Below, one piece after another: positions 1-55,005 of a DNA stretch of 55,005 nucleotides. The notes beneath the pieces were generated by a model. The model did not search any database. It worked only from the letters and a program-made list of their open reading frames with translations, and was not told the origin of the DNA. The stretch covers positions 1 through 55,005 of the forward strand of contig DASWHY010000275.1 in assembly GCA_036397955.1 (NCBI GenBank), read 5' to 3'. Position numbers and translations under genes: made by a program. Position 1 is the first letter of the stretch; the number at the start of each line of letters is the position of its first letter. The DNA comes from Thermoanaerobaculia bacterium (lineage in GTDB: Bacteria > Acidobacteriota > Thermoanaerobaculia > Multivoradales > UBA5704).

Positions 1-28
1 CAAACGACTTAGCCCTGAACGCCTCTTA

Positions 29-185
29 CTCCCCTCTCCCCCTGGGAGAGGGGCCGGGGGTGAGGGTTCCGGAGCCTTCCTCCCTCTCCCCTCTCCCCCT
101 GGGAGAGGGGCCGGGGGTGAGGGTTCCGGAGCCTTCCTCCCTCTCCCCTCTCCCCCTGGGAGAGGGGCCGGGGGTGAGGGTTCCG
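29..185. repeat. 57-bp tandem repeat (~2.7 copies); each unit carries a perfect 10-bp stem / 3-nt loop GC hairpin (REP/MITE-like)
   Basis: The unit tgagggttccggagccttcctccctctcccctctccccctgggagaggggccggggg is identical at 61-117 and 118-174. Partial copies lie at 29-60 and 175-185. Within each unit, CCCCTCTCCC (e.g. 31-40) is the exact reverse complement of GGGAGAGGGG (44-53). The overlapping 91- and 100-aa ORFs only translate the repeat (PLPLGEGPGVRV iterated). Confidence 0.9.
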
Positions 186-370
186 CCGCACCAGATTGCC
201 GTAGCGAATCCGGCCTACGGCGCGGCCGTCGCGATAAAGGGCTCGTCGCCGTCCTCCGGGCTCTGCAACGCACCTCTGCCAATTCCCGGAACTGGATTGC
301 AGCCTCTGCATTCAACTTGGCGACATAGGAGATAGCCAGGACTTCGGATAAACTGCTTATCGTCAATACT

Positions 371-936
371 TTAAACACGCAAGTACCGGGCGGTTGTGGC
401 GACGTCGGCGTGACCGGCGAGCTTCTGGACGGTGAGGACGTCCTCGCTGGCGTCGAGGAGCGTGGTGACGAGCGAGCGCCTGCGCTCCCAGCATCCCGTC
501 TGTCCGAGTGGAGGCGTTACCAGGGCGATCTGGCGTCGCCGGCCGAGGGCGTCGACGTTAGGCAGCCACGCGAAAAGAACCCTTGCTTACTTTGGCTCCC
601 TCGGAAGCCCACATGAGGTGCGGTGCAGGGCTCACTTTCGCAGGCTGAGAGCCTCGCCATCGGCGCCAGAGAGCCGGCCTGACCGGCCCTGAAGGCCGGC
701 ACACCGCACGCGCGGAGTGCATCCTGGAGCGCGGAGACGACGGCTGGCGGGTCGAGCTTCGCGCGACGCCCTACGACATGGCGGCGGCCATCGCTGCCGC
801 GCGGGCCAACGGCCGGCCCGATTTGGGCTGGGTGGATCGCGACGGGACGCGCCGCACGGGACCTGACTTGAAGGCGCGGAGGACAGCCGACGCGACGGAC
901 TTCGTCGAGATCGCCCCTTCGCGTGGCGGCGCTCAC
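371..936 (-). pseudogene. tyrosine recombinase (phage-type integrase) remnant, frameshifted
   Basis: The minus frame ending at TAA (373-371) reads RRRSLVTTLLDASEDVLTVQKLAGHADVATTARYLRV*. This is the box II / catalytic-Tyr end of XerC/D-type integrases, but the frame is open for fewer than 60 codons. The adjacent minus ORF 517-936, in another frame, has box-I-like ATRRGDLDEV and GRRAKLDPPAVVSALQDAL. There is at least one frameshift near 520. An AT-rich patch at 340-380 follows the stop. Confidence 0.5.
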
Positions 937-1233
937 TGACGGCCGCGCGGTCTAGGCCTCGTCCGAGGGCACGAAGCCTACGCTGGGCTTTGACGTGATC
1001 TGACGCGAGCACGTCCCGTCCACCCGATCGTCGTCGATGGCGGTCACCGCTCGCCTCTGCGGGACGGCCGGGGCGGGCCTGGTCGAGTGCCCTCGCCGTT
1101 CTCTAGATCCGATGCTACATGGCCTTGTCCCCTAGTGTTCGAAGCCGCGGCAGAGCCTTAGGCTGCCCGGAGGGTGTCCCGGCGAGTTCGGCCATTCACC
1201 CCGCCTTTCATGTCTGGGCTGTAGGCTTTCGTC

Positions 1234-1699
1234 ATGGCAGCCGAGGATCTCGATCATCGGAGTGGTGAGGGGCTGGCCGAGCTCTCGCGGGCGATCCGCG
1301 ACTCCACCTTGAAGCGACTGCGCCGGGTGCCGCCGGGGCGCGAGAACTGGCGCTTGTCACCCAACGCCCTGAGCTTCGCCGATGTCGCCCAGCACCTGGT
1401 TGACGCCGACGAGTGGCTCTTCCGCAAGCTCGAACACCCGACCCTGAAGCCGATGGTCGCCCGCGCCGGCAGTGTCGTGATCCACGAACGCCGCAAATAC
1501 GACGCCATCCTCGCCGAGCTGGGCCGAGATCCTCGAGGAGCTTTCCGAGCAGGACCTCGCGCGGCAGATGTTCGACCAGCGCTTCGGCGGCGAGGTCAGC
1601 GTGTGGTGGATCGTGATGCGCGGCAACCTCGAGCACGAGAGTCACCACCGAGGACAGGTCGCCGCCTACGTGAGGGCATTGGAGGATGGCGCCCGGTAG
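1234..1699 (+). pseudogene. DinB-family (DinB_2-like metal-dependent) protein with one apparent frameshift near 1505-1522
   Basis: Frame 1 from ATG 1234 gives LRRVPPGRENWRLSPNALSFADVAQHLVDADEWLFRKL...YDAILAEL and then turns into Arg-rich nonsense. Frame 2 from ~1508 reads WAEILEELSEQDLARQMFDQRFGGEVSVWWIVMRGNLEHESHHRGQVAAYVRALEDGAR*, with stop at 1697-1699. This carries the DinB C-terminal HxxHHRGQ motif. A single-nt indel or an assembly error would explain the shift. Confidence 0.7.
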
Positions 1700-1714
1700 G
1701 GCACCGATCCGTAG

Positions 1715-1830
1715 CGCGTCGTCTCCGCCTCGGCCGACCGCACGCTGCGCCTCTGGGACCTCGCCGCCGGGGCGGCGGTGGCCGTCTTCACGCTCGACGC
1801 ACCCGTGATCACGGTCGGCCAGGTGCTGGC
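1715..1830 (+). pseudogene. isolated WD40-repeat fragment
   Basis: The frame opening after TAG at ~1712 reads VVSASADRTLRLWDLAAGAAVAVFTLDAPVITVG. This is one canonical WD40 blade (SaSxDxTlrlWDl) with no further repeats or N-terminus. The rest of ORF 1778-2074 has no recognisable features. Confidence 0.3.
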
Positions 1831-2177
1831 GGAACGGCGGCTCCGTAGACGCTGGCTGAACCTGCTCAATGACACGCGCACCGAGCTAGACGAGCTGACT
1901 GTTGCAGCTCATCGTGGTGTCCTAATAGCGGTGTGGCTTGCTGAGCTGCCAGTCGAGGTGGCCGATTCCTGGATCGAGAGACTGGCGAGCAGCTCGAGGA
2001 CTTGCGGGCCAGAGTGTCGTAGCCACCCTTCGCGCCATCCGCAACGACGCGGGCGTCCAGGAGGGTATGGATAAGCGCTCGTTCGTCGTCACGGCGGGGG
2101 AGACGTCGGAGGTGGTGGTGCCTTGATCGTCTGGGCAGGGTACCGGCAAGCGGCTCCGGTACCGTGGGCGGCAACTC

Positions 2178-3752
2178 TCAACACGGAGAAGACACCACAC
2201 CGGTGGCATTGCGGAGCCTGGCGGCAATGAAATCGGTGAGCGGCTTGACGTGGCTCTCCGGATCCCACCATTCGCCGAACAGGTTCTCCAACAAGTGCAA
2301 CTCGGCGATCTTCTTGCGACCCTGGTAGTGGCGTACAACGGGGTGAAGGAACGTGCTGCGGTCCGCCTTTTGCGGATCCGGGTGGCGGAGGATGTTGAAG
2401 GGATCGCCCACGATCTTGCCGAACTCGAGCGTGACGACGAAGTAGTTACGGTTACGGCTCAGACTCGACTCCTGGACGTAGTCGACAGGGAGCTCGTGCA
2501 GGTACCGTGCTCTGTCTCCTTCGTCCGCGAGCACGATCACGTCAGCCATGAAGCCGAACAGTTGCCACAATGCCGAAGTGCGGTTGATGCGGACGAGCAT
2601 TGCCTCCACCAACCGTTCCGGTGTCTGCTCGACCTCCTCGAACGGCCACGGGACGCCGTGGTATTTGCCGGCGAGCAAGCGGTGAAGGGCGCGGACGTTG
2701 TAGCGGAAGCCGTGGATGAAAGCCGAGGTCGCCTTCTTGTAATCGCGCATCTGGGTCAGGGTTCCGACGAAGTAGAGGTCCGGCACGTTGGTTGATTCGA
2801 ACTCGCTCGTCTGCTCCGGCAGCCGGTTGGAGTTCCACATGGCCGGACGGCAGCTCTCGTCGAAGATCGAATCGTCGAAACGGAACCCGGTACACGTGAT
2901 CACCCGGTCATAGACCAGGTCCTCGTGCTCTTCCTCGGCATGGGAGTAGCGTATGCTGACGAGGAACTTGCCTTCCTTGGTGCGGGTGATCTTGCGAATC
3001 GTGCCGTCGAGGACGGCGTTCTGCGTCTTCAACTGGTATGTGTCGAGGAAGTTGTTGTTCACCGCGCGGAGGTGGCCCGGGAAGTGGGTCCGCCACGCCA
3101 TGTGGAGCGGATTGGGGCTCAGGACGTGGATCAACGCGGTCGTTGGGATCAGTCTTTCCGCCGTCTCGAACCCGGAATTGCCCTTGCCGATGACGAGCAC
3201 CCTCTGGCCGGCGAAATCTTCGGCATCCACGGACACGTCGAAGTAGCTCTCGGTGAGCTCGACGCCCGGTATTCGCGGAACGAAGGGCTTGGAAACTCCG
3301 GTGGCGACGATCAGCCGGCGGCCGCGCCACGTCCTGCCGTTGCCGTCGCTGACCGTGAAGACGTCCGCCTTGGCGACGCTCGCCACCCGCGCCGCGTATT
3401 CGACGCGCAGGCGATAACGCTCGGCGTAGTCGCTCAGGTAGTCGAGCATCGCCGCCTTGGGCGGGAAGTACTCCCGGCTGTAGCTGTTGAAGCGGAAGTC
3501 CGGATCGTCGCTGAGGAGCGAATTCCAGTCAAAGCGCAGGTTGATCTCCGGATCGTCGTAACCGGTATGGACCTTGTTGGAGGAGATCAGGGTCCCGTGA
3601 CGCGGGAACTTCTCGAAGAAGGATCCGGGCTTGCTCCCGGCTTCGAGGACCATATAGTCGCGCCGTTCCTTTTCCATGTAATAGGCGAGCTGCAGCCCTC
3701 CCGGGCCGGCACCGATGATCAGGTAATCGTGGATCTGCTCTCCGTTTCCCAT
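2178..3752 (-). CDS. FAD/NAD(P)-binding oxidoreductase (two-dinucleotide-fold, flavin-monooxygenase-like), 524 aa
   Basis: There is an N-terminal GxGxxG fold (DYLIIGAGPGGLQLAYYM) and a second fold, GQRVLVIGKGNSGFETAE. ATG 3752 is preceded by a purine-rich GGGGG. The gene overlaps the upstream KMO gene by 34 nt. It is visibly lower in GC than its neighbours (about 60-63% in hand-counted 60-nt samples). Confidence 0.75.
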   Translation of the reverse strand: MGNGEQIHDYLIIGAGPGGLQLAYYMEKERRDYMVLEAGSKPGSFFEKFPRHGTLISSNKVHTGYDDPEINLRFDWNSLLSDDPDFRFNSYSREYFPPKAAMLDYLSDYAERYRLRVEYAARVASVAKADVFTVSDGNGRTWRGRRLIVATGVSKPFVPRIPGVELTESYFDVSVDAEDFAGQRVLVIGKGNSGFETAERLIPTTALIHVLSPNPLHMAWRTHFPGHLRAVNNNFLDTYQLKTQNAVLDGTIRKITRTKEGKFLVSIRYSHAEEEHEDLVYDRVITCTGFRFDDSIFDESCRPAMWNSNRLPEQTSEFESTNVPDLYFVGTLTQMRDYKKATSAFIHGFRYNVRALHRLLAGKYHGVPWPFEEVEQTPERLVEAMLVRINRTSALWQLFGFMADVIVLADEGDRARYLHELPVDYVQESSLSRNRNYFVVTLEFGKIVGDPFNILRHPDPQKADRSTFLHPVVRHYQGRKKIAELHLLENLFGEWWDPESHVKPLTDFIAARLRNATGVVSSPC

Positions 3753-5146
3753 TGGACGACCCCCTGTGTCTGTCTCCGGAGTTCCTTGTTACGAGCGTGG
3801 CTCGCGACGCCGAAAGCCTGCCAAATGAAGGGATCCATCTCGCCGCGGTCGAGCATCGCCTCGACGCCTTCGAGCTCGAGGAGGCGATCGATCTTGCCGC
3901 GGGCTTCGCGATCGATCCGGCGGGCCTCGGTGTACGGTGTGGTGGTGAAGGAGATCAGCGAATAGAGCGCTGAATAGGTCTCGGGATAGAGCTCGTCGAT
4001 CCGGCGCTCCAGGCGCGTGCGCAGCAGGAAGCGCGGATCGCGGACGTGCTCCTGGAGCACCTCGAAGTGCTCCAGGGCGAGATCGGCGATGGTCTCGGCG
4101 TTGGGATGGTGGCGCCTCTCGTAGCGCTGGAATGCCTCGTGCCAGTCGCCGCGGGCCGCCTCGAGGCATTCATCGATCACCGCGCAGCCCTCGAAGCCGA
4201 AATTGGCGCCCTGGCCGTAGGAGGGCACGATGGCGTGGGCCGAGTCGCCTGCCAGGGCTACCTTGTCGCCGTACGTCCACGGAAAGCAACGGACGGTGAC
4301 CATCGGCGTGGCCGGACGGCGGAAGTAATCCTCGACCAGGCGCGGCAGGACCGCTTCGGCGCCGGGAAAGAGCTCGCAAAACAGCGCCCGCAGGTCGGCC
4401 TCGTCTTTGACCGAGCCGAACGACATCTCGCCCTCGAAGGGCAGGTGCAAGGCCATGGTGAAGCTGCCGTCGAGATTGGCGAAGCCGATCAGCATGTGGC
4501 GGCCACGCGGCCACACGTGGATGGCGTGCTCGTCGAGCGCCCAGCCGCCGTCCGGCCGCGGGGGCAGGTCGAGCTCCTTGTAGCCCTGCTCGAGGTATTG
4601 CCGGGCGCAGCGCAGGCGCCCGTGCTCCCGGAGCTGCCGGCGGACCACCGAGTGGGCGCCGTCGGCGCCGAAGATGCGCGAGGCCGCCACCTCGGTTTGC
4701 GTGCCCCGCTCGCGGTCCTCGAACACGGCCCGCGGACCTTCCGGATCGATCGACCGGCACTTCTTCCCGAAGTGCGTGTGGATTCCCGGATGCTGCTCGG
4801 CGAAGTCGAGCAAGGTCTCGTTGAGCGCGTTGCGGGAGATGGAGTGGATCGCCTCGCGGCGGCAGCCGTAGGGCTGGAAGACCGGGGCGCCATCACGGCC
4901 ATGGATCACGCGGCCGTACGCCGGGATCGCGAGGCGCCGCACACGCTGCCCGACTCCCACCCGATCAAGCGCGCGCAAGCCGCGCTCACACAGGGTCAGG
5001 TTGATGGATCGACCCCTGTCCGGCCGGCGCCGGCGCAAGTCGGCACGCCGCTCGAAGAGCTCGACCCGCTGTCCCCGACGGGCGAGGTAGACGGCCAGGA
5101 GCGAGCCGACCAGGCCCGATCCTACGATGACGATTCTCTCTCCCAC
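3719..5146 (-). CDS. kmo: kynurenine 3-monooxygenase (FAD-dependent aromatic hydroxylase), 475 aa
   Basis: Motifs seen: RIVIVGSGLVGSLLAVYLARRG...ELFERR (FAD fold), GRSINLTLCERGLRAL, GADGAHSVVRR, and LAGDSAHAIVPSYGQGANFGFEGC. This is the KMO/UbiH-family signature set and length. The GTG start at 5146 has GGAGG 7 nt upstream, inside the end of the YceI gene. Confidence 0.8.
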   Translation of the reverse strand: MGERIVIVGSGLVGSLLAVYLARRGQRVELFERRADLRRRRPDRGRSINLTLCERGLRALDRVGVGQRVRRLAIPAYGRVIHGRDGAPVFQPYGCRREAIHSISRNALNETLLDFAEQHPGIHTHFGKKCRSIDPEGPRAVFEDRERGTQTEVAASRIFGADGAHSVVRRQLREHGRLRCARQYLEQGYKELDLPPRPDGGWALDEHAIHVWPRGRHMLIGFANLDGSFTMALHLPFEGEMSFGSVKDEADLRALFCELFPGAEAVLPRLVEDYFRRPATPMVTVRCFPWTYGDKVALAGDSAHAIVPSYGQGANFGFEGCAVIDECLEAARGDWHEAFQRYERRHHPNAETIADLALEHFEVLQEHVRDPRFLLRTRLERRIDELYPETYSALYSLISFTTTPYTEARRIDREARGKIDRLLELEGVEAMLDRGEMDPFIWQAFGVASHARNKELRRQTQGVVQWETESRSTIT

Positions 5147-5149
5147 GCG

Positions 5150-5848
5150 TCAACCTCCGGGCTCCTCCTCGGCCGAGGAAGTACCCTTCTTGCCGTCCGG
5201 CTCGTTGGCCTTGTCGATCATCGGATCCCTTCCCGGCGTGAAGGGCCGTCCCAGGCGGGTGATGACGAAGAGCTCGATCTCGATCTCCTTGCCGACGAAG
5301 AGAGAGCCGTCGTCCATCACCCGCATCCACGAAACGCCGTATTCGGTGCGGTCGAGGGTGAAGCGGGAATCGGCGCCGAGGAACTCGCTGTGGGCGGTCA
5401 CGCGGAAGGGGATGGCGATCTCTTTGGTGACTCCACGCAGGGTGAGCTCGCCCACCAGGCGGTAGGCGTCGCCGCTTGCGACGTCCCTGTCCACCCGCTT
5501 GCTCTTGAAGGTGATCTCGGGGTGGCTGCCGGTATCGAAGAAGTCGGCCGTACGCAGGTGCTGGTCACGGTCGGCGATGCCGGTGGAGATGCTCGCGGCG
5601 TCGATCACCAGCTCGACGTCCATCGTGGTCAGGTCCTCGGGATCGTGGAGCACGATCGAGCCCTCGAAGGTAGGGAACTTGCCGCTGACCTTGCCGGCGC
5701 CGAGGACCGGCGCCAGGAAGCCGATGGTCGTGTGATTTGCGTCGATCGGATAGCGGATGGCCTGGCGGGGCGCCGGGACCTCTTGGCCGGGAGCGGTGAG
5801 GGCGAGCAGCCCGGCGCCGAGGATCAGGGAGAAGGTGCGTGGTCTCAT
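5150..5848 (-). CDS. YceI-family periplasmic (polyisoprenoid-binding-like) protein, 232 aa
   Basis: ATG 5848 has GGAG upstream. The signal peptide is MRPRTFSLILGAGLLALTAPG. The YceI core is HTTIGFLAPVLGAGKVSGKFPTFEGSI...DRDQHLRTADFFD...HPEITFKS...GELTLRGVTKEI. The ORF-track entry 5150-6379 is an Arg-rich upstream extension that overlaps the cytochrome gene. Confidence 0.85.
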   Translation of the reverse strand: MRPRTFSLILGAGLLALTAPGQEVPAPRQAIRYPIDANHTTIGFLAPVLGAGKVSGKFPTFEGSIVLHDPEDLTTMDVELVIDAASISTGIADRDQHLRTADFFDTGSHPEITFKSKRVDRDVASGDAYRLVGELTLRGVTKEIAIPFRVTAHSEFLGADSRFTLDRTEYGVSWMRVMDDGSLFVGKEIEIELFVITRLGRPFTPGRDPMIDKANEPDGKKGTSSAEEEPGG

Positions 5849-5856
5849 GGGACTCC

Positions 5857-7467
5857 TCAGAGCGTCTTTAGGAAGGCGATCAGGGCGCGCCGTTCCTCGG
5901 CGTCGAGCTTGAGGCCGAAGGGGTGGCCCTTCACGGCGTAGGGCTTGCCGAAGGGCTTGAAGCCGGTGGGGACGTAGCCCTCCTCGACCCGCTTCGGATC
6001 GAGCCAATCCTCGAGGGTCGCGGCCCAGCCGGAGTGACCGAACGGGCCCCGGTACCAGACTCCCTTGAGCGAGGGCACCTTGTAGAGGCCCGTGCCGCGG
6101 CGGGTGTAGAGCGCCAGGCCCGGATCGGTGCCGACGGTGCGGCTGATGATGTCCGCCGCCCGCGGATGGTCCGCCGGCGGCTCGTAGCCGAGGGCCGGCG
6201 TGAGCTTGTTGCTGGTGTAGAGGGGCGGGGTGTGGCAGCGGTTGCACTCCTCGCGCTCGAAGACCTTCTGGCCGCGCGCCGCGAGCTCGTCGAAGGGATG
6301 CGGGCTCGGGGGCGGCTCGAGGGAGTAGACGAAAAGCGCGAGGGCGTAGAGCTGCTCGTCGGTGAAACGCCGCATCCACGGCGGGATCCCCCGCTCGCCC
6401 CGGAGGTCGAGCCCTTCGCCGTCGCCCCAGGTGAATCGGTCGAGAAAGGCCATGCCCTGCTGCAAGGCGCCGTAGCGCATCAGGTCACCGACCGAGCGGT
6501 GCTGGGCATGACCCGTGCGGTCGAGGTAGCGGCGGTCCGCGACGCCGATCAGGTCCGGGATCTGCACGGGGTGGAAGGCGCTGGTGCCGAAACGCGGCTG
6601 GACGCCCGCGGGGATGGCGGCCTCGAGCTCGTAGGTCTCCTCGGGTGTGAGCTCGGCGTGGCGGGCCGTGGGATCCATCTTGCCCGCCCAGGGCACGCCC
6701 CAGGTGCGCGCGATACCGGCGACGCGGTCCCGGACTGCCTTCTCGGGATCTTCCGCCTGGCCGAGCCGTTCCTTGAGGGCCAGGGCGTCGAGGCGCGCCA
6801 GAGGGAAATTGCCCTGGGCTCCCCGGATCACCGAGCCGTCGTCCATTACCCGGGTATGGCAGGCGGCGCAGGAGAACTCGCCGAGGCGGACCTTGCCCTT
6901 CTCGAGCACGAAGTAACGGAAGAAAGGAACGGTGCCGTCGTTCGCGACCGGCACGCCGGTCTTCTCATACCAGGCAGGGTCGCGGACGGTTTCGACCTTG
7001 ACGAGCGCGTCGTATGCGATCGGGGTGGTGAAGACGAGTTCGCCGGCGGCGATCCAGTCCTCCTCGGTCGCGAGCTTCTCCGGGTCGAAGGCGATCTCGG
7101 GCTCGATCTTCTCCAACTTCTCGAGGTAGCCCTCGGGCTCCCGGTCCGGATGGTAGACGGGATAGCTCCTGGCGATGACGCGAGGGGGAATCGAGTAGTA
7201 CTCCTCCGCGGTCAGGTGCTCGACCTTTGCGCCGAGGGCCAGGGGGAGCTCGACGGTGGCGATGGCCTTCTCGTCCCAGGTTCTGGGGATCTCGGGACGC
7301 CAGGGCTCCTCTCGTACCCTCTCCGCTTGCGCGACGGCCTCCGGCGCCGCTTGCTCTGGCGGCTCGACTTCCTCTGGCGGCTCCACCGAGAAGCTCCGCA
7401 GCGCTCCGGCGCCGAACAGGATCAGCGCCGCCGCTGCGGACAGTCGGCCAAGAGCTCTCTTCGGCAT
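5857..7467 (-). CDS. secreted di-haem c-type cytochrome, cytochrome-c-peroxidase/MauG-like, 536 aa
   Basis: The signal peptide is MPKRALGRLSAAAALILFGAGA. There are two CxxCH haem-binding motifs (FSCAACHTRV and EECNRCHTPP). The stop lies 8 nt before the YceI start. Confidence 0.65.
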   Translation of the reverse strand: MPKRALGRLSAAAALILFGAGALRSFSVEPPEEVEPPEQAAPEAVAQAERVREEPWRPEIPRTWDEKAIATVELPLALGAKVEHLTAEEYYSIPPRVIARSYPVYHPDREPEGYLEKLEKIEPEIAFDPEKLATEEDWIAAGELVFTTPIAYDALVKVETVRDPAWYEKTGVPVANDGTVPFFRYFVLEKGKVRLGEFSCAACHTRVMDDGSVIRGAQGNFPLARLDALALKERLGQAEDPEKAVRDRVAGIARTWGVPWAGKMDPTARHAELTPEETYELEAAIPAGVQPRFGTSAFHPVQIPDLIGVADRRYLDRTGHAQHRSVGDLMRYGALQQGMAFLDRFTWGDGEGLDLRGERGIPPWMRRFTDEQLYALALFVYSLEPPPSPHPFDELAARGQKVFEREECNRCHTPPLYTSNKLTPALGYEPPADHPRAADIISRTVGTDPGLALYTRRGTGLYKVPSLKGVWYRGPFGHSGWAATLEDWLDPKRVEEGYVPTGFKPFGKPYAVKGHPFGLKLDAEERRALIAFLKTL

Positions 7468-7632
7468 GATCGACCCCTTCCTCTGCGTCGCCGGGCGCCC
7501 TCGGGCACCAGGCTCACTCTGTTCGAGCGGACGAGTCCATTATACTGGTTTCTCCGGTCGGATGGTCCCGAATTCTCCGCTTTCGCCGCCGATCGACCCG
7601 GGGCGAAGACCTGGGTTTGAAGGAACCGTCGA

Positions 7633-10032
7633 TTGTCGCAGGAATTGCGCCGCGCCGCCCGCAACCTCGTCCGCCATCGCGGCTTCGCCCTCGCCGTGGT
7701 GCTCTGCCTGGCCCTCGGTCTCGCGGCGACGAGCGCCAACTTCAGCGTGGCTTACGGCGTCCTGCTCCGGGCTCTGCCGTACCACGAGCCCCGGAGGCTG
7801 GTCGTCGTCTGGAACCACTTCGGCGACCAGGAACCTGCCCAGCGCGCGCTTTCCGAGCCGGAGCTCGCCGACCTCGCCGCGGAGGGCGACGGCTTCGAAT
7901 CCGTTGCCGGGATGATGGGATGGCGCTTCACCCTGACCGGCACGGGCGAGCCCGAGCAAATCGTGGGCGCGCGGGCTTCAGCCGACCTGTTCCGGGCTCT
8001 CGGCCGCGGGGCCGAGGTCGGCCGGACCTTCCTCGCCCACGAGGACGGGCCCGGCAGCGAGCCGGTGGCCGTGCTCTCCCACGGCTTCTGGCAACGGCGG
8101 TTCGGAGGCGAGCGCCAGATCGTGGGCCGGACGATCGTCCTAAACGGCCAGGCCCACACCGTGGTCGGCGTCATGCCGCCGGGCTTCCGCATCCTCGGCA
8201 ATTACGAGATCTGGACGCCGATGGTCCTCGATCCCGAGCACATGATGCCGCGCAGCGCGCGAGCGGTTCAGGTCTTCGCTCGGCTGCGGCCGGGGATCGA
8301 GCTCGGCGAGGCGCAGGCGCGACTCGACGCTTTGGCGGGCCGCTGGCGCGAGCGCGAGCCGGATCACTATCCCGCCGACGGCTGGCGCCTCACGGCCCGT
8401 CCCCTGCTGGAGGAGATCGTGGGCACGGCCCGGCCGGCGATCCTGGCACGTCTGGCGGCGGGGCTCGCGGTGCTCGTGCTGGCGTGCGGCAACACGGCCC
8501 AACTGCTCCTCGCCCGGGCGGCCCGGCGCGAGGTCGAGACGGCCGTGCGCGCGGCCCTCGGGGCGAGCCGCTGGTTCCTCGGCCGGCCGGCCCTCGCCGA
8601 AGCGACGCTCCTCGCCCTCGCCGGGGGTGTCGTGGGAGTTTTCTTGGCCCGGGCCGCCGTACGGCTTCTTCGCTTTCTCTCGCCGGCGGGGCTCCCGCGG
8701 CTCGACGCCGTCGCCGTCGACGGGCCGGTGATCGTCTTCACCTTTTTCCTGGCTTTCTTGAGCGCTCTGGCCGTGGGCTCGCTGCCGACATGGCGCTCAC
8801 CCCACGAGCGGCTCGCCCGGCTCCTCAAGGAAGGCGGCCGCGGTGCCGGCGCCGCGGCCGGCGGCCGTTTCCTGATCGTCGTCGAGGTGGCGCTCGCCCT
8901 GGTGGTCTTGACGAGCGCCGGCCTTCTGGCCCGGAGCTTCTGGCGCCTCGAAGGGGCGGATCCGGGCTTCCGCCGGCAGGGCGTGCTGACGGCGCAGCTC
9001 TCGCTGCCGCGCTCGAGCTACCCTGAGGGCGCCCTGACGACGGATTTCTTCGACCGGCTCCTCGAGCGGGCGGCGGCTCTGCCCGGCATCCGGGCGGCGG
9101 GGGCGGTTTCGCAACTGCCGCTCACCGGGGGCAGCTTTTCGGGCACGATCGAGATCGAAGGCCAACCGCCGCCGGCCGGCCAGCAGGGGCCCACCGTGGG
9201 CTGGCGGATGGCCACCCCCGACTACTTCCGCGCGATGGACGTTCCCGTCGTCGACGGCCGGCCCTTCGACGGCCGAGACCACGCGGAGGCTCCGGCGGTG
9301 GTGATCGTCGACGAGGGAATGGCGAAGCGGTTCTGGCCGGGGCGCAGCGCCGTCGGCCAACGCCTCGCCCTCGGCGACTGGGCGGACACCGGTCCGCTGA
9401 CGGTGGTGGGCGTCGTCGGCCAGGTGCGCCAGGAGGGTCTCGACCAGGTTCCGCTCGAGCAGCTCTACCTGCCCCTGGCGCAAATGCCGCGCCGGTCCAT
9501 GGCCGTGGTGCTCCGTGCCGAAGGGGATCCGGCCGAGCTCGCCGCGCCCCTACGGCGGCTGGTGACCGAGCTCGACGCCGGCCTCCCGGTCTCCGCGGTG
9601 GCGACGATCGAAGAGCTCCTCGCGTCTTCCCTCTCTGGTTTCCGCACGAACGCCTCGCTCTTCGGCCTGCTGGCGGCGGTGGCCGTCGTCCTCGCGGCCG
9701 TCGGCGTCCACGGCGTCACCGCGCTCTCGGCCGCCCGGCGGACCCGGGAGTTCGGCGTGCGCCTCGCTCTCGGCGGGAGCCGGCGCGACGTCGTACTCCT
9801 GGTGCTCCGCCGCAGCCTGGGGCTCGCCTTGGCCGGCGTCGGCCTCGGGCTGCTCGCGGCCTTCTGGGTGACCCGGATCCTCGCCGCCATGCTCTACGGC
9901 GTCGAGCCCTTCGACCCTCCGACCTTCACCGCCGCCGCGCTCTTCCTGGTCGCCGTCACCCTCCTGGCCGGCCTGCGCCCTGCCTGGCGCGCTTCGCGCA
10001 CCGACCCGATCGCGGCCCTGCGGCACGAATGA
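7633..10032 (+). CDS. ADOP-family duplicated FtsX/MacB-type ABC permease, 799 aa
   Basis: The TTG start at 7633 has AAGGA upstream. The N-terminus (M)SQELRRAARNLVRHRGFALAVVLCLALGLAATSANFSVAYGVLLRALPYHEPRRLVVVW matches the ADOP consensus (LRxLxxxPGFxxxAVLxLALGIGAxxAIFS...LPYxxPxRLV). Two permease halves are present, each ending in FtsX-like TM helices. No ATPase gene is adjacent. Confidence 0.85.
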   Translation: MSQELRRAARNLVRHRGFALAVVLCLALGLAATSANFSVAYGVLLRALPYHEPRRLVVVWNHFGDQEPAQRALSEPELADLAAEGDGFESVAGMMGWRFTLTGTGEPEQIVGARASADLFRALGRGAEVGRTFLAHEDGPGSEPVAVLSHGFWQRRFGGERQIVGRTIVLNGQAHTVVGVMPPGFRILGNYEIWTPMVLDPEHMMPRSARAVQVFARLRPGIELGEAQARLDALAGRWREREPDHYPADGWRLTARPLLEEIVGTARPAILARLAAGLAVLVLACGNTAQLLLARAARREVETAVRAALGASRWFLGRPALAEATLLALAGGVVGVFLARAAVRLLRFLSPAGLPRLDAVAVDGPVIVFTFFLAFLSALAVGSLPTWRSPHERLARLLKEGGRGAGAAAGGRFLIVVEVALALVVLTSAGLLARSFWRLEGADPGFRRQGVLTAQLSLPRSSYPEGALTTDFFDRLLERAAALPGIRAAGAVSQLPLTGGSFSGTIEIEGQPPPAGQQGPTVGWRMATPDYFRAMDVPVVDGRPFDGRDHAEAPAVVIVDEGMAKRFWPGRSAVGQRLALGDWADTGPLTVVGVVGQVRQEGLDQVPLEQLYLPLAQMPRRSMAVVLRAEGDPAELAAPLRRLVTELDAGLPVSAVATIEELLASSLSGFRTNASLFGLLAAVAVVLAAVGVHGVTALSAARRTREFGVRLALGGSRRDVVLLVLRRSLGLALAGVGLGLLAAFWVTRILAAMLYGVEPFDPPTFTAAALFLVAVTLLAGLRPAWRASRTDPIAALRHE

Positions 10033-10036
10033 CCAC

Positions 10037-11428
10037 TCAGGGCTCCTCGAAGAAGAGCCCTTCCGCGGCGCCCCGGGTAGAGTTGACGACAGCCCCCTCG
10101 ACGCGGGGAGCGAGGCGCAGCATACCGCCGGCATAGCGCTCACCGACGGTGAAGACACCCCAGACGACGTCGTGGACCGCCGGGCCGCGCGCGCCGTCCA
10201 GGGCCATAAGGGGAGACGGGAGGAGGCGTTTCTGGACGATCCAATCGCCGGCCGCCAGGGCGCGGCTCAGGATCGCTTCCCATCGCGGGGGCGGAGTCGC
10301 GTGCCCCAGGGCGACGCCGGCGCCGCCGCCGGAGCGGCCGGGCTTCATCACCAGGCGCTCGCGCTCGGCGAGCACGAGGTCGCGCAGGACCACCCGGCGG
10401 CCTTCGTGCTCGACCATGCCCGGACGAATCTGGCGGGTCCACGGGACCACCCGGTCGATCAGCGCCCCCTCCTCGGCGGAGAAGAGCCGCCCGGCGTGCT
10501 CCGAGAGCAGCGCCAGGTTGCGCTTGTCGGCGAGGATCAGGGCGACCGGGCCGTTGTAGAGGCGCACCTGCCCCGATTTCCAGGACCTGAAGAGAGGGCC
10601 GCGGTGGGAAACGCCTTGCTCGATCACTGCGGCCACCGGCCGGCGGCCGAGGACGACGCCGCGGGATTCGCTCCGCAGGTCGGCGGCCCGCCCGATCACC
10701 ACCCGTCCCCGGCGGCCCGGGGCCAGCCGCGCCAGGACCCCGGCCAGAGCGTCGCTGGCGTAGGCCTCGATCCCGACGGCCAGATCCGGCGTCAGAGCCG
10801 CCTCGGTGGTCAGGGCGACGTCGAGGTCGCCTCCGTTCGGTGCTGTCGCCGCCAGCGTCTCGCCGACCACGTGCTCGAGGAGGATCGCCATCGACGGTGT
10901 GTGGACGAGATTCACGCCGCTGGCGGCGAGCTCGTCAAAAAAGTCCCTTACCGGCGGCGTCGAGCGGCAGACGGAAGCCAGCCGGCCGAGATCCCAGCCG
11001 CCCGCGAGCCCCAGGTTCACCTCGATGATCCGGGGGCCCGCGCAGGTCCAGAGAAAATCGGTGCGGGCGATCACGCCCTCGAAGCCGCCGATCTCCTCGG
11101 CGATCATCCGCGCCAGGGATGGATCGCCGAGGCGGTAGAAGGCGGCGAGATGCTCGGGGCGGTTGCCGAAGAAGCGTTCGGGAAGCGTCCGCACGAGACG
11201 GACGACGCCGCGGCAGGCAGCGGCGAGCTCCTCCACCGCCGGCCGATCGAGCACGAAGGGCCAGGGCTGGAAAAGGAAAGTCCTGCGCGTGGCAGCCGCC
11301 AGGGAGACGAAGGCGTCGTGGTCGCACCAGCGGGGATCGGCGGCCGCGCGCTCGAGCAGACGCGCCGAGATCGGACCTAGCGCCCGATGGGCTCGGCGGA
11401 CCTCGTCGTCGAGAGGCAGAACGCTCAC
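10037..11428 (-). CDS. ATP-grasp-fold ligase of the glutathionylspermidine-synthase / circularly permuted ATP-grasp group, 463 aa
   Basis: The GTG start at 11428 overlaps the TGA of the TE-containing NRPS (GTGA). By eye, the protein aligns with E. coli YgiC/Gss synthetase motifs: RTDFLWTCAGPRIIEVNLG (RLDLAWDxxGxPKLLExN), ILADKRNLALLSE (ISNKALLPLLWE), LVMKPGRSGGGAGVALG (VVKPxxSREGANV), WIVQKRL (IVQQF), and YAGGMLRLAP...VVNSTRGAAEGLFF (AGIGIRED..ITxxxSRFxPH). The ORF-track entry 10037-12700 is an upstream artefact extension. Confidence 0.6.
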   Translation of the reverse strand: MSVLPLDDEVRRAHRALGPISARLLERAAADPRWCDHDAFVSLAAATRRTFLFQPWPFVLDRPAVEELAAACRGVVRLVRTLPERFFGNRPEHLAAFYRLGDPSLARMIAEEIGGFEGVIARTDFLWTCAGPRIIEVNLGLAGGWDLGRLASVCRSTPPVRDFFDELAASGVNLVHTPSMAILLEHVVGETLAATAPNGGDLDVALTTEAALTPDLAVGIEAYASDALAGVLARLAPGRRGRVVIGRAADLRSESRGVVLGRRPVAAVIEQGVSHRGPLFRSWKSGQVRLYNGPVALILADKRNLALLSEHAGRLFSAEEGALIDRVVPWTRQIRPGMVEHEGRRVVLRDLVLAERERLVMKPGRSGGGAGVALGHATPPPRWEAILSRALAAGDWIVQKRLLPSPLMALDGARGPAVHDVVWGVFTVGERYAGGMLRLAPRVEGAVVNSTRGAAEGLFFEEP

Positions 11429-14400
11429 CCTTCCACCTCCGCCGTCGCGACGGCCCGGTCGAGGGCCTCTCTCAGGGATTCGGCGAGCCCGTCGACCCAG
11501 GGCTCGGCCACGAGGTTCCGATGGGTCCCGGGGACCACCCGGACGTCGAGGCTGGCCGCGAGCTCGCCCCAGCGCTCGACCAGGGGCTCGCGCTCGTCGT
11601 CCGCCCGTTCCTGCGAGAGCACGAGGGTCAGGCGGCCGGGATAGCGCGGCGGCCGGTAGCGCTTCACGAGATCGCCGTTCATCCGCACGACGGAGAGGAT
11701 CGCCCGGGCGTCGTCGAGGTCGAAGTCGCGCGGCAAGGCGCCGGAAGACCGGCCGAGCTCGACCACGTAGCGCAGTTGCTCCTCCTCCTCCATGGCGCGC
11801 AGCTCTTCGGTCGTGCGTTCGATGCTCGAGCCGAGGAGCTCCTTGAGGATCACCGCTTGATCGATCTCGAGGTCGGCGGCCTCGCCGGCGCCGACGAGAA
11901 AGGTGTCGATCACCGCCAACAAGGCTACTTCCGCGCCCTGGCGGCGGAGCGCCTGGGCGACGGCGAAGGCAACCATGCCGCCGAAGGACCAGCCGCCCAG
12001 GCAGTAGCCGCCTCCGGGATGGACCTCGCGCAGGGCCCCGGCATAGACCGCCGCCATCTCTTCGAGGCTCCGGTAGCGGACGTCGGTGCCCACGAGGTGG
12101 AGGGCGTCGAAGCCATAGAAGGGACGCTCGGGCCCTAGCCGACGCGCGAGGTCCTGGTAGCAGAGCGGGCTGCCGCCCAGGGGATGGGCGCAGAAAAAGG
12201 GCGTGGCCTCGCCCCGAGGCTGGAGAGCCACCACCACGTCGCGGCGGCGTATGCCGGGCTCGCTCCGGCGAAGCTGGAGCGCCTGGGTCTCGACGGTCGG
12301 CGCCTCGAAGAGGCTCGCCAGGGAGATCGAGTGGCCCAGATCGCGCTCGATCCGCCCGACGAGCGGGGCCACCAGGAGGGAATGGCCGCCGAGATCGAAG
12401 AAATCGTCGCGCACTCCGACCGGCGCGATTCCGAGGATCTCCTCCCAGACGTGTACCAGCCGCAGCTCTAGGGGATCGCGGGCCGGCTGGTAGGGCTCGG
12501 CCAGCTCCGGACGCGACGTCGAAGGCGCGGGCAGGGCGGCGCGGTCGAGCTTGCCGTTGGGGGTCAGGGGCAGAGCCCCGAGGACGACGAAGGCCGAGGG
12601 GACGGCCGTGGCGGGCAGGGATTCCCGGGCGTGAAGACCGAGCTCGCGGGCGCTCGGCTCCGGTTCGCCGATCGCCGGCACGACGTAGGCCACGAGCCAC
12701 TTCTCGCCCCCGGGGCCGTCGTCGCGCGCCACCACGGCGACGTCGCCTACGTCCGGGTGCGTCCTGAGCGCCGCCTCGACTTCTTTCGGCTCGACCCGCG
12801 CGCCGCGGATCTTGACCTGCTCGTCGAGGCGTCCGCGGAACTCGAGCAGGCCGTCCTCGCGCAGGACCCCGAGGTCGCCGGTGCGGTAGAGGAGATCGTC
12901 GGGATCGTCGCGAAAGGGATTAGCGGCGAAGCGGTCGCCGCTGGAGTCGCCGCCGAGAAAGCCGAGGCTCCGAAACGGCGTTCGGATGACGATCTCGCCG
13001 GGCTCGCCGAGCCCGTGGAGGCGATCTCCCGACAGGATCAATGCCTGGGTCTCGGGCAACGGTCGGCCGAGGGGCTGGATCCCCGGCTCCGGCGGATCGG
13101 GAACCGGGAAGAAACACTTGGCGAGGGTGGTCTCGGTCGGGCCGTAGAGGTTGACGATCTCGCCGGCCACGGCGAAGGTCCGCCGCAGGCGCTCGACGAG
13201 ATCGTCGGCCAAGGGCTCGCCGGCGAAGAAGAGGTAGCGCAGCGCCGAGAGATCGACTTCCCGCGGCGCTCCCGTGAGCCAGGCGCGAGCCACCGACGGG
13301 ACGGCGTGGAGCCCCGTGACGCGCCGCGCCGCGAGCCACTCGGGAAGCCCCGGCGACGCCGCGGTCGTCCCGGGCGGCGGCAGGCAGAGGGTGGCGCCCG
13401 AGGTCAGGGGCAGGAAGACGTCCCGCATGAGGACGTCGAACGACAGGCCGGTGAGCTGGGCGAAGCGCTCGCCGGGCCCGACGCCGAACCGGGCACGCTG
13501 CCAGGCGAGGAAATGGGCCAGGCCGCGGTGGCGACCAAGGACCGGCTTGGGCTTGCCCGTGCTGCCCGAGGTGAAGAAGACGTACGCCGGATCGTCGCCG
13601 CAGACCGCCGGCAGGTCAGCCGCCGCGGCGCCGGCGGCGCTCGCGGAGTCGAGGCGTCGGCGCGCGCCGGCGAGCTCGCGCAGACGCCGTCGCCGCTCGG
13701 CCGGCAAGGCCGGATCGATCGGCACCAGCACGCCGCCCGCGAGCACGATACCGAGGGCGCCGGCGACGAGGTCGGCCGAGCGCGGGCCGGAAAGCGCCAC
13801 GGCCTCGCCCGGAGCAAGACCCTCGGCCCGTAGGTCGGCCGCCACGGCGAGGGCCCGCGCGCGGAGCTCCCGGTAGGTCACGACCCTCCCCTCCTCTTCC
13901 ACCGCCGGTCTCTCCGGCCGGGCCGCGGCCATCTCCAGGAAACGCGACGGCAGGAGGTCGTAGGACGGCACCGGCAGCACCGCCGCGGGATCGGGGAGGA
14001 TCGTCCGGGCCCTCGGAGTGACGAGGGAGAAGTCCCCCAGGCGGCGCTCCGGATCCCCGGCGGCCGTCTCGAGGACGGCGGCGAGCTGGGCGAGGATCTC
14101 GTCGACGGCCTCGGCGGTGAAGCGCCGGGCGTCGTATTTTATGGCCAGGCCGAGGCGCGCGCCGCCGGGTTGGCCGTGGAGGGTGAGGGGGAGGCTCGTC
14201 TGCTCGATGGCGCGGTAGCCGGAGAGCTCGAGGCCGAGCCCGTCGGCGCCCGCCGCGCCGGCGTCGTCGACGGGATAGTTCTCGAAGACGACGATGCTCT
14301 CGAAAAGCGGACGACCCCGCGGCACCTCGCTCCATCCCTGGACGTCGGCGAGCGAGCTCGCCTCGTGGGCTCGAAGCTCCAGGAGCCGCCCCTGGAGCTC

Positions 14401-15345
14401 GGCCGCCGTCTCGTCGAAGGGGCGCCCGGGAACGAGCCTCAAGCGCACCGGCAGGGTGTTCAAGAACAGCCCGACCATACTCTCGACCCCGGCAAGCTCG
14501 GCCGGCCGGCCGGCTACGACGACGCCGAAAAGCACGTCGTGCTCGCCGGACCAGCGGCCGAGGAGCAAGGCCCAGGCGGTCTGGAGCATGGTGCTCGGGG
14601 TGAGGCCGGCGCGGCGGGCGAGGCCCTCGAGGGCGGCGGTCGCCGCCTCGGAGATCGCGGTCTTGCGCTGGTCGTAGAGCTTTCGCGGCAACGGCTCGAG
14701 GCGGCGGGAAAATCCCAGGGGGGTCGGGGCGGTGAAGCCCGCGAGCTCGTGGCGCCAGAAATCCTCCGCCCCTTTCCGGTCCTGCTCCACAAGCCAGGCG
14801 ACGTAGTCGGCGTAGGGCCTCGGCACCGGCAGCTCGACCTCTTCGCCCCGGCGTGCCGCCCGATAGAAGACGAAGAACTCGCGGAAGAGGATCGGCATCG
14901 ACCAGCCGTCGAGGAGCAGGTGGTGATGGCTCCAGACAAACCGGTTGAGCCGTTCCCCGAGGTGGAGGAGCCGGAGCCGGACGAGCGGAGCCGAGGCGAG
15001 ATCGAAGCCGCGCTCGCGGTCTTCGGCCAGCAGCGCGTCGAGGCGGGCGTCGCGCTCGGCGGGATCTACCCCGCGCCAGTCCTCGATCGCCAGGGGAAGG
15101 TCGACGCCGGCGAGCACCACCTGGACCGGCTCGTCGAGGCTTTGCCAGTCGAAGGCGGTGCGCAGCACGGCATGGCGCTCGGCCACCCGCCGCCAGGCCC
15201 GTTCGAAGGCGGTCAGGTCGAGCTCGCCCGCGAGCTCGCAGGTCATCTGCTCGAAGTAAACCCCGGACTCTGGGGCGTAGAGAGTATGAAAGAGCATGCC
15301 CTGCTGCATCGGCGAGAGCGGGTAGACGTTCTCGATCTGACTCAA
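11425..15345 (-). CDS. NRPS, module 10: C(DCL-type)-A-T-TE, 1306 aa
   Basis: The probable TTG start at 15345 (GGAGGG 8 nt upstream) overlaps the upstream stop (TTGA). Motifs: IENVYPLSPMQQGMLFH, SHHHLLLDGWS (~14893-14935), AYVFFTSGSTGKPKP, LSFDVLMRD, NLYGPTETTLAKC, PNGKLDRAAL (~12538-12575), FFDLGGHSLLVAPL (~12368-12412), and TE GGWSFGG (~11978-11998). The 3226-aa ORF-track entry is an artefact upstream of 15345. Confidence 0.93.
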   Translation of the reverse strand: MSQIENVYPLSPMQQGMLFHTLYAPESGVYFEQMTCELAGELDLTAFERAWRRVAERHAVLRTAFDWQSLDEPVQVVLAGVDLPLAIEDWRGVDPAERDARLDALLAEDRERGFDLASAPLVRLRLLHLGERLNRFVWSHHHLLLDGWSMPILFREFFVFYRAARRGEEVELPVPRPYADYVAWLVEQDRKGAEDFWRHELAGFTAPTPLGFSRRLEPLPRKLYDQRKTAISEAATAALEGLARRAGLTPSTMLQTAWALLLGRWSGEHDVLFGVVVAGRPAELAGVESMVGLFLNTLPVRLRLVPGRPFDETAAELQGRLLELRAHEASSLADVQGWSEVPRGRPLFESIVVFENYPVDDAGAAGADGLGLELSGYRAIEQTSLPLTLHGQPGGARLGLAIKYDARRFTAEAVDEILAQLAAVLETAAGDPERRLGDFSLVTPRARTILPDPAAVLPVPSYDLLPSRFLEMAAARPERPAVEEEGRVVTYRELRARALAVAADLRAEGLAPGEAVALSGPRSADLVAGALGIVLAGGVLVPIDPALPAERRRRLRELAGARRRLDSASAAGAAAADLPAVCGDDPAYVFFTSGSTGKPKPVLGRHRGLAHFLAWQRARFGVGPGERFAQLTGLSFDVLMRDVFLPLTSGATLCLPPPGTTAASPGLPEWLAARRVTGLHAVPSVARAWLTGAPREVDLSALRYLFFAGEPLADDLVERLRRTFAVAGEIVNLYGPTETTLAKCFFPVPDPPEPGIQPLGRPLPETQALILSGDRLHGLGEPGEIVIRTPFRSLGFLGGDSSGDRFAANPFRDDPDDLLYRTGDLGVLREDGLLEFRGRLDEQVKIRGARVEPKEVEAALRTHPDVGDVAVVARDDGPGGEKWLVAYVVPAIGEPEPSARELGLHARESLPATAVPSAFVVLGALPLTPNGKLDRAALPAPSTSRPELAEPYQPARDPLELRLVHVWEEILGIAPVGVRDDFFDLGGHSLLVAPLVGRIERDLGHSISLASLFEAPTVETQALQLRRSEPGIRRRDVVVALQPRGEATPFFCAHPLGGSPLCYQDLARRLGPERPFYGFDALHLVGTDVRYRSLEEMAAVYAGALREVHPGGGYCLGGWSFGGMVAFAVAQALRRQGAEVALLAVIDTFLVGAGEAADLEIDQAVILKELLGSSIERTTEELRAMEEEEQLRYVVELGRSSGALPRDFDLDDARAILSVVRMNGDLVKRYRPPRYPGRLTLVLSQERADDEREPLVERWGELAASLDVRVVPGTHRNLVAEPWVDGLAESLREALDRAVATAEVEG
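11428..12250 (-). other. thioesterase (TE) release domain
   Basis: Motifs: PFFCAHPLGGSPLCYQDLARRL, nucleophile elbow GGWSFGG (~11978-11998), and C-terminal PGTHRNL with the His. Confidence 0.85.
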
Positions 15346-18300
15346 TTCCTGCCCTCCGCGCGCCGGCCGCCGAACTTCTTCAGCAGGCGGTCGAGCTTTG
15401 CCTGATCGGTCCTGATCAGGGGGAAATCGCTCGGCACGGCCACCGTCGGCTCGCCGGCGCGGCTCGCGGCGACCAGGGCGCGGAGGTGCTCGAGATGCCT
15501 CTCGGCCAGGCCTTCGATGGTCGAGCGGCGGTGGAGGCTCCGGCTGTAGCGCCAGGTCAGGCGCAGCGCGCCCCCCGCCACAAGAGCGCTGATCTCGAAG
15601 ACGTGGGGACGTTGCCATCGGGGGCTCCGGAGCGCTCCGGGGCTTTCCGCCGCGATCGCGAAGAGCGCCCCGGCCGAGCCGGCGGCGGAGGCTCCGCCGT
15701 CGACCTGGCCGAGGTAGTTGAACATCACCTCTGCCTGCGGCCCGCACGCCAGCTCGCGAGCCACCGCCTCGCCGCACAGATTGTGCAAGAGGCCGTAGCC
15801 CAGGCCGCGCCGGGGAATCGCCCGCAGACGCTCCTTCACCGCGCGCAGGGTCGCCACCGGATCCCGCTTTCCCGGCGGCCCGGCGGCCTCGACCTCCACC
15901 GGGTAGACGGCGGTGAACCAGCCCACGGTGCGCGAGAGGTCGAGGTCGTCGAAGAGCTCCTCTCGGCCGTGGCTCTCGGTATCGACGAGGAGGGAGGGCT
16001 CGCCGGTGAAGGGCTCGAAGGCCAGGACGAGGGCGGTGAGGAGGGCCTCGTCGGCGCGGGCGCGGAACGCCCTCGCCACCTCCTGGAGGAGAGCCCGGGT
16101 GTCCTCGGCGCCGAGGGCGGCGCTCACCTCCTCCACCGCCCCTTCGAGGTTCTCGCTCCCTGGAAGGTCGCGCGGCAGGGGAACGGGCGCGCGCGCGTCC
16201 GGCCGGCGCCAGAAATCGAGCTCTTCCGCGAGCTCCGGCGAGCGGGCGAAGGCCGCGAGACGCTCGGCCCAGGCCCTGAACGAGGTGGTCTTCGGCGGCA
16301 GGGACGGCTCCCGGTCGGCGATCAAGGCCGCGGCGACGCTCCCCAGGTCCTCGACCAGGAGACGCCACGAGACGCCGTCGATCGCCAGGTGATGGACGGT
16401 CAGGAGAAGGCGGTCGGAGGCGCCGCCGCCGAGGCGGAAGAGCACGACGCGCGCGAGCGGCCCGCGGGCGAGGTCGAGGCTCGTCTCGGCCCGCGCGGCC
16501 GCCGCCTCGAGGGCGCCGCGGCGGCGCGGCACGGGCAAGGCTCCGAGGTCGACGTGGTGAAAGGGCGGCGCCGCGGGCACCGGAGCGTTCTCCTGGAGCC
16601 AGATGCCGCCCTCGCGCCGGAAACGCAGGCGGAGGGCGTCGTGGTGGGCCAGGAGAAGCTCGGCCGCGCGGCGGAAGAAGGCGGGCGCCACGGGTCGGCG
16701 CACTTCGAGCATCAGGGCCTGGTTGAAATGGTGGGGCGACGGCGGGACGGCGTCGAGGAGCCATCTCTGGATCGGCGTCAGGGGCACGGGTCCCACGACC
16801 GGCCCCTGCTCCGCGGCCGGCGCCGCGCCGACCCCGGCCACCGCCGCGAGCTCCCCCAGGGTCTGGTACTGGAAGACCTGCTTCGCGGTCACGACGAGGC
16901 CCCTCTGGCGCGCCCGGGCGGCGACGCGGATGCTCAGGATCGAATCGCCGCCGAGCTCGAAGAAGTGACTGTCGCTTCTCACGTCCCCGACCCCGAGGAC
17001 ATCCCGCCAGACCTCCGCCAGGAGGGCCTCGGCACGGCCCCGGGGAGCCGTTCCCGCGCGCTCCCCCGCGAGGGTCGGGGCGTCGAGGCCGGGCAGGGCT
17101 CCACGGTCGACCTTGCCGCCAGCGGTGCGCGGAAGAGCGTCGACGCGCCGCATCAGCGCCGGCACCATCGCCGGCGGCAGGCTCCGGCGCGCGGACTCCC
17201 AGAGCTCCTCGGCCGGCGCTTCTCCCGCCGTCACGATCCAGGCCTCGAGCCGGCGCCCTCCCGTCGGCCCGGGGCACGCCAAGACCACCGCCTCGGTCAC
17301 GCCCGGCAGGGCCGCGAGACCGGCCTCGACGTCGCCCAGCTCCACTCGCACGCCGCGGATCTTGACCTGATGGTCGGTGCGGCCGAGGAACTCGACGCTG
17401 CCGTCGCCCAGGTGACGCGCGAGGTCGCCGGTGAGATAGAGGCGCTCGCCGGGCGCGCCGTCCGAGCGTGGAACGAAACGCTCGGCGGTCCGCCGCGGAT
17501 GGTCGCGGTAGCCCCAGGCCAGGCCCGCCCCCGCGATCGCGAGCTCGCCGGCGGTCCCCGGCGGCACCGGGCGGGCGCGGTCGTCGAAAAGTAGGATCTC
17601 CTTGTTGGCAATCGGCCGGCCGATCGGCACGACGTGGGGGTGGAGCTCGCCGCCGCAGGTCCAGCAGGAGGCGTCGATCGAGGCCTCGGTCGGCCCGTAC
17701 ACGTTGTGCAGGGCCGCGCGGCTCGCGGCGCGGAAGGCGTCGCGCAGGTCGGCCCGGAGGGCCTCGCCGCCGGAGAAGAGATGGCGCAGGTCGCCGAGGG
17801 CGGCGAAGCGCGGGTCGGCAACCAGCTCGCGCAGGAGGGCGGGCGGGAAATCGGCGATCGTCACCCGGTGCCGCGCCATGAGCTCCAGGAGGTGATCCGG
17901 GTCCTGGTGGCCGTCGCCGAGCGGCAGGACGAGGCGGGCGCCACTCGCCAGGGCGCCGAAGACCTGCCACACCGAGGGATCGAAGGTCAGCGGGATGTTC
18001 TGCAGGAAGCGGTCCTCGGGCCGCAGGGCGAAGGCGCGGCCACGCCAGCGGAGGGTGTTCACCGCCCCGCCGTGGGGCACCATCACCCCCCGGGGGCGGC
18101 CGGTGGAACCCGAGGTGAAGAGGACGTAGGCGAGGTCCCCCGGCCCCGTCCGCTCCGGCGGACGCTCCGCCGGGCGCCCGGCCACGCCGGGGTCGTCGAG
18201 ATCCAGGACGAGACGCGGGGCGCGTCCTCTCGGGCCGCGCTCGGCGAAAGCCGGGGACACGACGAGGAGCCCGGCGCCGGAGTCCTCGAGCATTGCCGCG

Positions 18301-21300
18301 AGGCGCTCGGGCGGCGCCGCCGGGTCGAGGGGCACGAAGGCGCCGCCGGCCTCGAGCACGGCCAGGATCGCCGCTTGCGCCGCGGGCGAGCGCTCGACGA
18401 GGAGGGCCACCGGCGTGCCCCGCTCGACGCCGAGGTCGCGCAGGCGCCAGGCCAGCCGGTGGGCGCCGGCCGCGAGCTCGCCGTAGGTGAGCCTCGCTTC
18501 TCCCTGCTCGACGGCCACGGCGTCGGGCGTCCGCTGCGCCCAGGTCTCGAAGAGGTGGTGGAGGCGGGTCTCCGGCCCGGCGAAGCGCTCGGCGGCGTCG
18601 TTCCACTCGATCCGCGCCTGGTGGCGCGCCGCGGGCGTCAGCAGGGGCAGGGCGTCGACCCGCGTCGTCCCGTCGTCCGCCGCCGCTTCCAGGAGGGCGC
18701 GGAGCTGCGTCACGAGGCGGCGGACGGTCGTGGCGTCGAAGAGGTCGGCGGCGTAGTCGGCGAGCAAGTGGAGGCCGCCGGCCTGCTCGCCGGCGGAGAA
18801 GGTGAGGTCGAGCCGGGCCGTGCCCACCTCCGCCTCGAGCCGGCGCATCACGAGGTCGCCGCCCATGGGCGCCGGCGGGCTGACGTTCTGGAGCACCAAG
18901 AGCACCTGGAAAAGAGGGTTGTAGGCGAGGTCCCGCTCGAGGCCCAGGGCGTCCACCAGGTGGTCCAGGGGCAGGTCCTGGCAGGCGTGGGCCTCGAGCA
19001 CGGTAGCCTTGACCCTCGCGAGCAGCTCGCCGAAGCCCGGGGACGGCGAGCCCGGCTCGCCCGCGAGGTCGGCGCGGATCGCCAGAGTGTTGACGAAGAA
19101 GCCGATCAGGTTCTCGATCTCCACCCGGTTGCGGCCCGCGACCGGCGTACCGATCACCAGGTCCCGCTGCCCACTCCGGCGCGCGAGGAGAACTTCGAGC
19201 GCGGCGAGGAGGACCATGAAGAGAGTCGCTCCGGCGCGCCGGGCGAGGTGGCGAAGCCGGTCGAGGAGCGGGCGCGGACAGAGCACGGTCAGACGGCCGC
19301 CGCGGAAGGTCTGGGCCGCCGGCCGTGGCCGGTCGGTGGGGAGCTCCAGCCGCGGCGGCACCCCCGCGAGGCGGCGGCGCCAGACCTCGAGCTGGGGCTC
19401 GAGAAGACCCTCCGCGAGCCAGCGTCTCTGGGCCTGCGCGAAGTCGGCGTACTGGATCGGCAGGGGCGGCAGGGGCGAGGGCAGGCCGTCGTGGGCGGCG
19501 CGGTAGAGCCCGGCCGCCTCGCCGCCCCAGAGCCCCAGGGACCAGGCGTCGGCGACGGCGTGGTGGACGGTCAGGAAGAGGGCGTGGCTGCGGGCCTCGA
19601 GGGCGGCGAGGACGGCCCGGAACAGCGGCGGCCGGGCGAGGTCGAACGGCCGCCGCGCCTCGAGCCGCCCGAGGCGCCGCGTCTCGGCTTCCCGCCTCGC
19701 GGCCGGCACGGCGCGCAGGTCGATCCGCGCCAGGGGAAGATCGAGATGACGGCGGACCGCCGGCCGCGGCATGCCGCCGACGGCGGGATAGGCCGTGCGC
19801 AGGACCTCGTGGCGCGCGACCACGCCGGCGAGGGCGGCCGCGAGGGCGCGGGGATCGAGCCGGCCGTCGAGGCGGACCGCCGACTGGACGTTGTAGACCG
19901 CGCTCCCCGGCTCCAGTTGATCGAAAAACCACAGCCGCTCCTGGGCGAAGGAGAGCACCGGCGCAGCGCCCGGGGGCCGGCCTTCGAGGGGCGGCGCGGC
20001 GCCGCCGCCCGCGCGCGCGAGCTCTTCGACGACCGCCGCCACGCCCGCCGCCGTGGGCCGTTCGAAGAGCTGCCGGAGGGCGAGGTCGACGCCGAACGCC
20101 CGGCGCAGGCGGGAGACCGCCTGCGTGGCGAGGAGGGAATGACCGCCGAGGGCGAAGAAATCCTCGTCGAGGCCGACGGCGTCTCGGCGCAGGACCTCGG
20201 CGAAGACGGCCGCCGCCACCTCCTCGTAAGGCGTGCGCGGCGCTTGGGGCAAAGCCTCCGGGACCGCCGCCGCCCACGCCGGCTCGGGCAGGGCCGGGCG
20301 GTCGACCTTGCCGTTGGCGGTGAGCGGCAGGCGCTCGAGCACGGTGAAGACCGCCGGCACCGCCGCGCCCGGAAGCTCCCGGGCGAGGTGGGCGGCCAGG
20401 TCCGCCGCGGCCGGCGCCTCTCCGGCGGCCGGCACGAGATAGGCCGCCAGGGCGGTCTCGCCGCCGGGACTCCTCCGCGCCACGACCGCCGCCGAGCTCA
20501 CCGCCGGATGCCGCTCGAGGAGCGCCGTCACCTCTGCCGGCTCCACCCGCACGCCGCGGATCTTCACCTGGTCGTCCAGACGCCCGAGGATCTCGAGGAC
20601 TCCGTCGGGGCGCAGGCGCCCGCGGTCGCCGGTACGGTAGAGGAGATCTCCCGCGTCGTGGGGACGGGCCGGGTTGGGGACGAAACGGCGGGCGTTCTCC
20701 TCGGGCGCGTTGCGGTACCCGAGGGAGCGGAAGGGGGTGCGGAGCACGATCTCCCCCACTTCCAACGCGCCACAAAGCCGGCCGCCCGCGGGCGCCGTCA
20801 CCACCGCTTGGGTTTGCGGCAGAGGCCGGCCCACGGGTTGGACCCCTTCCTCTTCGGCTCCCGCCGCCACCCGGTGGCAGCACTTGGCGAGGGTGGTCTC
20901 GGTCGGGCCGTAGAGGTTGACCGCGTCGCCTGCCCAGGAAAACGCCGCGCGAAAGCGCCGTAGTAGGACGCCGCTCAAGGGCTCGCCGGCGAAGAAGATC
21001 GTCCGTAGGCAAGGGAGCGCGATCCCCTCGGGGGCGGCTTCGAGCCAGGCGTGGGCCACCGCCGGAACGGTGTGGAGGAGCGTGATCCTCTCCGCCGCCA
21101 GCCACGGCAGCACGGCGTCGGCGCCGAGGTCCTCAGCCGTCGGGAGATGAAGGGCGGCGCCGTGGGTAAGAGCGAGAAAGACGTCGCGCAGGACGACGTC
21201 GAAGGACAGACCGGTGAGTTGCGCCGCGCGCTCGCCCGGGCCGATCCCGAAGGTCCTCCCCTGCCAGTCGAGGAAATGGCCGAGGCCCCGGTGTTGGCCG

Positions 21301-23183
21301 AGGACAGCCCGCGGCACCGCCGTGGTGCCGGAGGTGAAGAAGAGATAGGCCGGGGCTTCGGGATCCGGGAAAGGCGGCGCCTCGCCCTCCCAGCCGCCCC
21401 GGACCGCCGCCGCGCGGGGGTCGACCGGGACCACCGTCACCCCGAGCCCGGCCGTGAGCTCGGCGGCGTCGCCCTCCCCCACCGTCAGCAGGACCCTGGC
21501 CCGGCCCTCTTCGAGCATGAGCCGCCGCCGCTGCCGGGGCAGCCGCGGGTCGAGGGTGAGGAGGACGCCCGAGCGCAGCGCCGCGAGCATCGCCGCCACG
21601 AGACCGAAGCTCCTGTCGCCGGTGACCGCCACGACCTCCCCCGCCCCGAGGCCGAGCCGGCGGAGCGCCGCGGCGAGGGCGGCACTCCGGCGGTCCAGCT
21701 CGGCGTAGCTCAGCCGGCGCCCGCCCCAGACCAGAGCAGGCGCGTCGGGGAGGCCGGCGGCGCATTCGGCGACGCGCTCGGGGACGCTCTTCGTGGCCGG
21801 CGCGGGCAGGACCGCCGCGAGGTCGGGCAGGACGGCGCCGGATGTCACCAGGGAGAGCTCGTCCACGCGGCGACCGGGACCGGCGAGGAACTGGTCGATC
21901 AGGCCGACGAGCTGGTCGAGGGCGGTGTCGATCGACGCCTCGGAGAAGCGGTCGGCCGCGAATTTGAAGCGCAGGGTGAGGTCCTGGCCCGGCACCGCCT
22001 GGAGGCTCAGGGGATAGTTGACGCGCTCGCGGGAGGCCAGGCCGCGGATGGAGAAGCCAAGGCCGTTGTCGCCGCCCAGGGCGACCTCCATGGGGAAGTT
22101 CTCCACCACCAGGAGGCTCTCGAAGAGGGGCTGGCCGCGGGGGACCTCGCTCCAGCCCTGGATCTCCACGAGCGGCGTGTGCTCGAAGCGCCGGGTTTCG
22201 GCGGCCTCGGCCTGGATCTCGGCCAGCCAGTCCCGGAACGGCCGGTCGCTGGCGAGACGCAGCCGCACCGGAAGAGTGTTGATGAAGAGCCCCACCATCG
22301 ACTCGACCCCCGGCAGCTCCGCCGGCCGGCCGGCGACGGTGGCGCCGAAGACCACGTCGTCCTCGCCGGCGTGGCGCGCGAGAAGAAGGCCCCAGAGCCC
22401 CTGGAGCAGGCTGCTCAGGGTCAGGCCGGCGCGACGCAGGGCCTCGCCGAGGGCGGCGTGCCGCGCCGCCGGCAAGCGGCGCTCGCGCTGCGCGTAGGCG
22501 CCCTCCGGCGCGCCGGTGGCGCGGGCCAGGCCCAATGGCGTGGCGCCGCCGAAGCCGGCCAGCCGCCGCCGCCAGAAGGCTTCGGCGGCGGTCAGGTCCT
22601 GGCGGGCGAGCCAGGCGATGTAATCGCGATAAGGGGGCGCGGGCGCGATCGTCGGCTCCACGCCCTGGCGGCAGGCGCGGTAGGCCCGCAGGACCTCGCC
22701 GAAGATCAATCCCTGGCACCAGCCGTCCACGAGGAGATGGTGGATCGCCCAGGCGAAACGCCAGCGCCGCTCGCCCACGCACACGAGCGTGAAGCGCAGG
22801 AGGGGCGGCTGCGCCAGGTCGAAGCCCCGGGCCCGGTCCTCCTCCAGGAGGCGGCCGAAGCGCTCCTCCTCGGCCGCCGGCTCGAGGCCGCGCCAGTCGA
22901 GCTCCCGCCAGGGCAACCGCACCCGGCGGTAGACGACCTGGAACGGCTTCTCCCGCCGCTGCCAGTCGAAGCCGGTGCGCAGGACGGGGTGGCTCTCGAC
23001 CGTCCGCTCCCAGGCCCGGCGCAACGCCGCGGCGTCGACGTCGCCTTCCAGCACGCACCAGGTCTGGTTGAAGTAGACCCCGGAGCGCGGCGCGTAGAGG
23101 CTGTGGAAGAGCATCCCCTCCTGCATCGGCGAGAGGGGATAGATGTCCTCGATCAGTTGCCGGGCCGCGGCGGCGCCGTTCAT
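15342..23183 (-). CDS. NRPS, modules 8-9: C(DCL-type)-A-T-C(LCL-type)-A-T-E, 2613 aa
   Basis: ATG 23183 overlaps the upstream stop (ATGA). Motifs: IEDIYPLSPMQEGMLFH, AIHHLLVDGW (~22712-22750), LSFDVVLRD, NLYGPTETTLAKC, ANGKVDRPAL (~20295-20330), FFALGGHSLLATQ (~20120-20170), LSFAQERLWFFDQLEP (~19905-19960), HHAVADAWS, AYVLFTSGSTGRPRG, FDPSVWQ, NVYGPTEASIDAS, GGKVDRGAL (~17100-17135), GGDSILSIRV (~16925-16975), and E-domain HHLAIDGVSWRLLVEDL (~16345-16400). Confidence 0.95.
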   Translation of the reverse strand: MNGAAAARQLIEDIYPLSPMQEGMLFHSLYAPRSGVYFNQTWCVLEGDVDAAALRRAWERTVESHPVLRTGFDWQRREKPFQVVYRRVRLPWRELDWRGLEPAAEEERFGRLLEEDRARGFDLAQPPLLRFTLVCVGERRWRFAWAIHHLLVDGWCQGLIFGEVLRAYRACRQGVEPTIAPAPPYRDYIAWLARQDLTAAEAFWRRRLAGFGGATPLGLARATGAPEGAYAQRERRLPAARHAALGEALRRAGLTLSSLLQGLWGLLLARHAGEDDVVFGATVAGRPAELPGVESMVGLFINTLPVRLRLASDRPFRDWLAEIQAEAAETRRFEHTPLVEIQGWSEVPRGQPLFESLLVVENFPMEVALGGDNGLGFSIRGLASRERVNYPLSLQAVPGQDLTLRFKFAADRFSEASIDTALDQLVGLIDQFLAGPGRRVDELSLVTSGAVLPDLAAVLPAPATKSVPERVAECAAGLPDAPALVWGGRRLSYAELDRRSAALAAALRRLGLGAGEVVAVTGDRSFGLVAAMLAALRSGVLLTLDPRLPRQRRRLMLEEGRARVLLTVGEGDAAELTAGLGVTVVPVDPRAAAVRGGWEGEAPPFPDPEAPAYLFFTSGTTAVPRAVLGQHRGLGHFLDWQGRTFGIGPGERAAQLTGLSFDVVLRDVFLALTHGAALHLPTAEDLGADAVLPWLAAERITLLHTVPAVAHAWLEAAPEGIALPCLRTIFFAGEPLSGVLLRRFRAAFSWAGDAVNLYGPTETTLAKCCHRVAAGAEEEGVQPVGRPLPQTQAVVTAPAGGRLCGALEVGEIVLRTPFRSLGYRNAPEENARRFVPNPARPHDAGDLLYRTGDRGRLRPDGVLEILGRLDDQVKIRGVRVEPAEVTALLERHPAVSSAAVVARRSPGGETALAAYLVPAAGEAPAAADLAAHLARELPGAAVPAVFTVLERLPLTANGKVDRPALPEPAWAAAVPEALPQAPRTPYEEVAAAVFAEVLRRDAVGLDEDFFALGGHSLLATQAVSRLRRAFGVDLALRQLFERPTAAGVAAVVEELARAGGGAAPPLEGRPPGAAPVLSFAQERLWFFDQLEPGSAVYNVQSAVRLDGRLDPRALAAALAGVVARHEVLRTAYPAVGGMPRPAVRRHLDLPLARIDLRAVPAARREAETRRLGRLEARRPFDLARPPLFRAVLAALEARSHALFLTVHHAVADAWSLGLWGGEAAGLYRAAHDGLPSPLPPLPIQYADFAQAQRRWLAEGLLEPQLEVWRRRLAGVPPRLELPTDRPRPAAQTFRGGRLTVLCPRPLLDRLRHLARRAGATLFMVLLAALEVLLARRSGQRDLVIGTPVAGRNRVEIENLIGFFVNTLAIRADLAGEPGSPSPGFGELLARVKATVLEAHACQDLPLDHLVDALGLERDLAYNPLFQVLLVLQNVSPPAPMGGDLVMRRLEAEVGTARLDLTFSAGEQAGGLHLLADYAADLFDATTVRRLVTQLRALLEAAADDGTTRVDALPLLTPAARHQARIEWNDAAERFAGPETRLHHLFETWAQRTPDAVAVEQGEARLTYGELAAGAHRLAWRLRDLGVERGTPVALLVERSPAAQAAILAVLEAGGAFVPLDPAAPPERLAAMLEDSGAGLLVVSPAFAERGPRGRAPRLVLDLDDPGVAGRPAERPPERTGPGDLAYVLFTSGSTGRPRGVMVPHGGAVNTLRWRGRAFALRPEDRFLQNIPLTFDPSVWQVFGALASGARLVLPLGDGHQDPDHLLELMARHRVTIADFPPALLRELVADPRFAALGDLRHLFSGGEALRADLRDAFRAASRAALHNVYGPTEASIDASCWTCGGELHPHVVPIGRPIANKEILLFDDRARPVPPGTAGELAIAGAGLAWGYRDHPRRTAERFVPRSDGAPGERLYLTGDLARHLGDGSVEFLGRTDHQVKIRGVRVELGDVEAGLAALPGVTEAVVLACPGPTGGRRLEAWIVTAGEAPAEELWESARRSLPPAMVPALMRRVDALPRTAGGKVDRGALPGLDAPTLAGERAGTAPRGRAEALLAEVWRDVLGVGDVRSDSHFFELGGDSILSIRVAARARQRGLVVTAKQVFQYQTLGELAAVAGVGAAPAAEQGPVVGPVPLTPIQRWLLDAVPPSPHHFNQALMLEVRRPVAPAFFRRAAELLLAHHDALRLRFRREGGIWLQENAPVPAAPPFHHVDLGALPVPRRRGALEAAAARAETSLDLARGPLARVVLFRLGGGASDRLLLTVHHLAIDGVSWRLLVEDLGSVAAALIADREPSLPPKTTSFRAWAERLAAFARSPELAEELDFWRRPDARAPVPLPRDLPGSENLEGAVEEVSAALGAEDTRALLQEVARAFRARADEALLTALVLAFEPFTGEPSLLVDTESHGREELFDDLDLSRTVGWFTAVYPVEVEAAGPPGKRDPVATLRAVKERLRAIPRRGLGYGLLHNLCGEAVARELACGPQAEVMFNYLGQVDGGASAAGSAGALFAIAAESPGALRSPRWQRPHVFEISALVAGGALRLTWRYSRSLHRRSTIEGLAERHLEHLRALVAASRAGEPTVAVPSDFPLIRTDQAKLDRLLKKFGGRRAEGRN

Positions 23184-26100
23184 GGCCCGCCCTCCAGGCT
23201 GCCGGCGAGGTCGCCCGCGAGATCGTCGAGCTCCGCTTGGTCGAAATCCATCAGAGGGAAATCCGACGGCGTGTAACCCCCCGCGCCTTCGGCGTGGCAA
23301 TGCGCCACGAGCTCGCGCAGGGCGTCGACGTAGGCGTCGGCCAGGCGCCCGACACGCTCGCGGCGCAGGGCGGCGGCGTAGGTGAAGGCGAGGCCGAGCC
23401 GGCCGTCGCGGACGCCACCGTTGACCTCCAGGAGGTGAGCCCGCGCCTGGCGCGGGCCGGCGAGGGCTCCCACGCCCTCGCCGGCGGGGCGGAAAATCGA
23501 GCCCTCGGGGAAGGCGCGATCGAGCCGGCCGAGGTAGTTGAAAACGATCTCAGGCCGCCGCGCGACGGGCGGGCCCTCCTCGCGCAGCTCCAACAGGCCC
23601 CAGGTCAGGCCCCGCTCGGGCAGGCGCCGCAGGCGCTCCTTCGTCGCCCGCAGGGTGCCCCCCACGCCGCCGGCGTCGACCTCGAGACGCAGGGGGAAGA
23701 GGGTCGTGAGCCAGCCGACGGTGCGCGAGAGGTCGACCGCCGTGGCGCCGTCGGCGGCGCCCTCTTCGCGGCCGTGGCCCTCGAGCTCGACCCAGAACGC
23801 CGTCTCGCCGGTGAAGCGGCCGAGGGCGAGGGCGAATGCGGCGAGGAGGGCGTCGTTGACCTCGGTGCCGTACGCCCGGGGCGCCTGCGTGAGGAGGGCC
23901 GCGGTGGTCTCGGCGTCGAGCTCGCGCCAGAGCGTCGCCGCGGTGGCGGCGAGAGGGGCGGCGTCCGCCTCGTCGAGGGGAAGCGGCCGCGGGGCGTCGC
24001 CCAGGCTCCGGCGCCAGAGCGCCGCCGCCTCGGCGGACTCCGGCGAGCGGGCGCGCGCGGCCAGAAGCTCGGCCCAGGCCTTGAAAGAGGTGGTCTTCGG
24101 CGGCAGGTCGAGGCGGCCCGAGCGCTCGAGCTGGAGATAGGAGAGCTCGAGGTCCTCCACGAGGATCCTCCACGAGACGCCGTCGACCGCGAGGTGGTGA
24201 ACGATCCACAACAGCCGGTCGTCCTCCGCCTCGCCGCCCGGGTAAAGGAGGAGGCGCGCGAGGGGCCCCTCTCCGAGGTCGAGCGACGCCTGGCACCGCC
24301 CGGCCGCCGCCGCCCGCGCCTCCGCGCGCCGCTCGGCCGGCAGGACCCGGAGGTCGACGACGGCGAAGGGCACGGCGCCGCCGGGCGGGACCGACCACTG
24401 GCGCCAGCCGTCCTCGTCGCGCGCGAAACGCAGCCGCAGGGCGTCGTGGTGCGCGAGCAGCGCCGCCAGGGCCTGCTCGAGGACGCCCGGGTCGAGCCGG
24501 CGGGTGACGGCGAGGGCCAGGGCCTGGTTGAAGTGGTGGGCGTCGGCCGGATCGGCGGCGAGGAAGCGGCGCTGGACCGGCAGGAGGGGCACCGCTCCCA
24601 CCACCGGGCCCTGCTCGGCGGCGGTGCCGCCGGCGGGCTCGGCCGCCGCCGCCACGGCGGCGACCGTCCGGCGCTCGAAGATCTGCTGCGGCGTCACCCG
24701 CAGGCCGCGGCGGAGCGCCCGCGTCACCACCCGGATGCTGAGGATCGAATCACCGCCGAGCCTGAAGAAGTCCTCGTCGATCCCGACCTCCCCGAGCCTC
24801 AGGACCTCGGCCCAGACCTCGGCCAGCACGGCCTCGGCGTGGGTCCGCGGCGCGGCCGCGCCGCGGCGCTCGGGGATCGGCAGGGCGCGGCGCGCCAGGT
24901 CACTACGGTCGACCTTGCCGCTCGCGTTGAGCGGCAGGGCGTCGAGGGCGGCGAACGCCGCCGGCACCATGTGGTCCGGCAGGCGGGCGACGAGGTGCGC
25001 CCGCAGCTCGTCGGCCGCCGGCGGCGGATCGCCTGCGGCGGCCCAGTACGCCACTAGGCGCGTGGTCTCGCCGTCCGCGTGGGCGATCACCGCCGTCTCG
25101 CGCACCCCGGGATGCTCGAGCAGGACGGCCTCGATCTCCCCGAGCTCGATGCGCAGCCCCCGCACCTTCACCTGGTGATCGATCCGTCCGAGGAACTCGA
25201 TCGCGCCGTCGCCGCGGCGCCGGGTGAGGTCCCCCGTGCGGTAGAGCCGGGCGCCGGGGTCCGCCCCCCAGGGATCGGGCACGAAACGCTCGGCGGTGAG
25301 CCCGGAACGGCCGAGATAGCCGCGCGCGACCTGCACGCCGCCGATCAGGAGCTCCGCAGGCACCCCGATCGGCGCGACGCGGAAGCGCCGGTCCACGAGG
25401 TAGACTGCCACGTTGGCCTCGGGCCGGCCGATGGGTACCGCCTCCCCGGGGGAGCAACGCCAGGCGGTGACGTCGATCGCCGCCTCGGTGGGACCGTAGA
25501 GGTTGACGAGGGGGGCGGCGAGGCGCCCGGAGAAGCGCCGGACGAGCTCGCGCGGCAGAGCCTCGCCGCTGGCGATCACGTGGCGCAGGGAAACGCATCG
25601 GGAGGCGGCGTCCTCCTCGACGAAGACCCGCAGCAGCGAGGGCACGAAGTGGACGACACTCACCCTTTCCTCGACGATCCGCCGTGCCAGGTAGTCGGGC
25701 TCGCGGTGGCCGCCGGGACGCGCGATCACCGAACGGGCGCCGACGGCGAGGGGCAGGAAGAGCTCCCAGATCGAGACGTCGAAGGAGTGGGGCGTCTTCT
25801 GCAGGAAGACGTCCCCCGCGCCGAGGGCGAAGGCATCGACCATGGCGCGCAGGCGGCTCACGATCGCGCGATGGCTCACCGCCACCCCTTTCGGCCGGCC
25901 GGTCGAGCCCGAGGTGTAGATCACGTAGGCGGCGTTGGCCGGCGCGGCCCGGCGCGGCGGGCGCTCCGGCGCCCGGCCCTCGGCATCGAGCCGCAGGACC
26001 GGGATCCCGACGTCCGCGAGGCGCTCGGCGAGACCGGCGCGGGCGAGGAGCACCGCGGCCCCGCTGTCCTCCAGCACCAGCTCGAGGCGGCGCCGCGGAT

Positions 26101-29100
26101 CCTCGGGGTCGACGGGCACGTAGACGCCGCCCGCCGCGTGGATCGCCATGAGCCCGGCCATCCGCTCCAGGGAACGCTCGGCGGCGAGCGCCACCCGCGT
26201 CTCGGGCTCCACGCCGAGGGCGGCGAGGCGGCGGGCGAGAAGCTCGGAGCGCCGGAGGAGCTCGCCGTAGGTCATCCGCGCGCCCTCGACGACGAGCGCC
26301 ACGGCCTCGGGTGCGGCTGCCGCCGTCGCGCGCACGAGCTCGTCGAGGGTCGCGTCCGCGCTGCGTCGGCGCTCGGTGTCGTTCCATTCGCGCAGGAGCT
26401 GGTGCCGCTCGGCCTCGCCGAGCCATGGCAGGGCGCCCACCTGGACGTCGGGGTCGGCGGCCAAAGCGCCGAGCAGGACCCGCCAGTGGCCGAGCAGACG
26501 CACCACGTCGGTGGCGGCGAAACGCCGGGCGTCGTAGGTGAGGGCGAGGGCGAGGCCGTCGCCGCCGGGGTTGGCGTTGACGAGCAGGGGATAGTTCGTC
26601 TCGAGCGCGGTCGCGACGTCGCGCAGCTCGAGGCGGACGCCGGGCGAGCCCTCGGGGGCGGGATAGTTCTCGAAGACCAGGACGCTCTCGAAGAGCGGCA
26701 GAGCGTCGCGGAGGCCGCTCTCCTTGCGAATCTCGGCCAGAGGGCACCATTCGTAGCGCCGCGCCTCGACCTGCGCCGCCTGGACCGTCTCGAGCCAGAC
26801 CGCCGCCGGGCGCGAGACCTCCACCCGGCAGCGCAGGGGCAAGGTGTTGGTGAAGACGCCGAGGACGGTCTCGACCCCCTCGATCTCCGGCGGCCGGCCG
26901 GCGACGCTCATGCCAAAGACGACGTCGTCGCCGCCGCCCGAGCGGGAGAGGACGAGGGCCCAGGTGCCCTGGACAGCGGTATTCAGGGTCAAGCCGCGGC
27001 GCCGCAGCGCCGCCGTGAGACGGGCGAGCGGCGCCGCGGGCAGGCGGATCTCCCGCACCGCCGACGCCCTGACCTCGGCCCCGGGCTCGCCGCGGTCGAA
27101 GCCGACCCGGTTGGGGGCCTCGAAACCCGCGAGGATCCGGCGCCAGGCGGCGCGGGCGGCGCCCTGGTCCCGGCGCGCGAGCCAGGCGATGAAGTCGCGG
27201 AAGGGGCGCGGCGTGGCGAGCCGGGGCGCGGCGCCGTCGAGACCGGCCTCGTAGGCGGCGAGGACCTCGCCGAGCAGAAGCGGCAGGGACCAGCCGTCCA
27301 GGATCAAGTGATGGTGGCTGAAAACGAAGACGTGCTCGCTCTCGCCGGTGCGGAAGAGCGACAGGCGCAGCAGGGGCCCGCGGTTGAAGGGCGCCACCCG
27401 CGCCGCTTCGCCGCGGAGATCCTCCGACAGCCGCCGCCGCCGCTCCGCGGCCGGCAGGTCGCGCCAGTCCTCCCGCCGGCAGGGCACCGCCACCCGCCGG
27501 CCCACGACCTGCACCGGTCGCTCCAGATCCTCCCAGACGAAGGCCGTGCGCAGGGCCGGATGCCGGTCCACCACTGCTTGCCAGGCAGCCTCGAAGACTT
27601 CCGGCCGCAGCTCCGGCACGGTCGCGGCGAAGGTGGTGACGTAAAGGTCCGACGTCTCGCCGTAGAGGCCGTGGAAGAGGAGCCCCTCCTGGAGCGGCGC
27701 CAGGGCGTAGACGTCCTCGATCTCCGCCGGAGCGCCGTCGCGGGTCTCGAAGCGCACGCCCTCCAGGGCTTTGCGGAGCTCTCCGGCCTCGAGCCGCGCC
27801 AGGGGAAAGTCCGAAGCCGTCCAGGCGGCGACGCGGCGGACCGCGGCCGCGGGCCGGGTGGCGTCGGCGAGCTCTTCCAGGGCGGCCTTGAAATCGGCCG
27901 CCAGGGCCTCTACCGTCCCGCGGCGGAGGAGGCGGGGGCTGTAGGCCCAGCCCATGCGCAGACGCCCGCCGCTCGTGCTGCCGAAGATGAAGACGAGGTG
28001 CCGGCGCTCGAGCTCCGGCGCGTTCCACGGGCCGGTGGGCTCAGGGGCGCCGCCGAAGAGCGCGTCGTCGCCGGCGGTCACCTGGTCGAGCTGGCCGAGG
28101 TAGTTGAAGCCCACCTCCGCCGCCGGCAGTCCGGCGAGCTCGGCGGCGACCTCGGGCCGCGGATCGAGATAGCGCAGCACGCCCCAGCCGATCCCCTTCG
28201 AGGGCACCGACCGCAACACCTCCTTGGTTGCCGCCAGGGCGCCGAGAGCGCCGCCGGAGGCCGGATCGAGGAGCAGGGGATAGACCGCGGTAAACCAGCC
28301 GACGGTGCGCGAGACGTCGAGCCCGGCGGCGGCGGTGACGACCTCCTCGCGGCCGTGCGCCTCGACGTCGACCAGGACCGGGCCGCCGGCGAAGCGGCCG
28401 AGGGCGCGGGCGGCGGCGGCGAGGAGGACCTCGTCGATCGTGGCCCGCAGCGTCGCCGGCGCCTCGTGGAGGAGCCGGCGGGTCGCCTCCTCGTCGAGCT
28501 CGACGCCGACGGTCTCGACCATGCCCTCGAGGTTCCTGCCCCGGGCGCGCTCGAAGTCCACCGGCAGGGGCACGGCGCGGCGGCGGGCCGCCGAGGCCCA
28601 GTACGCCCGCTCGGCGTCGAAACGGCCGCTCCAGGCGAGGGCGTCGAGGGTTTCGGCCCAGCGCTTGAAGCCGTCGGTGCGCGGCGGCAGAAGCGGCTCG
28701 ACGCCGGCTTCGAGGGAGCCGCAGGCCCGGCCCAGGTCCTCGATGAGGACGCGCCAGGAGAGACCGTCGACTACGAGGTGATGGAAGATCAGCAGGAGGC
28801 GTCCCTCGCCGCCGGTATCGAAATAGGCGACGCGAAAGAGGGGTCCGCGGACGAGGTCGAGGCTTTGCTGGAGGGCCGCGGCGGCGGCCTCGAGCACGCC
28901 GCGCCCGCGCTCCGGCGGCAAGCCGCTCAGGTCGAGGGCATGGCACGGCGGCGCCGTCTCGGGCGGGGCGTTCCATGCCCGCCAGCCGGTTGCCGCGCCG
29001 GCGGCGAAGCGTAGCCGTAAGGCGTCGTGGTGGCGCTCGAGGAGCGCCACGGCGCGGTAGAGGCGCCCCGGGGCGAGAGGCCGGCGCACGGCGAGCATCG

Positions 29101-32100
29101 CCGCCTGGTTCCAGTGCCCGGGCCGGGCGAAGCGATGCTCGAAGAACCAGGCCTGGATCGGCGTCAGGGGCAGCGGCCCCGAGACCGGCGCCTCGGGATC
29201 GGCCGACGCCGCTCCCGCCGCCACCGGGGCCACGGCCGCCGCCAGCTCGGCCACCGTGGGATGGAGGAAGACCTGGTCGAGCGAGCAATCGAGGCCTTCC
29301 TGGCGCGCCCGGGCGACGATCTGGATCGCCAGGATGGAGTCGCCGCCCAGGGCGAAGAAATTCGCCCCGCGGTCGACCGCCCCGACCTTGAGCACCTCGC
29401 GCCAGATCCGCGCCAGGAGCTCCTCGAGCTCGCCGCGAGGCCCTTCCTCGCGGCGCCGATCGGCCGACGCCGCGGCCTCCCCGCGCTCGGCCTCGGCAAG
29501 ACGCTCGAGGGCCTTGCGGTCGACCTTGCCGTTCGCGGTCAGGGGCATCGCCTCGAGGAGCAGCCAGCTCGCCGGCACCATGTAAGCCGGCACCTTGGCG
29601 CCCAGGTGCTCGGCGAGGGCCTCGCCGTCCACGGCGGCGCCGGGAGCCGGCACGGCGGCGGCCACGAGCCGCCGGCGGTGCCGATCCCCCACCGCCACCA
29701 CCGCCGCCGCGGCGACGCCGGGATGCTCGCCCAGAGCCGCCTCGATCTCGCCGAGCTCGACGCGATGACCCCGGATCTTGACCTGCTGGTCCTCGCGGCC
29801 GAGGAACTCGATCGTGCCGTCGCCGAGGTAACGCCCGAGGTCTCCGGTCTTGTAAAGGCGCTCGCCGTTCCGAGGATCGGGGACGAAGCTCGCGGCCGTG
29901 CGCGCCGGGTCGCGCCAATAACCCCTCGCCACCCCGACGCCGCCGATGAAGAGCTGGCCCGGTGCCCACTCGGGACGAGGCTCGAGGTCGCCGTCGAAGA
30001 CCTGGAAGCTCTGGCGGGTCATGGCCCGGCCGTAGGGAATCGACGGCCAGCTCGGGTCGACCTCGCCGATCTCGTAGGCGATCGACCAGATCGAAGCCTC
30101 CGTGGCTCCGCCGAGGCTGACGACGGAGAGGGCCGCCGCCGGCCGCGCAGAAACGGCGCGCAGGCGGTCCGGCAAGGCGACCGGGATCCAGTCGCCCGAG
30201 AGCATGACCAGGCGCACGCTCTCGGGCAGGACCGCGCCCATGGCCTCCAGGTGCTCGACCATCATCAGGAGGAGGGCCGGCACCGAGCTCCAGATCGTCA
30301 CGCCGTGGCGCGCGGCGAGCGCGAGCCACTCGTCGGGCCGCCGGGCCGCGCCGGGCTCCGGGATCACCACCGCGGCCCCCGCCGCGAGGACGCCGAAGAG
30401 GTCGTAGACCGAGAGGTCGAAGGAGAGGGAGGAGAGGGCGAGGACGCGGTCCTCGGGGCCGACGGCGAAACGCCGGTTGACGTCGAGGACCGTGTTGACC
30501 GCTCCGCGATGATCGATCATCACCCCCTTGGGGGCGCCGGTGGATCCGGAGGTGAAGATGACGTAGGCGAGGTCCTCCGGCGTGGCCGCGGGAGGCCCTT
30601 CCTCAGCTGGGGCCCCGGGGGGCTCCTCCGCCGAGACCGCGAGCCAGGCGACCGCGGAGCCGGCCGCGGCCGCCTCCAGCTCGGCGCGAAGCGACGGGAG
30701 AGTGAGGGCGGTCGCCACCTGGCCGCGCGCGAGGAGGTGAGCCACGCGCTCCGGCGGCAGGGCGGGATCGATCGGCAGATAGGCGGCGCCGGCCTCGAGG
30801 ACGCCGAGGACCGCGACCACCTGCTCCCACCCCTTCTCCATCACCACCGCCACCAGGGTGTCAGGCCGCGCGCCGCGGCGGCGAAGCTCCGCCGCGAGCC
30901 GGAGCGCGCGGGCACGGAGCTCGCCGTGGCTGAGCCGGCGCCCAGCCGCGTAAACCGCCGGCGCCTCCGGATCCCGGCGGGCGGCGGCGAAGACCCGCCG
31001 GTGGAGAAGCCCCGTGGGCGCCCCCTCCGCCGCCTCGGGCTCGCGGCGCCGGGCGAGCTGCGCCGCCGGCAGACGGAGGAGGAGGCCGGTCCAGGTCTCG
31101 GCCTCGGCGAGCCGCTCCAGGAGATCGCGGTAGGCGGCGAAGAGGTCGTCGAGCAGGCCGGAGGGGAAGAGCTCCTCGACCGCGTCCCAGTTGTAGACCA
31201 GCTCCCCCCGGCTCTCGCTCACCTGGTGATCGATCCACACCTGGGGCGTCTGGCTGATGCTGTAAACGTGCTCCGCCTCGGGCAAGGCGCCGCCCGCCTC
31301 GCCACCGCCCTCGGGAAGACCGAGAAGGCTGGTGAAAACCACCGGCACGGCCGGCCCGCGGCCCTCTCCGCCGGAGCGCTGGGCGAGCTCCCGCAAGACC
31401 CGCACCCCGCTCACGTAACGATGGTCGAGGTCGGCCAGGAGCCGCGCCTGCAGCGCCCGCGCCCGCTCCGCGAAGGATGTCGGGCGGCGGTGGTCGACCT
31501 CGAGCAGCGTCAGGGAAGTGAAATCCCCCACCAGGGCGTCGACCTGGGCATGGAAGGGCAAGCGGCGGAAGAGCGTCAGGGTGAGGAGGAAATGGGGCCT
31601 GGCGCTCCACCGCGCCAGGGTCTCGGCGAAAGCGCCGAGGAGGAGGACCGAAGGCGTGACGCCGGCGGTGGCGGCGCGCTCCTTGAGGCGTGTCCAACGC
31701 CCGGCGTCGAGGCGGGCGCCGCGGCGCGTGAAGCGCGGCAGCCCGAGGCTCGCGGGATCGCGCGCCAGGGGCAGCTCGGGGCCTCCGGGGAGCCCCGGCA
31801 GACGCGCGCGCCAGTACTCGAGGGAGCGCCGGTAGAGCGGCTCCTCCCGCAGCGCCTCCTCCGCCAGCACGTAATCGCGGAAGGAGACCCCGAGAGGCTC
31901 CAAGGAGGTCTCGGGATCGGCGTAGAGAAGCAGCCACTCGCGGCGGAGCACCTCGACGGTCCAGGCGTCGCCGACTAGGAAGTCGAAGCCGAGGTGGAGG
32001 CGGAGGCGGCCGCCCGGCAGACGCGAGGCGCGGACGTCGAAGAGCGGCCAGCGGTCCGCCGGCAAGATCTGATGGGACATCTCGTGCCGCCGCGCCGCGA

Positions 32101-35100
32101 GGGCCTCCTCGGCTTCCGCGGCGGCGGCCCGCGAGAGATCGAGGAGTGCGAAGCGGTAGGGCTCGACGCGCTCCAGGATCCGCTGGCGGCCGTCGGGATC
32201 GATCACCGCGCGTAGCATCTCGTGGCGCTCGACGAGGCGGACGAAGGCGTCGTTCAGACGCTCGAGATCGAGACCGCGGACGTCGATCTCGGTGTAGAAG
32301 TAGGTGGCGACGTTGCCGATCTCGAAGGAGCCGCCGCGGCCGATCCAATAGGCCTGCTGGACGTCGGTCAGCGGGAACGGCTCGTGGCGCCGGGCGGGAT
32401 CGGCGACGAGCTCGGGAAGGGCCGGGCGCGCGCCGCCGCCTGCGGCGAGGCGGGCGTCGATCGTCGCGGCGAGGCGGGCGACGGTCGCGTCGGCGAAGAG
32501 CTCGCGCACGGCGACCTCCACCCCGAGCTCCGCCTCGAGCCGCGCCGTCACTCGGGTCGCCAGGAGCGAATGCCCGCCGAGCTCGAGGAAGGGATCGTGC
32601 GCTCCCACCTCGGCGATGCCCAGGGCCTCGCCCCAGATCCGGGCGATCCGCCGCTCGGTGGCGCTCCGCGGCGCCTCGTAGGCGACGCCCAGGGCCGGGC
32701 GGTGGTGCCCCGCCGCGGGCGCCGGCGTCTCCTCCTCCGCGATCCGGCGCGCCGCGGGCGCCGCCGTGCCGGCGCCCGGCCGCTCGATCCAGAAACGCCG
32801 GCGCTCGAAAGGATAGGTCGGCAGCGCGACCCTCCGGCGCTTCTCGCCCGCGAAGAAGCGCCGCCACGAGGGCTCGATCCCCACCAGCCACAGCCGGCCC
32901 AGGGTGGCGAGCAGATGGGCGTGCTCGTCTCCGGCGACGCCGCGCGCCACGTCCGCCGGAGGCCGTCCGGCGGACAGCGCCACCGTGTCCCGGGGCTTCT
33001 CGGGATGGGCCTGGGCCAGGGTGGTCAGAGCCCGCCCCGGACCGAGCTCGAGGAGCACCCGCCGGCGGTCGGTGAAAAGCTCCGTCAGGCCGTCGCCGAA
33101 GCGCACGGGCTGGCGGAGCTGGCGCGCCCAGTAGCCCGGATCGGTGGCCTCGGCGGCGGTGATCCAGGTGCCGGTGACGTTCGACAGGAAGGCGAAGCGC
33201 GGGGCCGCGAGGCCGCGCCCGGCCACCGCGCGCTCGAAGGGGGCCACGGCCGGGCCCATGAGCGTCGAGTGGAAGGCATGGGAGGTGTGGAGGCGGCGGT
33301 GCTCCACGCCGCGCCCGGCGAACAGGACGGCACAGGCGTCGATCTCCTCGGCGGACCCGGCCAGGACCGTCATCCGCGGACCGTTCACCGCCGCGACGGA
33401 AACCCCGCGCGGCAGCTCCGGCAGGAGCTCGGCCGCCGGCGCCGCCACCGAGAGCATCGCCCCTGGAGGCTGCTCGCCCATGAGGCGTCCACGCTCCGCC
33501 ACCAGGGCGAGAGCGTCGTCGAGCTCGAAGACGCCGGCCATCGCCGCCGCCGCCAGCTCGCCGATCGAATGGCCCAGCATCGCTTCGGGCGCGAGCCCCC
33601 ACGACGTCAGCAACCGGGCGGCGGCCCACCCGTGGACGAAGAGCGCCGGCTGAGCGAGATCGGTACGGCGCAGGAGCGCCGCCGCCTCCTCGTCCGCCGG
33701 GTCGCCGCAGAGGAGCTCCCGCAGGTCGCGGCCGAGGGCCTCGCGGAGCTTTTCTGCCGCCTCGTCGACCTCGCGGCGAAAGACCGGCTCGGCGTCGTAG
33801 AGGTCACGGCTCATACCGGGATGCTGGCTGCCCTGACCGGGGAAGAGAAAAACCAGGGGGCGCTCGCTCGGCTCCTCGAAATGCTCGAGGAGGCGCTCGG
33901 GATCGCGCTCGGCGAGGATCCGGGCGGCGCCGGCCCGGCTGCCCGCCACGAGCGCCCGTCGGTGGGGGAAACGCCGCCGGCCAAGAGCCAGGGTATAGGC
34001 GGCGTCGGCGAGGGGGACGTCGCTGCCGCCGAGGTGAGCGGCGAGGGCGTCGGTGGCACGGTCGAGAGCCTCCGGACCGGCCGCCGCCAGCAGCAGGAGC
34101 TGGCGCGGACGCGCCGGCGCCGTCGGCGGCGGCGCCGGGGCCTGCTCGAGGATCACGTGGGCGTTGGTGCCGCCGATGCCGAAGGAGCTCACCCCGGCCC
34201 GGCGCGGAGCGCCGTTGCCGGCCCAGGGCTCGAGCGAGGTGGCCACCCGGAAGGGCGAGCTCTCGATCTCGAGGTGCGGATTGGGCGCCTCGAAGTGCAA
34301 GCTCGGCGGAATCTCGCCGTGCTCGAGAGCGAGGACCGTCTTGATCAACCCCGCCATGCCGGCGGCGGTGTCGAGATGGCCGACGTTGGTCTTGACCGAG
34401 CCGAGAGCGCAGGCCCCCGGCCGCGGCGCGCCCCCCTGGGCGGCGTCGCGGAACGCGCGGCTCAAGGCCGCGACCTCGATCGGATCGCCCAGGGGCGTGG
34501 CCGTGCCGTGAGCCTCGACGTAGCCGATCGTCCGCGGGTCGACCCGGGCGGCGGCCAGGGCGGCGCGGATCACCCGCTCCTGGCCCTCGAGCCGCGGCGC
34601 GGTGAAGCCCACCTTGCCGGCGCCGTCGTTGTTGATCGCCGTGCCGAGGATGACCGCCCGCACGGCGTCGCCGTCCGCCAGGGCGTCCTCCAAGCGCTTG
34701 AGCACCACGGCGCCGACGCCGCTGCCGAAGATCGTCCCTCCTGCCCCGGCGTCGAAGGCGCGGCAATGCCCGTCGGGGGAGAGGATGCCGTCCTTCTGAT
34801 AGCGATAGCCCGGCACCGGCGAGAGATCGAGGGCGACGGCGCCTGCCAGGGCGAGGTCGCAGTCGCCGTCGATCAACCCCTGGCAGGCCAGGTGGAGGGC
34901 CACGAGGGAGGTCGAGCACGCCGTCTGGACGCCCACCGCCGGGCCCTCGAGATCGAGCTTGTAGGAGGTCTTGGTGGCGAGGTAGTCCTTGTCGTTGCCG
35001 AGGACCACTCCCAGGCCGCCCGCGGCGGCGGCGACGTCAGGCCGCGACGCCAGGTGATAGAGGAGGTAATGGCTGAGGCTGGCGCCGGCGTAGACCCCCA

Positions 35101-35455
35101 CCGCGCCGCCCTTCTCGCCGCCGTAGCCGGCGTTGTCGAGGGCCGCGAAGGCGCACTCGAGGAAGAGGCGCTGCTGCGGATCCATGATCTCCGCCTCGCG
35201 CGGGTTGACGCCGAAGACCTCGGCGTCGAAACAGTCGACGTCGGCGAGCTCCGGCTTGGCGGGCACCCAGGCGGGATCGGCGAGCAGCGCCTCGCCGGCT
35301 CCGAGCGCGCGCAGCTCCGCGGGGGAGAAGAGCCGCACCGACTCGACCGCCGCGCTCAGGTTGCGCCAGAAGGCGTCGAGGTCGCGGGCGCCGGGGAAGC
35401 GCCCCGCGAGACCGATGACGGCGACCTCCAGCCCGCTTGGCGTGCGCGCGCTCAT
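23180..35455 (-). CDS. hybrid PKS-NRPS, modules 5-7: KS-AT-T-Cy-A(Cys)-T-E-C(DCL-type)-A-T-E, 4091 aa
   Basis: ATG 35455 overlaps the upstream stop (ATGA).
- KS: TACSTSLVALHLAC (~34901-34930), EAHGTATPLGDPIE, TNVGHLD.
- AT: FPGQGSQ (~33812-33858), GHSIGE (~33558-33575), HAFHS.
- Carrier: FLELGGHSLLATRV (~32553-32600).
- Cy: FPLTDVQQAYWIGR (~32345-32383), DFLVGD (~31961-31990).
- A: FDLSVYD, SLGGATEASIWS.
- T: GGDSILAIQ (~29300-29370).
- E: HHLVVDGLSWRVLIEDL (~28741-28790).
- C: IEDVYALAPLQEGLLFH (~27661-27725), SHHHLILDGW.
- A: FDVSIWE, NLYGPTEAAIDVT.
- T: GGDSILSIRV (~24730-24780).
- E: HHLAVDGVSWRILVEDL (~24150-24205). Confidence 0.95.
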   Translation of the reverse strand: MSARTPSGLEVAVIGLAGRFPGARDLDAFWRNLSAAVESVRLFSPAELRALGAGEALLADPAWVPAKPELADVDCFDAEVFGVNPREAEIMDPQQRLFLECAFAALDNAGYGGEKGGAVGVYAGASLSHYLLYHLASRPDVAAAAGGLGVVLGNDKDYLATKTSYKLDLEGPAVGVQTACSTSLVALHLACQGLIDGDCDLALAGAVALDLSPVPGYRYQKDGILSPDGHCRAFDAGAGGTIFGSGVGAVVLKRLEDALADGDAVRAVILGTAINNDGAGKVGFTAPRLEGQERVIRAALAAARVDPRTIGYVEAHGTATPLGDPIEVAALSRAFRDAAQGGAPRPGACALGSVKTNVGHLDTAAGMAGLIKTVLALEHGEIPPSLHFEAPNPHLEIESSPFRVATSLEPWAGNGAPRRAGVSSFGIGGTNAHVILEQAPAPPPTAPARPRQLLLLAAAGPEALDRATDALAAHLGGSDVPLADAAYTLALGRRRFPHRRALVAGSRAGAARILAERDPERLLEHFEEPSERPLVFLFPGQGSQHPGMSRDLYDAEPVFRREVDEAAEKLREALGRDLRELLCGDPADEEAAALLRRTDLAQPALFVHGWAAARLLTSWGLAPEAMLGHSIGELAAAAMAGVFELDDALALVAERGRLMGEQPPGAMLSVAAPAAELLPELPRGVSVAAVNGPRMTVLAGSAEEIDACAVLFAGRGVEHRRLHTSHAFHSTLMGPAVAPFERAVAGRGLAAPRFAFLSNVTGTWITAAEATDPGYWARQLRQPVRFGDGLTELFTDRRRVLLELGPGRALTTLAQAHPEKPRDTVALSAGRPPADVARGVAGDEHAHLLATLGRLWLVGIEPSWRRFFAGEKRRRVALPTYPFERRRFWIERPGAGTAAPAARRIAEEETPAPAAGHHRPALGVAYEAPRSATERRIARIWGEALGIAEVGAHDPFLELGGHSLLATRVTARLEAELGVEVAVRELFADATVARLAATIDARLAAGGGARPALPELVADPARRHEPFPLTDVQQAYWIGRGGSFEIGNVATYFYTEIDVRGLDLERLNDAFVRLVERHEMLRAVIDPDGRQRILERVEPYRFALLDLSRAAAAEAEEALAARRHEMSHQILPADRWPLFDVRASRLPGGRLRLHLGFDFLVGDAWTVEVLRREWLLLYADPETSLEPLGVSFRDYVLAEEALREEPLYRRSLEYWRARLPGLPGGPELPLARDPASLGLPRFTRRGARLDAGRWTRLKERAATAGVTPSVLLLGAFAETLARWSARPHFLLTLTLFRRLPFHAQVDALVGDFTSLTLLEVDHRRPTSFAERARALQARLLADLDHRYVSGVRVLRELAQRSGGEGRGPAVPVVFTSLLGLPEGGGEAGGALPEAEHVYSISQTPQVWIDHQVSESRGELVYNWDAVEELFPSGLLDDLFAAYRDLLERLAEAETWTGLLLRLPAAQLARRREPEAAEGAPTGLLHRRVFAAARRDPEAPAVYAAGRRLSHGELRARALRLAAELRRRGARPDTLVAVVMEKGWEQVVAVLGVLEAGAAYLPIDPALPPERVAHLLARGQVATALTLPSLRAELEAAAAGSAVAWLAVSAEEPPGAPAEEGPPAATPEDLAYVIFTSGSTGAPKGVMIDHRGAVNTVLDVNRRFAVGPEDRVLALSSLSFDLSVYDLFGVLAAGAAVVIPEPGAARRPDEWLALAARHGVTIWSSVPALLLMMVEHLEAMGAVLPESVRLVMLSGDWIPVALPDRLRAVSARPAAALSVVSLGGATEASIWSIAYEIGEVDPSWPSIPYGRAMTRQSFQVFDGDLEPRPEWAPGQLFIGGVGVARGYWRDPARTAASFVPDPRNGERLYKTGDLGRYLGDGTIEFLGREDQQVKIRGHRVELGEIEAALGEHPGVAAAAVVAVGDRHRRRLVAAAVPAPGAAVDGEALAEHLGAKVPAYMVPASWLLLEAMPLTANGKVDRKALERLAEAERGEAAASADRRREEGPRGELEELLARIWREVLKVGAVDRGANFFALGGDSILAIQIVARARQEGLDCSLDQVFLHPTVAELAAAVAPVAAGAASADPEAPVSGPLPLTPIQAWFFEHRFARPGHWNQAAMLAVRRPLAPGRLYRAVALLERHHDALRLRFAAGAATGWRAWNAPPETAPPCHALDLSGLPPERGRGVLEAAAAALQQSLDLVRGPLFRVAYFDTGGEGRLLLIFHHLVVDGLSWRVLIEDLGRACGSLEAGVEPLLPPRTDGFKRWAETLDALAWSGRFDAERAYWASAARRRAVPLPVDFERARGRNLEGMVETVGVELDEEATRRLLHEAPATLRATIDEVLLAAAARALGRFAGGPVLVDVEAHGREEVVTAAAGLDVSRTVGWFTAVYPLLLDPASGGALGALAATKEVLRSVPSKGIGWGVLRYLDPRPEVAAELAGLPAAEVGFNYLGQLDQVTAGDDALFGGAPEPTGPWNAPELERRHLVFIFGSTSGGRLRMGWAYSPRLLRRGTVEALAADFKAALEELADATRPAAAVRRVAAWTASDFPLARLEAGELRKALEGVRFETRDGAPAEIEDVYALAPLQEGLLFHGLYGETSDLYVTTFAATVPELRPEVFEAAWQAVVDRHPALRTAFVWEDLERPVQVVGRRVAVPCRREDWRDLPAAERRRRLSEDLRGEAARVAPFNRGPLLRLSLFRTGESEHVFVFSHHHLILDGWSLPLLLGEVLAAYEAGLDGAAPRLATPRPFRDFIAWLARRDQGAARAAWRRILAGFEAPNRVGFDRGEPGAEVRASAVREIRLPAAPLARLTAALRRRGLTLNTAVQGTWALVLSRSGGGDDVVFGMSVAGRPPEIEGVETVLGVFTNTLPLRCRVEVSRPAAVWLETVQAAQVEARRYEWCPLAEIRKESGLRDALPLFESVLVFENYPAPEGSPGVRLELRDVATALETNYPLLVNANPGGDGLALALTYDARRFAATDVVRLLGHWRVLLGALAADPDVQVGALPWLGEAERHQLLREWNDTERRRSADATLDELVRATAAAAPEAVALVVEGARMTYGELLRRSELLARRLAALGVEPETRVALAAERSLERMAGLMAIHAAGGVYVPVDPEDPRRRLELVLEDSGAAVLLARAGLAERLADVGIPVLRLDAEGRAPERPPRRAAPANAAYVIYTSGSTGRPKGVAVSHRAIVSRLRAMVDAFALGAGDVFLQKTPHSFDVSIWELFLPLAVGARSVIARPGGHREPDYLARRIVEERVSVVHFVPSLLRVFVEEDAASRCVSLRHVIASGEALPRELVRRFSGRLAAPLVNLYGPTEAAIDVTAWRCSPGEAVPIGRPEANVAVYLVDRRFRVAPIGVPAELLIGGVQVARGYLGRSGLTAERFVPDPWGADPGARLYRTGDLTRRRGDGAIEFLGRIDHQVKVRGLRIELGEIEAVLLEHPGVRETAVIAHADGETTRLVAYWAAAGDPPPAADELRAHLVARLPDHMVPAAFAALDALPLNASGKVDRSDLARRALPIPERRGAAAPRTHAEAVLAEVWAEVLRLGEVGIDEDFFRLGGDSILSIRVVTRALRRGLRVTPQQIFERRTVAAVAAAAEPAGGTAAEQGPVVGAVPLLPVQRRFLAADPADAHHFNQALALAVTRRLDPGVLEQALAALLAHHDALRLRFARDEDGWRQWSVPPGGAVPFAVVDLRVLPAERRAEARAAAAGRCQASLDLGEGPLARLLLYPGGEAEDDRLLWIVHHLAVDGVSWRILVEDLELSYLQLERSGRLDLPPKTTSFKAWAELLAARARSPESAEAAALWRRSLGDAPRPLPLDEADAAPLAATAATLWRELDAETTAALLTQAPRAYGTEVNDALLAAFALALGRFTGETAFWVELEGHGREEGAADGATAVDLSRTVGWLTTLFPLRLEVDAGGVGGTLRATKERLRRLPERGLTWGLLELREEGPPVARRPEIVFNYLGRLDRAFPEGSIFRPAGEGVGALAGPRQARAHLLEVNGGVRDGRLGLAFTYAAALRRERVGRLADAYVDALRELVAHCHAEGAGGYTPSDFPLMDFDQAELDDLAGDLAGSLEGGP
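27790..29190 (-). other. epimerisation (E) domain following the Cy-A(Cys)-T module 6
   Basis: The preceding T has GGDSILAIQ (the E-partner type). E motifs: LPLTPIQAWFFEH, HHLVVDGLSWRVLIEDL (~28741-28790). It is followed by the DCL-type C (IEDVYALAPLQEGLLFH). Confidence 0.8.
31080..32390 (-). other. heterocyclisation (Cy) domain, module 6, directly after the KS-AT-T module
   Basis: Motifs: FPLTDVQQAYWIGRGG (~32345-32383) and DFLVGD (~31961-31990). Confidence 0.85.
33000..33860 (-). other. AT domain, module 5 (canonical GQGSQ, GHSIG, HAFHS: malonyl-type)
   Basis: Motifs: FLFPGQGSQHPGM, GHSIGELAAAAMAG, HTSHAFHS. Confidence 0.8.
34140..35430 (-). other. KS domain, module 5
   Basis: The domain runs from VAVIGLAGRFPGARDLDAFWRNL to GGTNAHVILEQAP (~34141-34190). 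TACSTS is at ~34901-34930. Confidence 0.85.
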
Positions 35456-38400
35456 GCCTCGCCCTCGCCGCCGCGCAGGCGCCGGAGCTCGCGGCGGCGC
35501 GCCCCGCGGCGATCCAGGCTCTCGCCGCCCTGCCCGTCTTCCGAAGGCCCGGGCGCCGGGACCGCGGCCGCGGGCGCCGGCGGGCCGAGCTCGCCGAGCA
35601 GTGCTCCCAGGGAGCGCACCGTCGGGTGATTGAACATCTCCACCAGGGGTATTTCGGCGCCGGCCAGGTCGCGCAGGCGGGCGTGGGCCTGAACCAGGTG
35701 GACCGAGGTGCCGCCGAGCTCGAAGAAGTTGTCGTCGACGCCGATCCGCTCGCGGCCGAGGAGATCGCGGACGATGCCGGCGATCTCCTCCTCGAGCCGC
35801 GAGCGCGGCGGCCCGCCGGGCCGCGGCTCCGCCGGCTCGGCCGACGGCGCGCGCCGCGCGAGAGCGGCACGGTCGACCTTCCCGTTGGCGGTGAGCGGGA
35901 GATCGTCGATCCGCACGAAGGCGCTCGGCACCATGTAGGCCGGCAGCTTGGCGCGCAGGAAGGCGCCGAGCTCGGCCGCGAGGCCGGTGCCGGCGGCGGC
36001 GCGCTCTTCACCCTCGCCGCCGTCCCACGGCCCGCCGACCAGGCTGTGGACCAGCCGGTCGTTGTCGGCGAGGCGGAAGGCCGGCCGCAGCGGCGGGAAA
36101 TCGATCTCGCCGATCTGGCACAGGCCGAGGCCCAGGCCGGGAGCCGTCATCTCCAGGAGCTGGGTGATCAGTCCGGCCTCGAGCGCGGAGAAGTGCCGGC
36201 CGAGCTCCTCGCCGTAGACCGGGGAGACGGCGTCGAGGCGGGCGACGAGGTAGAGGCGGAAGGCGACGTGGGTGAAGCCGGGAGGGTCCCGAGGCCGCGC
36301 CGGCAGCTCGGCGTCGGGAGTCAAGAGCACCAGGCGGTGCGCCGCCGGATCGTGGTAATAGGCGCCGGCCTCGAGCCCCTCGACCCGCCCCGCCGGGACG
36401 TGGAGATAGACCTGCACCGGATAGAGGGAGCCCGCCGAGGCGTAGCGATAGCGCGGCAGGGGCTCGTCGGGCGAGCGCACCTGGCTGAGGGCGCCGAGGA
36501 GCTCGCCCACGATTTCGAGGGGCACCGTCCGCGGCGCGAACCGGCGCCGGCTGCGCCGCTCCTCGGCACCGCCAGGGCCCACCCTTTCCGGCCAGGCGCC
36601 GCCCGGCAGGGCGACGGCACCGCGGCCATCGTCCCTGCGTCGTCCCGGCTCGCTCAGCTTGTGCTCGAGGAGCTGCAAGCCCTCGACCTCGCCCGCCGGC
36701 GTCTCCTCGACCACGTAGGCCACCAGGCGCCGCTCTCCGCGGGGCCGTCCCACGGCCGCCGCCACCGCCGAGCGCACGCGCGGATGCGTTTCGAGAGCGG
36801 CCTCGATCTCCCCCAGCTCGATGCGATGGCCGAGGACCTTGACCTGGTTGTCCTCCCGGCCGAGAAACTCGATCTCGCCGGTGGGCAGCATGCGGCCCAG
36901 ATCCCCGGTGCGGTAGAGGCGCTCGCCGGTCCGCGGATGGCGGAGGAAGGACGCGGCGGTGCGCTCCTCGTCGCGCCAGTAGCCCCGGGCGACGCCGACG
37001 CCTCCGATGTAGAGCTCCCCCGGCACCCCGACCGGCCGCCTCTCGAGCCCGGCGTCGAGCACGTGGAAGGTCTGGTTCAGCATCGGCCGGCCGTAGGGAA
37101 TCGACGCCCAGCTCGGATCGACCTCGTCGATCGGATGGAGGATCGACCAGATCGACGCCTCGGTGGCGCCCCCGAGGCTCACGACCCGGGCGTTCGGCGC
37201 CAGGCGGCGGACGCGCCCGGGGAGGTCGAGGGGAATCCAGTCGCCGGAGAGGAGCACGAGGCGCAGGCTCTCCGGCAGGCGCTCGCCACGGCCTTCGAGA
37301 TAAACGACCAACATCTCGAGGAGGGCGGGCACCGAGCTCCAAAGAGTGACGCCCTCGCGCACCATCAGCTCCCACCAATGGGACGGATCGCGCAGGGCCC
37401 AGGGCTCGGGCACCACCACCGTCCCCCCCGCGGCGAGGACGCCGAAGATGTCGTAGACAGAGAGGTCGAAATTGAGCGCCGAAAGCGCCAGGACCTTGTC
37501 CTCGGGATCGACGTCGAAGCGCCGGTTGACGTCGACGACCGTGTTCAAGGCGCCGCGGTGGTCGATCATCACCCCCTTGGGCAGGCCGGTCGAGCCCGAG
37601 GTGAAGATCACGTAGGCCAGGTCCTGAGGGCTCGCCGCATCGCCGTCCGCCGCCGGGTCGCTTTCCGCGATCTCCTCGATCGCCAGGGGCGCGACGCCGT
37701 CGATCCACGGCAGCTCGCCGACGAGGCGGCTCTCGGTGAGGGCCAGGCGGACCTCGCCGTGGCGCAGGAGGTGCGCGAAGCGCTCCGCGGGCAGGCCCGG
37801 ATCGACCGGCAGGTAGGCGCCGCCGGAGCGCAGGACGCCCAGGACCGCTGCCACCTGCTGCCAGCCCTTCTCCGCCGCCACCGCCACCAGGGAGTCGGGC
37901 CGCACCCGCAGCTCCCGCAGGCGGCGCTCGACGCCTGCCGCGAGCCGGTCGAGCTCGGCGTAAGAGATCGAGCGGCCCGCGGCCACCACGGCGGGACGGC
38001 TCCCCGCCTCCCGCGCCCGCTCGGCCACGGGCGCGTGGAGAAGTCCCTCGGGCACCAGGGCCGCGGTGGCGTTCGCCGCGGCGAAAAGCTCGGCTTGGGC
38101 GGAGGGCAGGAGCGCCTCGCGGGAGGTCGTCTCCCAGGCCTCGGCTCCGGCGGCGAGGCGCCGCAGGAGCCCTTCGTAGACCTCGAACATCCCCGCGAGG
38201 AAGCCCGGCTCGAAGAGCTCGCGCACGCCGTCCCAGTTGTAGCGAAGGGCGCCGCCGCGCACCGTCACCTGGTGGTCGAGCCAGACCTGGGGGGTCTGCC
38301 CGATCGAATAGACCAGGTCGAGCGCCGGCCCTTCTCGGGCCGTCCCTTCGGCGCTCGCGGCCCGTGTCTCGTCGAGGTTGACGGTGCTGGTGAAGACCAC

Positions 38401-41400
38401 CGGCATCGCCGCCCCTCGGCCGCCGCGCCGCGCTCCGAGCTCGCGCATCACCCGCACGCCGCCGACGACGCGATGGTCGAGGTCGGTCCACAGACGTTCC
38501 TGGAGACGCCGGGCGCGGACGGTGAAGGGCTCGGGCCGGGAGGCGTCGACGGCGAGCAGGGTCAGGGAGGTGAAGTCGCCGAGAATGCGGTCGACGTGGG
38601 GATGGAAGGGCAGGCGATTGAACAGGGTCAGGTTGATGGTGAAGCGCGGCGACTTGCTGAAGCGCGCCAGGACCTCGGCGTAGGCGGCGAGGAGCACCGC
38701 CGAGCCGGTGAGGCCCGCGGCCCGGGCACCTCGCTCGAGGCGAGACCAGTCGGCAGCCTCGAGACGGCCCGAGAAGCGCTCGAACCGCTGCTCGGCGAGG
38801 GCCTCGGGACGCCGCGCCAGAGGCAGCTCCGGCGCCGGCGGCAGCTCGTCGAGCCGGGCGCGCCAGTACTCGAGGGAGCGCTCGTAGAGCTCGCTCCTCC
38901 GCAGCTCCTCCTCGGTCAGGACGTAGTCGCGGAAGGTGACGTCGATCGGCGGCAAAGGCGCATCGGGATCGGCGTAGAGCCGGGCCAGCTCGGACGCCAG
39001 GAGGCCGAAGCTCCAGCCGTCGAAGAGGAGCACGTCGAGGCTCGTGTGAAAGCGCGTGCGTCCCGTGGGCAGACGCGAGGCCCGCAGCTCGAAAAGGGGC
39101 CAGCGGTCCGCCGGCAGGACCTGATGGGACATGCGCTCGCGCACCTCGAGGAGGCGCGCCCCGGCCTCCTCGGGCGGCTGGCCGGCGAGATCGAGGACCT
39201 CGATCGTATAGGGCTCGACCTCGGCGAGCACCCGCTGGCGGCCGTCGTCCCCGACGATCGCCCGCAGCATGTCGTGGCGCTCGACGAGACGCCGCCAGGC
39301 GCGCTCCACCCGCCCGACGTCGAGCTCGCCTTCGACCTCGAGATAGACGTGGGCGGCGACGCGGCCGAGGGCCATGTCGGCGCGCCGACCCACCCAGTAG
39401 GCCTGCTGGATCTCGGTCAGGGGGAAGGGCTCGAACCGCTCCTCGGGGCACGGCACCAGGGCCGGCGTCGCGGCGGCGGTCCCCCTTTCGGCCCGCCGGG
39501 CTGCCGCCAGGTCGATCGCCGCGGCAAGGCCCGCGACGGTCGGGGCGTCGAAAAGAGCGCGCAGGCCAACGTCGCTGCGGAAAGCCTTGCGGGTCTTGGC
39601 GATCAACTGAGTGGCGAGGAGGGAATGGCCGCCGAGGTCGAAGAAATCGTCGTCGATGCCCACCCGCCCGACTCCCAGGACCGCGCTCCAGATCGCGGCG
39701 AGCCTCTCCTCGGTGGGCGTGCGCGGCGCCGCGTAGGCCGCGGCTGCCGCCTGGCGGCCGTCCTCCGGCGGCGGCAGGGCGGCGAGGTCGACCTTGCCGT
39801 GGGCGGTCAGGGGGACCTCGCCGAGGACGACGAAGGCGCCGGGCACCATGTGCTCCGGCAGCTCGCGGGCAGCGTGGCGGCGCAGCTCCGGGCCGAGGCG
39901 GCGCACGAAGGCGCCGCGCAGGGGACGGCTGGCGAGGTCCTCGAGGGCCGCCGCGGGCTCCGGCGGCTCGAGCAGCTCGCCGCGCCGCGGCGTTTCGGGT
40001 CTCCGAAAGACCGCCCGCAAGCGTCCTCCTTCCCCGCCGCCGGACCAGCCGACCTCCACCTCGTAGCCCTTCTCGCGGCCGAGCGCGAAGAGCTCCTCGG
40101 GATCGACCGGCTCCTCTCCGGCATCGGGGTCCTCGGTGAGGCGGGCATTGGCGAGATCGTCGGCGAGGACCAGCGGGCAGGCCACGTCGAGGGCGCGGCT
40201 GAGCGGGCCGAGCGCGGTGACGCGCTCCGGCACGGCGGCCCGAGGCTCTGCGCCGCCCGGGGCCGGAGCGCGGAGGACGGCGTCGTAGCGGAAGCGCACC
40301 ATCTCGTTGCCGGAGCGCCCCCGCTTGACGTGGGCCTCGGCACGGGCGAGCCGGGGCGAGCGGCGGGCCACGGCGGTGAAGAACGACGGCGCGAGGACGA
40401 GCTCCTCCTCGCGGGCGAGGCGCGCCAGGCACCGCTGGCGGAGCTGCGCCGTGGACAGGTCGGGCGCCGCGCCGTGGCGCACGACCGAGGCGTGAAAGCT
40501 CTCCTGGAGCGGCAGGCTGCGCACGTCGCCGACGAAGATCCCGCCGCCTGGGGCGAGCCGCTGCGCCGCCCCCTCGAGGACCCGCAGCAGATACTCGACG
40601 CCCGGGAAGTACTGCACGACCGAGTTGAGGACGACGGCGTCGAAGGGACCCTCGTCAAGGCCGTCGAAATCGTCCGCCGGGCGCCTCGCGAGCGAGACGT
40701 GGCCGAGCCCGCGGGAGGCGAGCTGCGGCTCGATCGTCGCCAGCGCCCGCGGCGAGAGATCGGTCGCGACGTAGCGCTCGCAATGCGGCGCCACGCGGTA
40801 GAGGAGGAGGCCGGTGCCGCAGCCGATCTCGAGGAGGCGACGCGGCGGCGTGCCGCCGGGCCCCAGGGCGAGGATCCGCCCGACCGTCGTCTCCACCCAT
40901 TCACGCATCTCCTCCGCCGGGATCGGCTTGCCGGTGTAGCTCGAATTCCACCCCGCGACGTGGAAGGCGGCGTCGCCTTCGGAGGGCGTCGCGCCGTAGG
41001 TCTCGTCGAAGACCTCCCGCCACGCCTCCACCCGCTCCCCCGGGGCGCTCGCGAGGCCCTCCCCGGCGTCGGCACGGGGGAGGACGTAGGCCGTCAGCAC
41101 CGCCTCCCCGCCGGGACCGGGGAGCGCCCGGACGAGAGCCCGGCGTACCGCCGGATGAGCTTCCAGGACCGATTCGATCTCTCCCGGCTCCACGCGGAAG
41201 CCGCGGATCTTGATCTGGTGATCGACCCGGCCGCGGAAGGCCAGGGAGCCGTCGGGAAGGCGCACGGCCCGGTCCCCCGCGCGGTAGAGGCGCGCTCCTG
41301 GCCGGCCGCTCCAAGGATCGGGGACGAAGCGCTCGGCGGTGAGCCCCGGCCGCCCGAGATAACCCTGGGCGACCCCCGCCCCGCCCACGAAGACCTCGCC

Positions 41401-43845
41401 GGCGACCCCGATCGGCCGCGGCGCTCCGCCGGGCCCCAGGAGGTGGACGTCGAGGTCCGGGATCGGCCGGCCGACGGCGTGGCGGCGCTCGCCGTCGAGC
41501 TCCGCGGCGGCGACCGGCTCGTAGGTCACGTGGACCGTCGTTTCGGTGATGCCGTACATGTTGACGAGCCGGGGCCCACGGCCGTCGCCGCCGTCGCCGA
41601 AACGCTCGATCCACGGCCGGAGGCTGCCGCGCTCGAGGGCCTCGCCGCCGAAGATCACGGAGCGCAGGCGCAGCTCGGGCGCCTCGTGCGGCAAGGCGGC
41701 GATCAGTTGGCGGAAGGCCGACGGCGTCTGGTTGAGCACCGTCACGCCCTGCCGCGCGAGGAGAGCGAGGAAGGCGTCGGGCGCGCGGCTCACCCCGTAG
41801 GGCACCACCGTGAGCCGCCCGCCGTAAGCCAGAGCGCCCCAGATCTCCCACACCGAGAAGTCGAAGGCGAAGGAATGGAAGAGGGTCCAGACGTCGTGCG
41901 GGCCGAAGCCGAACCAGGCCTCGGTCGAGCGCAGGAGACGCGCCACGTGGCGGTGGGTCACGCGCGCGCCCTTGGGCTCCCCCGTGGAGCCCGAGGTGTA
42001 GATCACGTAGGCGAGATGGTCGGGCGAGAGGTCGAGAGCGGGGGCCGCGGCGTCGCCTCGGGCGAGGTCCAGGGTCTCGAGGTCGATCACCCGCAGGCCC
42101 TCCGCCGCGAGCTCGGTGGCGCGGCGGCCGGCGGCGAGGACCAGCGGCGCGGCGGCGTCCGCGACCAGGAAGCGCAGACGCTTGTCCGGGTAGGCCGGAT
42201 CGAGGGGCACGTAGGCCCCGCCGGCCTTCAGGACGGCGAGGATCGCCGCCACCAGCTCCAGGGAGCGGTCGAGACAGACCGCCACCCGCGTCTCCGGCCC
42301 CGCTCCGGCGTCACGAAGCAGCCGCGCCAGGCGATTGGCCCGCCGATCGAGCTCTGCGTAGGTCCAGCTCTCCTCGTCGCAGACCAGGGCGATGGCCGCG
42401 GGCGTACGCGTCGCCCAGGCCTCGAAAAGACCGTGGAGGAGCGTGTCGCCCGGCGGCACGGCGGCGCCGTCGTTCCATTCCCGGAGGGTCTGGTGGGCGG
42501 CGGCGGGATCGACGAGCGGCAGCTCGCCCAGACGGCGGCTTGGATCGCGCCCGATCCCGAGCAGCAGCCGCTCGAAGTGGGCCAGGATCCGGGCCGCCGC
42601 CGAGGGGGCGAAGGCGCGGCGGTCGTAGAGCAGGTTCACGGCGAGCTCGGCGCCGGGGAGCACCTGCACCGTCAGGGGGTAGTTCGTGCGCTCCCAGATC
42701 GAGGTCAGGCCGGCGATTCGGAGCTCTTCTTCCCCCGCCGCCGCGGCCTTGTCGACGGGATAGTTCTCGAACGCCAGGATCGACTCGAAAAGCCCGTGCC
42801 CCCGCGGCACGCCGCTCCATTCGTGAACGTCGACCAGCGAGCTGTGCTCGAACTGGCGCAGGCGCGCGTTGTGCTCCTGGAGCCGGGCGAGCCATGGCCG
42901 GAGGGGCTCGCGCCAGGCGCCTCGCAGGCGCACCGGCAGGGTGCTGACGAAGAGCCCCACCATCGCCTCGGCGCCTTCGAGGTCCGGCGGCCGGCCCGAG
43001 GAGGTGACGCCGAAGACCACGTCCGGCCGGTCATGGTAGTTGGCCAGCAGTAGCGCCCAGGCCCCCTGGACGACGGTGTTCAAGGTCAGGTCGCCGAGTG
43101 CCGCGACCTGGCGAAGGGCGGCGGTGTCCGCGGGCGTCAGGCGGCGGGAGGCCCGGCCGTAGGACGCCTCGGCCGGGAGGTCCGCGGTCGCCGGCCGCCG
43201 GCCGTTGACCAGCGGCGGCGGCGGCACGAAGCCCGCGAAATCCGCCCGCCAGAAGGCCTCGGCGGCGGCGCGGTCCTGGCGGCCGAGCCACTGGACGTAG
43301 TCGCGGAAGGGCCGCCGTTTGGGAAGCGGCGGCTCCTCCATGCCGGCGGCGAAAGCGCGGTAGAGGGCGAAGACCTCGCCCAGGACGAGGGACACCGACC
43401 AGCCGTCGAGGAGCAGATGGTGGTGGCTCCAGACGAGCTGATGGCGCGCGCCGCCGAGCCGGATCAGGATCACCCGCAGCAGCGGCGCCCTGAGATCGAA
43501 GCCGCGCCGCCGATCTTCGGCCAACAGCGCCGCGAGCCGCTGTTCCTGGGCGGCGGCGGCGAGATCGCTCCAGTCGTGATGCTCGATCGGCAGCTCGACC
43601 TGGCGGTAGACCACCTGCTGCGGCTGGTCGAGGCCCTCCCAGACGAAAACGGTGCGCAGCACCGGATGGCGGTCGACCACCGTCCGCCAGGCGCGCTCGA
43701 GGGCCTGCGGATCGAGCCGTCCTTCGAGGGGAAACGCGAGCTGCTCGAAGTACTCCGCCGCCGCGGCGTCGTAGAGGGTGTGGAAGAGGATCCCCTGCTG
43801 CAACGGCGAAAGGCCGTAGATCGCCTCGACGTTCCGGCGGCTCAT
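35452..43845 (-). CDS. NRPS, modules 3-4: C(DCL-type)-A(Thr, embedded methyltransferase)-T-Cy-A(Cys, embedded FMN oxidase)-T, 2797 aa
   Basis: ATG 43845 overlaps the upstream stop (ATGA). Motifs: VEAIYGLSPLQQGILFH, SHHHLLLDGWS, AYVIYTSGSTGEPKG, FAFDFSVWE, NMYGITETTVHVT, then the MT insert (EIGCGTGLLL at 40803-40836), HGKVD (~39787-39801), FFDLGGHSLLATQL (~39617-39660). Cy: FPLTEIQQAYWVGR (~39400-39435) and DVLLFD (~39013-39042). Then FDLSVYD, SLGGATEASIWS, the Ox insert (RYRYASAGSLYPVQVYL at 36403-36453), ANGKVDRAAL (~35870-35900), and FFELGGTSVHLVQ. Confidence 0.95.
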   Translation of the reverse strand: MSRRNVEAIYGLSPLQQGILFHTLYDAAAAEYFEQLAFPLEGRLDPQALERAWRTVVDRHPVLRTVFVWEGLDQPQQVVYRQVELPIEHHDWSDLAAAAQEQRLAALLAEDRRRGFDLRAPLLRVILIRLGGARHQLVWSHHHLLLDGWSVSLVLGEVFALYRAFAAGMEEPPLPKRRPFRDYVQWLGRQDRAAAEAFWRADFAGFVPPPPLVNGRRPATADLPAEASYGRASRRLTPADTAALRQVAALGDLTLNTVVQGAWALLLANYHDRPDVVFGVTSSGRPPDLEGAEAMVGLFVSTLPVRLRGAWREPLRPWLARLQEHNARLRQFEHSSLVDVHEWSGVPRGHGLFESILAFENYPVDKAAAAGEEELRIAGLTSIWERTNYPLTVQVLPGAELAVNLLYDRRAFAPSAAARILAHFERLLLGIGRDPSRRLGELPLVDPAAAHQTLREWNDGAAVPPGDTLLHGLFEAWATRTPAAIALVCDEESWTYAELDRRANRLARLLRDAGAGPETRVAVCLDRSLELVAAILAVLKAGGAYVPLDPAYPDKRLRFLVADAAAPLVLAAGRRATELAAEGLRVIDLETLDLARGDAAAPALDLSPDHLAYVIYTSGSTGEPKGARVTHRHVARLLRSTEAWFGFGPHDVWTLFHSFAFDFSVWEIWGALAYGGRLTVVPYGVSRAPDAFLALLARQGVTVLNQTPSAFRQLIAALPHEAPELRLRSVIFGGEALERGSLRPWIERFGDGGDGRGPRLVNMYGITETTVHVTYEPVAAAELDGERRHAVGRPIPDLDVHLLGPGGAPRPIGVAGEVFVGGAGVAQGYLGRPGLTAERFVPDPWSGRPGARLYRAGDRAVRLPDGSLAFRGRVDHQIKIRGFRVEPGEIESVLEAHPAVRRALVRALPGPGGEAVLTAYVLPRADAGEGLASAPGERVEAWREVFDETYGATPSEGDAAFHVAGWNSSYTGKPIPAEEMREWVETTVGRILALGPGGTPPRRLLEIGCGTGLLLYRVAPHCERYVATDLSPRALATIEPQLASRGLGHVSLARRPADDFDGLDEGPFDAVVLNSVVQYFPGVEYLLRVLEGAAQRLAPGGGIFVGDVRSLPLQESFHASVVRHGAAPDLSTAQLRQRCLARLAREEELVLAPSFFTAVARRSPRLARAEAHVKRGRSGNEMVRFRYDAVLRAPAPGGAEPRAAVPERVTALGPLSRALDVACPLVLADDLANARLTEDPDAGEEPVDPEELFALGREKGYEVEVGWSGGGEGGRLRAVFRRPETPRRGELLEPPEPAAALEDLASRPLRGAFVRRLGPELRRHAARELPEHMVPGAFVVLGEVPLTAHGKVDLAALPPPEDGRQAAAAAYAAPRTPTEERLAAIWSAVLGVGRVGIDDDFFDLGGHSLLATQLIAKTRKAFRSDVGLRALFDAPTVAGLAAAIDLAAARRAERGTAAATPALVPCPEERFEPFPLTEIQQAYWVGRRADMALGRVAAHVYLEVEGELDVGRVERAWRRLVERHDMLRAIVGDDGRQRVLAEVEPYTIEVLDLAGQPPEEAGARLLEVRERMSHQVLPADRWPLFELRASRLPTGRTRFHTSLDVLLFDGWSFGLLASELARLYADPDAPLPPIDVTFRDYVLTEEELRRSELYERSLEYWRARLDELPPAPELPLARRPEALAEQRFERFSGRLEAADWSRLERGARAAGLTGSAVLLAAYAEVLARFSKSPRFTINLTLFNRLPFHPHVDRILGDFTSLTLLAVDASRPEPFTVRARRLQERLWTDLDHRVVGGVRVMRELGARRGGRGAAMPVVFTSTVNLDETRAASAEGTAREGPALDLVYSIGQTPQVWLDHQVTVRGGALRYNWDGVRELFEPGFLAGMFEVYEGLLRRLAAGAEAWETTSREALLPSAQAELFAAANATAALVPEGLLHAPVAERAREAGSRPAVVAAGRSISYAELDRLAAGVERRLRELRVRPDSLVAVAAEKGWQQVAAVLGVLRSGGAYLPVDPGLPAERFAHLLRHGEVRLALTESRLVGELPWIDGVAPLAIEEIAESDPAADGDAASPQDLAYVIFTSGSTGLPKGVMIDHRGALNTVVDVNRRFDVDPEDKVLALSALNFDLSVYDIFGVLAAGGTVVVPEPWALRDPSHWWELMVREGVTLWSSVPALLEMLVVYLEGRGERLPESLRLVLLSGDWIPLDLPGRVRRLAPNARVVSLGGATEASIWSILHPIDEVDPSWASIPYGRPMLNQTFHVLDAGLERRPVGVPGELYIGGVGVARGYWRDEERTAASFLRHPRTGERLYRTGDLGRMLPTGEIEFLGREDNQVKVLGHRIELGEIEAALETHPRVRSAVAAAVGRPRGERRLVAYVVEETPAGEVEGLQLLEHKLSEPGRRRDDGRGAVALPGGAWPERVGPGGAEERRSRRRFAPRTVPLEIVGELLGALSQVRSPDEPLPRYRYASAGSLYPVQVYLHVPAGRVEGLEAGAYYHDPAAHRLVLLTPDAELPARPRDPPGFTHVAFRLYLVARLDAVSPVYGEELGRHFSALEAGLITQLLEMTAPGLGLGLCQIGEIDFPPLRPAFRLADNDRLVHSLVGGPWDGGEGEERAAAGTGLAAELGAFLRAKLPAYMVPSAFVRIDDLPLTANGKVDRAALARRAPSAEPAEPRPGGPPRSRLEEEIAGIVRDLLGRERIGVDDNFFELGGTSVHLVQAHARLRDLAGAEIPLVEMFNHPTVRSLGALLGELGPPAPAAAVPAPGPSEDGQGGESLDRRGARRRELRRLRGGEGEA
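36030..36580 (-). other. FMN-dependent oxidase (Ox, nitroreductase-like) domain inserted in the module-4 Cys A domain
   Basis: Motifs: EERRSRRRF..., PRYRYASAGSLYPVQVYL (36403-36453), and ...CQIGEIDF...DRLVHSLVGG. The insert lies between A8 (GREDNQVKVLGHRIELGEIE, ~36805-36870) and A10 (~35870-35900), as in EpoB/BlmIII-type thiazole-forming modules. Confidence 0.8.
38130..39440 (-). other. heterocyclisation (Cy) domain, module 4
   Basis: Motifs: FPLTEIQQAYWVGRR, and DVLLFD (DxxxxD replacing HHxxxD) at ~39013-39042. Confidence 0.85.
39870..41040 (-). other. SAM-dependent methyltransferase domain inserted in the module-3 A domain, between core A8 and A9/A10
   Basis: The insert starts at GERVEAWREVFDETYG (~40996-41040), after RGRVDHQIKIRGFRVEPGEIE. 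Other motifs: WNSSYTGKPIP, the SAM motif LLEIGCGTGLLL (40803-40836), and AVVLNSVVQYFP. It ends before LPEHMVPGAFVVLGEVPLTAHGKVD (~39787-39863). Confidence 0.85.
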
Positions 43846-46800
43846 CGCGTCACGTTTCCTTCGAGCTGGCTGAAGATGGTCTCGAGGTCCTCCGCGGAGA
43901 GGCTCTCGTCGATCTCGGCGGGCCGGGCCGCCTCCGCGGCCACCGCCGCGAGGTCGACCTCCAGGAGAGCCGCGACCTCCCGGCGGCAGCCCGCTGCCAG
44001 CGCCGCCACCACTTCCGGCGCGTGGACCGCGCGGCTGGTGCTCCAGGTCATGCGCAGGCGGCCGTCGGCCACGGCGGCGTTGAGCTCGAGGAGGTGAGCG
44101 CGCCGGCCGCGCGGCCCGCGAAGGCCTCCGGGGGACTCCTCCGCGGCGGTGAAGGGCGCGCCCGCCGGCAGGGCCTGGTCGAGGATCCCGAGATAGTTGA
44201 AGAGCACCTCCGACGGCGGCGTGGCGGCGAGCTCCCCGCGGATCACGGGATCGGGATCGAGGTAGCGTAGGACGCCCCAGCCTACCCCCAGCTCCGGCAC
44301 CGCCCGCCGCCGCTCGAGCACCACCGCCAGGGCCGCCGCGGGACCCTCTCGGCCCCGCAGGTCGAAGGTCAGGGGATGGACGCTGGTGAAAAAGCCGACC
44401 GTGCGCGAGAGGTCGAGCCCATCGCGCTCCTCGCGGCCGTGGCTTTCGAGGTCGACCCGCACCCGGGGCACGCCGGTGGCGCCGGCGATCGTCCGCGCCA
44501 GGGCGGCCAGAAGGAGGTCCTCGAGGCGCACGCCGGCGTCCTCCGGCAGCTCGCGGACGAGCCGCCGGGTGGTCTCGGCATCGAGCTCGAGCACCGTGCG
44601 CTCGGCCGTCGCCTCGAGGTTGGCGGCCGGATCCGCGCCGTCGCGCGCGAGGGCGAGGAGCGACGCCGTCTCCGCTTCCACCTGGCGGCGCCAGAGCCCG
44701 AGCTCGGCCCGCGCGCCGCCGGCCTCGGCGTGCTCCGCGAGGCGACGCGCGAAATCGCGGTAGGAGCTGGTCTTGGGCGGCAGCGGGGCCTCACCGCCCG
44801 CGTCGTCGGTCCACAGCGCCCCGAGGTCCTCGAGCAGGATGCGCCAGGAGACGCCGTCGGTCACGAGATGGTGGGCGACGATCAGCAGCCGCGCCTCGCC
44901 GCGCGGGAGCGCGAAGGCGACGAGACGCACGAGAGGGCCGCGATCGAGGCGCAGGCTCGCCTGGACCCGCGCCGCCGCGATTTCGAGGACCGGACGCGGA
45001 TCACCCGCGAGACCGCGCAGGTCGACCTCCGCCGCCGGCACGTCGCCGCCGGGATCGACGGCGTCGAGGCCGGCGTTTTCGAGGCGCCAGCCCCGCGCCT
45101 CCCGGCGCAGGCGCAGGCGCAGAGCGTCGTGGTGCGCCAGCAAGCGGGCCGCCACCCGGCGCAGGCGGTCGCCGTCGGCCCGCGTCCAGGCACGGACCGG
45201 CCGCAGCATCACCGCCTGGTTCCAATGCTCGGGCGCCGGCAGGTCGCGATCGAGGAACCAGTGGATCACCGGGGTCAGCGGCATCTCCCCCGCCACCGGC
45301 CCCTGGGGCACCGCCTCCCGGTCGCCGCGTTCCGCCACCGCCGCGAGCTCGGCCAGGGTGGGGTGCTGGAAGATCTGCCGCGGCGTGAGCGCGAGCCCCG
45401 CCTCCCGGGCGCGGAAGACGACCCGGAGAGCGACGATCGAATCCCCGCCGAGCTGGAAGAACCGGTCCTGCCGCGTCACCGCGTCGACCCCGAGGACGTC
45501 GCTCCAGATCGCCGCCAGGGTCCTCTCCGTCTCGCCCCGAGGCGCCTCTCCCGCCGCCTCCGCACTCGCCGCCGGCGGCGCCGGGAGGGCCCGGCGGTCG
45601 ATCTTGCCGCTCGGGGTGAGCGGCAGGTCCGGCAGCTCGACGAAGACCGCCGGCACCATGTACTCGGGCAGCCGCGCGCCGAGGTGCGCCCGCAGCTCCG
45701 GCTCGCCCGCAGCGCCGGTGCCGCTCCAGTAGGCCACCAGGCGCCGCGGCCCGCCGTCCTCGCGGATCACGACCGCGGCGGCGCGCACCGCCCCGTGCTC
45801 GACGAGGCGCGCCTCGATCTCGCCCAGCTCCACGCGGAAGCCGCGCAATTTCACCTGGTGGTCGATCCGGCCGAGGAAGTCGGTCGTGCCGTCGGCCCGG
45901 TAGCGCGCCAGGTCGCCGGTGCGGTAAAGCCGCGCTCCCGGGAGCTCGGCCGCCGGATCGGGAACGAAGCGCTCGGCGGTCGTGGCCGGACGGCCGTGGT
46001 AGCCTCGCGCCGGCGCGGCGCCGCCGATCAGGAGCTCCCCCGGAGCGCCGATCGGCCGGGGCCGTCCGCCGCGGCCGACGAGGCGCAGGACGACCCCGGC
46101 GATCGGCCGGCCCAGGGGCGCGGTGCCGAAAGGCAGGCCGTCCCTCTCGGCGCGGCGGGCCGGCCATGCGGTGACGTCGACCGCCGCCTCGGTGGGGCCG
46201 TAGAGGTTCTCCAGCGCAACTCCCGGCAGGCGCTCGGCGAAGCGTCGTACGAGTCCCGCCGGCAAGGCCTCGCCGCTGGCGATCACCCGCCGCAGGGACC
46301 TCAGCCGCTCGACGCCGGGCTCCGCGAGGAAGGGCTCGAGCATCGAAGGCACGAAGTGCAGCGTGGTGACCGCCTGCCGCGCCACGAGATCGACGAGGTA
46401 GGCCGGATCGCGGTGGCCGTCGGGCCTTGCCACCACCAGACCGGCGCCGGCAAGGAGGGGCCAGAAGAATTCCCAGACCGAGACGTCGAAGCTCATCGGG
46501 GTCTTCTGGAGCACCCGGTCGCCTTCGCCCAGCGGGTAGGACCGCTGCATCCAGGCGAGGCGGTTGACGATCGCCCGATGGCTGTTCAAGGCCCCCTTGG
46601 GCCGGCCGGTCGAGCCCGAGGTGTAGATCAGATAGGCCCCGTTCTCCGGCGACAGCGGCGGCGGGGTGAAGCGCACGCCGGACGGCGTCCACTCGGGCGG
46701 GGACAGCTCCACGAGCTCGGCGTCACCTGCCGGGAGACGTCCCGCGAAACGGGGCTGGACGAGAAGGACGGCGGCGCCCGAGTCGGCGAGCATGAATGCC

Positions 46801-49800
46801 AGACGCTCCTCGGGATAGGAGGGGTCGAGAGGCACGTAGGCGCCACCGGCGAGGACCACCGCCGTCAGCGCCACTACCAGCTCGGAGGAACGCTCGGCGA
46901 GGACCGCGACGGGCGTCTCGGGGCCCACGCTGCGGCGGCGAAGGTCCGCCGCGAGGGCCGTCGACGCGCGGAAGAGCTCGCCGTAGCTGAGGCGCGTGGG
47001 GCCTTCCTCGCCGTCGAAGACCACGGCGGGCGCCGTGGGCCGCGCGGCCGCCCGCGCCAGGAGCAGCTCGGAGAGCGGCCGCTCGAGATCGAAGGCGCCG
47101 GCGGCGTCCGCCGGCAGGCCGCGCCACGCGGTGTCGTTCCACTCGAGGCGCACTTGGTGGTCCGCGGCGGGCTCGAGGAGAGGCAGCTCGGCCAAGGGAC
47201 GGTCGGCGCCGGCGGCGACGGCCGCAAGCAGGCGGCGGAAATGGCGCGCCAGGCGTGCGCCGGTGGTGGCGTCGAAGAGGTCGGTGGCGTATTCGAGGTA
47301 GCCTTCCAGCTCCCGGTCCGCCCGGTCGCTGATGAAGAGGCTCAGGTCGAAGAGCGCGCTGCGCCGCTCGACCTCGACCCCGGAGAGGCGCAGGCCCTCG
47401 ACCTCGGCGGACTTGGCCGGCACGTTGAGCACCGCCAGCAGGGTCTGGAAGAGGGCGTTGTGGCTCAGGGCCCGCTCCGGCCCCAGCTCGCGCACCAGGA
47501 CCTCGAAAGGCACGTCCTGATGGGGATAGGAGGCGGTGACCGACGCCTTGACGTCGGCGACGAGCCGGCGGAAGGGCGTCCCGAGGCGCGGCTGGACCCG
47601 CAGGGGCAGGACGGTCGCGAAGCAGCCGATCAGAGGCTCGAGCTCTATCCGGCTCCGCACCCCGCGGCTGTAGCCCAGGACCATGTCGCGGCCGCCGCCG
47701 TAGCGCGCGAGGAGCGTCGCGTAGGCCGCCGTCAGCACCATGAAAAGGGTGCCTCCCTCGTCCCGGGCGAGCCGGCGCAGGGCCGCCGCCGCGGCGCCGT
47801 CGAGCCGGATCGGCACGTAGCCGCCGGCGAAGTCGCGCTCCGCCGGCCGGGGCCGATCGACGGGCAGATCGGCGAGGGTCGGCGCGCCGTCGAGGTGCTC
47901 GCGCCAGAAACCGAGATGGCGCTCGAGCGCCTCGCCCCGGAGCGTCTCGCGCTCCCAGCGAGCGTAGTCGCCGTACTGGATCGGAAGCTCCGGCACCGCC
48001 GCGTCGCCGGCCCCCGCCGCCGCCTCGTAGAAGGCCGCGAGCTCGCGCACCAGGATGGCGTTCGACCAGTCGTCGGAGACGATGTGGTGCAGGGTGATCG
48101 CCAGCAGGTGCTCCTGCGCCGCCAGCCGGACGAGGAGAGCGCGGAACGGCCGGCCCGACCCGAGGTCGAAGGGCCGGCGGACCTCCTCGCCGAGGAGCCC
48201 GCGGGCCTCCCGGCGGGCCGCCGCGAGCGGCACGCCTTCGATCTCGCGGCGCGCGAGGAGCTCCGCCGGAAGCTCCTCGACCGTCTGCACCGGCTCGCCG
48301 TCCACTTCGCTGAAACGGCTGCGCAGGATCTCGTGACGCTCGGCCACGCTGCGCAGCGCCGCCTCGAGGGCGTTCACGTCGAGGGGGCCCAGGAGCTCGA
48401 GGACGGTGGGATTGTTGTATGCCACCAGGCCCGGCTCGAGGCGGTCGAGGACCCACAGGCGCTGCTGGGCGTAGGCGAGGGGCGCGGGCCCGCTCGCCGG
48501 CCGCCGCGGGATGGGCGCCGTGCGCGGCGGCGCCGCGGACGCCAGGAGCCGGGCGAGGCCGGCGACGGTGGGCGCCTCGAAGACCTTCTCGATCGGCAAC
48601 TCGGCCCCGCGGCGCTCCTGGAGCCGCGCGGCGAGCTGCGTCGCCAGCAGGGAATGGCCGCCGAGCTCGAAGAAGCTGTCGTGGACCCCCACCCGATCGA
48701 GGCCCAACAGCTCCTGCCACAGCTCGGCGAGCTCCTCTTCGCGCTCGTCGCGCGGGGCGAGATAGGGCGTGGCGAGCCCGGGCCGGACGTGGACGGAAGT
48801 GCCGGACGCGCGCGCCGCCCCGGGGGCGGGGGACGCCGGCTGCGAGGCCGGCAGGGGCGGGAGGCCCGCGGCGGCGCCGGCCGCCGCCCGCGGCTCTTCC
48901 TCCACCCAACAGCGCCGGCGCTCGAAAGGATAGGTGGGCAACGGAAGCCGGCGGCGCGCGTCGCCGTCATGGAGCGCCCGCCAGTCGAGGTCGACCCCGG
49001 CGAGCCACAGGCGGGCGCCGGCCCGCAGGAGGAACGCCTCGTCGTCCCCGCGCTCGTGGACCGAGGGCAGGGACGGCAGGGCCAGGGCGTCCTCGGCGTG
49101 GGCGCACGCCTCGTGCTGCAACGCGAGGCTCGTCAGGCTCTGGCCCGGGCCCACCTCGAGCAGGATGCGTCCGGGCTCACGCCAGAGCTCGCCCACGGCG
49201 GCGGCGAAACGCACCGGCTCGACGAGGTGGCGGGCCCAGTGCCCGGGATCGGTCGCTTCCTCCGCGCGGGTCCATTCGCCGGTCACGTTCGAGAGATAGG
49301 GGATCTCCGGCGGCCGCAGCTCGACCTCGGCAAGCCGGCGGCGGAAGGGCTCGACGATCGGCGTCATCATCGCCGAATGGAAAGCGTGGGTGGTGCGCAG
49401 CGGCCGACACAGGTGCCCGTCCTCGGAGAGGCTCGCGGCCAGGTCCCGGATCGCCGCGGGAGGTCCCGCGACGACCGTCAGCTCGGCGCCGGCGACGGCG
49501 GAGAGGGAGAGATCGGGACCGAGGCGCTCGCGCACCGCCGCGGCCGCCAGCGGCACGGCGAGCATGGCGCCCGCCGGCAGGCCGTCGATCAGCTCCGCCC
49601 GCCGCGCCACCACGGCGGCGGCGTCCTCCCAGGACATGACGCCGGCCGCCGCCGCCGCCGTGTACTCCCCCAAGCTGTAGCCGAGCAGGGCTCGCGGCTG
49701 CACGCCCCACGCCATCCACAGCCGCGCCAGGGCGGCCTCCACCGCGAAGAGGGCCGGCTGGGCGAGGCGCGTCCGCGCCAGGGGATCCGCCGCCTCCCCG

Positions 49801-51632
49801 CGGGGCTCGCCACGGCCGAGCATCGACCGCAGATCGGTGCCCGCCGCGCCGCCTCCCGCGGCTCGCGCGTCGCGCGCGAACAGCGCCTTCCTGACGTCCT
49901 CCCCGAGATGGGGCTCGAGGGCCTCGGCGATCTCGTCGAGAGGCTCCCGGAAAGCCGGCACCCGATCGTAGAGCCCCTTCGCCATGCCGGCGTGGTGCTC
50001 GCCGAGGCCGGGAAAGAGGAAGGCCACCGGACGCTCCGCCAGGCGCTTCACCCCTTCGAGGAGACGCTCGGGATCGCGCCCGGCAAGGGCGGCCGCGGCC
50101 TCGCCGGCGCCGGCGGCGAGCAGGGCCCGGCGATGAGGAAAGGCCCGGCGGCCCACCTGGGTGGTGAAGGCGAGGTCGGGCACGTCCTCGTCCGGGGCCG
50201 CGCGGAGGCGCCCGGCCAGACGGTCGGTGGCGGCCTCGAGGGCTTCGGGGGTGCGGGCCGAGATCAGGAGGAGGCTGCTCGACCAACGCGAAGGCGCGGC
50301 GGGCGGCGGCGCCGGGGCCTCTTCGAGCACCACGTGAGCGTTGGTGCCCCCGAGCCCGAAAGCGCTCACTCCGGCCCGGCGCGGACCGTCCTTTCGCGGC
50401 CAGTCGACGAGCGTCGTCGGCACGAAGAAGGGGCTCGTCTCGAGCTCGAGCTTGGGATTGGGCCGCTCGAAGTGCAGGCTCGCCGGGATCTGCCCGTGCT
50501 CCAGGGCGAGGACCGCTTTGATCAGCCCGGCGACCCCCGCCGCGGCGTCGAGATGTCCGATGTTGGACTTGACCGAGCCCAGGGCGCAGGTCCCGACCTC
50601 CACGCCTTCGAAGACCCGCCGCAGCGCTTCCACCTCGATCGCGTCGCCCAACGGCGTGGCGCTGCCGTGGCCCTCGACACAGCCCAGGCTCGCGGGCTCC
50701 ACCCCGGCCAGGGCCAGGGCATCGGCGATCACCCGCGTCTGGCCCTGGATGCTCGGGGCGGTGAAACCGGCCTTGCCGTCGCCGTCGTTGTTGATCGCCG
50801 AGGCGCGGATCACGGCGCGGATCCGGTCACCGTCGGCGAGGGCGTCCTCAAGGCGCCTCAGAACGACGACGCCGACCCCGTTGCCGCTGACCGTGCCGCG
50901 CCCGCGGGCGTCGTAGGAGCGGCAACGGCCGTCCGGCGACTTGATGCCGCCCGTGGCGTAGAGATAGCCCCGGCGATGGGGCACGGCGATGGAGGCACCG
51001 CCGGCGAGCGCGAGGTCGGACTCGCCGCTGAGCAGGCTCTGACAGGCCAGGTGTACCGCCACCAGGGACGTCGAGCAGGCGGTCTGGACGCTCAGGCTCG
51101 GCCCCGTCAGGCCGAGCTTGTACGACACCCGGGTGGCGAGGAAGTCCTTGTCGCTTCCGAGCAGGTCGTGGTAAGCGGTCGCCTTGCCCGGGAGCAGGAA
51201 GTAGTGGACGTAATAGGAATTGGTGCTCGTCCCGGCGTAGACGCCGATCGGGCCGCCGAAGCGCTTCGGATCGCAGGCGGCGTTCTCGAGGGCTTCCCAG
51301 GAGCACTCGAGAAACAGCCGCTGCTGAGGATCGAGCAGCGAGGCTTCGCGGGCGTTGTACCCGAAGAAGGCGGTGTCGAAGAGCTCGACGTCCTCCAGCG
51401 TTCCGGAGGCCTTGACGTAGTCCGGGTCCGCCAGTTGCGCGGCCGGGACGCCCGCGGCGAGAAGCTCCTCGTCGGAGTGCTCGCGGACCGACCCGACCCC
51501 CGCCGCCAGGTTCTCCCAGAAACGCTCCACGTCGGGAGCGCCGGGGAAACGGCCGGCGAGCCCGATGACGGCGATGCCCTCGGCCTCTTCGCCGAGCGCG
51601 CCGTCACGGATCCGGTCGTCGTCCCGCGCCAT
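43842..51632 (-). CDS. hybrid PKS-NRPS, modules 1-2: KS-AT-T-C(LCL-type)-A-T-E, 2596 aa
   Basis: ATG 51632 lies 2 nt after the stop of the free-standing C-domain gene.
- KS: TACSTSLVAVHLAC (~51060-51090), EGHGSATPLGDAIE, SNIGHLD.
- AT: FPGLGEHHAGM (~49981-50030), GYSLGEY (~49660-49682), HAFHS.
- Carrier: FFELGGHSLLATQL (~48641-48685).
- C: LAYAQQRLWVLDRLEP (~48430-48480), HHIVSDDWS (~48066-48092).
- A: AYLIYTSGSTGRPKG, FDVSVWE, NLYGPTEAAVDVT, SGKIDRRAL (~45590-45630).
- T: GGDSIVAL (~45425-45470).
- E: HHLVTDGVSWRILLEDL (~44825-44878).
The ORF-track entry extending to 52421 is an artefact. Confidence 0.95.
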   Translation of the reverse strand: MARDDDRIRDGALGEEAEGIAVIGLAGRFPGAPDVERFWENLAAGVGSVREHSDEELLAAGVPAAQLADPDYVKASGTLEDVELFDTAFFGYNAREASLLDPQQRLFLECSWEALENAACDPKRFGGPIGVYAGTSTNSYYVHYFLLPGKATAYHDLLGSDKDFLATRVSYKLGLTGPSLSVQTACSTSLVAVHLACQSLLSGESDLALAGGASIAVPHRRGYLYATGGIKSPDGRCRSYDARGRGTVSGNGVGVVVLRRLEDALADGDRIRAVIRASAINNDGDGKAGFTAPSIQGQTRVIADALALAGVEPASLGCVEGHGSATPLGDAIEVEALRRVFEGVEVGTCALGSVKSNIGHLDAAAGVAGLIKAVLALEHGQIPASLHFERPNPKLELETSPFFVPTTLVDWPRKDGPRRAGVSAFGLGGTNAHVVLEEAPAPPPAAPSRWSSSLLLISARTPEALEAATDRLAGRLRAAPDEDVPDLAFTTQVGRRAFPHRRALLAAGAGEAAAALAGRDPERLLEGVKRLAERPVAFLFPGLGEHHAGMAKGLYDRVPAFREPLDEIAEALEPHLGEDVRKALFARDARAAGGGAAGTDLRSMLGRGEPRGEAADPLARTRLAQPALFAVEAALARLWMAWGVQPRALLGYSLGEYTAAAAAGVMSWEDAAAVVARRAELIDGLPAGAMLAVPLAAAAVRERLGPDLSLSAVAGAELTVVAGPPAAIRDLAASLSEDGHLCRPLRTTHAFHSAMMTPIVEPFRRRLAEVELRPPEIPYLSNVTGEWTRAEEATDPGHWARHLVEPVRFAAAVGELWREPGRILLEVGPGQSLTSLALQHEACAHAEDALALPSLPSVHERGDDEAFLLRAGARLWLAGVDLDWRALHDGDARRRLPLPTYPFERRRCWVEEEPRAAAGAAAGLPPLPASQPASPAPGAARASGTSVHVRPGLATPYLAPRDEREEELAELWQELLGLDRVGVHDSFFELGGHSLLATQLAARLQERRGAELPIEKVFEAPTVAGLARLLASAAPPRTAPIPRRPASGPAPLAYAQQRLWVLDRLEPGLVAYNNPTVLELLGPLDVNALEAALRSVAERHEILRSRFSEVDGEPVQTVEELPAELLARREIEGVPLAAARREARGLLGEEVRRPFDLGSGRPFRALLVRLAAQEHLLAITLHHIVSDDWSNAILVRELAAFYEAAAGAGDAAVPELPIQYGDYARWERETLRGEALERHLGFWREHLDGAPTLADLPVDRPRPAERDFAGGYVPIRLDGAAAAALRRLARDEGGTLFMVLTAAYATLLARYGGGRDMVLGYSRGVRSRIELEPLIGCFATVLPLRVQPRLGTPFRRLVADVKASVTASYPHQDVPFEVLVRELGPERALSHNALFQTLLAVLNVPAKSAEVEGLRLSGVEVERRSALFDLSLFISDRADRELEGYLEYATDLFDATTGARLARHFRRLLAAVAAGADRPLAELPLLEPAADHQVRLEWNDTAWRGLPADAAGAFDLERPLSELLLARAAARPTAPAVVFDGEEGPTRLSYGELFRASTALAADLRRRSVGPETPVAVLAERSSELVVALTAVVLAGGAYVPLDPSYPEERLAFMLADSGAAVLLVQPRFAGRLPAGDAELVELSPPEWTPSGVRFTPPPLSPENGAYLIYTSGSTGRPKGALNSHRAIVNRLAWMQRSYPLGEGDRVLQKTPMSFDVSVWEFFWPLLAGAGLVVARPDGHRDPAYLVDLVARQAVTTLHFVPSMLEPFLAEPGVERLRSLRRVIASGEALPAGLVRRFAERLPGVALENLYGPTEAAVDVTAWPARRAERDGLPFGTAPLGRPIAGVVLRLVGRGGRPRPIGAPGELLIGGAAPARGYHGRPATTAERFVPDPAAELPGARLYRTGDLARYRADGTTDFLGRIDHQVKLRGFRVELGEIEARLVEHGAVRAAAVVIREDGGPRRLVAYWSGTGAAGEPELRAHLGARLPEYMVPAVFVELPDLPLTPSGKIDRRALPAPPAASAEAAGEAPRGETERTLAAIWSDVLGVDAVTRQDRFFQLGGDSIVALRVVFRAREAGLALTPRQIFQHPTLAELAAVAERGDREAVPQGPVAGEMPLTPVIHWFLDRDLPAPEHWNQAVMLRPVRAWTRADGDRLRRVAARLLAHHDALRLRLRREARGWRLENAGLDAVDPGGDVPAAEVDLRGLAGDPRPVLEIAAARVQASLRLDRGPLVRLVAFALPRGEARLLIVAHHLVTDGVSWRILLEDLGALWTDDAGGEAPLPPKTSSYRDFARRLAEHAEAGGARAELGLWRRQVEAETASLLALARDGADPAANLEATAERTVLELDAETTRRLVRELPEDAGVRLEDLLLAALARTIAGATGVPRVRVDLESHGREERDGLDLSRTVGFFTSVHPLTFDLRGREGPAAALAVVLERRRAVPELGVGWGVLRYLDPDPVIRGELAATPPSEVLFNYLGILDQALPAGAPFTAAEESPGGLRGPRGRRAHLLELNAAVADGRLRMTWSTSRAVHAPEVVAALAAGCRREVAALLEVDLAAVAAEAARPAEIDESLSAEDLETIFSQLEGNVTR
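49130..50030 (-). other. AT domain, module 1, with non-canonical motifs GLGEH / GYSLG (HAFHS retained)
   Basis: It reads FLFPGLGEHHAGM where GQGSQ is expected, and GYSLGEY where GHSxGE is expected. The RTTHAFHS malonyl-type motif is present. Confidence 0.75.
50330..51590 (-). other. KS domain, module 1 (Cys-His-His intact)
   Basis: The domain runs from IAVIGLAGRFPGAPDVERFWENL to GGTNAHVVLEEAP (~50318-50356). The active-site TACSTS is at ~51060-51090. Confidence 0.85.
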
Positions 51633-51634
51633 GC

Positions 51635-53011
51635 TCAGCTTCCTCCGTCCATGCTGATGCGGACGAGCTCGTCGAGCGAGCGGTCGGGATCCGCGGCCGC
51701 CGCCGCGAAAAGCCGCCGGCAGCGCTCGGCCCAGCCTTCGACCGTCGCCCGCTCGAAGAGGTCGGTGTCCCACTCGAAACCGATCGTCAGGGTGCCGCCG
51801 GCGTCGATGCCGTTGATGGCGAGGTCCAGCATCGCCCCGGCGCGGGAGACGACGCGAGGCTCGAAGGTCACCGGCCCGAGCTCCACCCCGCCCGCGCCGC
51901 CGCCGAAGAGGCGCGCGAGCCGCGCGTCGGCGTCGTCCACCAAGGTCAGGAGCACTTGATAGAGGGGCGAGCGGCCCGAGTCGCGTTTCGGCAGCAGGCG
52001 CTCGACCAGCAACGGGAAAGGCAGGTTCTGCTTTTCGAGGGCCTCGTCCAGGACCTGCCGGGCGTGGTCGACGTGGCGGCGGAAAGTCCGCGTCCGGTCG
52101 CAGGTGCCACGGAGGACGATCGGATTGATGAAATAACCCACCGTCTTCTCGAACCGCGGCTCGGGACGCCCCGGAGCCGGCCAGCCCAGGACGACCTCGT
52201 CCCGACCGCCGATGCTCCCGAGGAGCACCTGGAAAAGCGCCAGGAGGACGACCTCGAAGCCGACGCGCTCCGCCTCGGCCAAGGCCCGAAGCCGCGCTCT
52301 CGGCTCGCCGAGCGCGAAGCGCAGGACGTCGCCCCGGAAGCGCCGGGCCGGAGGACGGGGGCGGTCGGTGGGAAGGTCGAGGGGCGGCAGGTCGGCGAGG
52401 CGTGCCGTCCAGTACGCCCATTGCTCCGCCGCACCGTCGCCGGCGAGAAAGCTCTCCTCCCAGCGCGCGAAATCTCCCGGATGGGCCTCGGGCTCGTCGA
52501 GGAAGACCTGCTCGCCCGACTCCTCGACGGCGAGGAAGAGACCCAGCTCGTCGAGCAGATGGGCGATCGAGAAGAGGTCGGCGGCGACGTGGTGGAGCGA
52601 GAAGAAAACCACCGCGTGGTCGGCGTCACGCCCGAGGACCCGCAGGCGGACCACCGGTCCGTTCTCGAGATCGAAGGGGGTCTGGGCTTCGCGCGCGAGC
52701 CGCTCGTCGACCTCGGCCTCGCTCCAGGCGGCGGCGTCGACCTCCTCGAAGTCGATGGCGCGGCGCGGCTGGATCCATTGCCAGGGCCGCCCTTCGACCA
52801 TCGGGTAGGTCGTACGCAGGACCGCGTGCCGGTCGGCCAGGGCCTGGAAGGCCCGCCGCCAGGTGGCGCCGGACAAGGGGGGCGTCACCCGGCCGGCGTA
52901 CCTCAGGTTGTACGCCGTCAGGCTCGGCGCCAGCTTCTGGAGGAACCAGAGGGCACGCTGGCCGTAGCTGGGCGGAAAAAGCTCACCTGGACCGGAAGTT
53001 CCGACCTCCAT
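51635..53011 (-). CDS. free-standing NRPS condensation-domain protein (VibH-like architecture), ~458 aa
   Basis: Motifs: FPPSYGQRALWFLQKLAP, intact HHVAADLFS (HHxxxD), PTDRPRP, and GYFINPIVLR. There is no A or T domain. The preferred start is ATG 53011 (GAGGTGGAG just upstream; MEVGTSGPGELFPPSYGQ). Alternative in-frame starts are GTG 53020, ATG 53062 and TTG 53101 (the ORF-track start). Confidence 0.85.
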   Translation of the reverse strand: MEVGTSGPGELFPPSYGQRALWFLQKLAPSLTAYNLRYAGRVTPPLSGATWRRAFQALADRHAVLRTTYPMVEGRPWQWIQPRRAIDFEEVDAAAWSEAEVDERLAREAQTPFDLENGPVVRLRVLGRDADHAVVFFSLHHVAADLFSIAHLLDELGLFLAVEESGEQVFLDEPEAHPGDFARWEESFLAGDGAAEQWAYWTARLADLPPLDLPTDRPRPPARRFRGDVLRFALGEPRARLRALAEAERVGFEVVLLALFQVLLGSIGGRDEVVLGWPAPGRPEPRFEKTVGYFINPIVLRGTCDRTRTFRRHVDHARQVLDEALEKQNLPFPLLVERLLPKRDSGRSPLYQVLLTLVDDADARLARLFGGGAGGVELGPVTFEPRVVSRAGAMLDLAINGIDAGGTLTIGFEWDTDLFERATVEGWAERCRRLFAAAAADPDRSLDELVRISMDGGS

Positions 53012-53030
53012 CGTCTCCACCTCAATCTCA

Positions 53031-53036
53031 CGTGCG
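53031..53036 (-). promoter_or_regulatory. candidate -10 hexamer TAGAAT for the NRPS/PKS operon
   Basis: The minus strand reads ggtgTAGAATccggcgcacgtgagattgaggtggagacgATG. This is the best sigma70-like -10 in an otherwise GC-rich stretch, ~20 nt upstream of ATG 53011. The -35 is poor (TTCCCG at 17-nt spacing). If it is used, starts at 53062 or 53101 are excluded. Confidence 0.25.
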
Positions 53037-53152
53037 CCGGATTCTACACCGGCGGGCGCCATCCGGGAAGAGGCAGCTTTCAAGTGGGTGTAACGATGCA
53101 AAGCGACCTCCGCGTCGCGGCTGTACGAGGCTCGGCGCTTGCCACCGTCCGT

Positions 53153-53306
53153 GTCTCACGGTCTCACGCCCTAAGGGGATGAGACCGTGAGACAAACCGT
53201 CTCACGGCGTGAGAGAGCGATGAGACGCAGAGCCCAAACCCCGCGGGAAATCTGGCTGCACGGCGTCTCACGGCGTGAGGCAGGCGTGAGAATCCGGTGT
53301 CTCACG
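53153..53306. promoter_or_regulatory. array of GTCTCAC/GTGAGAC heptamers forming palindromes and hairpins (candidate operator array or structured element) upstream of the operon
   Basis: Six perfect copies start at 53153, 53161, 53187 (reverse), 53199, 53265 and 53299, plus at least five one-mismatch copies. There is a perfect 14-bp inverted repeat, GTCTCACGGTCTCA (53153-53166) / TGAGACCGTGAGAC (53180-53193), with a 13-nt loop. The palindrome TCTCACG-G-CGTGAGA lies at 53200-53214 and a near copy at 53266-53280. CGTGAGA-n8-TCTCACG lies at 53285-53306. Confidence 0.6.
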
Positions 53307-53378
53307 GGGGTGCTGAAAACGAACCCCGTTTCCTGGACCGCGGCTCGGACTTGACCTTGCCACCCTTGCCGGGAGCCG

Positions 53379-53495
53379 CGTCCCTGACGAGCACAGGCCC
53401 TGCGGTCGTCAAGGATAACCCGTCCCTGACGAGCACAGGCCCTGCGGTGGTCAAGGACTGATCCGTCCCTGACGAGCACAGGCCCTGCGGTCGTC
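53379..53495. repeat. 42/43-bp tandem repeat, 3 copies
   Basis: The unit cgtccctgacgagcacaggccctgcggt(c/g)gtcaagga starts at 53379, 53421 and 53464. Two degenerate units lie further on (core GCCCTGCGGT at 53625 and 53667, again 42 nt apart). Confidence 0.85.
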
Positions 53496-53587
53496 CGCCG
53501 TCGCATCGAAGCGAGTCCGGCCGACGAGGTCGAAGCGCACCCGGATCGACATTGCGCACGCGCGAGGCGAAGCGAGCCGTCAGGCAC

Positions 53588-53606
53588 CCCCCTTTGAAAA
53601 AGGGGG
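53588..53606. repeat. GC hairpin CCCCCTTT-gaa-AAAGGGGG (REP-like), between the two parts of the 42-bp array
   Basis: An exact 8-bp inverted repeat with a 3-nt loop. It has the same stem/loop geometry as the hairpin in the 57-bp repeat at 29-185. Confidence 0.7.
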
Positions 53607-53701
53607 ACAGGGGGGATTTCCGCAGCCCTGCGGTCATGAAGGACGAATTGCCGTTGAGGACCACAAGCCCTGCGGTCAGGACGCGAGTACCGCTGCAATA
53701 C

Positions 53702-54841
53702 TCAGCGCCGAGCGACCGAGCCCGCTTCCTCGCGGCCGCAGAGCGCGATCTCGGTCTCGGTGCCGACGCAGAGCGCCAGCAGGTCGCTTTCCGAAAAGCC
53801 TGGGCCGCGCACGATGCGCGGCGTCAGCACCAGGACGACCTCGCCCGGGCCGGCGGGAAGGTCGAAGCGCGACGCCAGCCACGAGCCCGTCTCGCCCGTC
53901 GCCGGCTTTTGCAGCCCCGCCACGAGGACGCCGTCGCCGCTGCGGATCCGCATCCCGGACTCGACGTTGCGGCTGCTGGTCGCCGGCGGGCCGCCGCGGG
54001 TGGCGTCGGTGGCGGCCACCGCCACCTCGAGCGTGACCTCGTCGCTGGCCGCGTGGACCCGCGGCTCGACCTTGAGCTCGAAGCCGACGTTGATGAAGGA
54101 AACGTCGGTGCCGGCCGAGGCGATCGCCAGCTTGTCCTCGAGGACCCAACGGCCGCTGTCGCCGTCGAGCACGCTCAGCTCCTGGCCGGTCAGGCGGCGC
54201 GCCGACCGCATCAGCGCCGCCCGCTCTTCAGCCGCGATGGGGTTGGCCTCGGCGCTCCAACGCGCGAGCGCGTCGGAGTCCAGGAAGAGCAGGTCGACCC
54301 TGACGGCCACCTCCCCCCGCGGCTTGTCGACCCGCCGCAGGATCTCCCCGATCACCTCGACCTTGGCGGCCGTGTCGCGCACGACGAGGCTGTTGAGGCC
54401 CTCGTGGGCCACGACGCTCTTGGCGCCCACCATCGTCCGGACGAGGGTCATCGCGTCCGGAAGCGGCAGGTTCTCGAGGTGAAAGGTGCGGACCACCTGT
54501 TTCTCGTAGGTGCGCCGCATCTGCGGCGTGTCCTCGGCGATGAGGACCGTGCCCTCGTCGAGCGCGGTGGCGAAGTGACCGGCGGCGCGCGTCAAGGTGT
54601 CGAGGGCGCGGTCGGCGCGGACGTCCTCCAGCTCGATGAAGATCCGGCGGTCCCTGAGCTCGGGATCGAAGATCACCTTGACGCCGGCGGCCTTGCCCCA
54701 GGCCCGGTAGACGTTGACGGCCGGCGTCGGCTCCGGGAAGTCGAGGTCGACGGGCTTGTCGAGGTCGGGGGCGGAAGTCGAAGCGCCGGCGGCGGCGACG
54801 GTCAGCAGCAAGATACACGTCGAACGTAGGAGTGAACGCAT
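53702..54841 (-). CDS. secretin-family (type II/III secretion / PilQ-GspD-like) outer-membrane protein, short form, 379 aa
   Basis: ATG 54841 has GGAGG 7 nt upstream. The signal peptide is MRSLLRSTCILLLTVAAAGAS. A secretin N-domain pattern is present: FHLENLPLPDAMTLVRTMVG...NSLVVRDTAAKVEVIGEILRRVDKP. The C-terminal secretin-like segment is RNVESGMRIRSGDGVLVAGL...VVLVLTPRIV. Confidence 0.55.
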   Translation of the reverse strand: MRSLLRSTCILLLTVAAAGASTSAPDLDKPVDLDFPEPTPAVNVYRAWGKAAGVKVIFDPELRDRRIFIELEDVRADRALDTLTRAAGHFATALDEGTVLIAEDTPQMRRTYEKQVVRTFHLENLPLPDAMTLVRTMVGAKSVVAHEGLNSLVVRDTAAKVEVIGEILRRVDKPRGEVAVRVDLLFLDSDALARWSAEANPIAAEERAALMRSARRLTGQELSVLDGDSGRWVLEDKLAIASAGTDVSFINVGFELKVEPRVHAASDEVTLEVAVAATDATRGGPPATSSRNVESGMRIRSGDGVLVAGLQKPATGETGSWLASRFDLPAGPGEVVLVLTPRIVRGPGFSESDLLALCVGTETEIALCGREEAGSVARR

Positions 54842-54956
54842 TGCGAGTCCTCCGGTTGGCGAAAGCGGTTTGTCGGGGATGGCTGATCGTGGTGGCCACC
54901 ACGTGCGTTTCTATTCATCGTTTACGGAGATAGGATCAGGAGCGTTGGGACGCACG

Positions 54957-55005
54957 ATGATCGCCGAGACGATGATCGCCGAGACGCCGCGCCTGGTGCT
55001 GCGCC
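54957..55005 (+). CDS. 5' end of a probable GNAT-family N-acetyltransferase (partial, runs off the window)
   Basis: It reads MIAETMIAETPRLVLR. The ETxRLxLR motif is the usual RimJ/RimL-type GNAT N-terminus. Only 16 codons are visible, and the first 30 nt are a 15-bp tandem duplication. Confidence 0.35.
   Translation, partial: MIAETMIAETPRLVLR

Follow-up and report, generated by a model that had tools for sequence, protein, structure and literature searches.

Thiazole- and thiazoline-forming hybrid NRPS-PKS lines are known from epothilone (EpoB), myxothiazol (MtaC/D) and bleomycin biosynthesis. Another such line, of myxobacterial origin, is that of thiamyxin (thiA-J; PMC10100342). The cluster analyzed here, located in a stretch of 55,005 nucleotides referred to as the window, is likewise a known, ordinary kind of gene cluster, an NRPS-PKS, and shares with thiamyxin-type lines a collinear multimodular architecture, a thiazoline-type Cy-A-T module, an A-embedded Ox domain for thiazole formation, an A domain that contains an MT, DCL-type C domains directly after the E domains, PKS modules interspersed among NRPS modules, and a TE of type I. 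Module order and count differ, however, and the cluster is devoid of the GNAT start, the cMT and the P450 (PMC10100342); it has two PKS modules that both lack KR, DH and ER, an E domain after a Cy module, a free-standing C domain ahead of a KS and a GspS-like ATP-grasp protein after the TE. That the cluster is an orphan is plausible. Literature searches found no characterised pathway with this gene and domain order, and a paper on Acidobacteriota thiazoles was rejected as a match because it concerns RiPPs rather than an NRPS-PKS cluster as in the window (PMC13083261). The Acidobacteriota, an abundant group with a wealth of biosynthetic genes, have yielded few characterised natural products (PMC13083261). 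The most unusual parts of the cluster are an ATP-grasp family that is often fused into megasynthases and a conserved cassette of a free C domain and a KS-AT(GYSxG) protein.

Gene and domain organization

Seven co-directional genes on the minus strand (g1-g7, Table 1) exactly fill positions 53011..10037, with ATGA, GTGA or TTGA overlaps at five of the junctions, a 2-nt gap between g1 and g2, and a GGAGG-like site ahead of every start codon; translational coupling is a feature of every junction. A long overlapping ORF (11425-21105) was dismissed as a gene, as it contains domains only in its last 1,306 codons, for which a TTGA-coupled start exists at 15345. Pfam matches and an in-window profile map defined the domain order, with totals of 8 A, 10 T, 13 C-superfamily, 2 KS, 2 AT and 1 TE domain in the window. 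Genes g1-g6 constitute a modular type I hybrid NRPS-PKS assembly line, and the domain string of g1-g7 is too long and too regular to be a chance pattern.

All catalytic motifs that were checked are intact (C HHxxxD, A cores and Lys517, T Ser, KS Cys-His-His, AT Ser/HAFH, TE GxSxG). Inactivating mutations in core motifs, fixed beforehand as evidence that would speak against a functional line, were not found; the only departures are an atypical AT in g2 and, in modules 8 and 10, A3/A6 motifs that diverge; for instance, the first A domain of g5 has TSGTTAVPRAV as its A3 motif. TACSTS, the first His and GH are kept in both KS domains and HAFH in both AT domains; the carrier Ser is present in 10 of 10 T domains, all four T domains that precede an E domain show GGDSI, and the TE of g6 has GWSFG and a C-terminal His. 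In the g2 AT, GYSLGE and PGLGEHH replace GHSxG and PGQGSQ, with Ser, Arg and HAFH retained, and these variant motifs recur in the homologues at three further loci (L167-L169). The absence of canonical GHSxG and GQGSQ from this AT counts against the model favored below.

Signature motifs defining C-domain subtypes are reportedly those of Rausch et al. 2007. Clustering of the 13 C-superfamily domains of the window together with two from an upstream NRPS (see below) yielded four groups, namely four DCL-like domains, four LCL-like domains plus the divergent g1, two Cy and four E domains. The E domains (n = 4) carry HHxxxDG and E(G/S/A)HGRE, and each is preceded by a GGDSI-type carrier and followed by a DCL-type C domain. 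Judged by motifs and in-set clustering, E domains are matched with a predicted D-specific downstream C domain in four of four cases. The two Cy domains have DxxxxD in place of HHxxxDG (DVLLFD, and DFLVGD in g4). The Ox domain of g3 is a Pfam Nitroreductase match (44 bits, cut-off 23.5) at residues 2428-2599, between A8 and A10, and contains RYRYASAGSLYPVQ; with DxxxxD, a Cys-type A code and an oxidase inserted in the A domain, this unit has the make-up of a predicted thiazole-forming Cy plus Ox module. The MT insert of g3 displays LLEIGCGTG and NEMVRFRYDAV, which we take to be motifs of the N-MT type. For the last three A codes a literature search retrieved no papers; DPWDFGVIDK presumably specifies a basic (Arg-like) residue, and we take DVR[TH]FALL[CA]K to be remotely phenylglycine-like.

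Much of this agrees with an earlier note on the same DNA. Gene layout, Pfam and the profile map reproduce its seven co-directional, coupled genes and their domain order, and, in agreement with the absence of KR that it had remarked on, no reductive domain (KR, DH, ER) was found in the window. Its thiazole (Cy plus Ox) and epimerised thiazoline are borne out by Cy motifs, Cys codes, the Nitroreductase insert and the E domain, and its D/L logic, with a DCL-type C domain after all four E domains, by motifs and clustering. The last three A domains, to which it had given no substrate, also received no assignment from their codes.

Table 1. Genes, domains and other features of the window.
Feature	Position	Strand	Length	Detail
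g1	53011-51635	-	458 aa	C; Pfam Condensation 245 bits
g2	51632-43842	-	2596 aa	KS-AT-T-C-A-T-E
g2 first half	KS 50466-51581, AT 49041-50021, T 48543-48734	-
g2 second half	C(LCL) 47157-48485, A 45603-47054, T 45339-45518, E 43944-45281	-		A(Ser), DVWHISLVDK
g3	43845-35452	-	2797 aa	C-A(MT)-T-Cy-A(Ox)-T
g3 first module	C(DCL) 42493-43812, A 39793-42414, MT insert 40495-40875, T 39520-39702	-		A(Thr), DFWNIGMVHK
g3 second module	Cy 38140-39423, A 35878-38016, Ox insert 36049-36564, T 35596-35787	-		A(Cys), DLYSLSLIWK
g4	35455-23180	-	4091 aa	KS-AT-T-Cy-A-T-E-C-A-T-E
g4 PKS module	KS 34289-35425, AT 32972-33850, T 32465-32647	-
g4 Cy module	Cy 31094-32374, A 29525-30982, T 29237-29416, E 27839-29170	-		A(Cys), DLYSMSLIWK
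g4 last module	C(DCL) 26402-27703, A 24914-26323, T 24647-24826, E 23294-24589	-		A(Ser), DVWHISLIDK
g5	23183-15342	-	2613 aa	C-A-T-C-A-T-E
g5 first module	C(DCL) 21834-23138, A 20307-21761, T 20034-20213	-		A, no substrate assigned, DVRTFALLCK
g5 second module	C(LCL) 18621-19955, A 17112-18539, T 16842-17021, E 15453-16784	-		A, no substrate assigned, DPWDFGVIDK
g6	15345-11425	-	1306 aa	C-A-T-TE
g6 domains	C(DCL) 14005-15321, A 12550-13929, T 12280-12459, TE 11473-12201	-		A, no substrate assigned, DVRHFALLAK
g7	11428-10037	-	463 aa
43-nt tandem repeat	53379-53495	.		2.7 copies; switch from g1 flank to secretin locus
ADOP-family duplicated MacB/FtsX permease	7633-10032	+		TIGR03434; convergent with g7
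Cytochrome c	5857-7467	-		accessory block (2178-7467)
YceI	5150-5848	-		accessory block
VioC-like FAD monooxygenase	3719-5146	-		accessory block
Pyr_redox_3 flavoprotein	2178-3752	-		accessory block

The upstream boundary of the assembly line

Beyond the 43-nt repeat, the window carries a secretin fragment unrelated to the cluster (53496-55005). Comparison with other contigs showed that the match of the window to L008, L009, L010 and L007 stops at 53495, and that its match to L004, L005 and L006 does not start before 53379/53555/53660; the switch point lies within an identical 32-nt stretch of the repeat. The array comprises 7.7 copies in L008, L009 and L010 on the NRPS side as well as in L004 on the secretin side, is shorter in L007, and is followed by different sequence in L004. 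Most likely, the upstream end of the window is thus an assembly mis-join through this dispersed repeat. That the arrangement is real, recombination between 43-nt arrays in a subpopulation having placed the secretin beside g1 and decapitated the cluster so that nothing or a truncated product is made, appears very improbable to us: although a repeat with long identical stretches at two or more loci can give rise to recombination as well as to mis-assembly, and although the other end of the window also deviates from other assemblies, the NRPS-side junction is present in four assemblies from four samples, none of the secretin-side contigs reaches 2 kb, each of them either breaking off within or ahead of the array or, as L004, running on into other sequence, and there is no second contig with the hybrid junction.

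The earlier note had conceived the locus as a self-contained unit of ~43 kb and 10 modules starting with C / KS, a view that could not be upheld, since four further assemblies of this organism have a co-directional gene for an NRPS of 5,327 aa 1.1 kb upstream of g1 (the gene call was made in two independent ENA assemblies). The C-terminal 2,966 aa of this protein have the order C-A-T-C-A-T-C-A-T, the last three modules being LCL C-A-T units with codes for Val (DALWLGGTFK), Asp (DLTKIGHIGK) and Thr (DFWSVGMVHK); this portion ends in T and carries neither a TE nor any other release domain. In L008 and L009 the line continues upstream of g1, and both long contigs stop ~3.6 kb past the 5,327-aa gene. 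An observation to be weighed against the favored model is that the DNA covered, that is, the window and the upstream contigs as read, includes no assembly-line start. A search with a 398-aa piece of the upstream NRPS retrieved homologues with no more than 58% identity and not the protein itself, a scan of metagenome contigs gave relatives with no more than 54% identity, and an exact look-up of a 192-aa fragment from L010 gave no match. In another organism (L167, a 5.8-Mb contig), a C-A-T protein with a Thr-like code (DLWNIAMVHK), 46% identical to the last module of the upstream NRPS and ending in a similar basic tail, is translationally coupled to homologues of g1 and g2. From the T-terminated upstream NRPS without TE, together with the recurrence of the Thr-module / free C / KS junction in L167, we infer that the real line would comprise ~15 modules or more, not 10. 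The 1.1-kb gap with its hairpin repeat array suggests that the upstream NRPS and g1 may reside on separate transcripts; promoter/terminator and Rfam scans of gap and array gave only sub-threshold, miRNA-like hairpin matches.

The gap with its array is also a point for considering g1-g7 as a complete 10-module line, initiated by the free-standing C domain and KS-AT-T, with the upstream NRPS merely neighboring or acting in trans. At two loci (L168, L169), a homologous C / KS-AT-T-C-A-T pair opens the operon, with unrelated genes and no NRPS upstream, so that this type of cassette can apparently start a line, and it is in every case the KS gene, not a gene upstream, to which g1 is coupled. We nonetheless regard this alternative as rather unlikely, in view of the co-directional upstream NRPS that ends in T without a release domain and of the translational coupling across the Thr-module / C / KS junction in L167. 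Moreover, with the active-site Cys retained in both of them, the KS domains need an acyl or peptidyl primer, while the window contains no loading module, and g1-g2 no loading A, AL or ACP.

On balance, we lean towards an Acidobacteriota-hosted, apparently functional collinear NRPS-PKS cluster of which the window holds the downstream two-thirds, with a mis-join at its upstream end, g7 acting as amide ligase and the ADOP permease as exporter. The upstream NRPS would deliver a chain ending in Val-Asp-Thr to the KS of g2, with the free-standing C protein g1 helping. Successive addition of malonyl (beta-keto, unreduced), D-Ser, N-Me-Thr and thiazole would be followed by that of malonyl (again beta-keto and unreduced), D-thiazoline, D-Ser and X, and finally a D-residue, possibly basic, and X, before release by the g6 TE. 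With its thiazole, D-thiazoline, unreduced ketides and many D-residues, an intact line of at least ~15 modules would be a reasonable target for heterologous expression; refactoring from the window alone would mean cloning a headless cluster.

The free C domain cassette

The g1 protein, with the active site HHVAAD, is a divergent LCL-like C domain that clusters with the LCL group at 30-33% identity. It belongs to a separate clade of ~500-aa proteins, with about 50 homologues that are likewise free-standing, and in four of four loci (window, L167-L169) a g1-type C gene is translationally coupled to a KS-AT(GYSxG)-T-C-A-T gene. Free-standing condensation enzymes are known from vibriobactin biosynthesis (VibH) and mycobacterial PKS pathways (PapA5), and module 5 of the thiamyxin line is a transfer-only C-T unit (PMC10100342). 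These resemble g1 as lone HHxxxD C domains beside carrier-bearing megasynthases, whereas g1 differs by its separate ~500-aa clade and its coupling to the KS-AT(GYSxG)-T-C-A-T gene. A further point against the favored model is that no known mechanism depends on a C domain interposed between carrier and KS. The cassette represents recurring, unexplained NRPS/PKS enzymology.

The ATP-grasp protein g7

The g7 gene is GTGA-coupled to the TE gene g6. The earlier note had termed its product a trailing ATP-grasp, an assignment that stands by fold and receives no backing from Pfam or NCBIfam, neither of which gave any match. The AF2 model (pLDDT 91.6, pTM 0.92) was compared with the PDB by Foldseek, which returned human, yeast and plant GS, 3n6x, YjfC/YgiC, GspS and trypanothione synthetase (E 1e-16 to 1e-8, TM about 0.5-0.64); proteins of these kinds account for all of the top 47 matches. 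The modeled structure thus has the circularly permuted ATP-grasp fold of glutathione synthetases and glutathionylspermidine synthetases. At the sequence level, g7 falls below the curated thresholds of PF03738, PF04174, PF14403 and PF02955, with no match even at E<=1, and its relatives match CP_ATPgrasp_2 (9/26) and CP_ATPgrasp_1 (6/26) weakly (best E 5.5e-4); a sequence-profile search of the PDB with g7 gave only sub-threshold GspS-like matches. Invariant in the family are R122, D124, E136, N138, K302, K362 and R438, of which R122, D124, E136, N138 and R438 coincide, in a sub-threshold alignment, with R316, D318, E330, N332 and R598 of GspS, presumably Mg/ATP/acyl-phosphate residues. Relative to the GS/GspS ligases (PDB 2io7, 2hgs, 3n6x; E. 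coli YgiC/YjfC), g7 shares the fold (Foldseek E 1e-16 to 1e-11, TM 0.5-0.64) and, in that sub-threshold alignment, the R-x-D...E-x-N and C-terminal Arg, but is only 9-18% identical, has no amidase domain and belongs to proteins encoded in, or fused to, NRPS/PKS megasynthases.

The g7-type family is large (1,056 representatives of 50%-identity clusters at E<=1e-30), and its members occupy several positions in assembly lines. Homologues directly follow NRPS TE domains (L095, L110) or are part of T-TE-g7 fusions (P0191, P0266, P0224, P0156), in line with the position of g7 after the TE in the window. On the model-based assignment, g7 would be an amide ligase that activates, at the expense of ATP, the C-terminal or the Asp side-chain carboxylate of the product and couples it to an amine. 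Other members are placed differently: fusions of the types A-T-g7 and A-T-g7-KS occur, the latter with the g7-type domain between carrier and KS (P0226), some members terminate an NRPS just ahead of a KS-T module without AT (L097, L100, L101, L103, L111), and arrays of 1-3 copies lie between C-terminated and A-initiated NRPS genes. Such contexts would fit a role on the line itself, for example transfer of a carboxylic acid, activated as acyl phosphate, to the thiol of a carrier, or modification of a carrier-bound intermediate. For g7 we consider this unlikely, as its structural neighbors (GS, GspS, trypanothione synthetase, YgiC/YjfC) all use amine nucleophiles and free peptide carboxylates, and as g7 is located after the TE. 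Somewhat more probable, although still tentative, is the broader idea that g7 stands for a large unannotated family of GspS-like ligases that serve tailoring, off-loading or loading in assembly lines and, together with the free-C cassette, reflect an undescribed acidobacterial logic. If true, enzymes that are repeatedly fused to megasynthases, and are invisible to Pfam and NCBIfam, would give NRPS/PKS lines a new step, driven by ATP, for tailoring, off-loading or loading.

Host and downstream genes

Among named relatives, those closest to g1 and g7 come from Thermoanaerobaculia MAGs, and the permease convergent with g7 scores 849 bits against TIGR03434 (cut-off 622; residues 2-799 of 799), both in keeping with the ADOP-bearing, Acidobacteria-like host proposed before; we take the host to be an uncultivated member of the Acidobacteriota, probably of the class Thermoanaerobaculia. 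As noted earlier as well, an MbtH motif, a PPTase and a regulator were found nowhere in the window. Three genes of the accessory block are syntenic with genes at locus L092, next to a related cluster (cytochrome c 61%, YceI 51% and FAD monooxygenase 50% identical), a synteny from which membership of the block in the cluster is deduced, and the cluster seems to extend downstream to about position 2178-3719. The ADOP permease is likely the exporter or resistance gene of the cluster and would export the product; its L092 homologue, 46% identical, resides beside an NRPS-TE gene and a g7 homologue.

Gene and domain organization

Because its G+C content is 62–77%, the window carries long ORFs in several frames; among these overlapping ORFs there is only one domain-carrying set, a series of seven genes on one strand (g1–g7; Table). 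Five of their junctions consist of a start codon overlapping the preceding stop (ATGA, GTGA or TTGA), g1 and g2 are separated by a 2-nt gap, and each start has a GGAGG-like site 5' of it. The domain order obtained from Pfam and from a profile map made with the window's own domains agreed exactly, coordinates included, with that of the earlier note, which had described a hybrid NRPS-PKS line. Its observation is thus confirmed, and the enzymology of its interpretation is right, while the limits it set (~43 kb, 10 modules) are wrong: a further NRPS gene lies 5' of g1 in contigs L008 and L009 of the same organism, and synteny continues beyond g7.

Table. Positions of features in the window and in loci (L) retrieved for comparison
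Feature	Location	Strand	Content
g1–g7	window 53011 to 10037	minus	seven genes
g1		minus	C
g2		minus	KS-AT-T-C-A-T-E
g3		minus	C-A(MT)-T-Cy-A(Ox)-T
g4		minus	KS-AT-T-Cy-A-T-E-C-A-T-E
g5		minus	C-A-T-C-A-T-E
g6		minus	C-A-T-TE
g7		minus	463-aa protein
g2 AT	window 49041-50021
A domain, module 8	window 20307-21761
A domain, module 10	window 12550-13929
175-aa ORF	window 53171-53698		no match
379-aa ORF	window 53702-54841		weak secretin matches only (Secretin_N 38 bits, Secretin 33 bits)
43-nt tandem repeat	window 53379-53495; L008 9304-9633; L004 1511-1841		consensus about GACGACCGCAGGGCCTGTGCTCGTCAGGGACGGATCAGTCCTT
Internal duplication, upstream NRPS	L008 1-700 vs about 6200-6900		C-terminal half of C domain + linker, near-identical
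Tandem g7-type paralogues	L126 7102-11338; L127 5726-9905; L134 431-4617; L112 5887-11386; L131 8530-12818		3-4 per array
C-A-T-g7	about 9600-13400 in L097, L100, L101, L111; L103 2378-6218		several Acidobacteriota genomes

Domain motifs and stereochemical logic

A clustering alignment of the 13 C-superfamily domains of the window and two from the upstream NRPS resolved DCL-like, LCL-like, Cy and E groups. The four DCL-like domains (N-termini YGLSPLQQGILFH, YALAPLQEGLLFH, YPLSPMQEGMLFH and YPLSPMQQGMLFH) are all preceded by an E domain, so that the coupling of E to DCL-type C domains proposed earlier holds in every case. The LCL-like group comprises LAYAQQRLWVLDRLEP, LSFAQERLWFFDQLEP and the two upstream domains, with the g1 C domain as an outlier at 30–33% identity. 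In the two Cy domains DVLLFD and DFLVGD replace HHxxxDG, and the four E domains carry HHLxxDGxSW and E(G/S/A)HGREE. All four carriers before E domains read GGDSI, the remaining ones GGHSL or GGTSV.

Extracted by GrsA numbering, the first five adenylation codes are, in order, DVWHISLVDK, DFWNIGMVHK, DLYSLSLIWK, DLYSMSLIWK and DVWHISLIDK, which we take as Stachelhaus codes for Ser, Thr, Cys, Cys and Ser, respectively; the next three (DVRTFALLCK, DPWDFGVIDK, DVRHFALLAK) had no match in the literature searched and were assigned no residue. Modules 8 and 10 have closely related A domains (DVRTFALLCK and DVRHFALLAK) with divergent A3 motifs (TSGTTAVPRAV and TSGSTGKPKPV) and an acyl-CoA-ligase-like A6 (GEIVLRTPFRSLGY), with Asp235 and Lys517 retained. 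The MT insert of g3 contains LLEIGCGTG and NEMVRFRYDAV, presumably of the N-methyltransferase type, and the Ox insert, located between A8 and A10, is a nitroreductase-family domain with RYRYASAGSLYPVQ. The Cy-A-T-E module is one of three unusual features of the cluster.

Both KS domains retain Cys-His-His, both AT domains contain HAFH, which we assume to be a malonyl signature, the TE motif is GWSFG, and no KR, DH or ER domain was found in the seven-gene line. Checking of core motifs revealed no inactivating change, in agreement with the functional line suggested earlier; atypical are only the motifs of the module 8 and 10 A domains and the g2 AT, which has GYSLGE and PGLGEHH versus the canonical GHSIGE and PGQGSQH of the g4 AT.

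Limits of the cluster

Exact-protein look-ups located the same organism in further public assemblies. L008 (from a 125.7-kb contig), L009 (ENA), L010 and L007 (JGI) are 99.8–99.9% identical to the window and end their match at window 53495, and three short contigs (L004–L006) matched only the secretin side, from window 55005 down to 53379–53660. The switch of flanks falls inside a 32-nt stretch identical between two arrays of a 43-nt tandem repeat. The organism has such arrays at two or more separate loci. The copy number is 7.7 in L004 as well as in the contigs of the NRPS side, and the collapsed array of the window retains 2.7 copies; beyond the array, the sequence of L004 is unrelated. The hybrid secretin–g1 junction was found in no other contig among the assemblies compared. 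Window 53496–55005 is therefore probably an assembly mis-join at the repeat, a rare recombinant being the less likely origin of this junction. If the join is artificial, the 379-aa and 175-aa ORFs lie outside the cluster. By eye, each unit of the 43-nt repeat appears able to fold into a hairpin; the repeat has no match in Rfam. The first ~185 bases of the window are filled by another repeat, whose period is about 62 nt (..cctctccccctgggagaggggccgggggtgagggttccggagccttcct..). Since other assemblies diverge at window 182–188 (L002) and 556 (L001), the low end is also variable or mis-joined.

L008 and L009 both contain a co-directional gene whose product was called at 5,327 aa and whose 3' end lies 1.1 kb upstream of g1. 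The C-terminal 2,966 aa of this product read (C)-A-T-C-A-T-C-A-T, with LCL-type C domains, the codes DALWLGGTFK (Val), DLTKIGHIGK (Asp) and DFWSVGMVHK (Thr), and no TE. As the protein ends in a carrier domain followed by a 45-aa basic tail, a downstream partner is needed. Its internal duplication (Table) points to a recent duplication of a module or a recent recombination event.

At the other end, the related locus L092 holds a g7 homologue (P0002, 42% identity) grouped with an NRPS-TE gene 51–53% identical to g6, an ADOP permease (46%), a cytochrome c (61%), a YceI protein (51%) and an FAD monooxygenase (50%), these being the genes of window 3719–10032 in slightly different order. By this synteny, the cluster probably extends downstream to about window 3719, perhaps to 2178. 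The ADOP match (849 bits versus a cut-off of 622) and the predominance of Thermoanaerobaculia among the relatives of g1 and g7 support the acidobacterial host proposed earlier.

The free-standing C domain and its KS-AT partner

The g1 clade consists of about 50 free-standing C proteins of ~500 aa (41–46% identity), several from Thermoanaerobaculia MAGs. In the three contexts examined (L167–L169), translational coupling joins the g1 homologue to a KS-AT-T-C-A-T gene 51–54% identical to g2. GYS[LV]GE replaces GHSxG in the AT domains of all four genes, and a match to PGLG[DE]H, in place of PGQGSQ, was obtained for g2 and L168 only. This conserved cassette of free C and KS-AT(GYSxG) is the second unusual feature. 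In L167, the pair is preceded by a likewise coupled C-A-T protein with a Thr-like code (DLWNIAMVHK) and a basic tail similar to that of the upstream NRPS; of the sequences compared, this protein matches the last module of that NRPS best (46% identity over 1,112 aa). Mainly because this Thr-module, C, KS junction is conserved, we think that the upstream NRPS would feed its chain to g2. The earlier model, in which C and KS initiate the line, is kept alive by L168 and L169, where the pair opens its operon. g1 might transfer the chain, dehydrate the preceding Thr or acylate an unusual extender.

Known relatives

Literature searches found no cluster of the same order; the nearest described kind, the thiamyxin cluster, differs in start, order and tailoring. 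On the literature searched, the cluster is likely an orphan. The organism is absent from the species-representative genomes, where the best g7 match has 40% identity. Acidobacteriota are already known to be rich in modular NRPS-PKS clusters (PMC13083261), and as a class the present one is ordinary, one more uncharacterised member. The free-C + KS-AT(GYSxG) cassette and the g7-type ATP-grasp family merit follow-up more than the predicted peptide.

The g7 family

Pfam and NCBIfam gave no match to g7 even at E<=0.01, and none of the 35 relatives found among 5.8 billion proteins has a name; two of them matched GSP_synth and one CP_ATPgrasp_2. An AlphaFold model built from 26 relatives (pLDDT 91.6, pTM 0.92) had as its best 47 PDB neighbours exclusively eukaryotic-type glutathione synthetases, glutathionylspermidine/trypanothione synthetases, E. 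coli YgiC/YjfC and 3n6x (E 1e-16 to 1e-8, TM about 0.5–0.64). In a sub-threshold alignment, the family-invariant R122, D124, E136, N138 and R438 coincide with R316, D318, E330, N332 and R598 of E. coli GspS, presumably its Mg/phosphate site. The earlier assignment as ATP-grasp thus stands for the fold and the probable chemistry, not for membership in a curated family, and the model points to a probable ATP-dependent carboxylate-amine ligase.

At E<=1e-30, the family comprises 1,056 representatives of clusters formed at 50% identity. Most of its occurrences in species-representative genomes are in Thermoanaerobaculia, Holophagales, Aminicenantes and Longimicrobium, and a few are in Myxococcus and Sorangium. 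NRPS/PKS domains lie near the g7 homologue in about 40 of 72 loci (~10-kb flanks fetched), within 1.5 kb in about half of these. This megasynthase-associated, GspS-like ATP-grasp family is the third unusual feature. A TE precedes g7 in L095 and L110, and fusions include T-TE-g7 (P0191, P0266, P0224), of which the TE gene and coupled g7 of the window are the unfused counterpart, C-T-TE-g7 with several g7 copies (P0156), A-T-g7 (P0246), A-T-g7-KS (P0226) and KS-AT...g7 x2 (P0158). In L126, L127, L135 and L146, one to three tandem copies stand between C-terminated and A-initiated NRPS genes. In L097, L100, L101, L103 and L111, C-A-T-g7 is followed by a KS-T-C-A-T gene without an AT between KS and T, which raises the idea that ATP-grasp proteins of this type are linked to AT-less PKS modules. 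In L101 and L111, g7 lies in the NRPS's own reading frame. Besides the tandem paralogues (Table), fused multi-copy g7-type proteins were seen in P0156, P0157–P0163 and P0166.

Follow-up and report, generated by a model that had tools for sequence, protein, structure and literature searches.

What does the last gene of a long PKS/NRPS operon contribute to the product when its start codon overlaps the stop codon of the chain-releasing synthetase and its protein is recognised by no Pfam or NCBIfam model? We addressed this question for a gene in a stretch of 55,005 nucleotides of Thermoanaerobaculia DNA (the window; features in Table 1). The gene, hereafter the grasp gene, lies on the minus strand as an ORF of 463 codons (11428..10037) without internal stops, and its GC3 is 0.87 versus 0.90 for the neighbouring genes. 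Its GTG start (G11428-T11427-G11426) overlaps the TGA of the synthetase (T11427-G11426-A11425), as a preliminary description of the locus had reported; a Shine-Dalgarno-like GGAGG precedes it, and the N-termini of 33 homologues in the family alignment support the same start. Two other ORFs were rejected: a plus-strand ORF of 402 aa (10172..11380; GC1 0.88, GC3 0.77), which is the antisense shadow of the grasp gene, and a mechanically called ORF at 11425..21105, which is a high-GC artefact in the place of the actual upstream gene (C-A-T-TE, 15345..11425). All five operon junctions that we counted are four-nucleotide overlaps (ATGA three times, TTGA and GTGA). The GTGA is therefore the general style of the operon and nothing special to the grasp gene, and the stoichiometric co-expression that had been read into it does not follow. 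A scan around the junction of TE and grasp gene detected neither promoter-like nor terminator-like sites. The grasp gene is a member of the PKS/NRPS operon and, in agreement with the earlier reading, its last gene: the convergent permease gene runs up to 10032, which leaves 4 nt to the stop codon of the grasp gene.

The terminal synthetase carries a TE in which the catalytic Ser (within GWSFG) and His are both present. The four synthetase genes upstream of it encode two KS-AT units, about seven more C-A-T modules, an MT insert, an Ox insert and E/C-like domains. A free-standing condensation-domain protein, which the preliminary description had placed at the other end of the operon, is indeed encoded there as a separate ORF; the analysis yielded nothing in favour of the free amine in the product that had been linked to it. 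The permease probably serves export, and the cytochrome c–YceI–monooxygenase operon beyond it is probably part of the same cluster. Pfam searches recognised no amine-supply genes in the window and no polyamine or glutathione genes near the grasp gene.

Table 1 Features of the window (positions in the 55,005-nt stretch)
Feature	Position	Strand	Basis
Grasp gene, 463 aa, predicted circularly permuted ATP-grasp ligase, last gene of the operon	10037..11428	-	Translation, alignment, model, Foldseek, GC3
GTGA, grasp start codon overlapping C-A-T-TE stop codon	11425..11428	-	Sequence reading
Shine-Dalgarno-like GGAGG, 7 nt before GTG, within TE coding sequence	11436..11440	-	GGCGGAGGTGGAAGG, then GTG
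R122-x-D124 ... E136-x-N138, predicted phosphoryl-transfer and Mg2+ motif	11015..11065	-	Alignments
Codons 301-310, DKRNLALLSE, most conserved family signature, includes K302	10499..10528	-	Family alignment
C-terminal ATP-grasp motifs V-x-K362-P, Q399, GG-x-L-R438	10115..10345	-	Family alignment
Terminal synthetase C-A-T-TE, 1306 aa	11425..15345	-	Pfam, gene call in identical JGI contig, domain map
T domain of terminal synthetase	about 12286-12459	-	
TE domain of terminal synthetase	about 11473-12201	-	
Four more PKS/NRPS genes, same operon	15342..51632	-	Domain map, Pfam
Free-standing condensation-domain protein, 488 aa, HHVAAD, separate ORF, operon head	51635..53101	-	Pfam
Convergent MacB/FtsX-type permease gene, closes operon	7633..10032	+	Pfam
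Cytochrome c, YceI, FAD_binding_3 monooxygenase and class-B flavin monooxygenase operon	2178..7467	-	Pfam

The fold was assigned by structure prediction. An AlphaFold model of the 463-aa protein (pLDDT 92.4, pTM 0.92) was matched by Foldseek to 48 PDB chains of the circularly permuted ATP-grasp clade at E≤2.4e-8, among them the fungal ligase Cp1B, eukaryotic glutathione synthetases, the CP_ATPgrasp_1 protein 3n6x, glutathionylspermidine synthetase (GspS) and YgiC/YjfC. The next match after this clade is of RimK type (E 8e-4, TM 0.27). The model has a three-domain ATP-grasp fold whose elements follow the order of the permuted clade: the Mg/phosphate motif comes early in the chain and the nucleotide-binding strands late. 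On the predicted model, the grasp protein thus belongs with the ATP-grasps of the glutathione synthetase/GspS/Cp1B clade. A classical RimK/Ddl-like ATP-grasp (microviridin/graspetide type, or L-amino-acid ligases) was considered and rejected; only RimK-domain chains were matched, at E 8e-4 to 3e-3 and TM 0.27–0.28.

The residues expected of an active enzyme of this clade are present. The R122-x-D124...E136-x-N138 motif is invariant in all 89 domain copies compared and aligns in register with R316, D318, E330 and N332 of Escherichia coli GspS, residues whose roles we take to be phosphoryl transfer and Mg2+ binding. The equivalent residues of Cp1B (R139, D141, E163 and N165) are needed for activity, as mutagenesis has shown (PMC12568646). 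In the profile alignment, the signature DKRNLALLSE stands opposite the similar DKRMLGI of Cp1B. Both K362 and Q399 are invariant in the family, and the C-terminal motifs match AVKP, YQQLW and GGTCLR598 of GspS by eye, as well as those of 3n6x. The grasp protein is accordingly predicted to be a competent amide ligase with an intact catalytic motif. The preliminary description had lined these motifs up with the Gss/YgiC family: the correspondence stands for R-x-D...E-x-N and for the C-terminal motifs, but no Gss/YgiC HMM detects the protein, and the family assignment survives at the level of the superfamily and its permuted clade, the protein being no closer to Gss/YgiC than to glutathione synthetase or Cp1B.

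The best structural match is Cp1B (PDB 9cjn; Foldseek E 1e-16, TM about 0.59), an ATP-grasp of E-64 biosynthesis and thus a natural-product enzyme, likewise annotated 'hypothetical'. It shares with the grasp protein the R-x-D...E-x-N constellation and, by profile alignment, similar DKR-x-L and LKP-x-x-G-x-G motifs, at 16% identity and with a profile E-value (0.19) that is not significant on its own. Unlike the grasp family, Cp1B belongs to an NRPS-independent pathway, uses a small-diacid acyl donor, and is neither fused nor adjacent to synthetases. The human, plant and yeast glutathione or homoglutathione synthetases (2hgs, 3kal and 1m0w) match over the whole chain (E about 1e-15, TM about 0.6) and have the same circularly permuted topology; at 12–15% identity there is no sequence-level match, and these enzymes differ in belonging to primary metabolism, with other substrates and no assembly-line context. 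All of the top Foldseek matches are enzymes that activate a short peptide or diacid by phosphorylating its carboxylate, to which they then add an amine (PMC12568646, PMC11117183); glutathione synthetase in particular adds an amino acid onto the C-terminal carboxylate of a short peptide by way of an acyl-phosphate (PMC11117183).

The GspS synthetase domain and its paralogues YgiC/YjfC (2io7, 7uk8 and 7uk6) are matched at E 7e-12 to 3e-10, with 7e-12 for GspS and about 1e-11 for YgiC/YjfC, no closer than the glutathione synthetases or Cp1B. GspS joins an amine to the C-terminal carboxylate of a peptide, chemistry of the kind that we propose for the grasp protein, and YgiC/YjfC are reported to be peptide–spermidine ligases (reference 48 of PMC12568646). 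In hhalign, the family profile matched E. coli GspS weakly (probability 5%, E 0.0077), and this alignment was used only for motif register. One reading would make the grasp protein a true GspS/YgiC orthologue serving thiol or polyamine housekeeping and lying beside the cluster by chance. The common fold and sub-threshold matches of two distant relatives, out of 34 searched, to the Pfam model GSP_synth (PF03738; best 2e-6, and 'faint' in a precomputed collection record) are what this reading has to offer, and we regard it as scarcely credible: the grasp protein itself is not matched by GSP_synth even at E≤10, is only 13–14% identical to GspS and YgiC in structural alignments, lacks the amidase domain and is coupled by a 4-nt overlap within the operon, and the genomic surroundings of GspS, YgiC and YjfC are entirely unlike those of its family, described below.

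The closest link at the level of sequence is to CP_ATPgrasp_1 and CP_ATPgrasp_2 (PF04174 and PF14403), with a profile comparison to 3n6x at E 0.008 and a TM of 0.61 between 3n6x and the model. The partners described for these two families are alpha-E and transglutaminase-like proteins, and neither family is known to accompany synthetases. Neither HMM matches the grasp protein, so that membership of GSP_synth or CP_ATPgrasp, as suggested in the preliminary description, was not borne out by HMM search; weak matches occur in 14 (CP_ATPgrasp_1) and 9 (CP_ATPgrasp_2) of 34 relatives (best 3.5e-4 and 2.2e-3, respectively), all under the Pfam curated threshold (P0036, for example, at 27.2 bits against a cut-off of 32). 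ATP-grasp_3, GSH-S_ATP and R2K_3 are matched by few relatives and only weakly, and single-sequence searches with the grasp protein against Pfam, NCBIfam and PDB sequences returned no match at E≤10. The family is large and unannotated. At E≤1e-30 it comprises 1140 representatives of 50%-identity clusters; the peptide pattern DKRNLALLSE pulled 76 relatives out of GTDB genomes, and members are spread over Acidobacteriota, Aminicenantes, Gemmatimonadota and myxobacteria. The alignment used here contains 34 members and has 22 invariant columns. A literature search found no description of a permuted ATP-grasp domain with an NRPS or TE, which is weak evidence of absence as subscription papers were thinly covered.

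We next consider where members of the family are encoded. NRPS/PKS domains were found in 48 of 79 family loci and in 30 of the 40 that are well flanked (at least 5 kb on both sides of the family gene). Several members are fused in frame behind a T-TE: four T-TE-grasp proteins were checked with Pfam (P0086, P0169, P0121 and P0036, the last with several grasp copies), two more were identified by reading the sequence (P0144 and P0167), and the same arrangement occurs in three loci (L038, L039 and L057). Fusions of T directly to grasp are found in P0119, P0082 and eight loci. In other members, the domain lies within a running line: P0091 is a single C-A-T-grasp-KS protein, in P0091 and the loci L011–L025 of a sister clade a C-A(Lys/Orn-like)-T-grasp unit is followed by a KS, and P0039 is organised as KS-AT-grasp-grasp. 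Free grasp genes also occur between synthetase genes that end in C and those that start with A or C (L047, L061, L041 and L058). Tandem copies form either an array after the TE (P0036) or runs of 2–4 adjacent genes. In the family tree, TE-adjacent copies fall in four separate clades. The closest relatives of the window protein are P0002 (42% identity) and P0005 (38–39%), and the clusters of both end in a DVRHFALLA-T-TE module (named for its A-domain pocket code), as does that of the window. In L001, the locus of the closest relative, tailoring genes and not the TE gene surround the grasp gene, which lies within a cytC-YceI-grasp-FAD monooxygenase order and coupled to the monooxygenase gene by a 4-nt overlap. 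The synthetase-free Longimicrobium loci have no conserved partner except an upstream ORF of about 100 aa in three of them. Judged from these neighbourhoods, the family is functionally tied to the end of assembly lines, as the preliminary description had surmised for the window from the overlapping codons; synthetase adjacency and in-frame T-TE fusions are stronger evidence for this tie than the GTGA overlap.

Because the family is fused to assembly-line ends in other bacteria, the product probably gains a further building block through the grasp enzyme. In the mechanism that we propose, the TE of the C-A-T-TE module would free the chain as an acid. The ligase, with ATP-Mg bound via R122, D124, E136, N138 and K362, would phosphorylate the released peptide on one of its carboxylates, most likely at the C-terminus, and an amine, for which a free amino acid is a better candidate than a polyamine, would attack the acyl-phosphate to give an extra amide bond beyond those made by the assembly line. 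The acyl-phosphate chemistry, the carboxylate and the amine, and with them the capping of the TE-released carboxylate put forward in the preliminary description, are what we infer from the enzymes of the clade and the genomic context, and we give ligation of an amine to the released peptide about an even chance. The tandem arrays fit successive additions, since a C-terminal carboxylate would be regenerated each time if the nucleophile were an amino acid; they favour amino acids over polyamines. They also argue against macrolactam formation, another of the roles first suggested, as a general function: serial intermolecular additions fit the arrays better and a TE can cyclise alone, so we rate this role unlikely.

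The in-line relatives complicate the picture. The T-grasp-KS proteins and the copies between synthetase genes indicate that the family also works within running lines, before release, so that post-release capping is not its only mode and the window enzyme might likewise act in trans before release. It would then tailor the residue bound to the last T domain and form a side-chain amide, either from a tethered side-chain carboxylate and a free amine or from a free acid and a tethered amine. In T-grasp fusions placed directly before a KS, as in P0091, the domain must use a tethered chain. The A domains preceding in-line copies are all acidic at position 239 (DIESIATII, DLDSIGTIM/V, DLDVTGTIQ, DLDSSGTIQ and DTEDIGSVV), which suggests Lys/Orn-like residues with a side-chain amine, and the in-line clade lies close to that of the window in the family tree. 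The code of the window's terminal A domain, DVRHFALLA, with Arg239 and His278, may specify an acidic residue, in which case a side-chain rather than the alpha-carboxylate could be the target. However, R438 is replaced by Ser in the in-line T-grasp class only, in nine of nine copies, so the in-line clade may have evolved a different mechanism; the window enzyme, a stand-alone protein encoded behind a TE, retains R438. TE-grasp fusions, moreover, put the grasp domain past the release step, and the terminal A codes vary among TE-associated loci (DVRHFALLA, Cys-like, Pro-like and others), which indicates that these loci share a released carboxylate and not a particular side chain. We consider tailoring before release unlikely for the window enzyme, while keeping it as a serious competitor of ligation after release. 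Both modes have functional analogues: VibH-type terminal condensation domains, of unrelated fold, release chains onto free amines, and BtrJ of butirosin, a classical, non-permuted ATP-grasp, acts on a carrier-tethered substrate.

An enzyme of this kind could also act before the line, joining two small molecules into a pseudo-dipeptide or amide-containing amino acid that an A domain then loads, for instance in the DVRHFALLA modules. Cp1B, the closest structural match, couples a small diacid with an amino acid; the grasp genes of L047 and L061 lie immediately before a synthetase gene whose first domain, an A domain, has the unusual code DGPHLG(I/V)VS; and the DVRHFALLA code of the window was matched to no substrate. 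Yet this code occurs twice in the window's line and adjoins the grasp gene at the terminal module only, one would hardly expect a precursor enzyme to be fused to the T-TE that terminates a synthetase, and tandem arrays of 3–5 copies are better accounted for by serial extension. We therefore hold a role in building-block supply to be improbable.

MacB-type permease genes adjoin the grasp gene or lie near it in 10 of 79 family loci, the window included, and prodrug-type strategies are known in NRPS pathways. On these grounds the ligase could, instead of building the final structure, mask the product reversibly for self-protection or export, for example with a residue that is cleaved off extracellularly. 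MacB-type genes are abundant generally in Acidobacteriota, however, no conserved peptidase partner was found adjoining the family genes, and nothing speaks specifically for masking, which we judge very improbable.

Returning to ligation of the released peptide, the arrangements found across the family allow a broader, tentative reading, which we think possible though short of an even prospect: the family would be an undescribed 'ligation module' of assembly lines, present as a separate protein, after T or TE, in line between T and KS, or in tandem, and making amides through acyl-phosphates and not through thioester condensation. In the window, a TE-released thiazole-containing peptide would be lengthened by a single amine or amino acid; tandem arrays would add several units serially; and in myxobacteria the same would take place on ribosomal scaffold peptides, alongside PEARLs. 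If true, predictions of NRPS/PKS products miss at least one residue wherever a grasp gene or domain occurs, and a family of more than 1000 sequence clusters becomes a new handle for genome mining and might supply biocatalysis with ATP-dependent ligases that act on peptide C-termini. The T-grasp-KS proteins would further show that acyl-phosphate chemistry can be wired into thiotemplate assembly lines.

PEARLs (peptide aminoacyl-tRNA ligases) use ATP to phosphorylate the C-terminal carboxylate of a peptide, to which they add an amino acid, and have been proposed to descend from GS/GspS-like ATP-grasps (PMC11117183). The grasp protein is unlike them in being half the size and in showing no sign of tRNA use, and the window has no PEARL gene. 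An hhalign comparison of the family profile with the neighbouring PEARL-like protein of one locus (L071) detected no similarity. Of note, Lant_dehydr_N-only (PEARL-like) genes directly adjoin family members in Myxococcus, Sorangium and Corallococcus, a neighbourhood of interest for the proposal that PEARL/LanB enzymes descend from such ATP-grasps.

The ATP-grasp ligase gene (grasp) is an uninterrupted minus-strand frame of 463 codons plus stop, and its GC content by codon position (0.77/0.52/0.87) matches that of the flanking genes. Its start (G11428-T-G) shares nucleotides with the stop of the upstream C-A-T-TE synthetase gene (T11427-G-A11425), so the GTGA overlap reported in the preliminary description is real. 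A GGAGG lies 7 nt 5' of the GTG, the N-terminus agrees with those of 33 aligned homologues, and a scan of the junction found no promoter-like or terminator-like site between TE and grasp. The TE itself has GWSFG and a His. A convergent MacB/FtsX permease gene ends 4 nt away, which makes grasp the operon's last gene, as had been proposed. The overlap had also been taken to indicate stoichiometric co-expression with product release; this does not follow, since all five operon junctions are 4-nt start/stop overlaps (three ATGA, one TTGA, one GTGA), and such an overlap carries nothing specific on stoichiometry. The synthetase genes are joined to one another in just this way, and sharing it argues that the ligase gene belongs to the machine. 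A 402-aa plus-strand ORF was rejected as the antisense shadow of grasp, with a mirror pattern of codon-position GC. At 73% GC, the mechanical ORF list also merges or extends genes on the minus strand; the 3226-aa ORF is really the 1306-aa synthetase gene, its first 1920 codons being a non-coding frame overlapping the preceding synthetase gene.

The operon encodes a hybrid PKS/NRPS line and not a pure NRPS. The Ser-, Thr- and Cys-like assignments in genes 1-3 are tentative readings of pocket codes; the Ox insert in the Cys-like module of gene 2 suggests thiazole formation. No amine-supply gene was found in the window. Immediately 5' of the free C-domain gene, and on its strand, is a secretin-family gene (Secretin_N and Secretin matches). 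In the locus of the closest relative (L001; L and P numbers denote loci and proteins of grasp relatives), grasp has no adjoining TE and sits within a cytC-YceI-grasp-FAD-monooxygenase row, overlapping the monooxygenase start by 4 nt. The window has the same cytC-YceI-monooxygenase genes, here without grasp and separated from it by the convergent permease. Probably, therefore, they are part of the biosynthetic cluster that includes grasp, and grasp would have moved between the operons of that cluster.

Features of the window and of loci carrying grasp relatives
Feature	Position	Strand	Detail
Free C gene	head of operon		HHVAAD active-site motif
Gene 1			KS-AT-T-C-A(Ser-like)-T-C/E
Gene 2			C-A(Thr-like, MT insert)-T-C-A(Cys-like, nitroreductase-type Ox insert)-T
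Gene 3			KS-AT-T-C-A(Cys-like)-T-C/E-C-A(Ser-like)-T-C/E
Gene 4			C-A(DVRHFALLA)-T-C-A(DPWDFGVID)-T-C/E
Gene 5	15345..11425	-	C-A(DVRHFALLA)-T-TE, 1306 aa, directly upstream of grasp
Gene 6, grasp	11428..10037	-	463 aa
GGAGG	11440..11436	-	
4-nt overlaps	11425-11428; 15342-15345; 23180-23183, 35452-35455, 43842-43845	-	GTGA; TTGA; ATGA in each of the last three
Antisense shadow ORF	10172..11380	+	rejected
Mechanical ORFs	11425-21105; 15342-23300	-	rejected; first is 3226 aa
Nitroreductase-type oxidase domain	35980-36708	-	in Cys-like module
Methyltransferase domain	39724-41076	-	inserted in Thr-like A domain
KS-AT units	48753-51632; 32669-35455		
cytC-YceI-monooxygenase genes	7467..3719		
Secretin-family gene	53702-54841	-	
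cytC-YceI-grasp-FAD-monooxygenase	7451-12858		L001
In-line grasp domain	near 10001-11350		L011, L013-L017, L020, L025
A domains before in-line grasp	ending 350-460 nt upstream of grasp domain		L003, L011, L014, L015, L017, L020, L025
Four adjacent grasp genes	5896-11386		L026
Tandem grasp array	8668-12812		L044
Myxobacterial/PEARL-type loci	7567-12343 (L071)		L062, L066, L068, L071
Myxobacterial/PEARL-type loci			L049, L081
Myxobacterial/PEARL-type locus	1879-5975		L004
ORF of about 100 aa upstream of Longimicrobium grasp	9669-9974; 9470-9811; 9272-9814		L060; L072; L073
DinB_2-family gene	11428-11979		L002

The single grasp sequence had no match in Pfam, NCBIfam or PDB sequences, even at E ≤ 10, and all 34 clear homologues in a 90%-identity collection, like every database name met, are 'hypothetical'. 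The family is compact (457-494 aa, 22 invariant alignment columns), and an AlphaFold model from its alignment reached pLDDT 92.4 and pTM 0.92. Foldseek matches in the PDB were of a single kind down to E 2.4e-8: Cp1B, the fungal ATP-grasp of E-64 biosynthesis (E 1e-16, TM about 0.59); human, plant, yeast and nematode glutathione or homoglutathione synthetases (E about 1e-15, TM about 0.6); the CP_ATPgrasp_1 structure 3n6x (E 1.8e-15, TM 0.61); E. coli glutathionylspermidine synthetase (GspS or Gss; E 7e-12, TM about 0.55); its paralogues YjfC/YgiC (E about 1e-11, TM about 0.53); and trypanothione synthetase (E 8e-9, TM 0.42-0.47). Classical ATP-grasps of the RimK type came far lower (E 8e-4, TM 0.27). 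Sequence-level links are weak yet consistent: the family profile matched 3n6x at E 0.008, and Pfam HMMs weakly matched some of the 34 members (CP_ATPgrasp_2, 14, best E 3.5e-4; CP_ATPgrasp_1, 9, best E 2.2e-3; GSP_synth, 2, best E 2e-6). The HMM and structure checks proposed for the Gss/YgiC assignment thus divided: the model, Foldseek and motifs strongly support a place for the protein in the circularly permuted ATP-grasp clade, but no HMM test makes it a Gss/YgiC member, and glutathione synthetase and Cp1B are at least as close to it as Gss.

A HMMER scan of all 1.84 billion cluster representatives returned 4057 proteins at E ≤ 1e-3, 2886 at 1e-10 and 1140 at 1e-30. Searching GTDB species representatives for the DKRNLALLSE signature gave 75 loci in Thermoanaerobaculia and other Acidobacteriota, Holophagales, Aminicenantes, Longimicrobium (Gemmatimonadota), Myxococcus, Corallococcus, Sorangium and a few others. 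Mapping of all loci by tblastn, with C, A, T, TE and KS domains of the window as queries, showed assembly-line domains in 48 of 79 non-redundant loci. Of the 79, 40 have 5 kb or more on either side; 30 of those contained such domains, 6 had a PEARL-like gene (Lant_dehydr_N only; PEARL, peptide aminoacyl-tRNA ligase), partly overlapping the 30, and 8 had neither; the tie to a biosynthetic cluster is thereby strongly supported. In a neighbour-joining tree the window protein groups with P0002 (L001) and P0005 (L002), adjoining the in-line T-grasp and myxobacterial clades. In L002, a Thermoanaerobaculia relative, a DinB_2-family gene begins 15 nt after grasp; this superfamily includes many thiol-dependent transferases. 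No synthetase and no conserved neighbour accompanies the Longimicrobium copies, except for an ORF of about 100 aa just upstream in three loci; it may encode a carrier or precursor peptide, or be noise.

The proposed survey of co-occurrence with TE genes found TE-associated copies in four separate clades of the tree, either as a separate gene after the TE (window, L002, L024, L023, L034, L045) or as in-frame T-TE-grasp fusions (L038, L039, L057, P0086, P0169, P0121, P0167, P0144). Elsewhere an in-frame T-grasp ends the synthetase and the next gene opens at once with KS (L011, L013-L017, L020, L025); P0091 is C-A-T-grasp-KS within one protein, and P0119, P0115, P0080 and P0082 have T-grasp C-termini. 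Free grasp genes are wedged between an upstream gene ending in C and a downstream gene starting with A (L047, L061), or precede a C-starting gene (L041, L058, L037). Two to four adjacent grasp genes occur in L019, L026, L031, L035, L037, L044, L048, L070 and L080, and two or three domains per protein in P0037, P0046, P0048 and P0054, some three-copy proteins lacking a synthetase part. In P0036 (3684 aa) C-?-T-TE is followed by about five copies, the first seemingly degenerate, and in P0039 KS-AT by two.

The motif R122-x-D124-(11)-E136-x-N138 aligns, with identical spacing, with GspS R316-x-D318-(11)-E330-x-N332; V-M-K362-P, V-Q399 and GG-M-L-R438 match by eye GspS AVKP, YQQLW and GGTCLR598. 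The Cp1B equivalents R139, D141, E163 and N165 surround the nucleotide, and Ala substitutions abolish or cripple activity (PMC12568646). R122, D124, E136, N138, K362 and Q399 are unchanged in 89 of 89 collected domain copies, in any genomic context. Nine copies, those of the eight T-grasp loci followed by KS plus the truncated L012, have Ser in place of R438 (GG-x-L-R; GspS R598 is its counterpart); the change is confined to the in-line class, which keeps the remaining catalytic residues. In our reading these copies diverged into a sub-type that would receive one substrate from a carrier protein.

Every characterized structural neighbour activates a short peptide or small diacid by phosphorylating its carboxylate, which an amine then attacks: Gly or beta-Ala for glutathione synthetase, spermidine for GspS and YgiC/YjfC, amino acids for Cp1B (PMC11117183; PMC12568646). 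The earlier suggestion that the ligase would amidate the TE-released carboxylate is plausible. T-TE-grasp fusions put the domain right after the step that generates a free carboxylate. The terminal A-domain codes of TE-associated loci differ (DVRHFALLA in the window, L001 and L002; Cys-like in L023 and L024; Pro-like in L057; DANNIGQID in L038/L039; DVASNGLTY in L045), so what these loci share is the released carboxylate rather than a side chain. Tandem arrays are consistent with additions in series if every step leaves a new carboxylate, a condition that favours amino acids as nucleophiles. Our preferred model, to which we give about an even chance, is that the window ligase would act after release on the peptide freed by the adjacent TE. 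The main rival, action on the line in trans, draws on the in-line T-grasp(-KS) clade, which must act on tethered chains and so speaks against one shared mode across the family; we consider this rival about half as likely for the window enzyme, which retains the R438 that in-line copies have as Ser and stands behind a competent TE, the two features on which the post-release preference rests. Pocket position 239 is acidic in every A domain directly before an in-line grasp domain (DIESIATII, DLDSIGTIM/V, DLDVTGTIQ, DLDSSGTIQ, DTEDIGSVV). The Lys specificity code of bacitracin is DAESIGSVCK, and published codes of this kind suggest Lys/Orn-like residues as the substrates of these A domains.

ATP-grasp ligases are well-established natural-product enzymes. 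We found no publication on an ATP-grasp of the glutathione synthetase/GspS fold as an NRPS/PKS protein domain, in a search that covered mainly freely available literature. What appears undescribed is the family, together with its size and its assembly-line integration; enzyme class and chemistry are familiar. Closest in the literature are short PEARL homologues with predicted structures like GspS and glutathione synthetase, PEARLs being proposed to descend from such ATP-grasps (PMC11117183); a profile comparison of the grasp family with the PEARL-like protein beside grasp in L071 found no similarity. A PEARL-like gene directly adjoins grasp in Myxococcus, Corallococcus, Sorangium and one metagenome contig, accompanied in the three myxobacterial genera by a JmjC/cupin gene. 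In other Myxococcus loci, a luciferase-like monooxygenase and an MFS transporter adjoin grasp.

Follow-up and report, generated by a model that had tools for sequence, protein, structure and literature searches.

Two KS-AT-T modules lacking reductive domains, one fused to a canonical Cy domain, in an NRPS-PKS assembly line of a Thermoanaerobaculia bacterium

The stretch of DNA analyzed here, hereafter the window, is the 55,005-nucleotide contig DASWHY010000275.1 of a Thermoanaerobaculia metagenome-assembled genome (MAG; GCA_036397955.1) that is 82% complete and in 720 contigs. An NRPS-PKS assembly line occupies about 43 kb of this 55-kb contig and includes two PKS modules, the first encoded by P0002 and the second by P0001 (Table 1). 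The true start of P0002 is M264 (nt 51632), and gene calls from other assemblies give an identical 2596-aa product. A 5327-aa NRPS is encoded upstream of this line in two assemblies other than this one (e.g. ENA contig ERZ27256803:k141_3052092), and the full assembly line is probably about 60 kb. An earlier annotation made from the letters alone, the sequence-only reading, had its coordinates right within a few bases, but its numbering of the acceptor modules ("module 2" and "module 6") assumed that the line starts in the window and, given the upstream NRPS, is too low.

Table 1. Genes, domains and motifs of the assembly line, in window positions
Feature	Position	Strand	Basis or motifs
P0001 gene, 4091 aa, KS-AT-T-Cy-A-T-E-C-A-T-E	23180..35455	-	ORF list, translation, Pfam, domain map
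P0002 gene, 2596 aa from M264, KS-AT-T-C-A-T-E	43842..51632	-	Translation, Pfam, domain map
P0003 C-terminal module, Cy-A(Ox)-T	35452..39474	-	Pfam Nitroreductase within A domain; domain map
Stand-alone condensation protein, directly upstream of first KS	51635..53011	-	458 aa in the gene calls of other assemblies
First PKS module (P0002), KS-AT-T only	48531..51632	-
KS, first module, aa 281-652	50466..51581	-	TACSTS 51066-51083; EGHGSAT 50655-50675; KSNIGH 50553-50570
AT, first module, aa 801-~1145	48987..50021	-	GYSLGE 49665-49682; HAFH 49377-49388
Post-AT linker, Ala/Pro-rich linker and PCP-like carrier, first module	48531..48986	-	YPFERRRCW 48918-48932 (YPFER aa 1164); Ser1257 in GGHSL 48648-48662
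C domain taking the first module's acyl chain, from aa 1309	47142..48497	-	Active-site motif HHIVSDD
Second PKS module (P0001), KS-AT-T only	32447..35455	-
KS, second module, aa 10-389	34289..35428	-	Pfam and motifs
Catalytic sites of second KS		-	Cys in TACSTS 34907-34924; His in EAHGTAT 34496-34516; His in KTNVGH 34376-34393
AT, second module, aa 535-~860	32876..33853	-	GHSIGE 33557-33574; HAFH 33269-33280
Post-AT linker and short Ala/Pro-rich AT-to-T linker, second module	32666..32875	-	YPFERRRFW 32801-32815; YPFER at aa 881
PCP-like carrier (T), second module	32447..32665	-	Phosphopantetheinyl Ser963 in GGHSL, nt 32564-32578
Cy domain, directly fused to PKS carrier, from aa 1011	31091..32425	-	FPLTDVQQAY 32348-32377
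Cy motifs		-	DFLVGD (DxxxxD) 31961-31984; Thr in VVFTS 31328-31342; Asp in QVWIDHQ 31223-31243
A-T-E of the Cy module	27776..31000	-	A code DLYSMSLIWK, Cys-like; T motif GGDSI; E motif HHLVVDG

Both PKS modules were found to consist of a KS, an AT and a carrier only. Ahead of the first Condensation domain, the Pfam matches in both proteins comprised only ketoacyl-synt, Ketoacyl-synt_C, KAsynt_C_assoc, KS-AT linker families, Acyl_transf_1 and PP-binding, and no KR (PF08659), DH, ER or MT was detected between AT and carrier in either module, consistent with the sequence-only reading, which had described the two as bare KS-AT-T without KR, DH, ER or cMT. That reading had also proposed scanning the AT-to-T linkers for cryptic KR or DH remnants; both linkers gave zero Pfam matches, even at E ≤ 10. 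The post-AT YPFERRR motif and the carrier serine are separated by 82 aa in P0001 and 93 aa in P0002, and since a KR needs about 400 aa or more and a DH about 280 aa, there is no room for either domain. The Cys-His-His triad is intact in the KS of both modules, as are both ATs, which carry GxSxG and HAFH motifs and score 162 (P0001) and 156 bits (P0002) against Pfam Acyl_transf_1; on the basis of established AT specificity motifs, we take HAFH to denote the malonyl-CoA type in both. This preservation of the KS, AT and T catalytic motifs in both modules argues against skipping or inactivity of one or both in vivo, which would leave plain peptide at those positions and for which the PKS module of ClbK, skippable in some colibactin routes, offers a precedent (10.1101/530204). 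Conservation of the second module in another species, at 57% identity and with equal layout, points the same way, making such skipping very unlikely.

Reduction by an enzyme encoded elsewhere is harder to dismiss. A search of the genome for a trans-acting KR, likewise suggested by the sequence-only reading, was negative for the 55-kb contig, which has no KR (PF08659) match and encodes no SDR/KR or luciferase-like F420 enzyme, but KR-bearing PKSs and several stand-alone SDR-like genes are present on other contigs of the host genome. A trans KR, post-assembly reductase or other tailoring enzyme from off the contig or from the flanks could thus convert the β-ketones to hydroxyl or other groups, all the more so as the MAG is incomplete; in pepstatin biosynthesis, the β-ketones of KR-less modules are reduced post-assembly by the F420H2-dependent PepI (PMC12081711), an unlinked type of enzyme. 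Two flavoprotein genes do lie in the left flank, 6-9 kb past the cluster end, but cytochrome c and YceI genes share their operon, which is distinct from the cluster, and an oppositely oriented MacB gene stands between the two. Related assembly lines are more informative: those of P0007, P0010 and L015 each pair a compact KS-AT-T-Cy with a module whose AT-to-T insert is long (a class judged by length, enough for reductive domains, and not by assigned content), with a KR match in or beside the line. A KR search of five relatives' genomes gave many matches, and one KR of G004 was located within a 1562-aa frame, equal in size to the L015 KS-AT-(long insert)-T frame that adjoins the compact module. 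Because compact and long-insert modules coexist in the P0007, P0010 and L015 lines together with a KR match, KR content looks to be module-specific, which argues for a programmed absence of KR here and makes loss of the β-ketones unlikely.

The carriers of both PKS modules read ...FxELGGHSLLAT..., and when compared with the PDB they matched NRPS PCPs first (PvdL, LgrA, TycC3, SrfA-C), with no classical modular-PKS ACP among the matches of either at E ≤ 0.001. The sole PKS carriers matched were those of colibactin ClbK (8cjh) and ClbC (8xbl), plus 8xju/8xjy. Identity is 43-49% to NRPS T domains of the same cluster versus 25-28% to one of the genome's ACPs, of the classical LGVDSL type. The sequence-only reading was thus correct to call these carriers PCP-like, but they are not the exception that it took them for: a KR-containing module elsewhere in the same genome carries GGNSL, and GGxS carriers are also found in the long-AT-to-T-insert modules of cyanobacterial, Chloroflexi and Acidobacteriota relatives. 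Judged by these motifs, GGxS carriers are the rule for this clade of hybrid-type PKS modules and not unusual.

As previously read, the second PKS module is fused directly to a Cy domain, and this domain is canonical, with DxxxxD replacing HHxxxDG and the Thr/Asp cyclodehydration dyad both present. Its best PDB match is the EpoB Cy (E 1e-100), followed by the Irp2/HMWP2 Cy, both of which are thiazoline-forming. The A-domain code of the same module was read by hand from FDLSVYD / WSSVPA / LSGDW / GGATEASIW, and the E domain is full-length with its HHLVVDG intact; next comes a C domain, whose motif reads SHHHLILDG. On the donor side, P0003 ends in a Cy-A(Ox)-T module with carrier motif GGTSV, which is predicted to form a thiazole and to deliver its chain to the second KS.

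Two cases are on record in which a Cy domain that receives its chain from a PKS module performs non-canonical chemistry, one forming a pyridine (PMC8149447) and the other transferring sulfur (10.1101/2024.12.18.629141), and both must be weighed here. The caerulomycin, collismycin and karnamicin enzymes CaeA2, ColA2 and KnmA2 have the order KS-AT-ACP-Cy-A-PCP without a KR and end in a shortened, His-less Ct that recruits an acyl-CoA-dehydrogenase-like flavoprotein (CaeB1/ColB1/KnmD), so that a pyridine is made (PMC8149447, PMC9838390). Were the window to follow this route, a flavoprotein would dehydrogenate the carrier-bound Cys and the Cy would make a C-C bond, giving a thiazolyl-pyridine as in karnamicin. 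The KR-less core order is indeed the same, including the preceding thiazole module, which in karnamicin is EpoB-like and matches our predicted donor, and Cy sequences do not discriminate, the CaeA2 Cy being reported as like an ordinary Cy (PMC8149447, PMC9838390). In addition, a flanking gene (window 3719-5146) encodes a PHBH/KMO-type flavoprotein, the broad class of the karnamicin pyridine hydroxylases. However, in place of a terminal, one-third-shortened, His-less Ct, the window has the full-length E domain and then C and further modules, and there is no acyl-CoA-dehydrogenase (PF00441) match on the contig, all six in this incomplete MAG being on other contigs. On these two grounds, we reject a CaeA2-type pyridine-forming reading as highly improbable. 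In thiolactomycin TlnC, too, a PKS module and a Cy are fused, and the Cy acts there as a sulfur transferase, converting a β-ketoacyl thioester to a thiocarboxylate with no Cys incorporated; a TlnC-type Cy has an Asn-Asp dyad, sits at the protein end and works with a P450 and with an A-PCP encoded as its own protein (10.1101/2024.12.18.629141). The window Cy instead has a Thr-Asp dyad (VVFTS / WIDHQ), the ground on which we reject TlnC-type chemistry, and it is followed by A-T-E in cis and by four more modules, leaving sulfur transfer with next to no probability. The three fates of a chain passed from PKS to Cy (thiazoline, pyridine, thiocarboxylate) thus have sequence criteria, namely Thr/Asp versus Asn/Asp, E or C versus a truncated Ct, and an ACAD flavoprotein, and these are applicable to many orphan relatives.

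Given its DxxxxD and Thr/Asp motifs and its best match to the EpoB Cy, thiazoline formation on a thiazolyl-β-ketoacyl donor is the best reading of the window Cy. More broadly, we consider it probable, from domain content and motifs, that both modules are functional non-reducing malonyl-CoA cis-AT PKS extension modules within an NRPS line, with the following hand-over. Each KS would take over the peptidyl chain of the NRPS carrier before it and add a C2 unit, and the resulting β-ketoacyl thioester would be left on the PCP-like carrier and presented to the next condensation-family domain at its donor site. For the first module, this is an ordinary C domain, which would give a β-ketoamide. For the second, with a thiazole expected from the Cy-A(Ox)-T module before it, the predicted donor is a 3-oxo-3-(thiazol-4-yl)propanoyl-type chain; the Cy would condense this chain with Cys and cyclodehydrate it to a thiazoline, and the following E domain would epimerize it. 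The predicted product of the line would therefore have two β-keto positions, of which one would lie between a thiazole and a D-thiazoline, in an azole-CO-CH2-azoline unit that would probably exist as an enol or vinylogous-amide tautomer. The observations of the sequence-only reading are thus confirmed and its interpretation is partly supported: substrate identities, survival of the ketone, the thiazoline beside an active methylene and any metal binding are points that we can only infer. We found no characterized NRPS-PKS product from the class Thermoanaerobaculia for comparison.

Better-known systems, among them ClbK and the ClbI/ClbC-type KS-AT-T proteins of colibactin biosynthesis, share parts of this arrangement. 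Yersiniabactin HMWP1 has the order KS-AT-MT-KR-ACP-Cy-MT-PCP-TE, and its PKS module, like that of the window, lies between two azoline-forming modules and passes its chain to a Cy, but the KR and C-MT of HMWP1 reduce and gem-dimethylate the β-carbon, and the window module has neither domain. The best solved match of the second-module KS-AT-T is 8xju_A, to which the whole KS-AT-T aligns at E 1.4e-230; the entry is deposited as "Polyketide synthase", and we presume it to be ClbI, a guess, a literature search for 8XJU having given no match. In ClbK, the PKS part is KS-AT*-ACP without a KR and extends the ClbJ product, and the NRPS module forms a thiazole, so that ClbK, like the window, has a KR-less PKS fused to Cy-A-...-T and fed by a Cy-containing NRPS (10.1101/530204). 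The carriers of both systems are PCP-like, and the window KS matches ClbK at E 3e-134. They differ in that ClbK has a vestigial AT (AT*) and receives aminomalonyl in trans, whereas the window ATs are full length with active-site Ser and HAFH, and no aminomalonyl-ACP genes were found among the ORFs scanned on the contig. They also differ in the position of Ox, which lies in the Cys module of ClbK but in the preceding module here, and in the E that follows in the window Cy module. A KR-less PKS feeding a Cy, treated as remarkable in the sequence-only reading, is hence an ordinary arrangement of a known type, documented in ClbK (10.1101/530204) and in CaeA2, ColA2 and KnmA2 (PMC8149447, PMC9838390) and recurring in databases in dozens of uncharacterized relatives, and no new enzymology is required to explain the modules.

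Among Acidobacteriota, at least 11 loci have a compact KS-AT-T-Cy, which also occurs in Anaerobacterium, in three Streptomyces and in no fewer than 20 further protein clusters defined at 50% identity. In L011, from another Thermoanaerobaculia MAG, the P0003-P0001 gene pair has an ortholog (57% identity) that keeps C-A(MT)-T-Cy-A(Ox)-T followed by KS-AT-T-Cy-A-T-E, and L055 and L015 also have Cy-A(Ox)-T followed by KS-AT-T-Cy. Thermoanaerobaculia/Acidobacteriota hybrids (L011, L055 and the P0046/P0050 family) resemble the window in their compact layout and GGHS carriers and are 52-57% identical to it over KS-AT-T-Cy, but downstream content varies, the P0046 family having Ox, a second Cy and a thioesterase family match, and L055 and L013 having C in place of the window's E.

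An azole-forming module, a KR-less malonyl PKS and a Cy module form a cassette found repeatedly in Thermoanaerobaculia, in Acidobacteriota outside this class, in Anaerobacterium chartisolvens and in related lines; from Streptomyces, the three loci were counted for the KS-AT-T-Cy module, with the Cy/Ox content of the donor module outside that count. We tentatively suggest, with some doubt, that this cassette could mark a natural-product family sharing a malonate-derived azolyl-CO-CH2-azol(in)e (enol/enaminone) unit. In colibactin, an aminomalonate-derived bridge joins the two thiazoles, and the azolyl-CO-CH2-azol(in)e unit, if real, would constitute a pharmacophore, chelating or electrophilic, that is akin to this bridge but not the same. 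The Streptomyces loci (L017, L018 and L023; KS-AT-T-Cy-A-T-C) were also considered as CaeA2 homologues and rejected, their terminal C domains retaining HHIVWDAWS. The flanks of L023, the one Streptomyces locus scanned, have no ACAD and encode NRPS, TauD and MFS proteins, and these three loci are a different orphan family.

Neither PKS module of the cluster contains a KR, DH, ER or MT domain by Pfam, as the sequence-only reading had proposed; both modules lie where that reading placed them, and the linkers are short. From the post-AT motif YPFERRR(F/C)W to the phosphopantetheinyl Ser there are 82 aa in P0001 (the 4091-aa protein whose PKS module, the second, feeds a Cy domain) and 93 aa in P0002 (2596 aa, carrying the first PKS module, which feeds a C domain); with ~30 of those residues estimated to form carrier helix 1, this leaves roughly 35-45 aa of Ala/Pro-rich linker. 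Scanning the AT-to-T stretches of both modules for cryptic KR or DH remnants gave zero Pfam matches, even at E<=10. The KS Cys-His-His triad and the AT GxSxG and HAFH motifs are intact in both, and by established AT specificity motifs HAFH indicates malonyl-CoA.

The window is the whole of contig C275 (GC ~75%), part of a 4.08-Mb MAG in 720 contigs that is 82% complete. Combining the ORF list, translation, Pfam and a domain map, we find that the cluster genes are co-directional, all on the minus strand. The named closest relatives of P0001 are nearly all "Thermoanaerobaculia bacterium" MAG proteins (45-57% identity), so the DNA most likely comes from an uncultured bacterium of this acidobacterial class. 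Two flavoprotein genes, one Pyr_redox_3/FMO-like and the other FAD_binding_3/KMO-PHBH-like, lie 6-9 kb past the cluster end and share an operon with YceI and cytochrome c.

Cluster genes, selected domains and flanking features in the window (T, carrier; A(MT) and A(Ox), A domains with inserted MT or Ox)
Feature	Position	Strand	Gene order
Stand-alone C protein	51635-53011/53101	-	first
P0002, KS-AT-T-C-A-T-E	43842-51632	-	second
P0003, C-A(MT)-T-Cy-A(Ox)-T	35452-43845	-	third
P0001, KS-AT-T-Cy-A-T-E-C-A-T-E	23180-35455	-	fourth
C-A-T-C-A-T-E	15342-23300	-	fifth
C-A-T-TE	11425-~15345	-	last
C domain receiving the first PKS module's chain	47142-48497	-	
Predicted donor NRPS carrier for the second KS	35587-35808	-	
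E domain after Cy-A-T	27776-29185	-	
Two flavoprotein genes	2178-5146	-	
Region beyond the stand-alone C gene, with a secretin gene	~53,022-55,005		

The carriers of both PKS modules share the motif F(F/L)ELGGHSLLAT, and their best matches among PDB chains are NRPS PCPs (PvdL, LgrA, TycC3 and SrfA-C). The only PKS-derived carriers among the PDB matches belong to colibactin PKSs (ClbC, 8xbl; ClbK, 8cjh; and 8xju/8xjy, whose deposited name is simply "Polyketide synthase" and which were solved together with the ClbC entries 8xbl/8xjt) and to the fungal PKS-NRPS PsoA; neither carrier's match list includes a classical modular-PKS ACP. For both, identity is 43-49% with the NRPS carriers of their own cluster but drops to 25-28% with the LGVDSL ACP that belongs to a DH-KR-ACP-TE PKS on contig C288 of the same genome. 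The carriers are thus NRPS-style by motif, PDB matches and identity, as first proposed, but this is not special to bare modules. A KR-containing PKS module on contig C645 (L002) of this genome has the PCP-like carrier FFDLGGNSL, and together with the classical ACP on C288 (L001) this means that two PKS carrier kinds coexist in one organism. In 80 related loci and 120 related proteins, nearly every carrier that follows KS-AT has GG(H/D/N/T/S)S, with or without a long reductive-sized insert, in cyanobacteria, Chloroflexi, Acidobacteriota, Firmicutes and Streptomyces, although detection by a PCP-like query under-samples classical ACPs in this survey. The NRPS carrier predicted to donate to the second KS is unusual in its core motif, GGTSV; carriers ahead of a KS in related proteins are often GGNS or GGTS.

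The Cy domain fed by the second PKS module combines the motifs FPLTxxQxAY and DFLVGD (DxxxxD) with the dyad residues Thr (in VVFTS) and Asp (in QVWIDHQ), and its best solved relatives, EpoB (E 1e-100) and Irp2/HMWP2 (E 8e-98), are both thiazoline-forming. The hand-read code of the A domain that follows, DLYSMSLIWK, matches 8 of the 10 positions of the Cys code (consensus DLYNLSLIWK). After the Cy-module carrier come a full-length E domain (HHLVVDG) and then a C domain (SHHHLILDG), and a genome-wide search placed no gene for an acyl-CoA-dehydrogenase-like flavoprotein (ACAD) on the window contig. Taken together, these features favor canonical thiazoline formation on a thiazolyl-beta-ketoacyl donor as the best reading of the predicted hand-over. 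The E domain predicts a D-configured thiazoline, and the orthologous locus L011 keeps the Cy-A-T-E order. In the C domain that accepts the chain of the first PKS module, the motif is HHIVSDD, not HHxxxDG.

Yersiniabactin HMWP1 likewise passes a PKS chain to a Cy domain, with KR and C-MT domains that are absent from the window's module. In ClbK, a "dimodule PKS/NRPS", the PKS part is KS-AT*-ACP and lacks a KR; the enzyme elongates the ClbJ product, after which its NRPS module makes a thiazole (10.1101/530204). In the PKS-NRPS hybrids CaeA2/ColA2 and karnamicin KnmA2, a KR-less PKS module is joined to an atypical Cy-A-PCP-Ct, in which the shortened, His-less C-like Ct recruits an ACAD and Cy then builds a pyridine ring; in karnamicin, an EpoB-like module supplies the thiazole that serves as donor (PMC8149447, PMC9838390). 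The window shares the KR-less module but has a full-length E rather than a truncated Ct, and no ACAD on its contig. In thiolactomycin TlnC, a Cy fused to the last PKS module transfers sulfur and has an Asn-Asp dyad in place of the usual Thr-Asp (10.1101/2024.12.18.629141), whereas Thr and Asp are both present here. Each of these two routes, to a pyridine and by sulfur transfer, thus lacks one or more of its hallmarks in the window. For the thiazoline product, we infer that the ketone would survive; alternatively, beta-ketones of KR-less modules can be reduced after assembly, as in pepstatin, where an unlinked F420H2 enzyme does so (PMC12081711), and the incompleteness of the MAG is compatible with such a step. 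The chemistry suggested earlier, which would place a thiazoline next to an activated methylene, is plausible; the finding as a whole is of modest help in predicting the product of an orphan Thermoanaerobaculia cluster.

The KR-less KS-AT-T-Cy architecture is well precedented and widespread. Defining the compact arrangement as an AT-to-T gap of <150 aa with Cy directly after, we found 7 compact KS-AT-T-Cy modules, and 30 further KS-AT-T-C modules, among the best 120 word-search matches. Among species-representative genomes, at least 11 Acidobacteriota/Thermoanaerobaculia loci have the compact arrangement, as do Anaerobacterium chartisolvens DSM 27016 and three Streptomyces. When 1.84 billion cluster representatives were searched exhaustively with HMMER, the top 150 included 20 other clusters that match the AT-T-Cy query without a break. 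The P0003-P0001 gene pair has an ortholog, L011, in a second Thermoanaerobaculia MAG (57% identity), with the window's order, C-A(MT)-T-Cy-A(Ox)-T / KS-AT-T-Cy-A-T-E; in loci L055 and L015, too, the compact module is preceded by Cy-A(Ox)-T. In L015 and the related proteins P0007 and P0010, the compact module adjoins one with a long AT-to-T insert, with a KR match in or beside the same line, so KR content looks programmed module by module.

L015 belongs to A. chartisolvens, a cultured Firmicute (NZ_QPJT01000005.1:112368-137202), and runs ...Cy-A(Ox)... / KS-AT-T-Cy-A(Ox)-T / KS-AT-(long insert)-T / Cy-A..., its long-insert module having a KR match in a frame of matching size. This is a tractable organism for learning the product of the azole-CO-CH2-azole cassette. 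The Streptomyces loci (L017, L018 and L023) form an orphan family of KS-AT-T-Cy-A-T-C proteins of ~2570 aa that share 50-51% identity with the window's module, and the L023 protein has NRPSs and a TauD dioxygenase as neighbors. A CaeA2-like role was rejected for the family, since the His motif of the terminal C domain is retained and the flanks of L023 encode no ACAD.

At its upstream end, the window is 98% identical to two longer assemblies (ENA contigs of 125,688 and 54,170 bp) up to ~position 53,495 and then diverges, reflecting either a mis-join or strain variation. Both assemblies have a 5327-aa NRPS, ending ...C-A-T, ~1.1 kb upstream of the stand-alone C gene, so the first KS probably takes its chain from a peptidyl carrier, and the earlier numbering of the modules receiving the two PKS chains as 2 and 6 is too low. 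A sequence search of the MAG found no high-identity copy of this NRPS. In the window (~53,022-55,005), a secretin gene follows in place of the NRPS; the region compared in the other assemblies is L091:8898-10000. In the 1.1-kb spacer between that NRPS and the stand-alone C gene (L091:~9300-9700), ~8 tandem copies of a ~43-bp unit (…GACCGCAGGGCCTGTACACGTCAGGGACGGATCAGTCCTTGAC…) sit just before a GTCTCAC/GTGAGAC heptamer array.

Follow-up and report, generated by a model that had tools for sequence, protein, structure and literature searches.

A GTCTCAC heptamer array between NRPS genes of a Thermoanaerobaculia bacterium, a probable orphan copy of a repeat module that accompanies RepA-like helicase-HTH genes

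In the 55,005-base stretch of DNA analyzed in this study (the window), a dense array of the heptamer GTCTCAC and of its complement GTGAGAC lies upstream of a gene for a free-standing condensation-domain protein. The whole array recurs beside an unrelated gene on a related Thermoanaerobaculia contig, some hairpins of the same pattern directly follow genes of a helicase-HTH family, and the array segment is present or absent between close relatives. The explanation that we hold to be probable, if not strongly so, is that the array of the window is an orphan copy of an iteron-type repeat module which normally accompanies RSF1010-RepA-like helicase-HTH genes; from these comparisons we infer protein binding and an origin function for the module, and any effect on the gene cluster is to be understood in the same way. 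The coordinates of the features discussed below are collected in Table 1.

Table 1. Parts of the heptamer array and neighboring features, in positions of the window
Feature	Position	Strand	Description
Double-heptamer palindromic hairpin	53152..53194		TGTCTCAC-GGTCTCAC, loop, ATGAGAC-CGTGAGACA; two heptamers with an 8-bp period in each arm
Palindrome B	53197..53215		GTCTCAC-GGC-GTGAGAG, two convergent heptamers
Single heptamer ATGAGAC	53220..53226		One mismatch; 11 bp after the preceding heptamer
Spacer between heptamer blocks	53228..53264		37 nt; diverged in comparison with L159, while the flanking heptamers are kept
Palindrome D	53265..53281		GTCTCAC-GGC-GTGAGGC; second copy of module B, 66 bp away
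Divergent heptamer pair	53285..53306		CGTGAGA-atccggtg-TCTCACG
Isolated one-mismatch copy ATCTCAC	53025..53031		Flanked by the RBS of the condensation gene and the -10 candidate (TAGAAT at 53041-53046, - strand)
Free-standing condensation-domain protein gene	51635-53011	-	
Secretin-like protein gene	53702-54841		
Tandem repeat adjoining the array	53379..53495		42/43-nt units, period 42, 2.7 copies; context only

Over the whole window, exact copies of GTCTCAC/GTGAGAC number 7, versus 5.85 expected by shuffling, and six of the seven are clustered, starting at positions 53153, 53161, 53187, 53199, 53265, and 53299. Together with five one-mismatch copies, they amount to 11 heptamers in 53153-53305, that is, within at most 160 bp. 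With a background of 1.4 one-mismatch matches per kb across the window, the Poisson probability of this clustering is about 1.5e-15, and no other 160-bp stretch of the 55,005 bases comes near the density of the array. The cluster is real and far beyond chance, and its size agrees with the six perfect and at least five one-mismatch copies that had been counted in an earlier reading of the letters alone (the sequence-only reading).

The centre-to-centre spacings of the heptamers are 8, 18, 8, 12, 10, 11, 45, 10, 11, and 13 bp, many neighbors being separated by about one helical turn (10-13 bp). The copies form two blocks (53153-53226 and 53265-53305), both orientations occurring in each, and the spacer between them, with a GC content of 68% versus 73% in the window, is not AT rich. 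Iteron-type arrays are recognized by the clustering of six or more copies of a short motif in a few hundred bp, a number that the array exceeds, by oppositely oriented repeat groups that flank an AT-rich melting region, and by adjacency, on the 3' side, to a cognate rep or helicase gene, which is missing in the window.

The inverted repeat of the first hairpin (53153-53166 / 53180-53193) comprises 14 perfectly paired bp around a 13-nt loop, just as the sequence-only reading had described it, and its arms even extend to 21 nt, at which length they are 90% complementary. As single-stranded DNA, this hairpin folds with -20.5 kcal/mol (z = -9.7). The same reading had proposed two copies of a perfect palindrome: the 66-bp-spaced repeat formed by palindromes B and D is present (28 nt, 82%), but the second copy is imperfect (TCTCACGGCGTGAGG at 53266-53280). 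The CGTGAGA-n8-TCTCACG pair at 53285-53306 is likewise present, and its DNA folds with -6.3 kcal/mol (z = -3.4). A further near-copy had been placed in the interval from the candidate -10 to the RBS of the condensation gene; such a copy exists, but it is located at 53025-53031 and not at 53015-53021. Being outside the array, it is probably a chance match, since the background density of one-mismatch matches is compatible with its occurrence, and it also falls outside the region homologous to the related array described next.

The whole array was found on a related Thermoanaerobaculia metagenome contig (L159), with 83% identity over 162 nt (nhmmer E = 8e-29). The alignment of the two arrays is identical in 74 of the 77 heptamer columns (96%) but only in 50 of the 78 other array columns (64%; Fisher p = 4e-7), and the homology breaks off abruptly at the margin of the first hairpin, beyond which the left flank shows a random level of identity (38%). 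The retention of the heptamers, together with the non-compensatory nature of the few changes within them, points to selection on the heptamer sequence itself. In particular, the GTCTCACGGCGTGAGA module of palindrome B occurs in L159, as well as in the helicase-adjacent array of a further contig (L079, see below), the single heptamer that follows it is kept as cgATGAGAC, and the divergent pair is conserved, while palindrome D reads GTCTCAC-CCC-GTGAGAC, with a changed centre between intact heptamers.

In L159, the array stands 171 nt upstream of a gene for an SAM-methyltransferase, the closest named relative of which also belongs to Thermoanaerobaculia. The contigs that encode relatives of this methyltransferase with 96%, 87%, and 77% identity do not contain the array, and the DNA of L159 and of the contig with the 96% relative (L252) reaches 96% identity only in the part that begins about 25 nt ahead of the ATG. 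The segment that bears the array is thus variably present among close relatives and has unrelated neighbors in different genomes; it is not a particular feature of the NRPS/PKS cluster.

The sequence-only reading had interpreted the heptamers as operators of a dimeric regulator controlling the biosynthetic gene cluster. An operator or upstream-activator array of this kind, acting on the condensation gene and the downstream PKS/NRPS genes, would be in keeping with the position of the array, which precedes the ATG at 53011 by 140-295 bp and lies ahead of an extended -10 candidate (TGTAGAAT, 53041-53048, - strand), with the palindromes, and with their spacing of about one helical turn. Moreover, the arrays of the window and of L159 are found 140-170 nt upstream of the respective gene in the same relative orientation, a position with which a promoter-proximal role would be compatible. 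TAGAAT or TACAAT elements also precede the condensation gene in homologous clusters, which indicates that this gene probably has its own promoter. However, a consensus scan of 52900-53750 for sigma-70 promoters returned none, and no regulator gene is found nearby, as the sequence-only reading had remarked, the upstream neighbor being an NRPS gene in other assemblies and the secretin-like gene in the window.

The named proteins that most resemble the condensation protein likewise come from Thermoanaerobaculia, with identities of at most 46%. Among the contigs considered, L011 and L012/L013 carry the same condensation gene followed by the same PKS/NRPS architecture, and L014-L016 carry its closest homologue without that downstream PKS/NRPS gene. 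GTCTCAC is absent upstream of the gene and throughout about 20 kb in all of them, contrary to the conservation upstream of homologous clusters that an operator would predict; as these clusters are distant (44-46% identity), their lack of the motif is, taken alone, a weak argument against cluster specificity. Further evidence against an operator comes from the gene downstream of the L159 array, which is unrelated and whose closest relatives have no array, from the location of the array away from the cluster start, and from the hairpin family as a whole, which is widespread, both after RepA-like helicase-HTH genes and as solo intergenic hairpins. We consider an operator function decidedly improbable; most likely, the array is not a regulatory feature of the gene cluster, and it should be taken neither as a regulon marker nor as a cluster operator for engineering. 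By eye, a sigma-54-like element (TGGCAAGCGCCGAGC) was noticed beside the hairpin on the gene strand, and it was dropped for its poor -12 element and the lack of a counterpart in L159.

The biosynthetic genes of the window are on the - strand, and their upstream setting differs among assemblies. An identical condensation protein is encoded on contigs of other assemblies, three of which, independent of each other, were compared: L004 (from a 125-kb contig), L005, and L006 (JGI sample). In all three, the 404 nt next upstream, array included, do not differ from the window and are followed by 7-8 copies of the 43-nt repeat and then by an NRPS gene of 5327 aa, which ends 1.1 kb upstream of the condensation gene and has the same orientation. 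The assemblies diverge at the 42/43-nt tandem repeat, the window differing from the others beyond about 53415. The secretin gene is found on short contigs. One contig, L001, which is part of the same assembly as L005, begins precisely with base 55005 of the window and agrees with the latter as far as 53379, after which it presents several further copies of the 43-nt repeat and then different DNA.

The window joins two loci via the repeat unit shared at 53379-53415, and its secretin end is most likely an assembly chimera, a real recombinant being the less likely origin of the join. The array is located inside the cluster, in a repeat-rich gap of 1.1 kb between two co-directional NRPS genes. Two premises of the sequence-only reading, namely, that the condensation gene is the first of its cluster and that the array precedes the start of an operon, did not survive this comparison, and the condensation gene is probably not the first gene. 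The search for small ORFs in the 1.1-kb gap of L004 gave none that was convincing, and genes associated with CRISPR, integron attC, or transposon ends, which were considered in connection with the 43-nt repeats and the hairpins, are not present. For cluster miners, it is worth considering that the apparent first gene and its upstream region are here partly an artefact of assembly.

Since the upstream NRPS gene is co-directional, read-through could produce an RNA from the array, which might be a leader or an attenuator belonging to the NRPS transcript, or else a four-hairpin small RNA, and the - strand, which is the gene sense, does fold better than its shuffles (-50.7 kcal/mol, z = -3.4, as DNA). 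A structured RNA, which had also been put forward in the sequence-only reading, is nevertheless extremely unlikely. No covariance model of Rfam 15 matches 52800-55005 on either strand at E <= 1, the loops and spacers diverge between the window and L159 while the stems stay identical, with no compensatory changes, and the same heptamer recurs in all the stems, besides occurring as single, unpaired copies. Furthermore, the main hairpin lacks the U tract of a terminator, no T run being found there, and the terminator scan gave a single weak match (6-bp stem at 53200-53214, - strand), compared with 0.6 expected in shuffles. The other half of the same proposal, a multisite protein-binding or structured DNA element, fits the conservation of the heptamers and not of the spacers, the spacing of 10-13 bp, and the direct repeats of related arrays, which are unable to pair.

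The distribution of the hairpin was determined with the pattern GTCTCACnGTCTCA, a loop of 4-30 nt, and TGAGACnGTGAGAC, which the window matches at 53153-53193. The pattern specifies 26 bases, for which essentially no chance match is expected, and it was found at 108 exact-pattern loci of metagenome contigs, whereas it had no match in viral contigs; likewise, blastn of the array DNA against plasmids gave no match. A scan with the 16-mer CGTCTCACGGCGTGAG over one genome per species returned at least 119 single matches, mostly due to chance, and the source genome is not among the matches listed. Twenty-five of those listed complete the palindrome, a number to be expected because hairpins are generally enriched, and the informative finds among the matches listed are L079 and L128. 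L079, a contig of a Steroidobacteraceae MAG, contains nine exact heptamers in 200 bp and has the double-heptamer hairpin, the GTCTCACGGCGTGAGA palindrome, and a spacer in common with the window. When read in the direction of its helicase gene, the L079 array consists of single heptamers, a GTCTCACGGCGTGAGA-type palindrome, a 38-nt spacer, the big hairpin, and direct repeats, and the - strand of the window presents single heptamers, a palindrome, the 37-nt spacer, a single heptamer, a palindrome, and the big hairpin. In this reading direction, the next gene follows in the same direction in both the window and L159.

Most copies of the hairpin are solo, 91 of the 114 metagenome hairpins having no extra exact heptamer nearby, and with no helicase gene in view, so that the hairpin may have a role independent of the helicase. 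The array could accordingly be viewed as a local pile-up of a dispersed palindrome comparable to the REP/BIME elements of enterobacteria, unrelated to any helicase and acting at the DNA or RNA level in the punctuation of genes, the stabilization or termination of mRNA 3' ends, or the binding of host factors. Like REP/BIME sequences, which are imperfect intergenic palindromes of about 40 nt, often arranged in mosaics between convergent or consecutive genes, the hairpins are imperfect palindromes of the 20- to 40-nt class in intergenic positions and fold strongly. Elements of the REP/BIME type typically number tens to hundreds per genome. Many of the solo copies are embedded in mosaic intergenic repeats beside other palindromes, such as TGCACAAnnnTTGTGCA, and two to three hairpins occur between consecutive genes on L187, L195, and L245; in the window, the array adjoins another repeat family in a repeat-rich gap.

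Different from REP/BIME elements, what is conserved across phyla and over contig GC contents of 41-71% is the sequence of GTCTCAC and not its pairing, given that the stem differences between the window and L159 are non-compensatory and that direct runs of heptamers 11-12 bp apart, unable to form hairpins, occur in L223 and L079. One array and one stray heptamer are all that is present in the approximately 65 kb known from the source genome. In addition, the motif shows an association with a helicase-HTH gene, RAYT transposases were not encountered, and hairpins are found a few bases after helicase-HTH stop codons too often for chance. A REP/BIME-like nature of the array seems to us unlikely, although it deserves to be weighed.

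Clustering of the ORFs near the 108 hairpins yielded one informative protein family, which combines AAA_25 (PF13481) with a C-terminal HTH_7/HTH_23 domain, and in L223 also with an N-terminal Toprim region. More than 4,000 proteins belong to this family at E <= 1e-20, those with a name being labeled "putative DNA primase/helicase" or "AAA family ATPase," and a single PDB relative was found, the hexameric RSF1010 helicase RepA (1G8Y, E = 9e-7). The gene is present at about 15 of the 108 hairpin loci and, in addition, in L079. Wherever its end is on the contig, the hairpin or the first heptamer follows the stop codon by approximately 3-60 nt, and the array or hairpin is immediately 3' of the gene in L079, L145, L156, L187, L223, L228, L240, and L245. 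As a helicase gene of this kind is expected once or a few times per genome, this placement cannot be due to chance. Among the 114 hairpins, three of the four arrays with at least four extra heptamers are adjacent to the helicase gene (L223/L141, L228), and the fourth is that of L159.

Some of these genes are located in genomic islands. The order in L240 is tyrosine integrase, AlpA-like gene, array, helicase-HTH gene, and Xre-like gene, which identifies an integrative island; in L079, the helicase-HTH gene is followed by the array, an SSB-like ORF, and an AlpA-like ORF; and in L245, hairpins precede the element and also follow immediately on the stop codon of the helicase gene. Helicase genes fetched independently adjoin CBASS or mercury-resistance cargo. 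The helicase-HTH protein has no match in phages, and its matches in plasmids are limited to five records, including plasmid 2 of Nitrobacter hamburgensis. The pairing of RepA-like helicase-HTH genes with the double heptamer recurs on contigs ranging from AT rich to 71% GC. In the window and in L004-L006, which cover 10 kb upstream and 53 kb downstream of the array, no homologue of the AAA_25-HTH protein or of an integrase was found. Considering this absence and the repeat-rich gap in which it lies, the array of the window is most likely a relic or a hitch-hiking copy.

Repeat arrays tied to the helicases of islands or satellites are a known kind. In staphylococcal pathogenicity islands (SaPIs), 6-12 iterons follow rep directly, oppositely oriented about a central region, and are recognized by the C-terminal winged helix of Rep, a self-loading helicase (PMC9371898). 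The arrays of the relatives described here resemble those of SaPIs and PICIs, as their 6-12 short repeats sit directly 3' of a helicase ORF, in both orientations and in two groups around a centre, and the helicase has a C-terminal DNA-binding domain. However, the SaPI Reps are MCM-like AAA+ proteins, while the ATPase associated with the GTCTCAC arrays is RSF1010-RepA-like (PF13481; 1G8Y). Moreover, the repeat unit is here a heptamer, a double-heptamer palindrome is conserved, the spacer at the centre is not AT rich, and the window has no rep gene.

A second comparison concerns phage P4, in which the C-terminal domain of the alpha primase-helicase binds octamer repeats (TGTTCACC) clustered at ori, and a second cluster of repeats without rep, crr, acts in cis. 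The octamer TGTCTCAC is of similar size, and the L223 protein is likewise a fusion of Toprim, helicase, and HTH regions; alpha, however, belongs to a different helicase superfamily, and the array family had no match in the phage or viral collections. With respect to RSF1010 (IncQ), RepA offers the only related solved structure and shares the Pfam family AAA_25, but it has no HTH domain, and the iterons of IncQ plasmids are the target of a distinct initiator, RepC. In the proteins described here, the DNA-binding domain is fused to the helicase. Neither the double-heptamer strings nor anything corresponding to them was found in the literature searched, including that on iterons, and the combination of a RepA-like helicase-HTH protein with a conserved double-heptamer palindrome, motif variants, and solo or orphan copies appears to be undescribed.

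The module consists of a palindrome with two heptamers per arm and of additional heptamers, either palindromic or single, which are for the most part spaced by about one helical turn and arranged in two blocks around a spacer, and it is possible to hypothesize that these heptamers would be iteron-like binding sites for the HTH domain of the helicase. Where the element is complete, the array that immediately follows the stop codon could serve as the origin or control region of the element, by analogy with SaPIs/PICIs and phage P4. The orphan array of the window could be inert; if active, it might be bound by a cognate protein encoded elsewhere in the genome or, alternatively, act through its hairpins in a read-through transcript. 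If the heptamers are indeed bound, island replicons of this class could be recognized by a simple sequence signature, and the array of the window would exemplify origin-like DNA left behind within a biosynthetic cluster.

A bolder version, which we regard as very unlikely, would have the GTCTCAC arrays and the helicase-HTH proteins form a widespread and undescribed replicon or control system of genomic islands in Acidobacteriota and Alpha- and Gammaproteobacteria, with orphan arrays functional in trans: an island helicase-HTH protein acting on the array of the window would fire local over-replication, with raised dosage of the cluster genes, or gate read-through between the two NRPS genes. Were this true, the binding of orphan arrays would couple secondary metabolism to the activation of mobile elements.

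As for the proposed recognition of the heptamers by the HTH domain, GTCTCAC goes with helicase-HTH C termini of the form G[VI]SRAT.YR. Exceptions are L154 and L225, where GTCTCAC hairpins occur with a different helix, and L247, which has no obvious repeat. In a few cases, the variant of the motif appears to track that of the HTH, a suggestive but imperfect correspondence. In L249, with SRSRSYR in the HTH, five GTTTCCCAC repeats lie upstream of the gene. In plasmid 2 of N. hamburgensis, where the HTH reads SKSRVDR instead of SRAT.YR, a related gene fragment is followed by the same architecture with a GTCCCGC variant, namely, TGTCCCGC TGTCCCGC, a loop, and GTGGGACA GTGGGACA.

A secretin-like gene lies in the final 1.6 kb of the window (53379 to 55005), a stretch that was probably joined to the biosynthetic cluster during assembly via a 43-nt repeat. 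In the three other assemblies that share the condensation gene and the GTCTCAC array, the place of the secretin-like gene is occupied by a 5327-aa NRPS gene, and the secretin-gene contig L001, whose first base corresponds exactly to base 55005 of the window, runs on past the stretch shared with the window into different DNA. Beside the array lies a 42/43-nt tandem repeat, each unit of which is a hairpin, though an imperfect one (-11.3 kcal/mol, z = -3.2), with 2.7 copies in the window versus 7 to 8 in the other assemblies of that locus. The secretin gene is followed by a second array of this repeat, and the source genome therefore contains at least two loci of it; the repeat was absent from all the other loci fetched for comparison.

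Coordinates of repeats, hairpins and palindromes in the window and in the compared loci
Feature	Location	Remark
42/43-nt tandem repeat GTCCTTGACGACCGCAGGGCCTGTGCTCGTCAGGGACGGATCA	window 53379-53495; L004 (condensation-gene assembly) 9300-9640; L001 1500-1860	- strand sequence
Diverged 42/43-nt units	window 53625-53676	
GC-rich hairpin CCCCCCTTTGAAAAAGGGGG	window 53588-53612	~90-115 nt 3' of the secretin-like gene's stop (- strand)
57-nt tandem repeat	window 29-185	perfect, 2.8 copies, 100% identity
15-nt tandem repeat ACGATGATCGCCGAG	window 54954-54986	perfect, 2.2 copies
Double-octamer palindrome	L244 4680-4735	Nitrobacter hamburgensis X14 plasmid 2, NC_007960.1, about 141701-141756
GTTTCCCAC/GTGGGAAAC repeats	L249 5740-5860	n = 5
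GTCTCACGTCTCACGGCGTGAGAC	L098 4499-4523; L090 1929-1953; L051 4766-4790	3 Streptomyces spp. genomes
GTCTCAC-N3-GTGAGAC palindromes	L070 521-597	Halomicrococcus plasmid, n = 2

The GC-rich hairpin near the secretin-like gene resembles a terminator stem, and a similar element, CCCCCTCAGGAAAGGGGGAGGGGG, is located after the repeats of L001. Two further tandem repeats occupy the very start and the extreme end of the window, the former being another repeat at what is likely a contig end.

Variants of the motif accompany genes for the RSF1010-RepA-like AAA_25 helicase with a C-terminal HTH. In the Nitrobacter plasmid, a palindrome with the architecture of the GTCTCAC hairpin, built on another motif (TGTCCCGC twice and GTGGGACA twice), is found immediately 3' of a truncated helicase-HTH gene, with a CBASS/SAVED module on one side and a DNA methyltransferase/helicase module on the other. 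Upstream of the L249 helicase-HTH gene (55% identical), some of the repeats form palindromes, and a CBASS system (JAB, Cap15, DncV-like, E1/E2) comes after the gene; a mer operon comes after the equivalent gene of L247. The helicase-HTH genes of L249 and L247 seem to be markers of small cargo islands.

Solo GTCTCAC hairpins occur within mosaic intergenic repeats (L139, L144, L153, L227, L229, L233 and many more among the metagenome loci L136 to L243), which also contain another palindrome, TGCACAAnnnTTGTGCA, together with motifs like ttggcagaacgaacccaa, in either orientation. TctC/Bug-family genes adjoin many of these hairpins and, in several soil contigs (L226, L227, L229), GTCTCAC hairpins are adjoined by GGGACAG-type repeats. 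Where helicase homologues carry names, these point to Reyranellales/Enhydrobacter.

The element conserved in Streptomyces is intergenic, between anti-sigma-antagonist-like and cob(I)alamin adenosyltransferase-like genes (identities from translations judged by eye), and the Halomicrococcus palindromes are located upstream of a methyltransferase-like gene.
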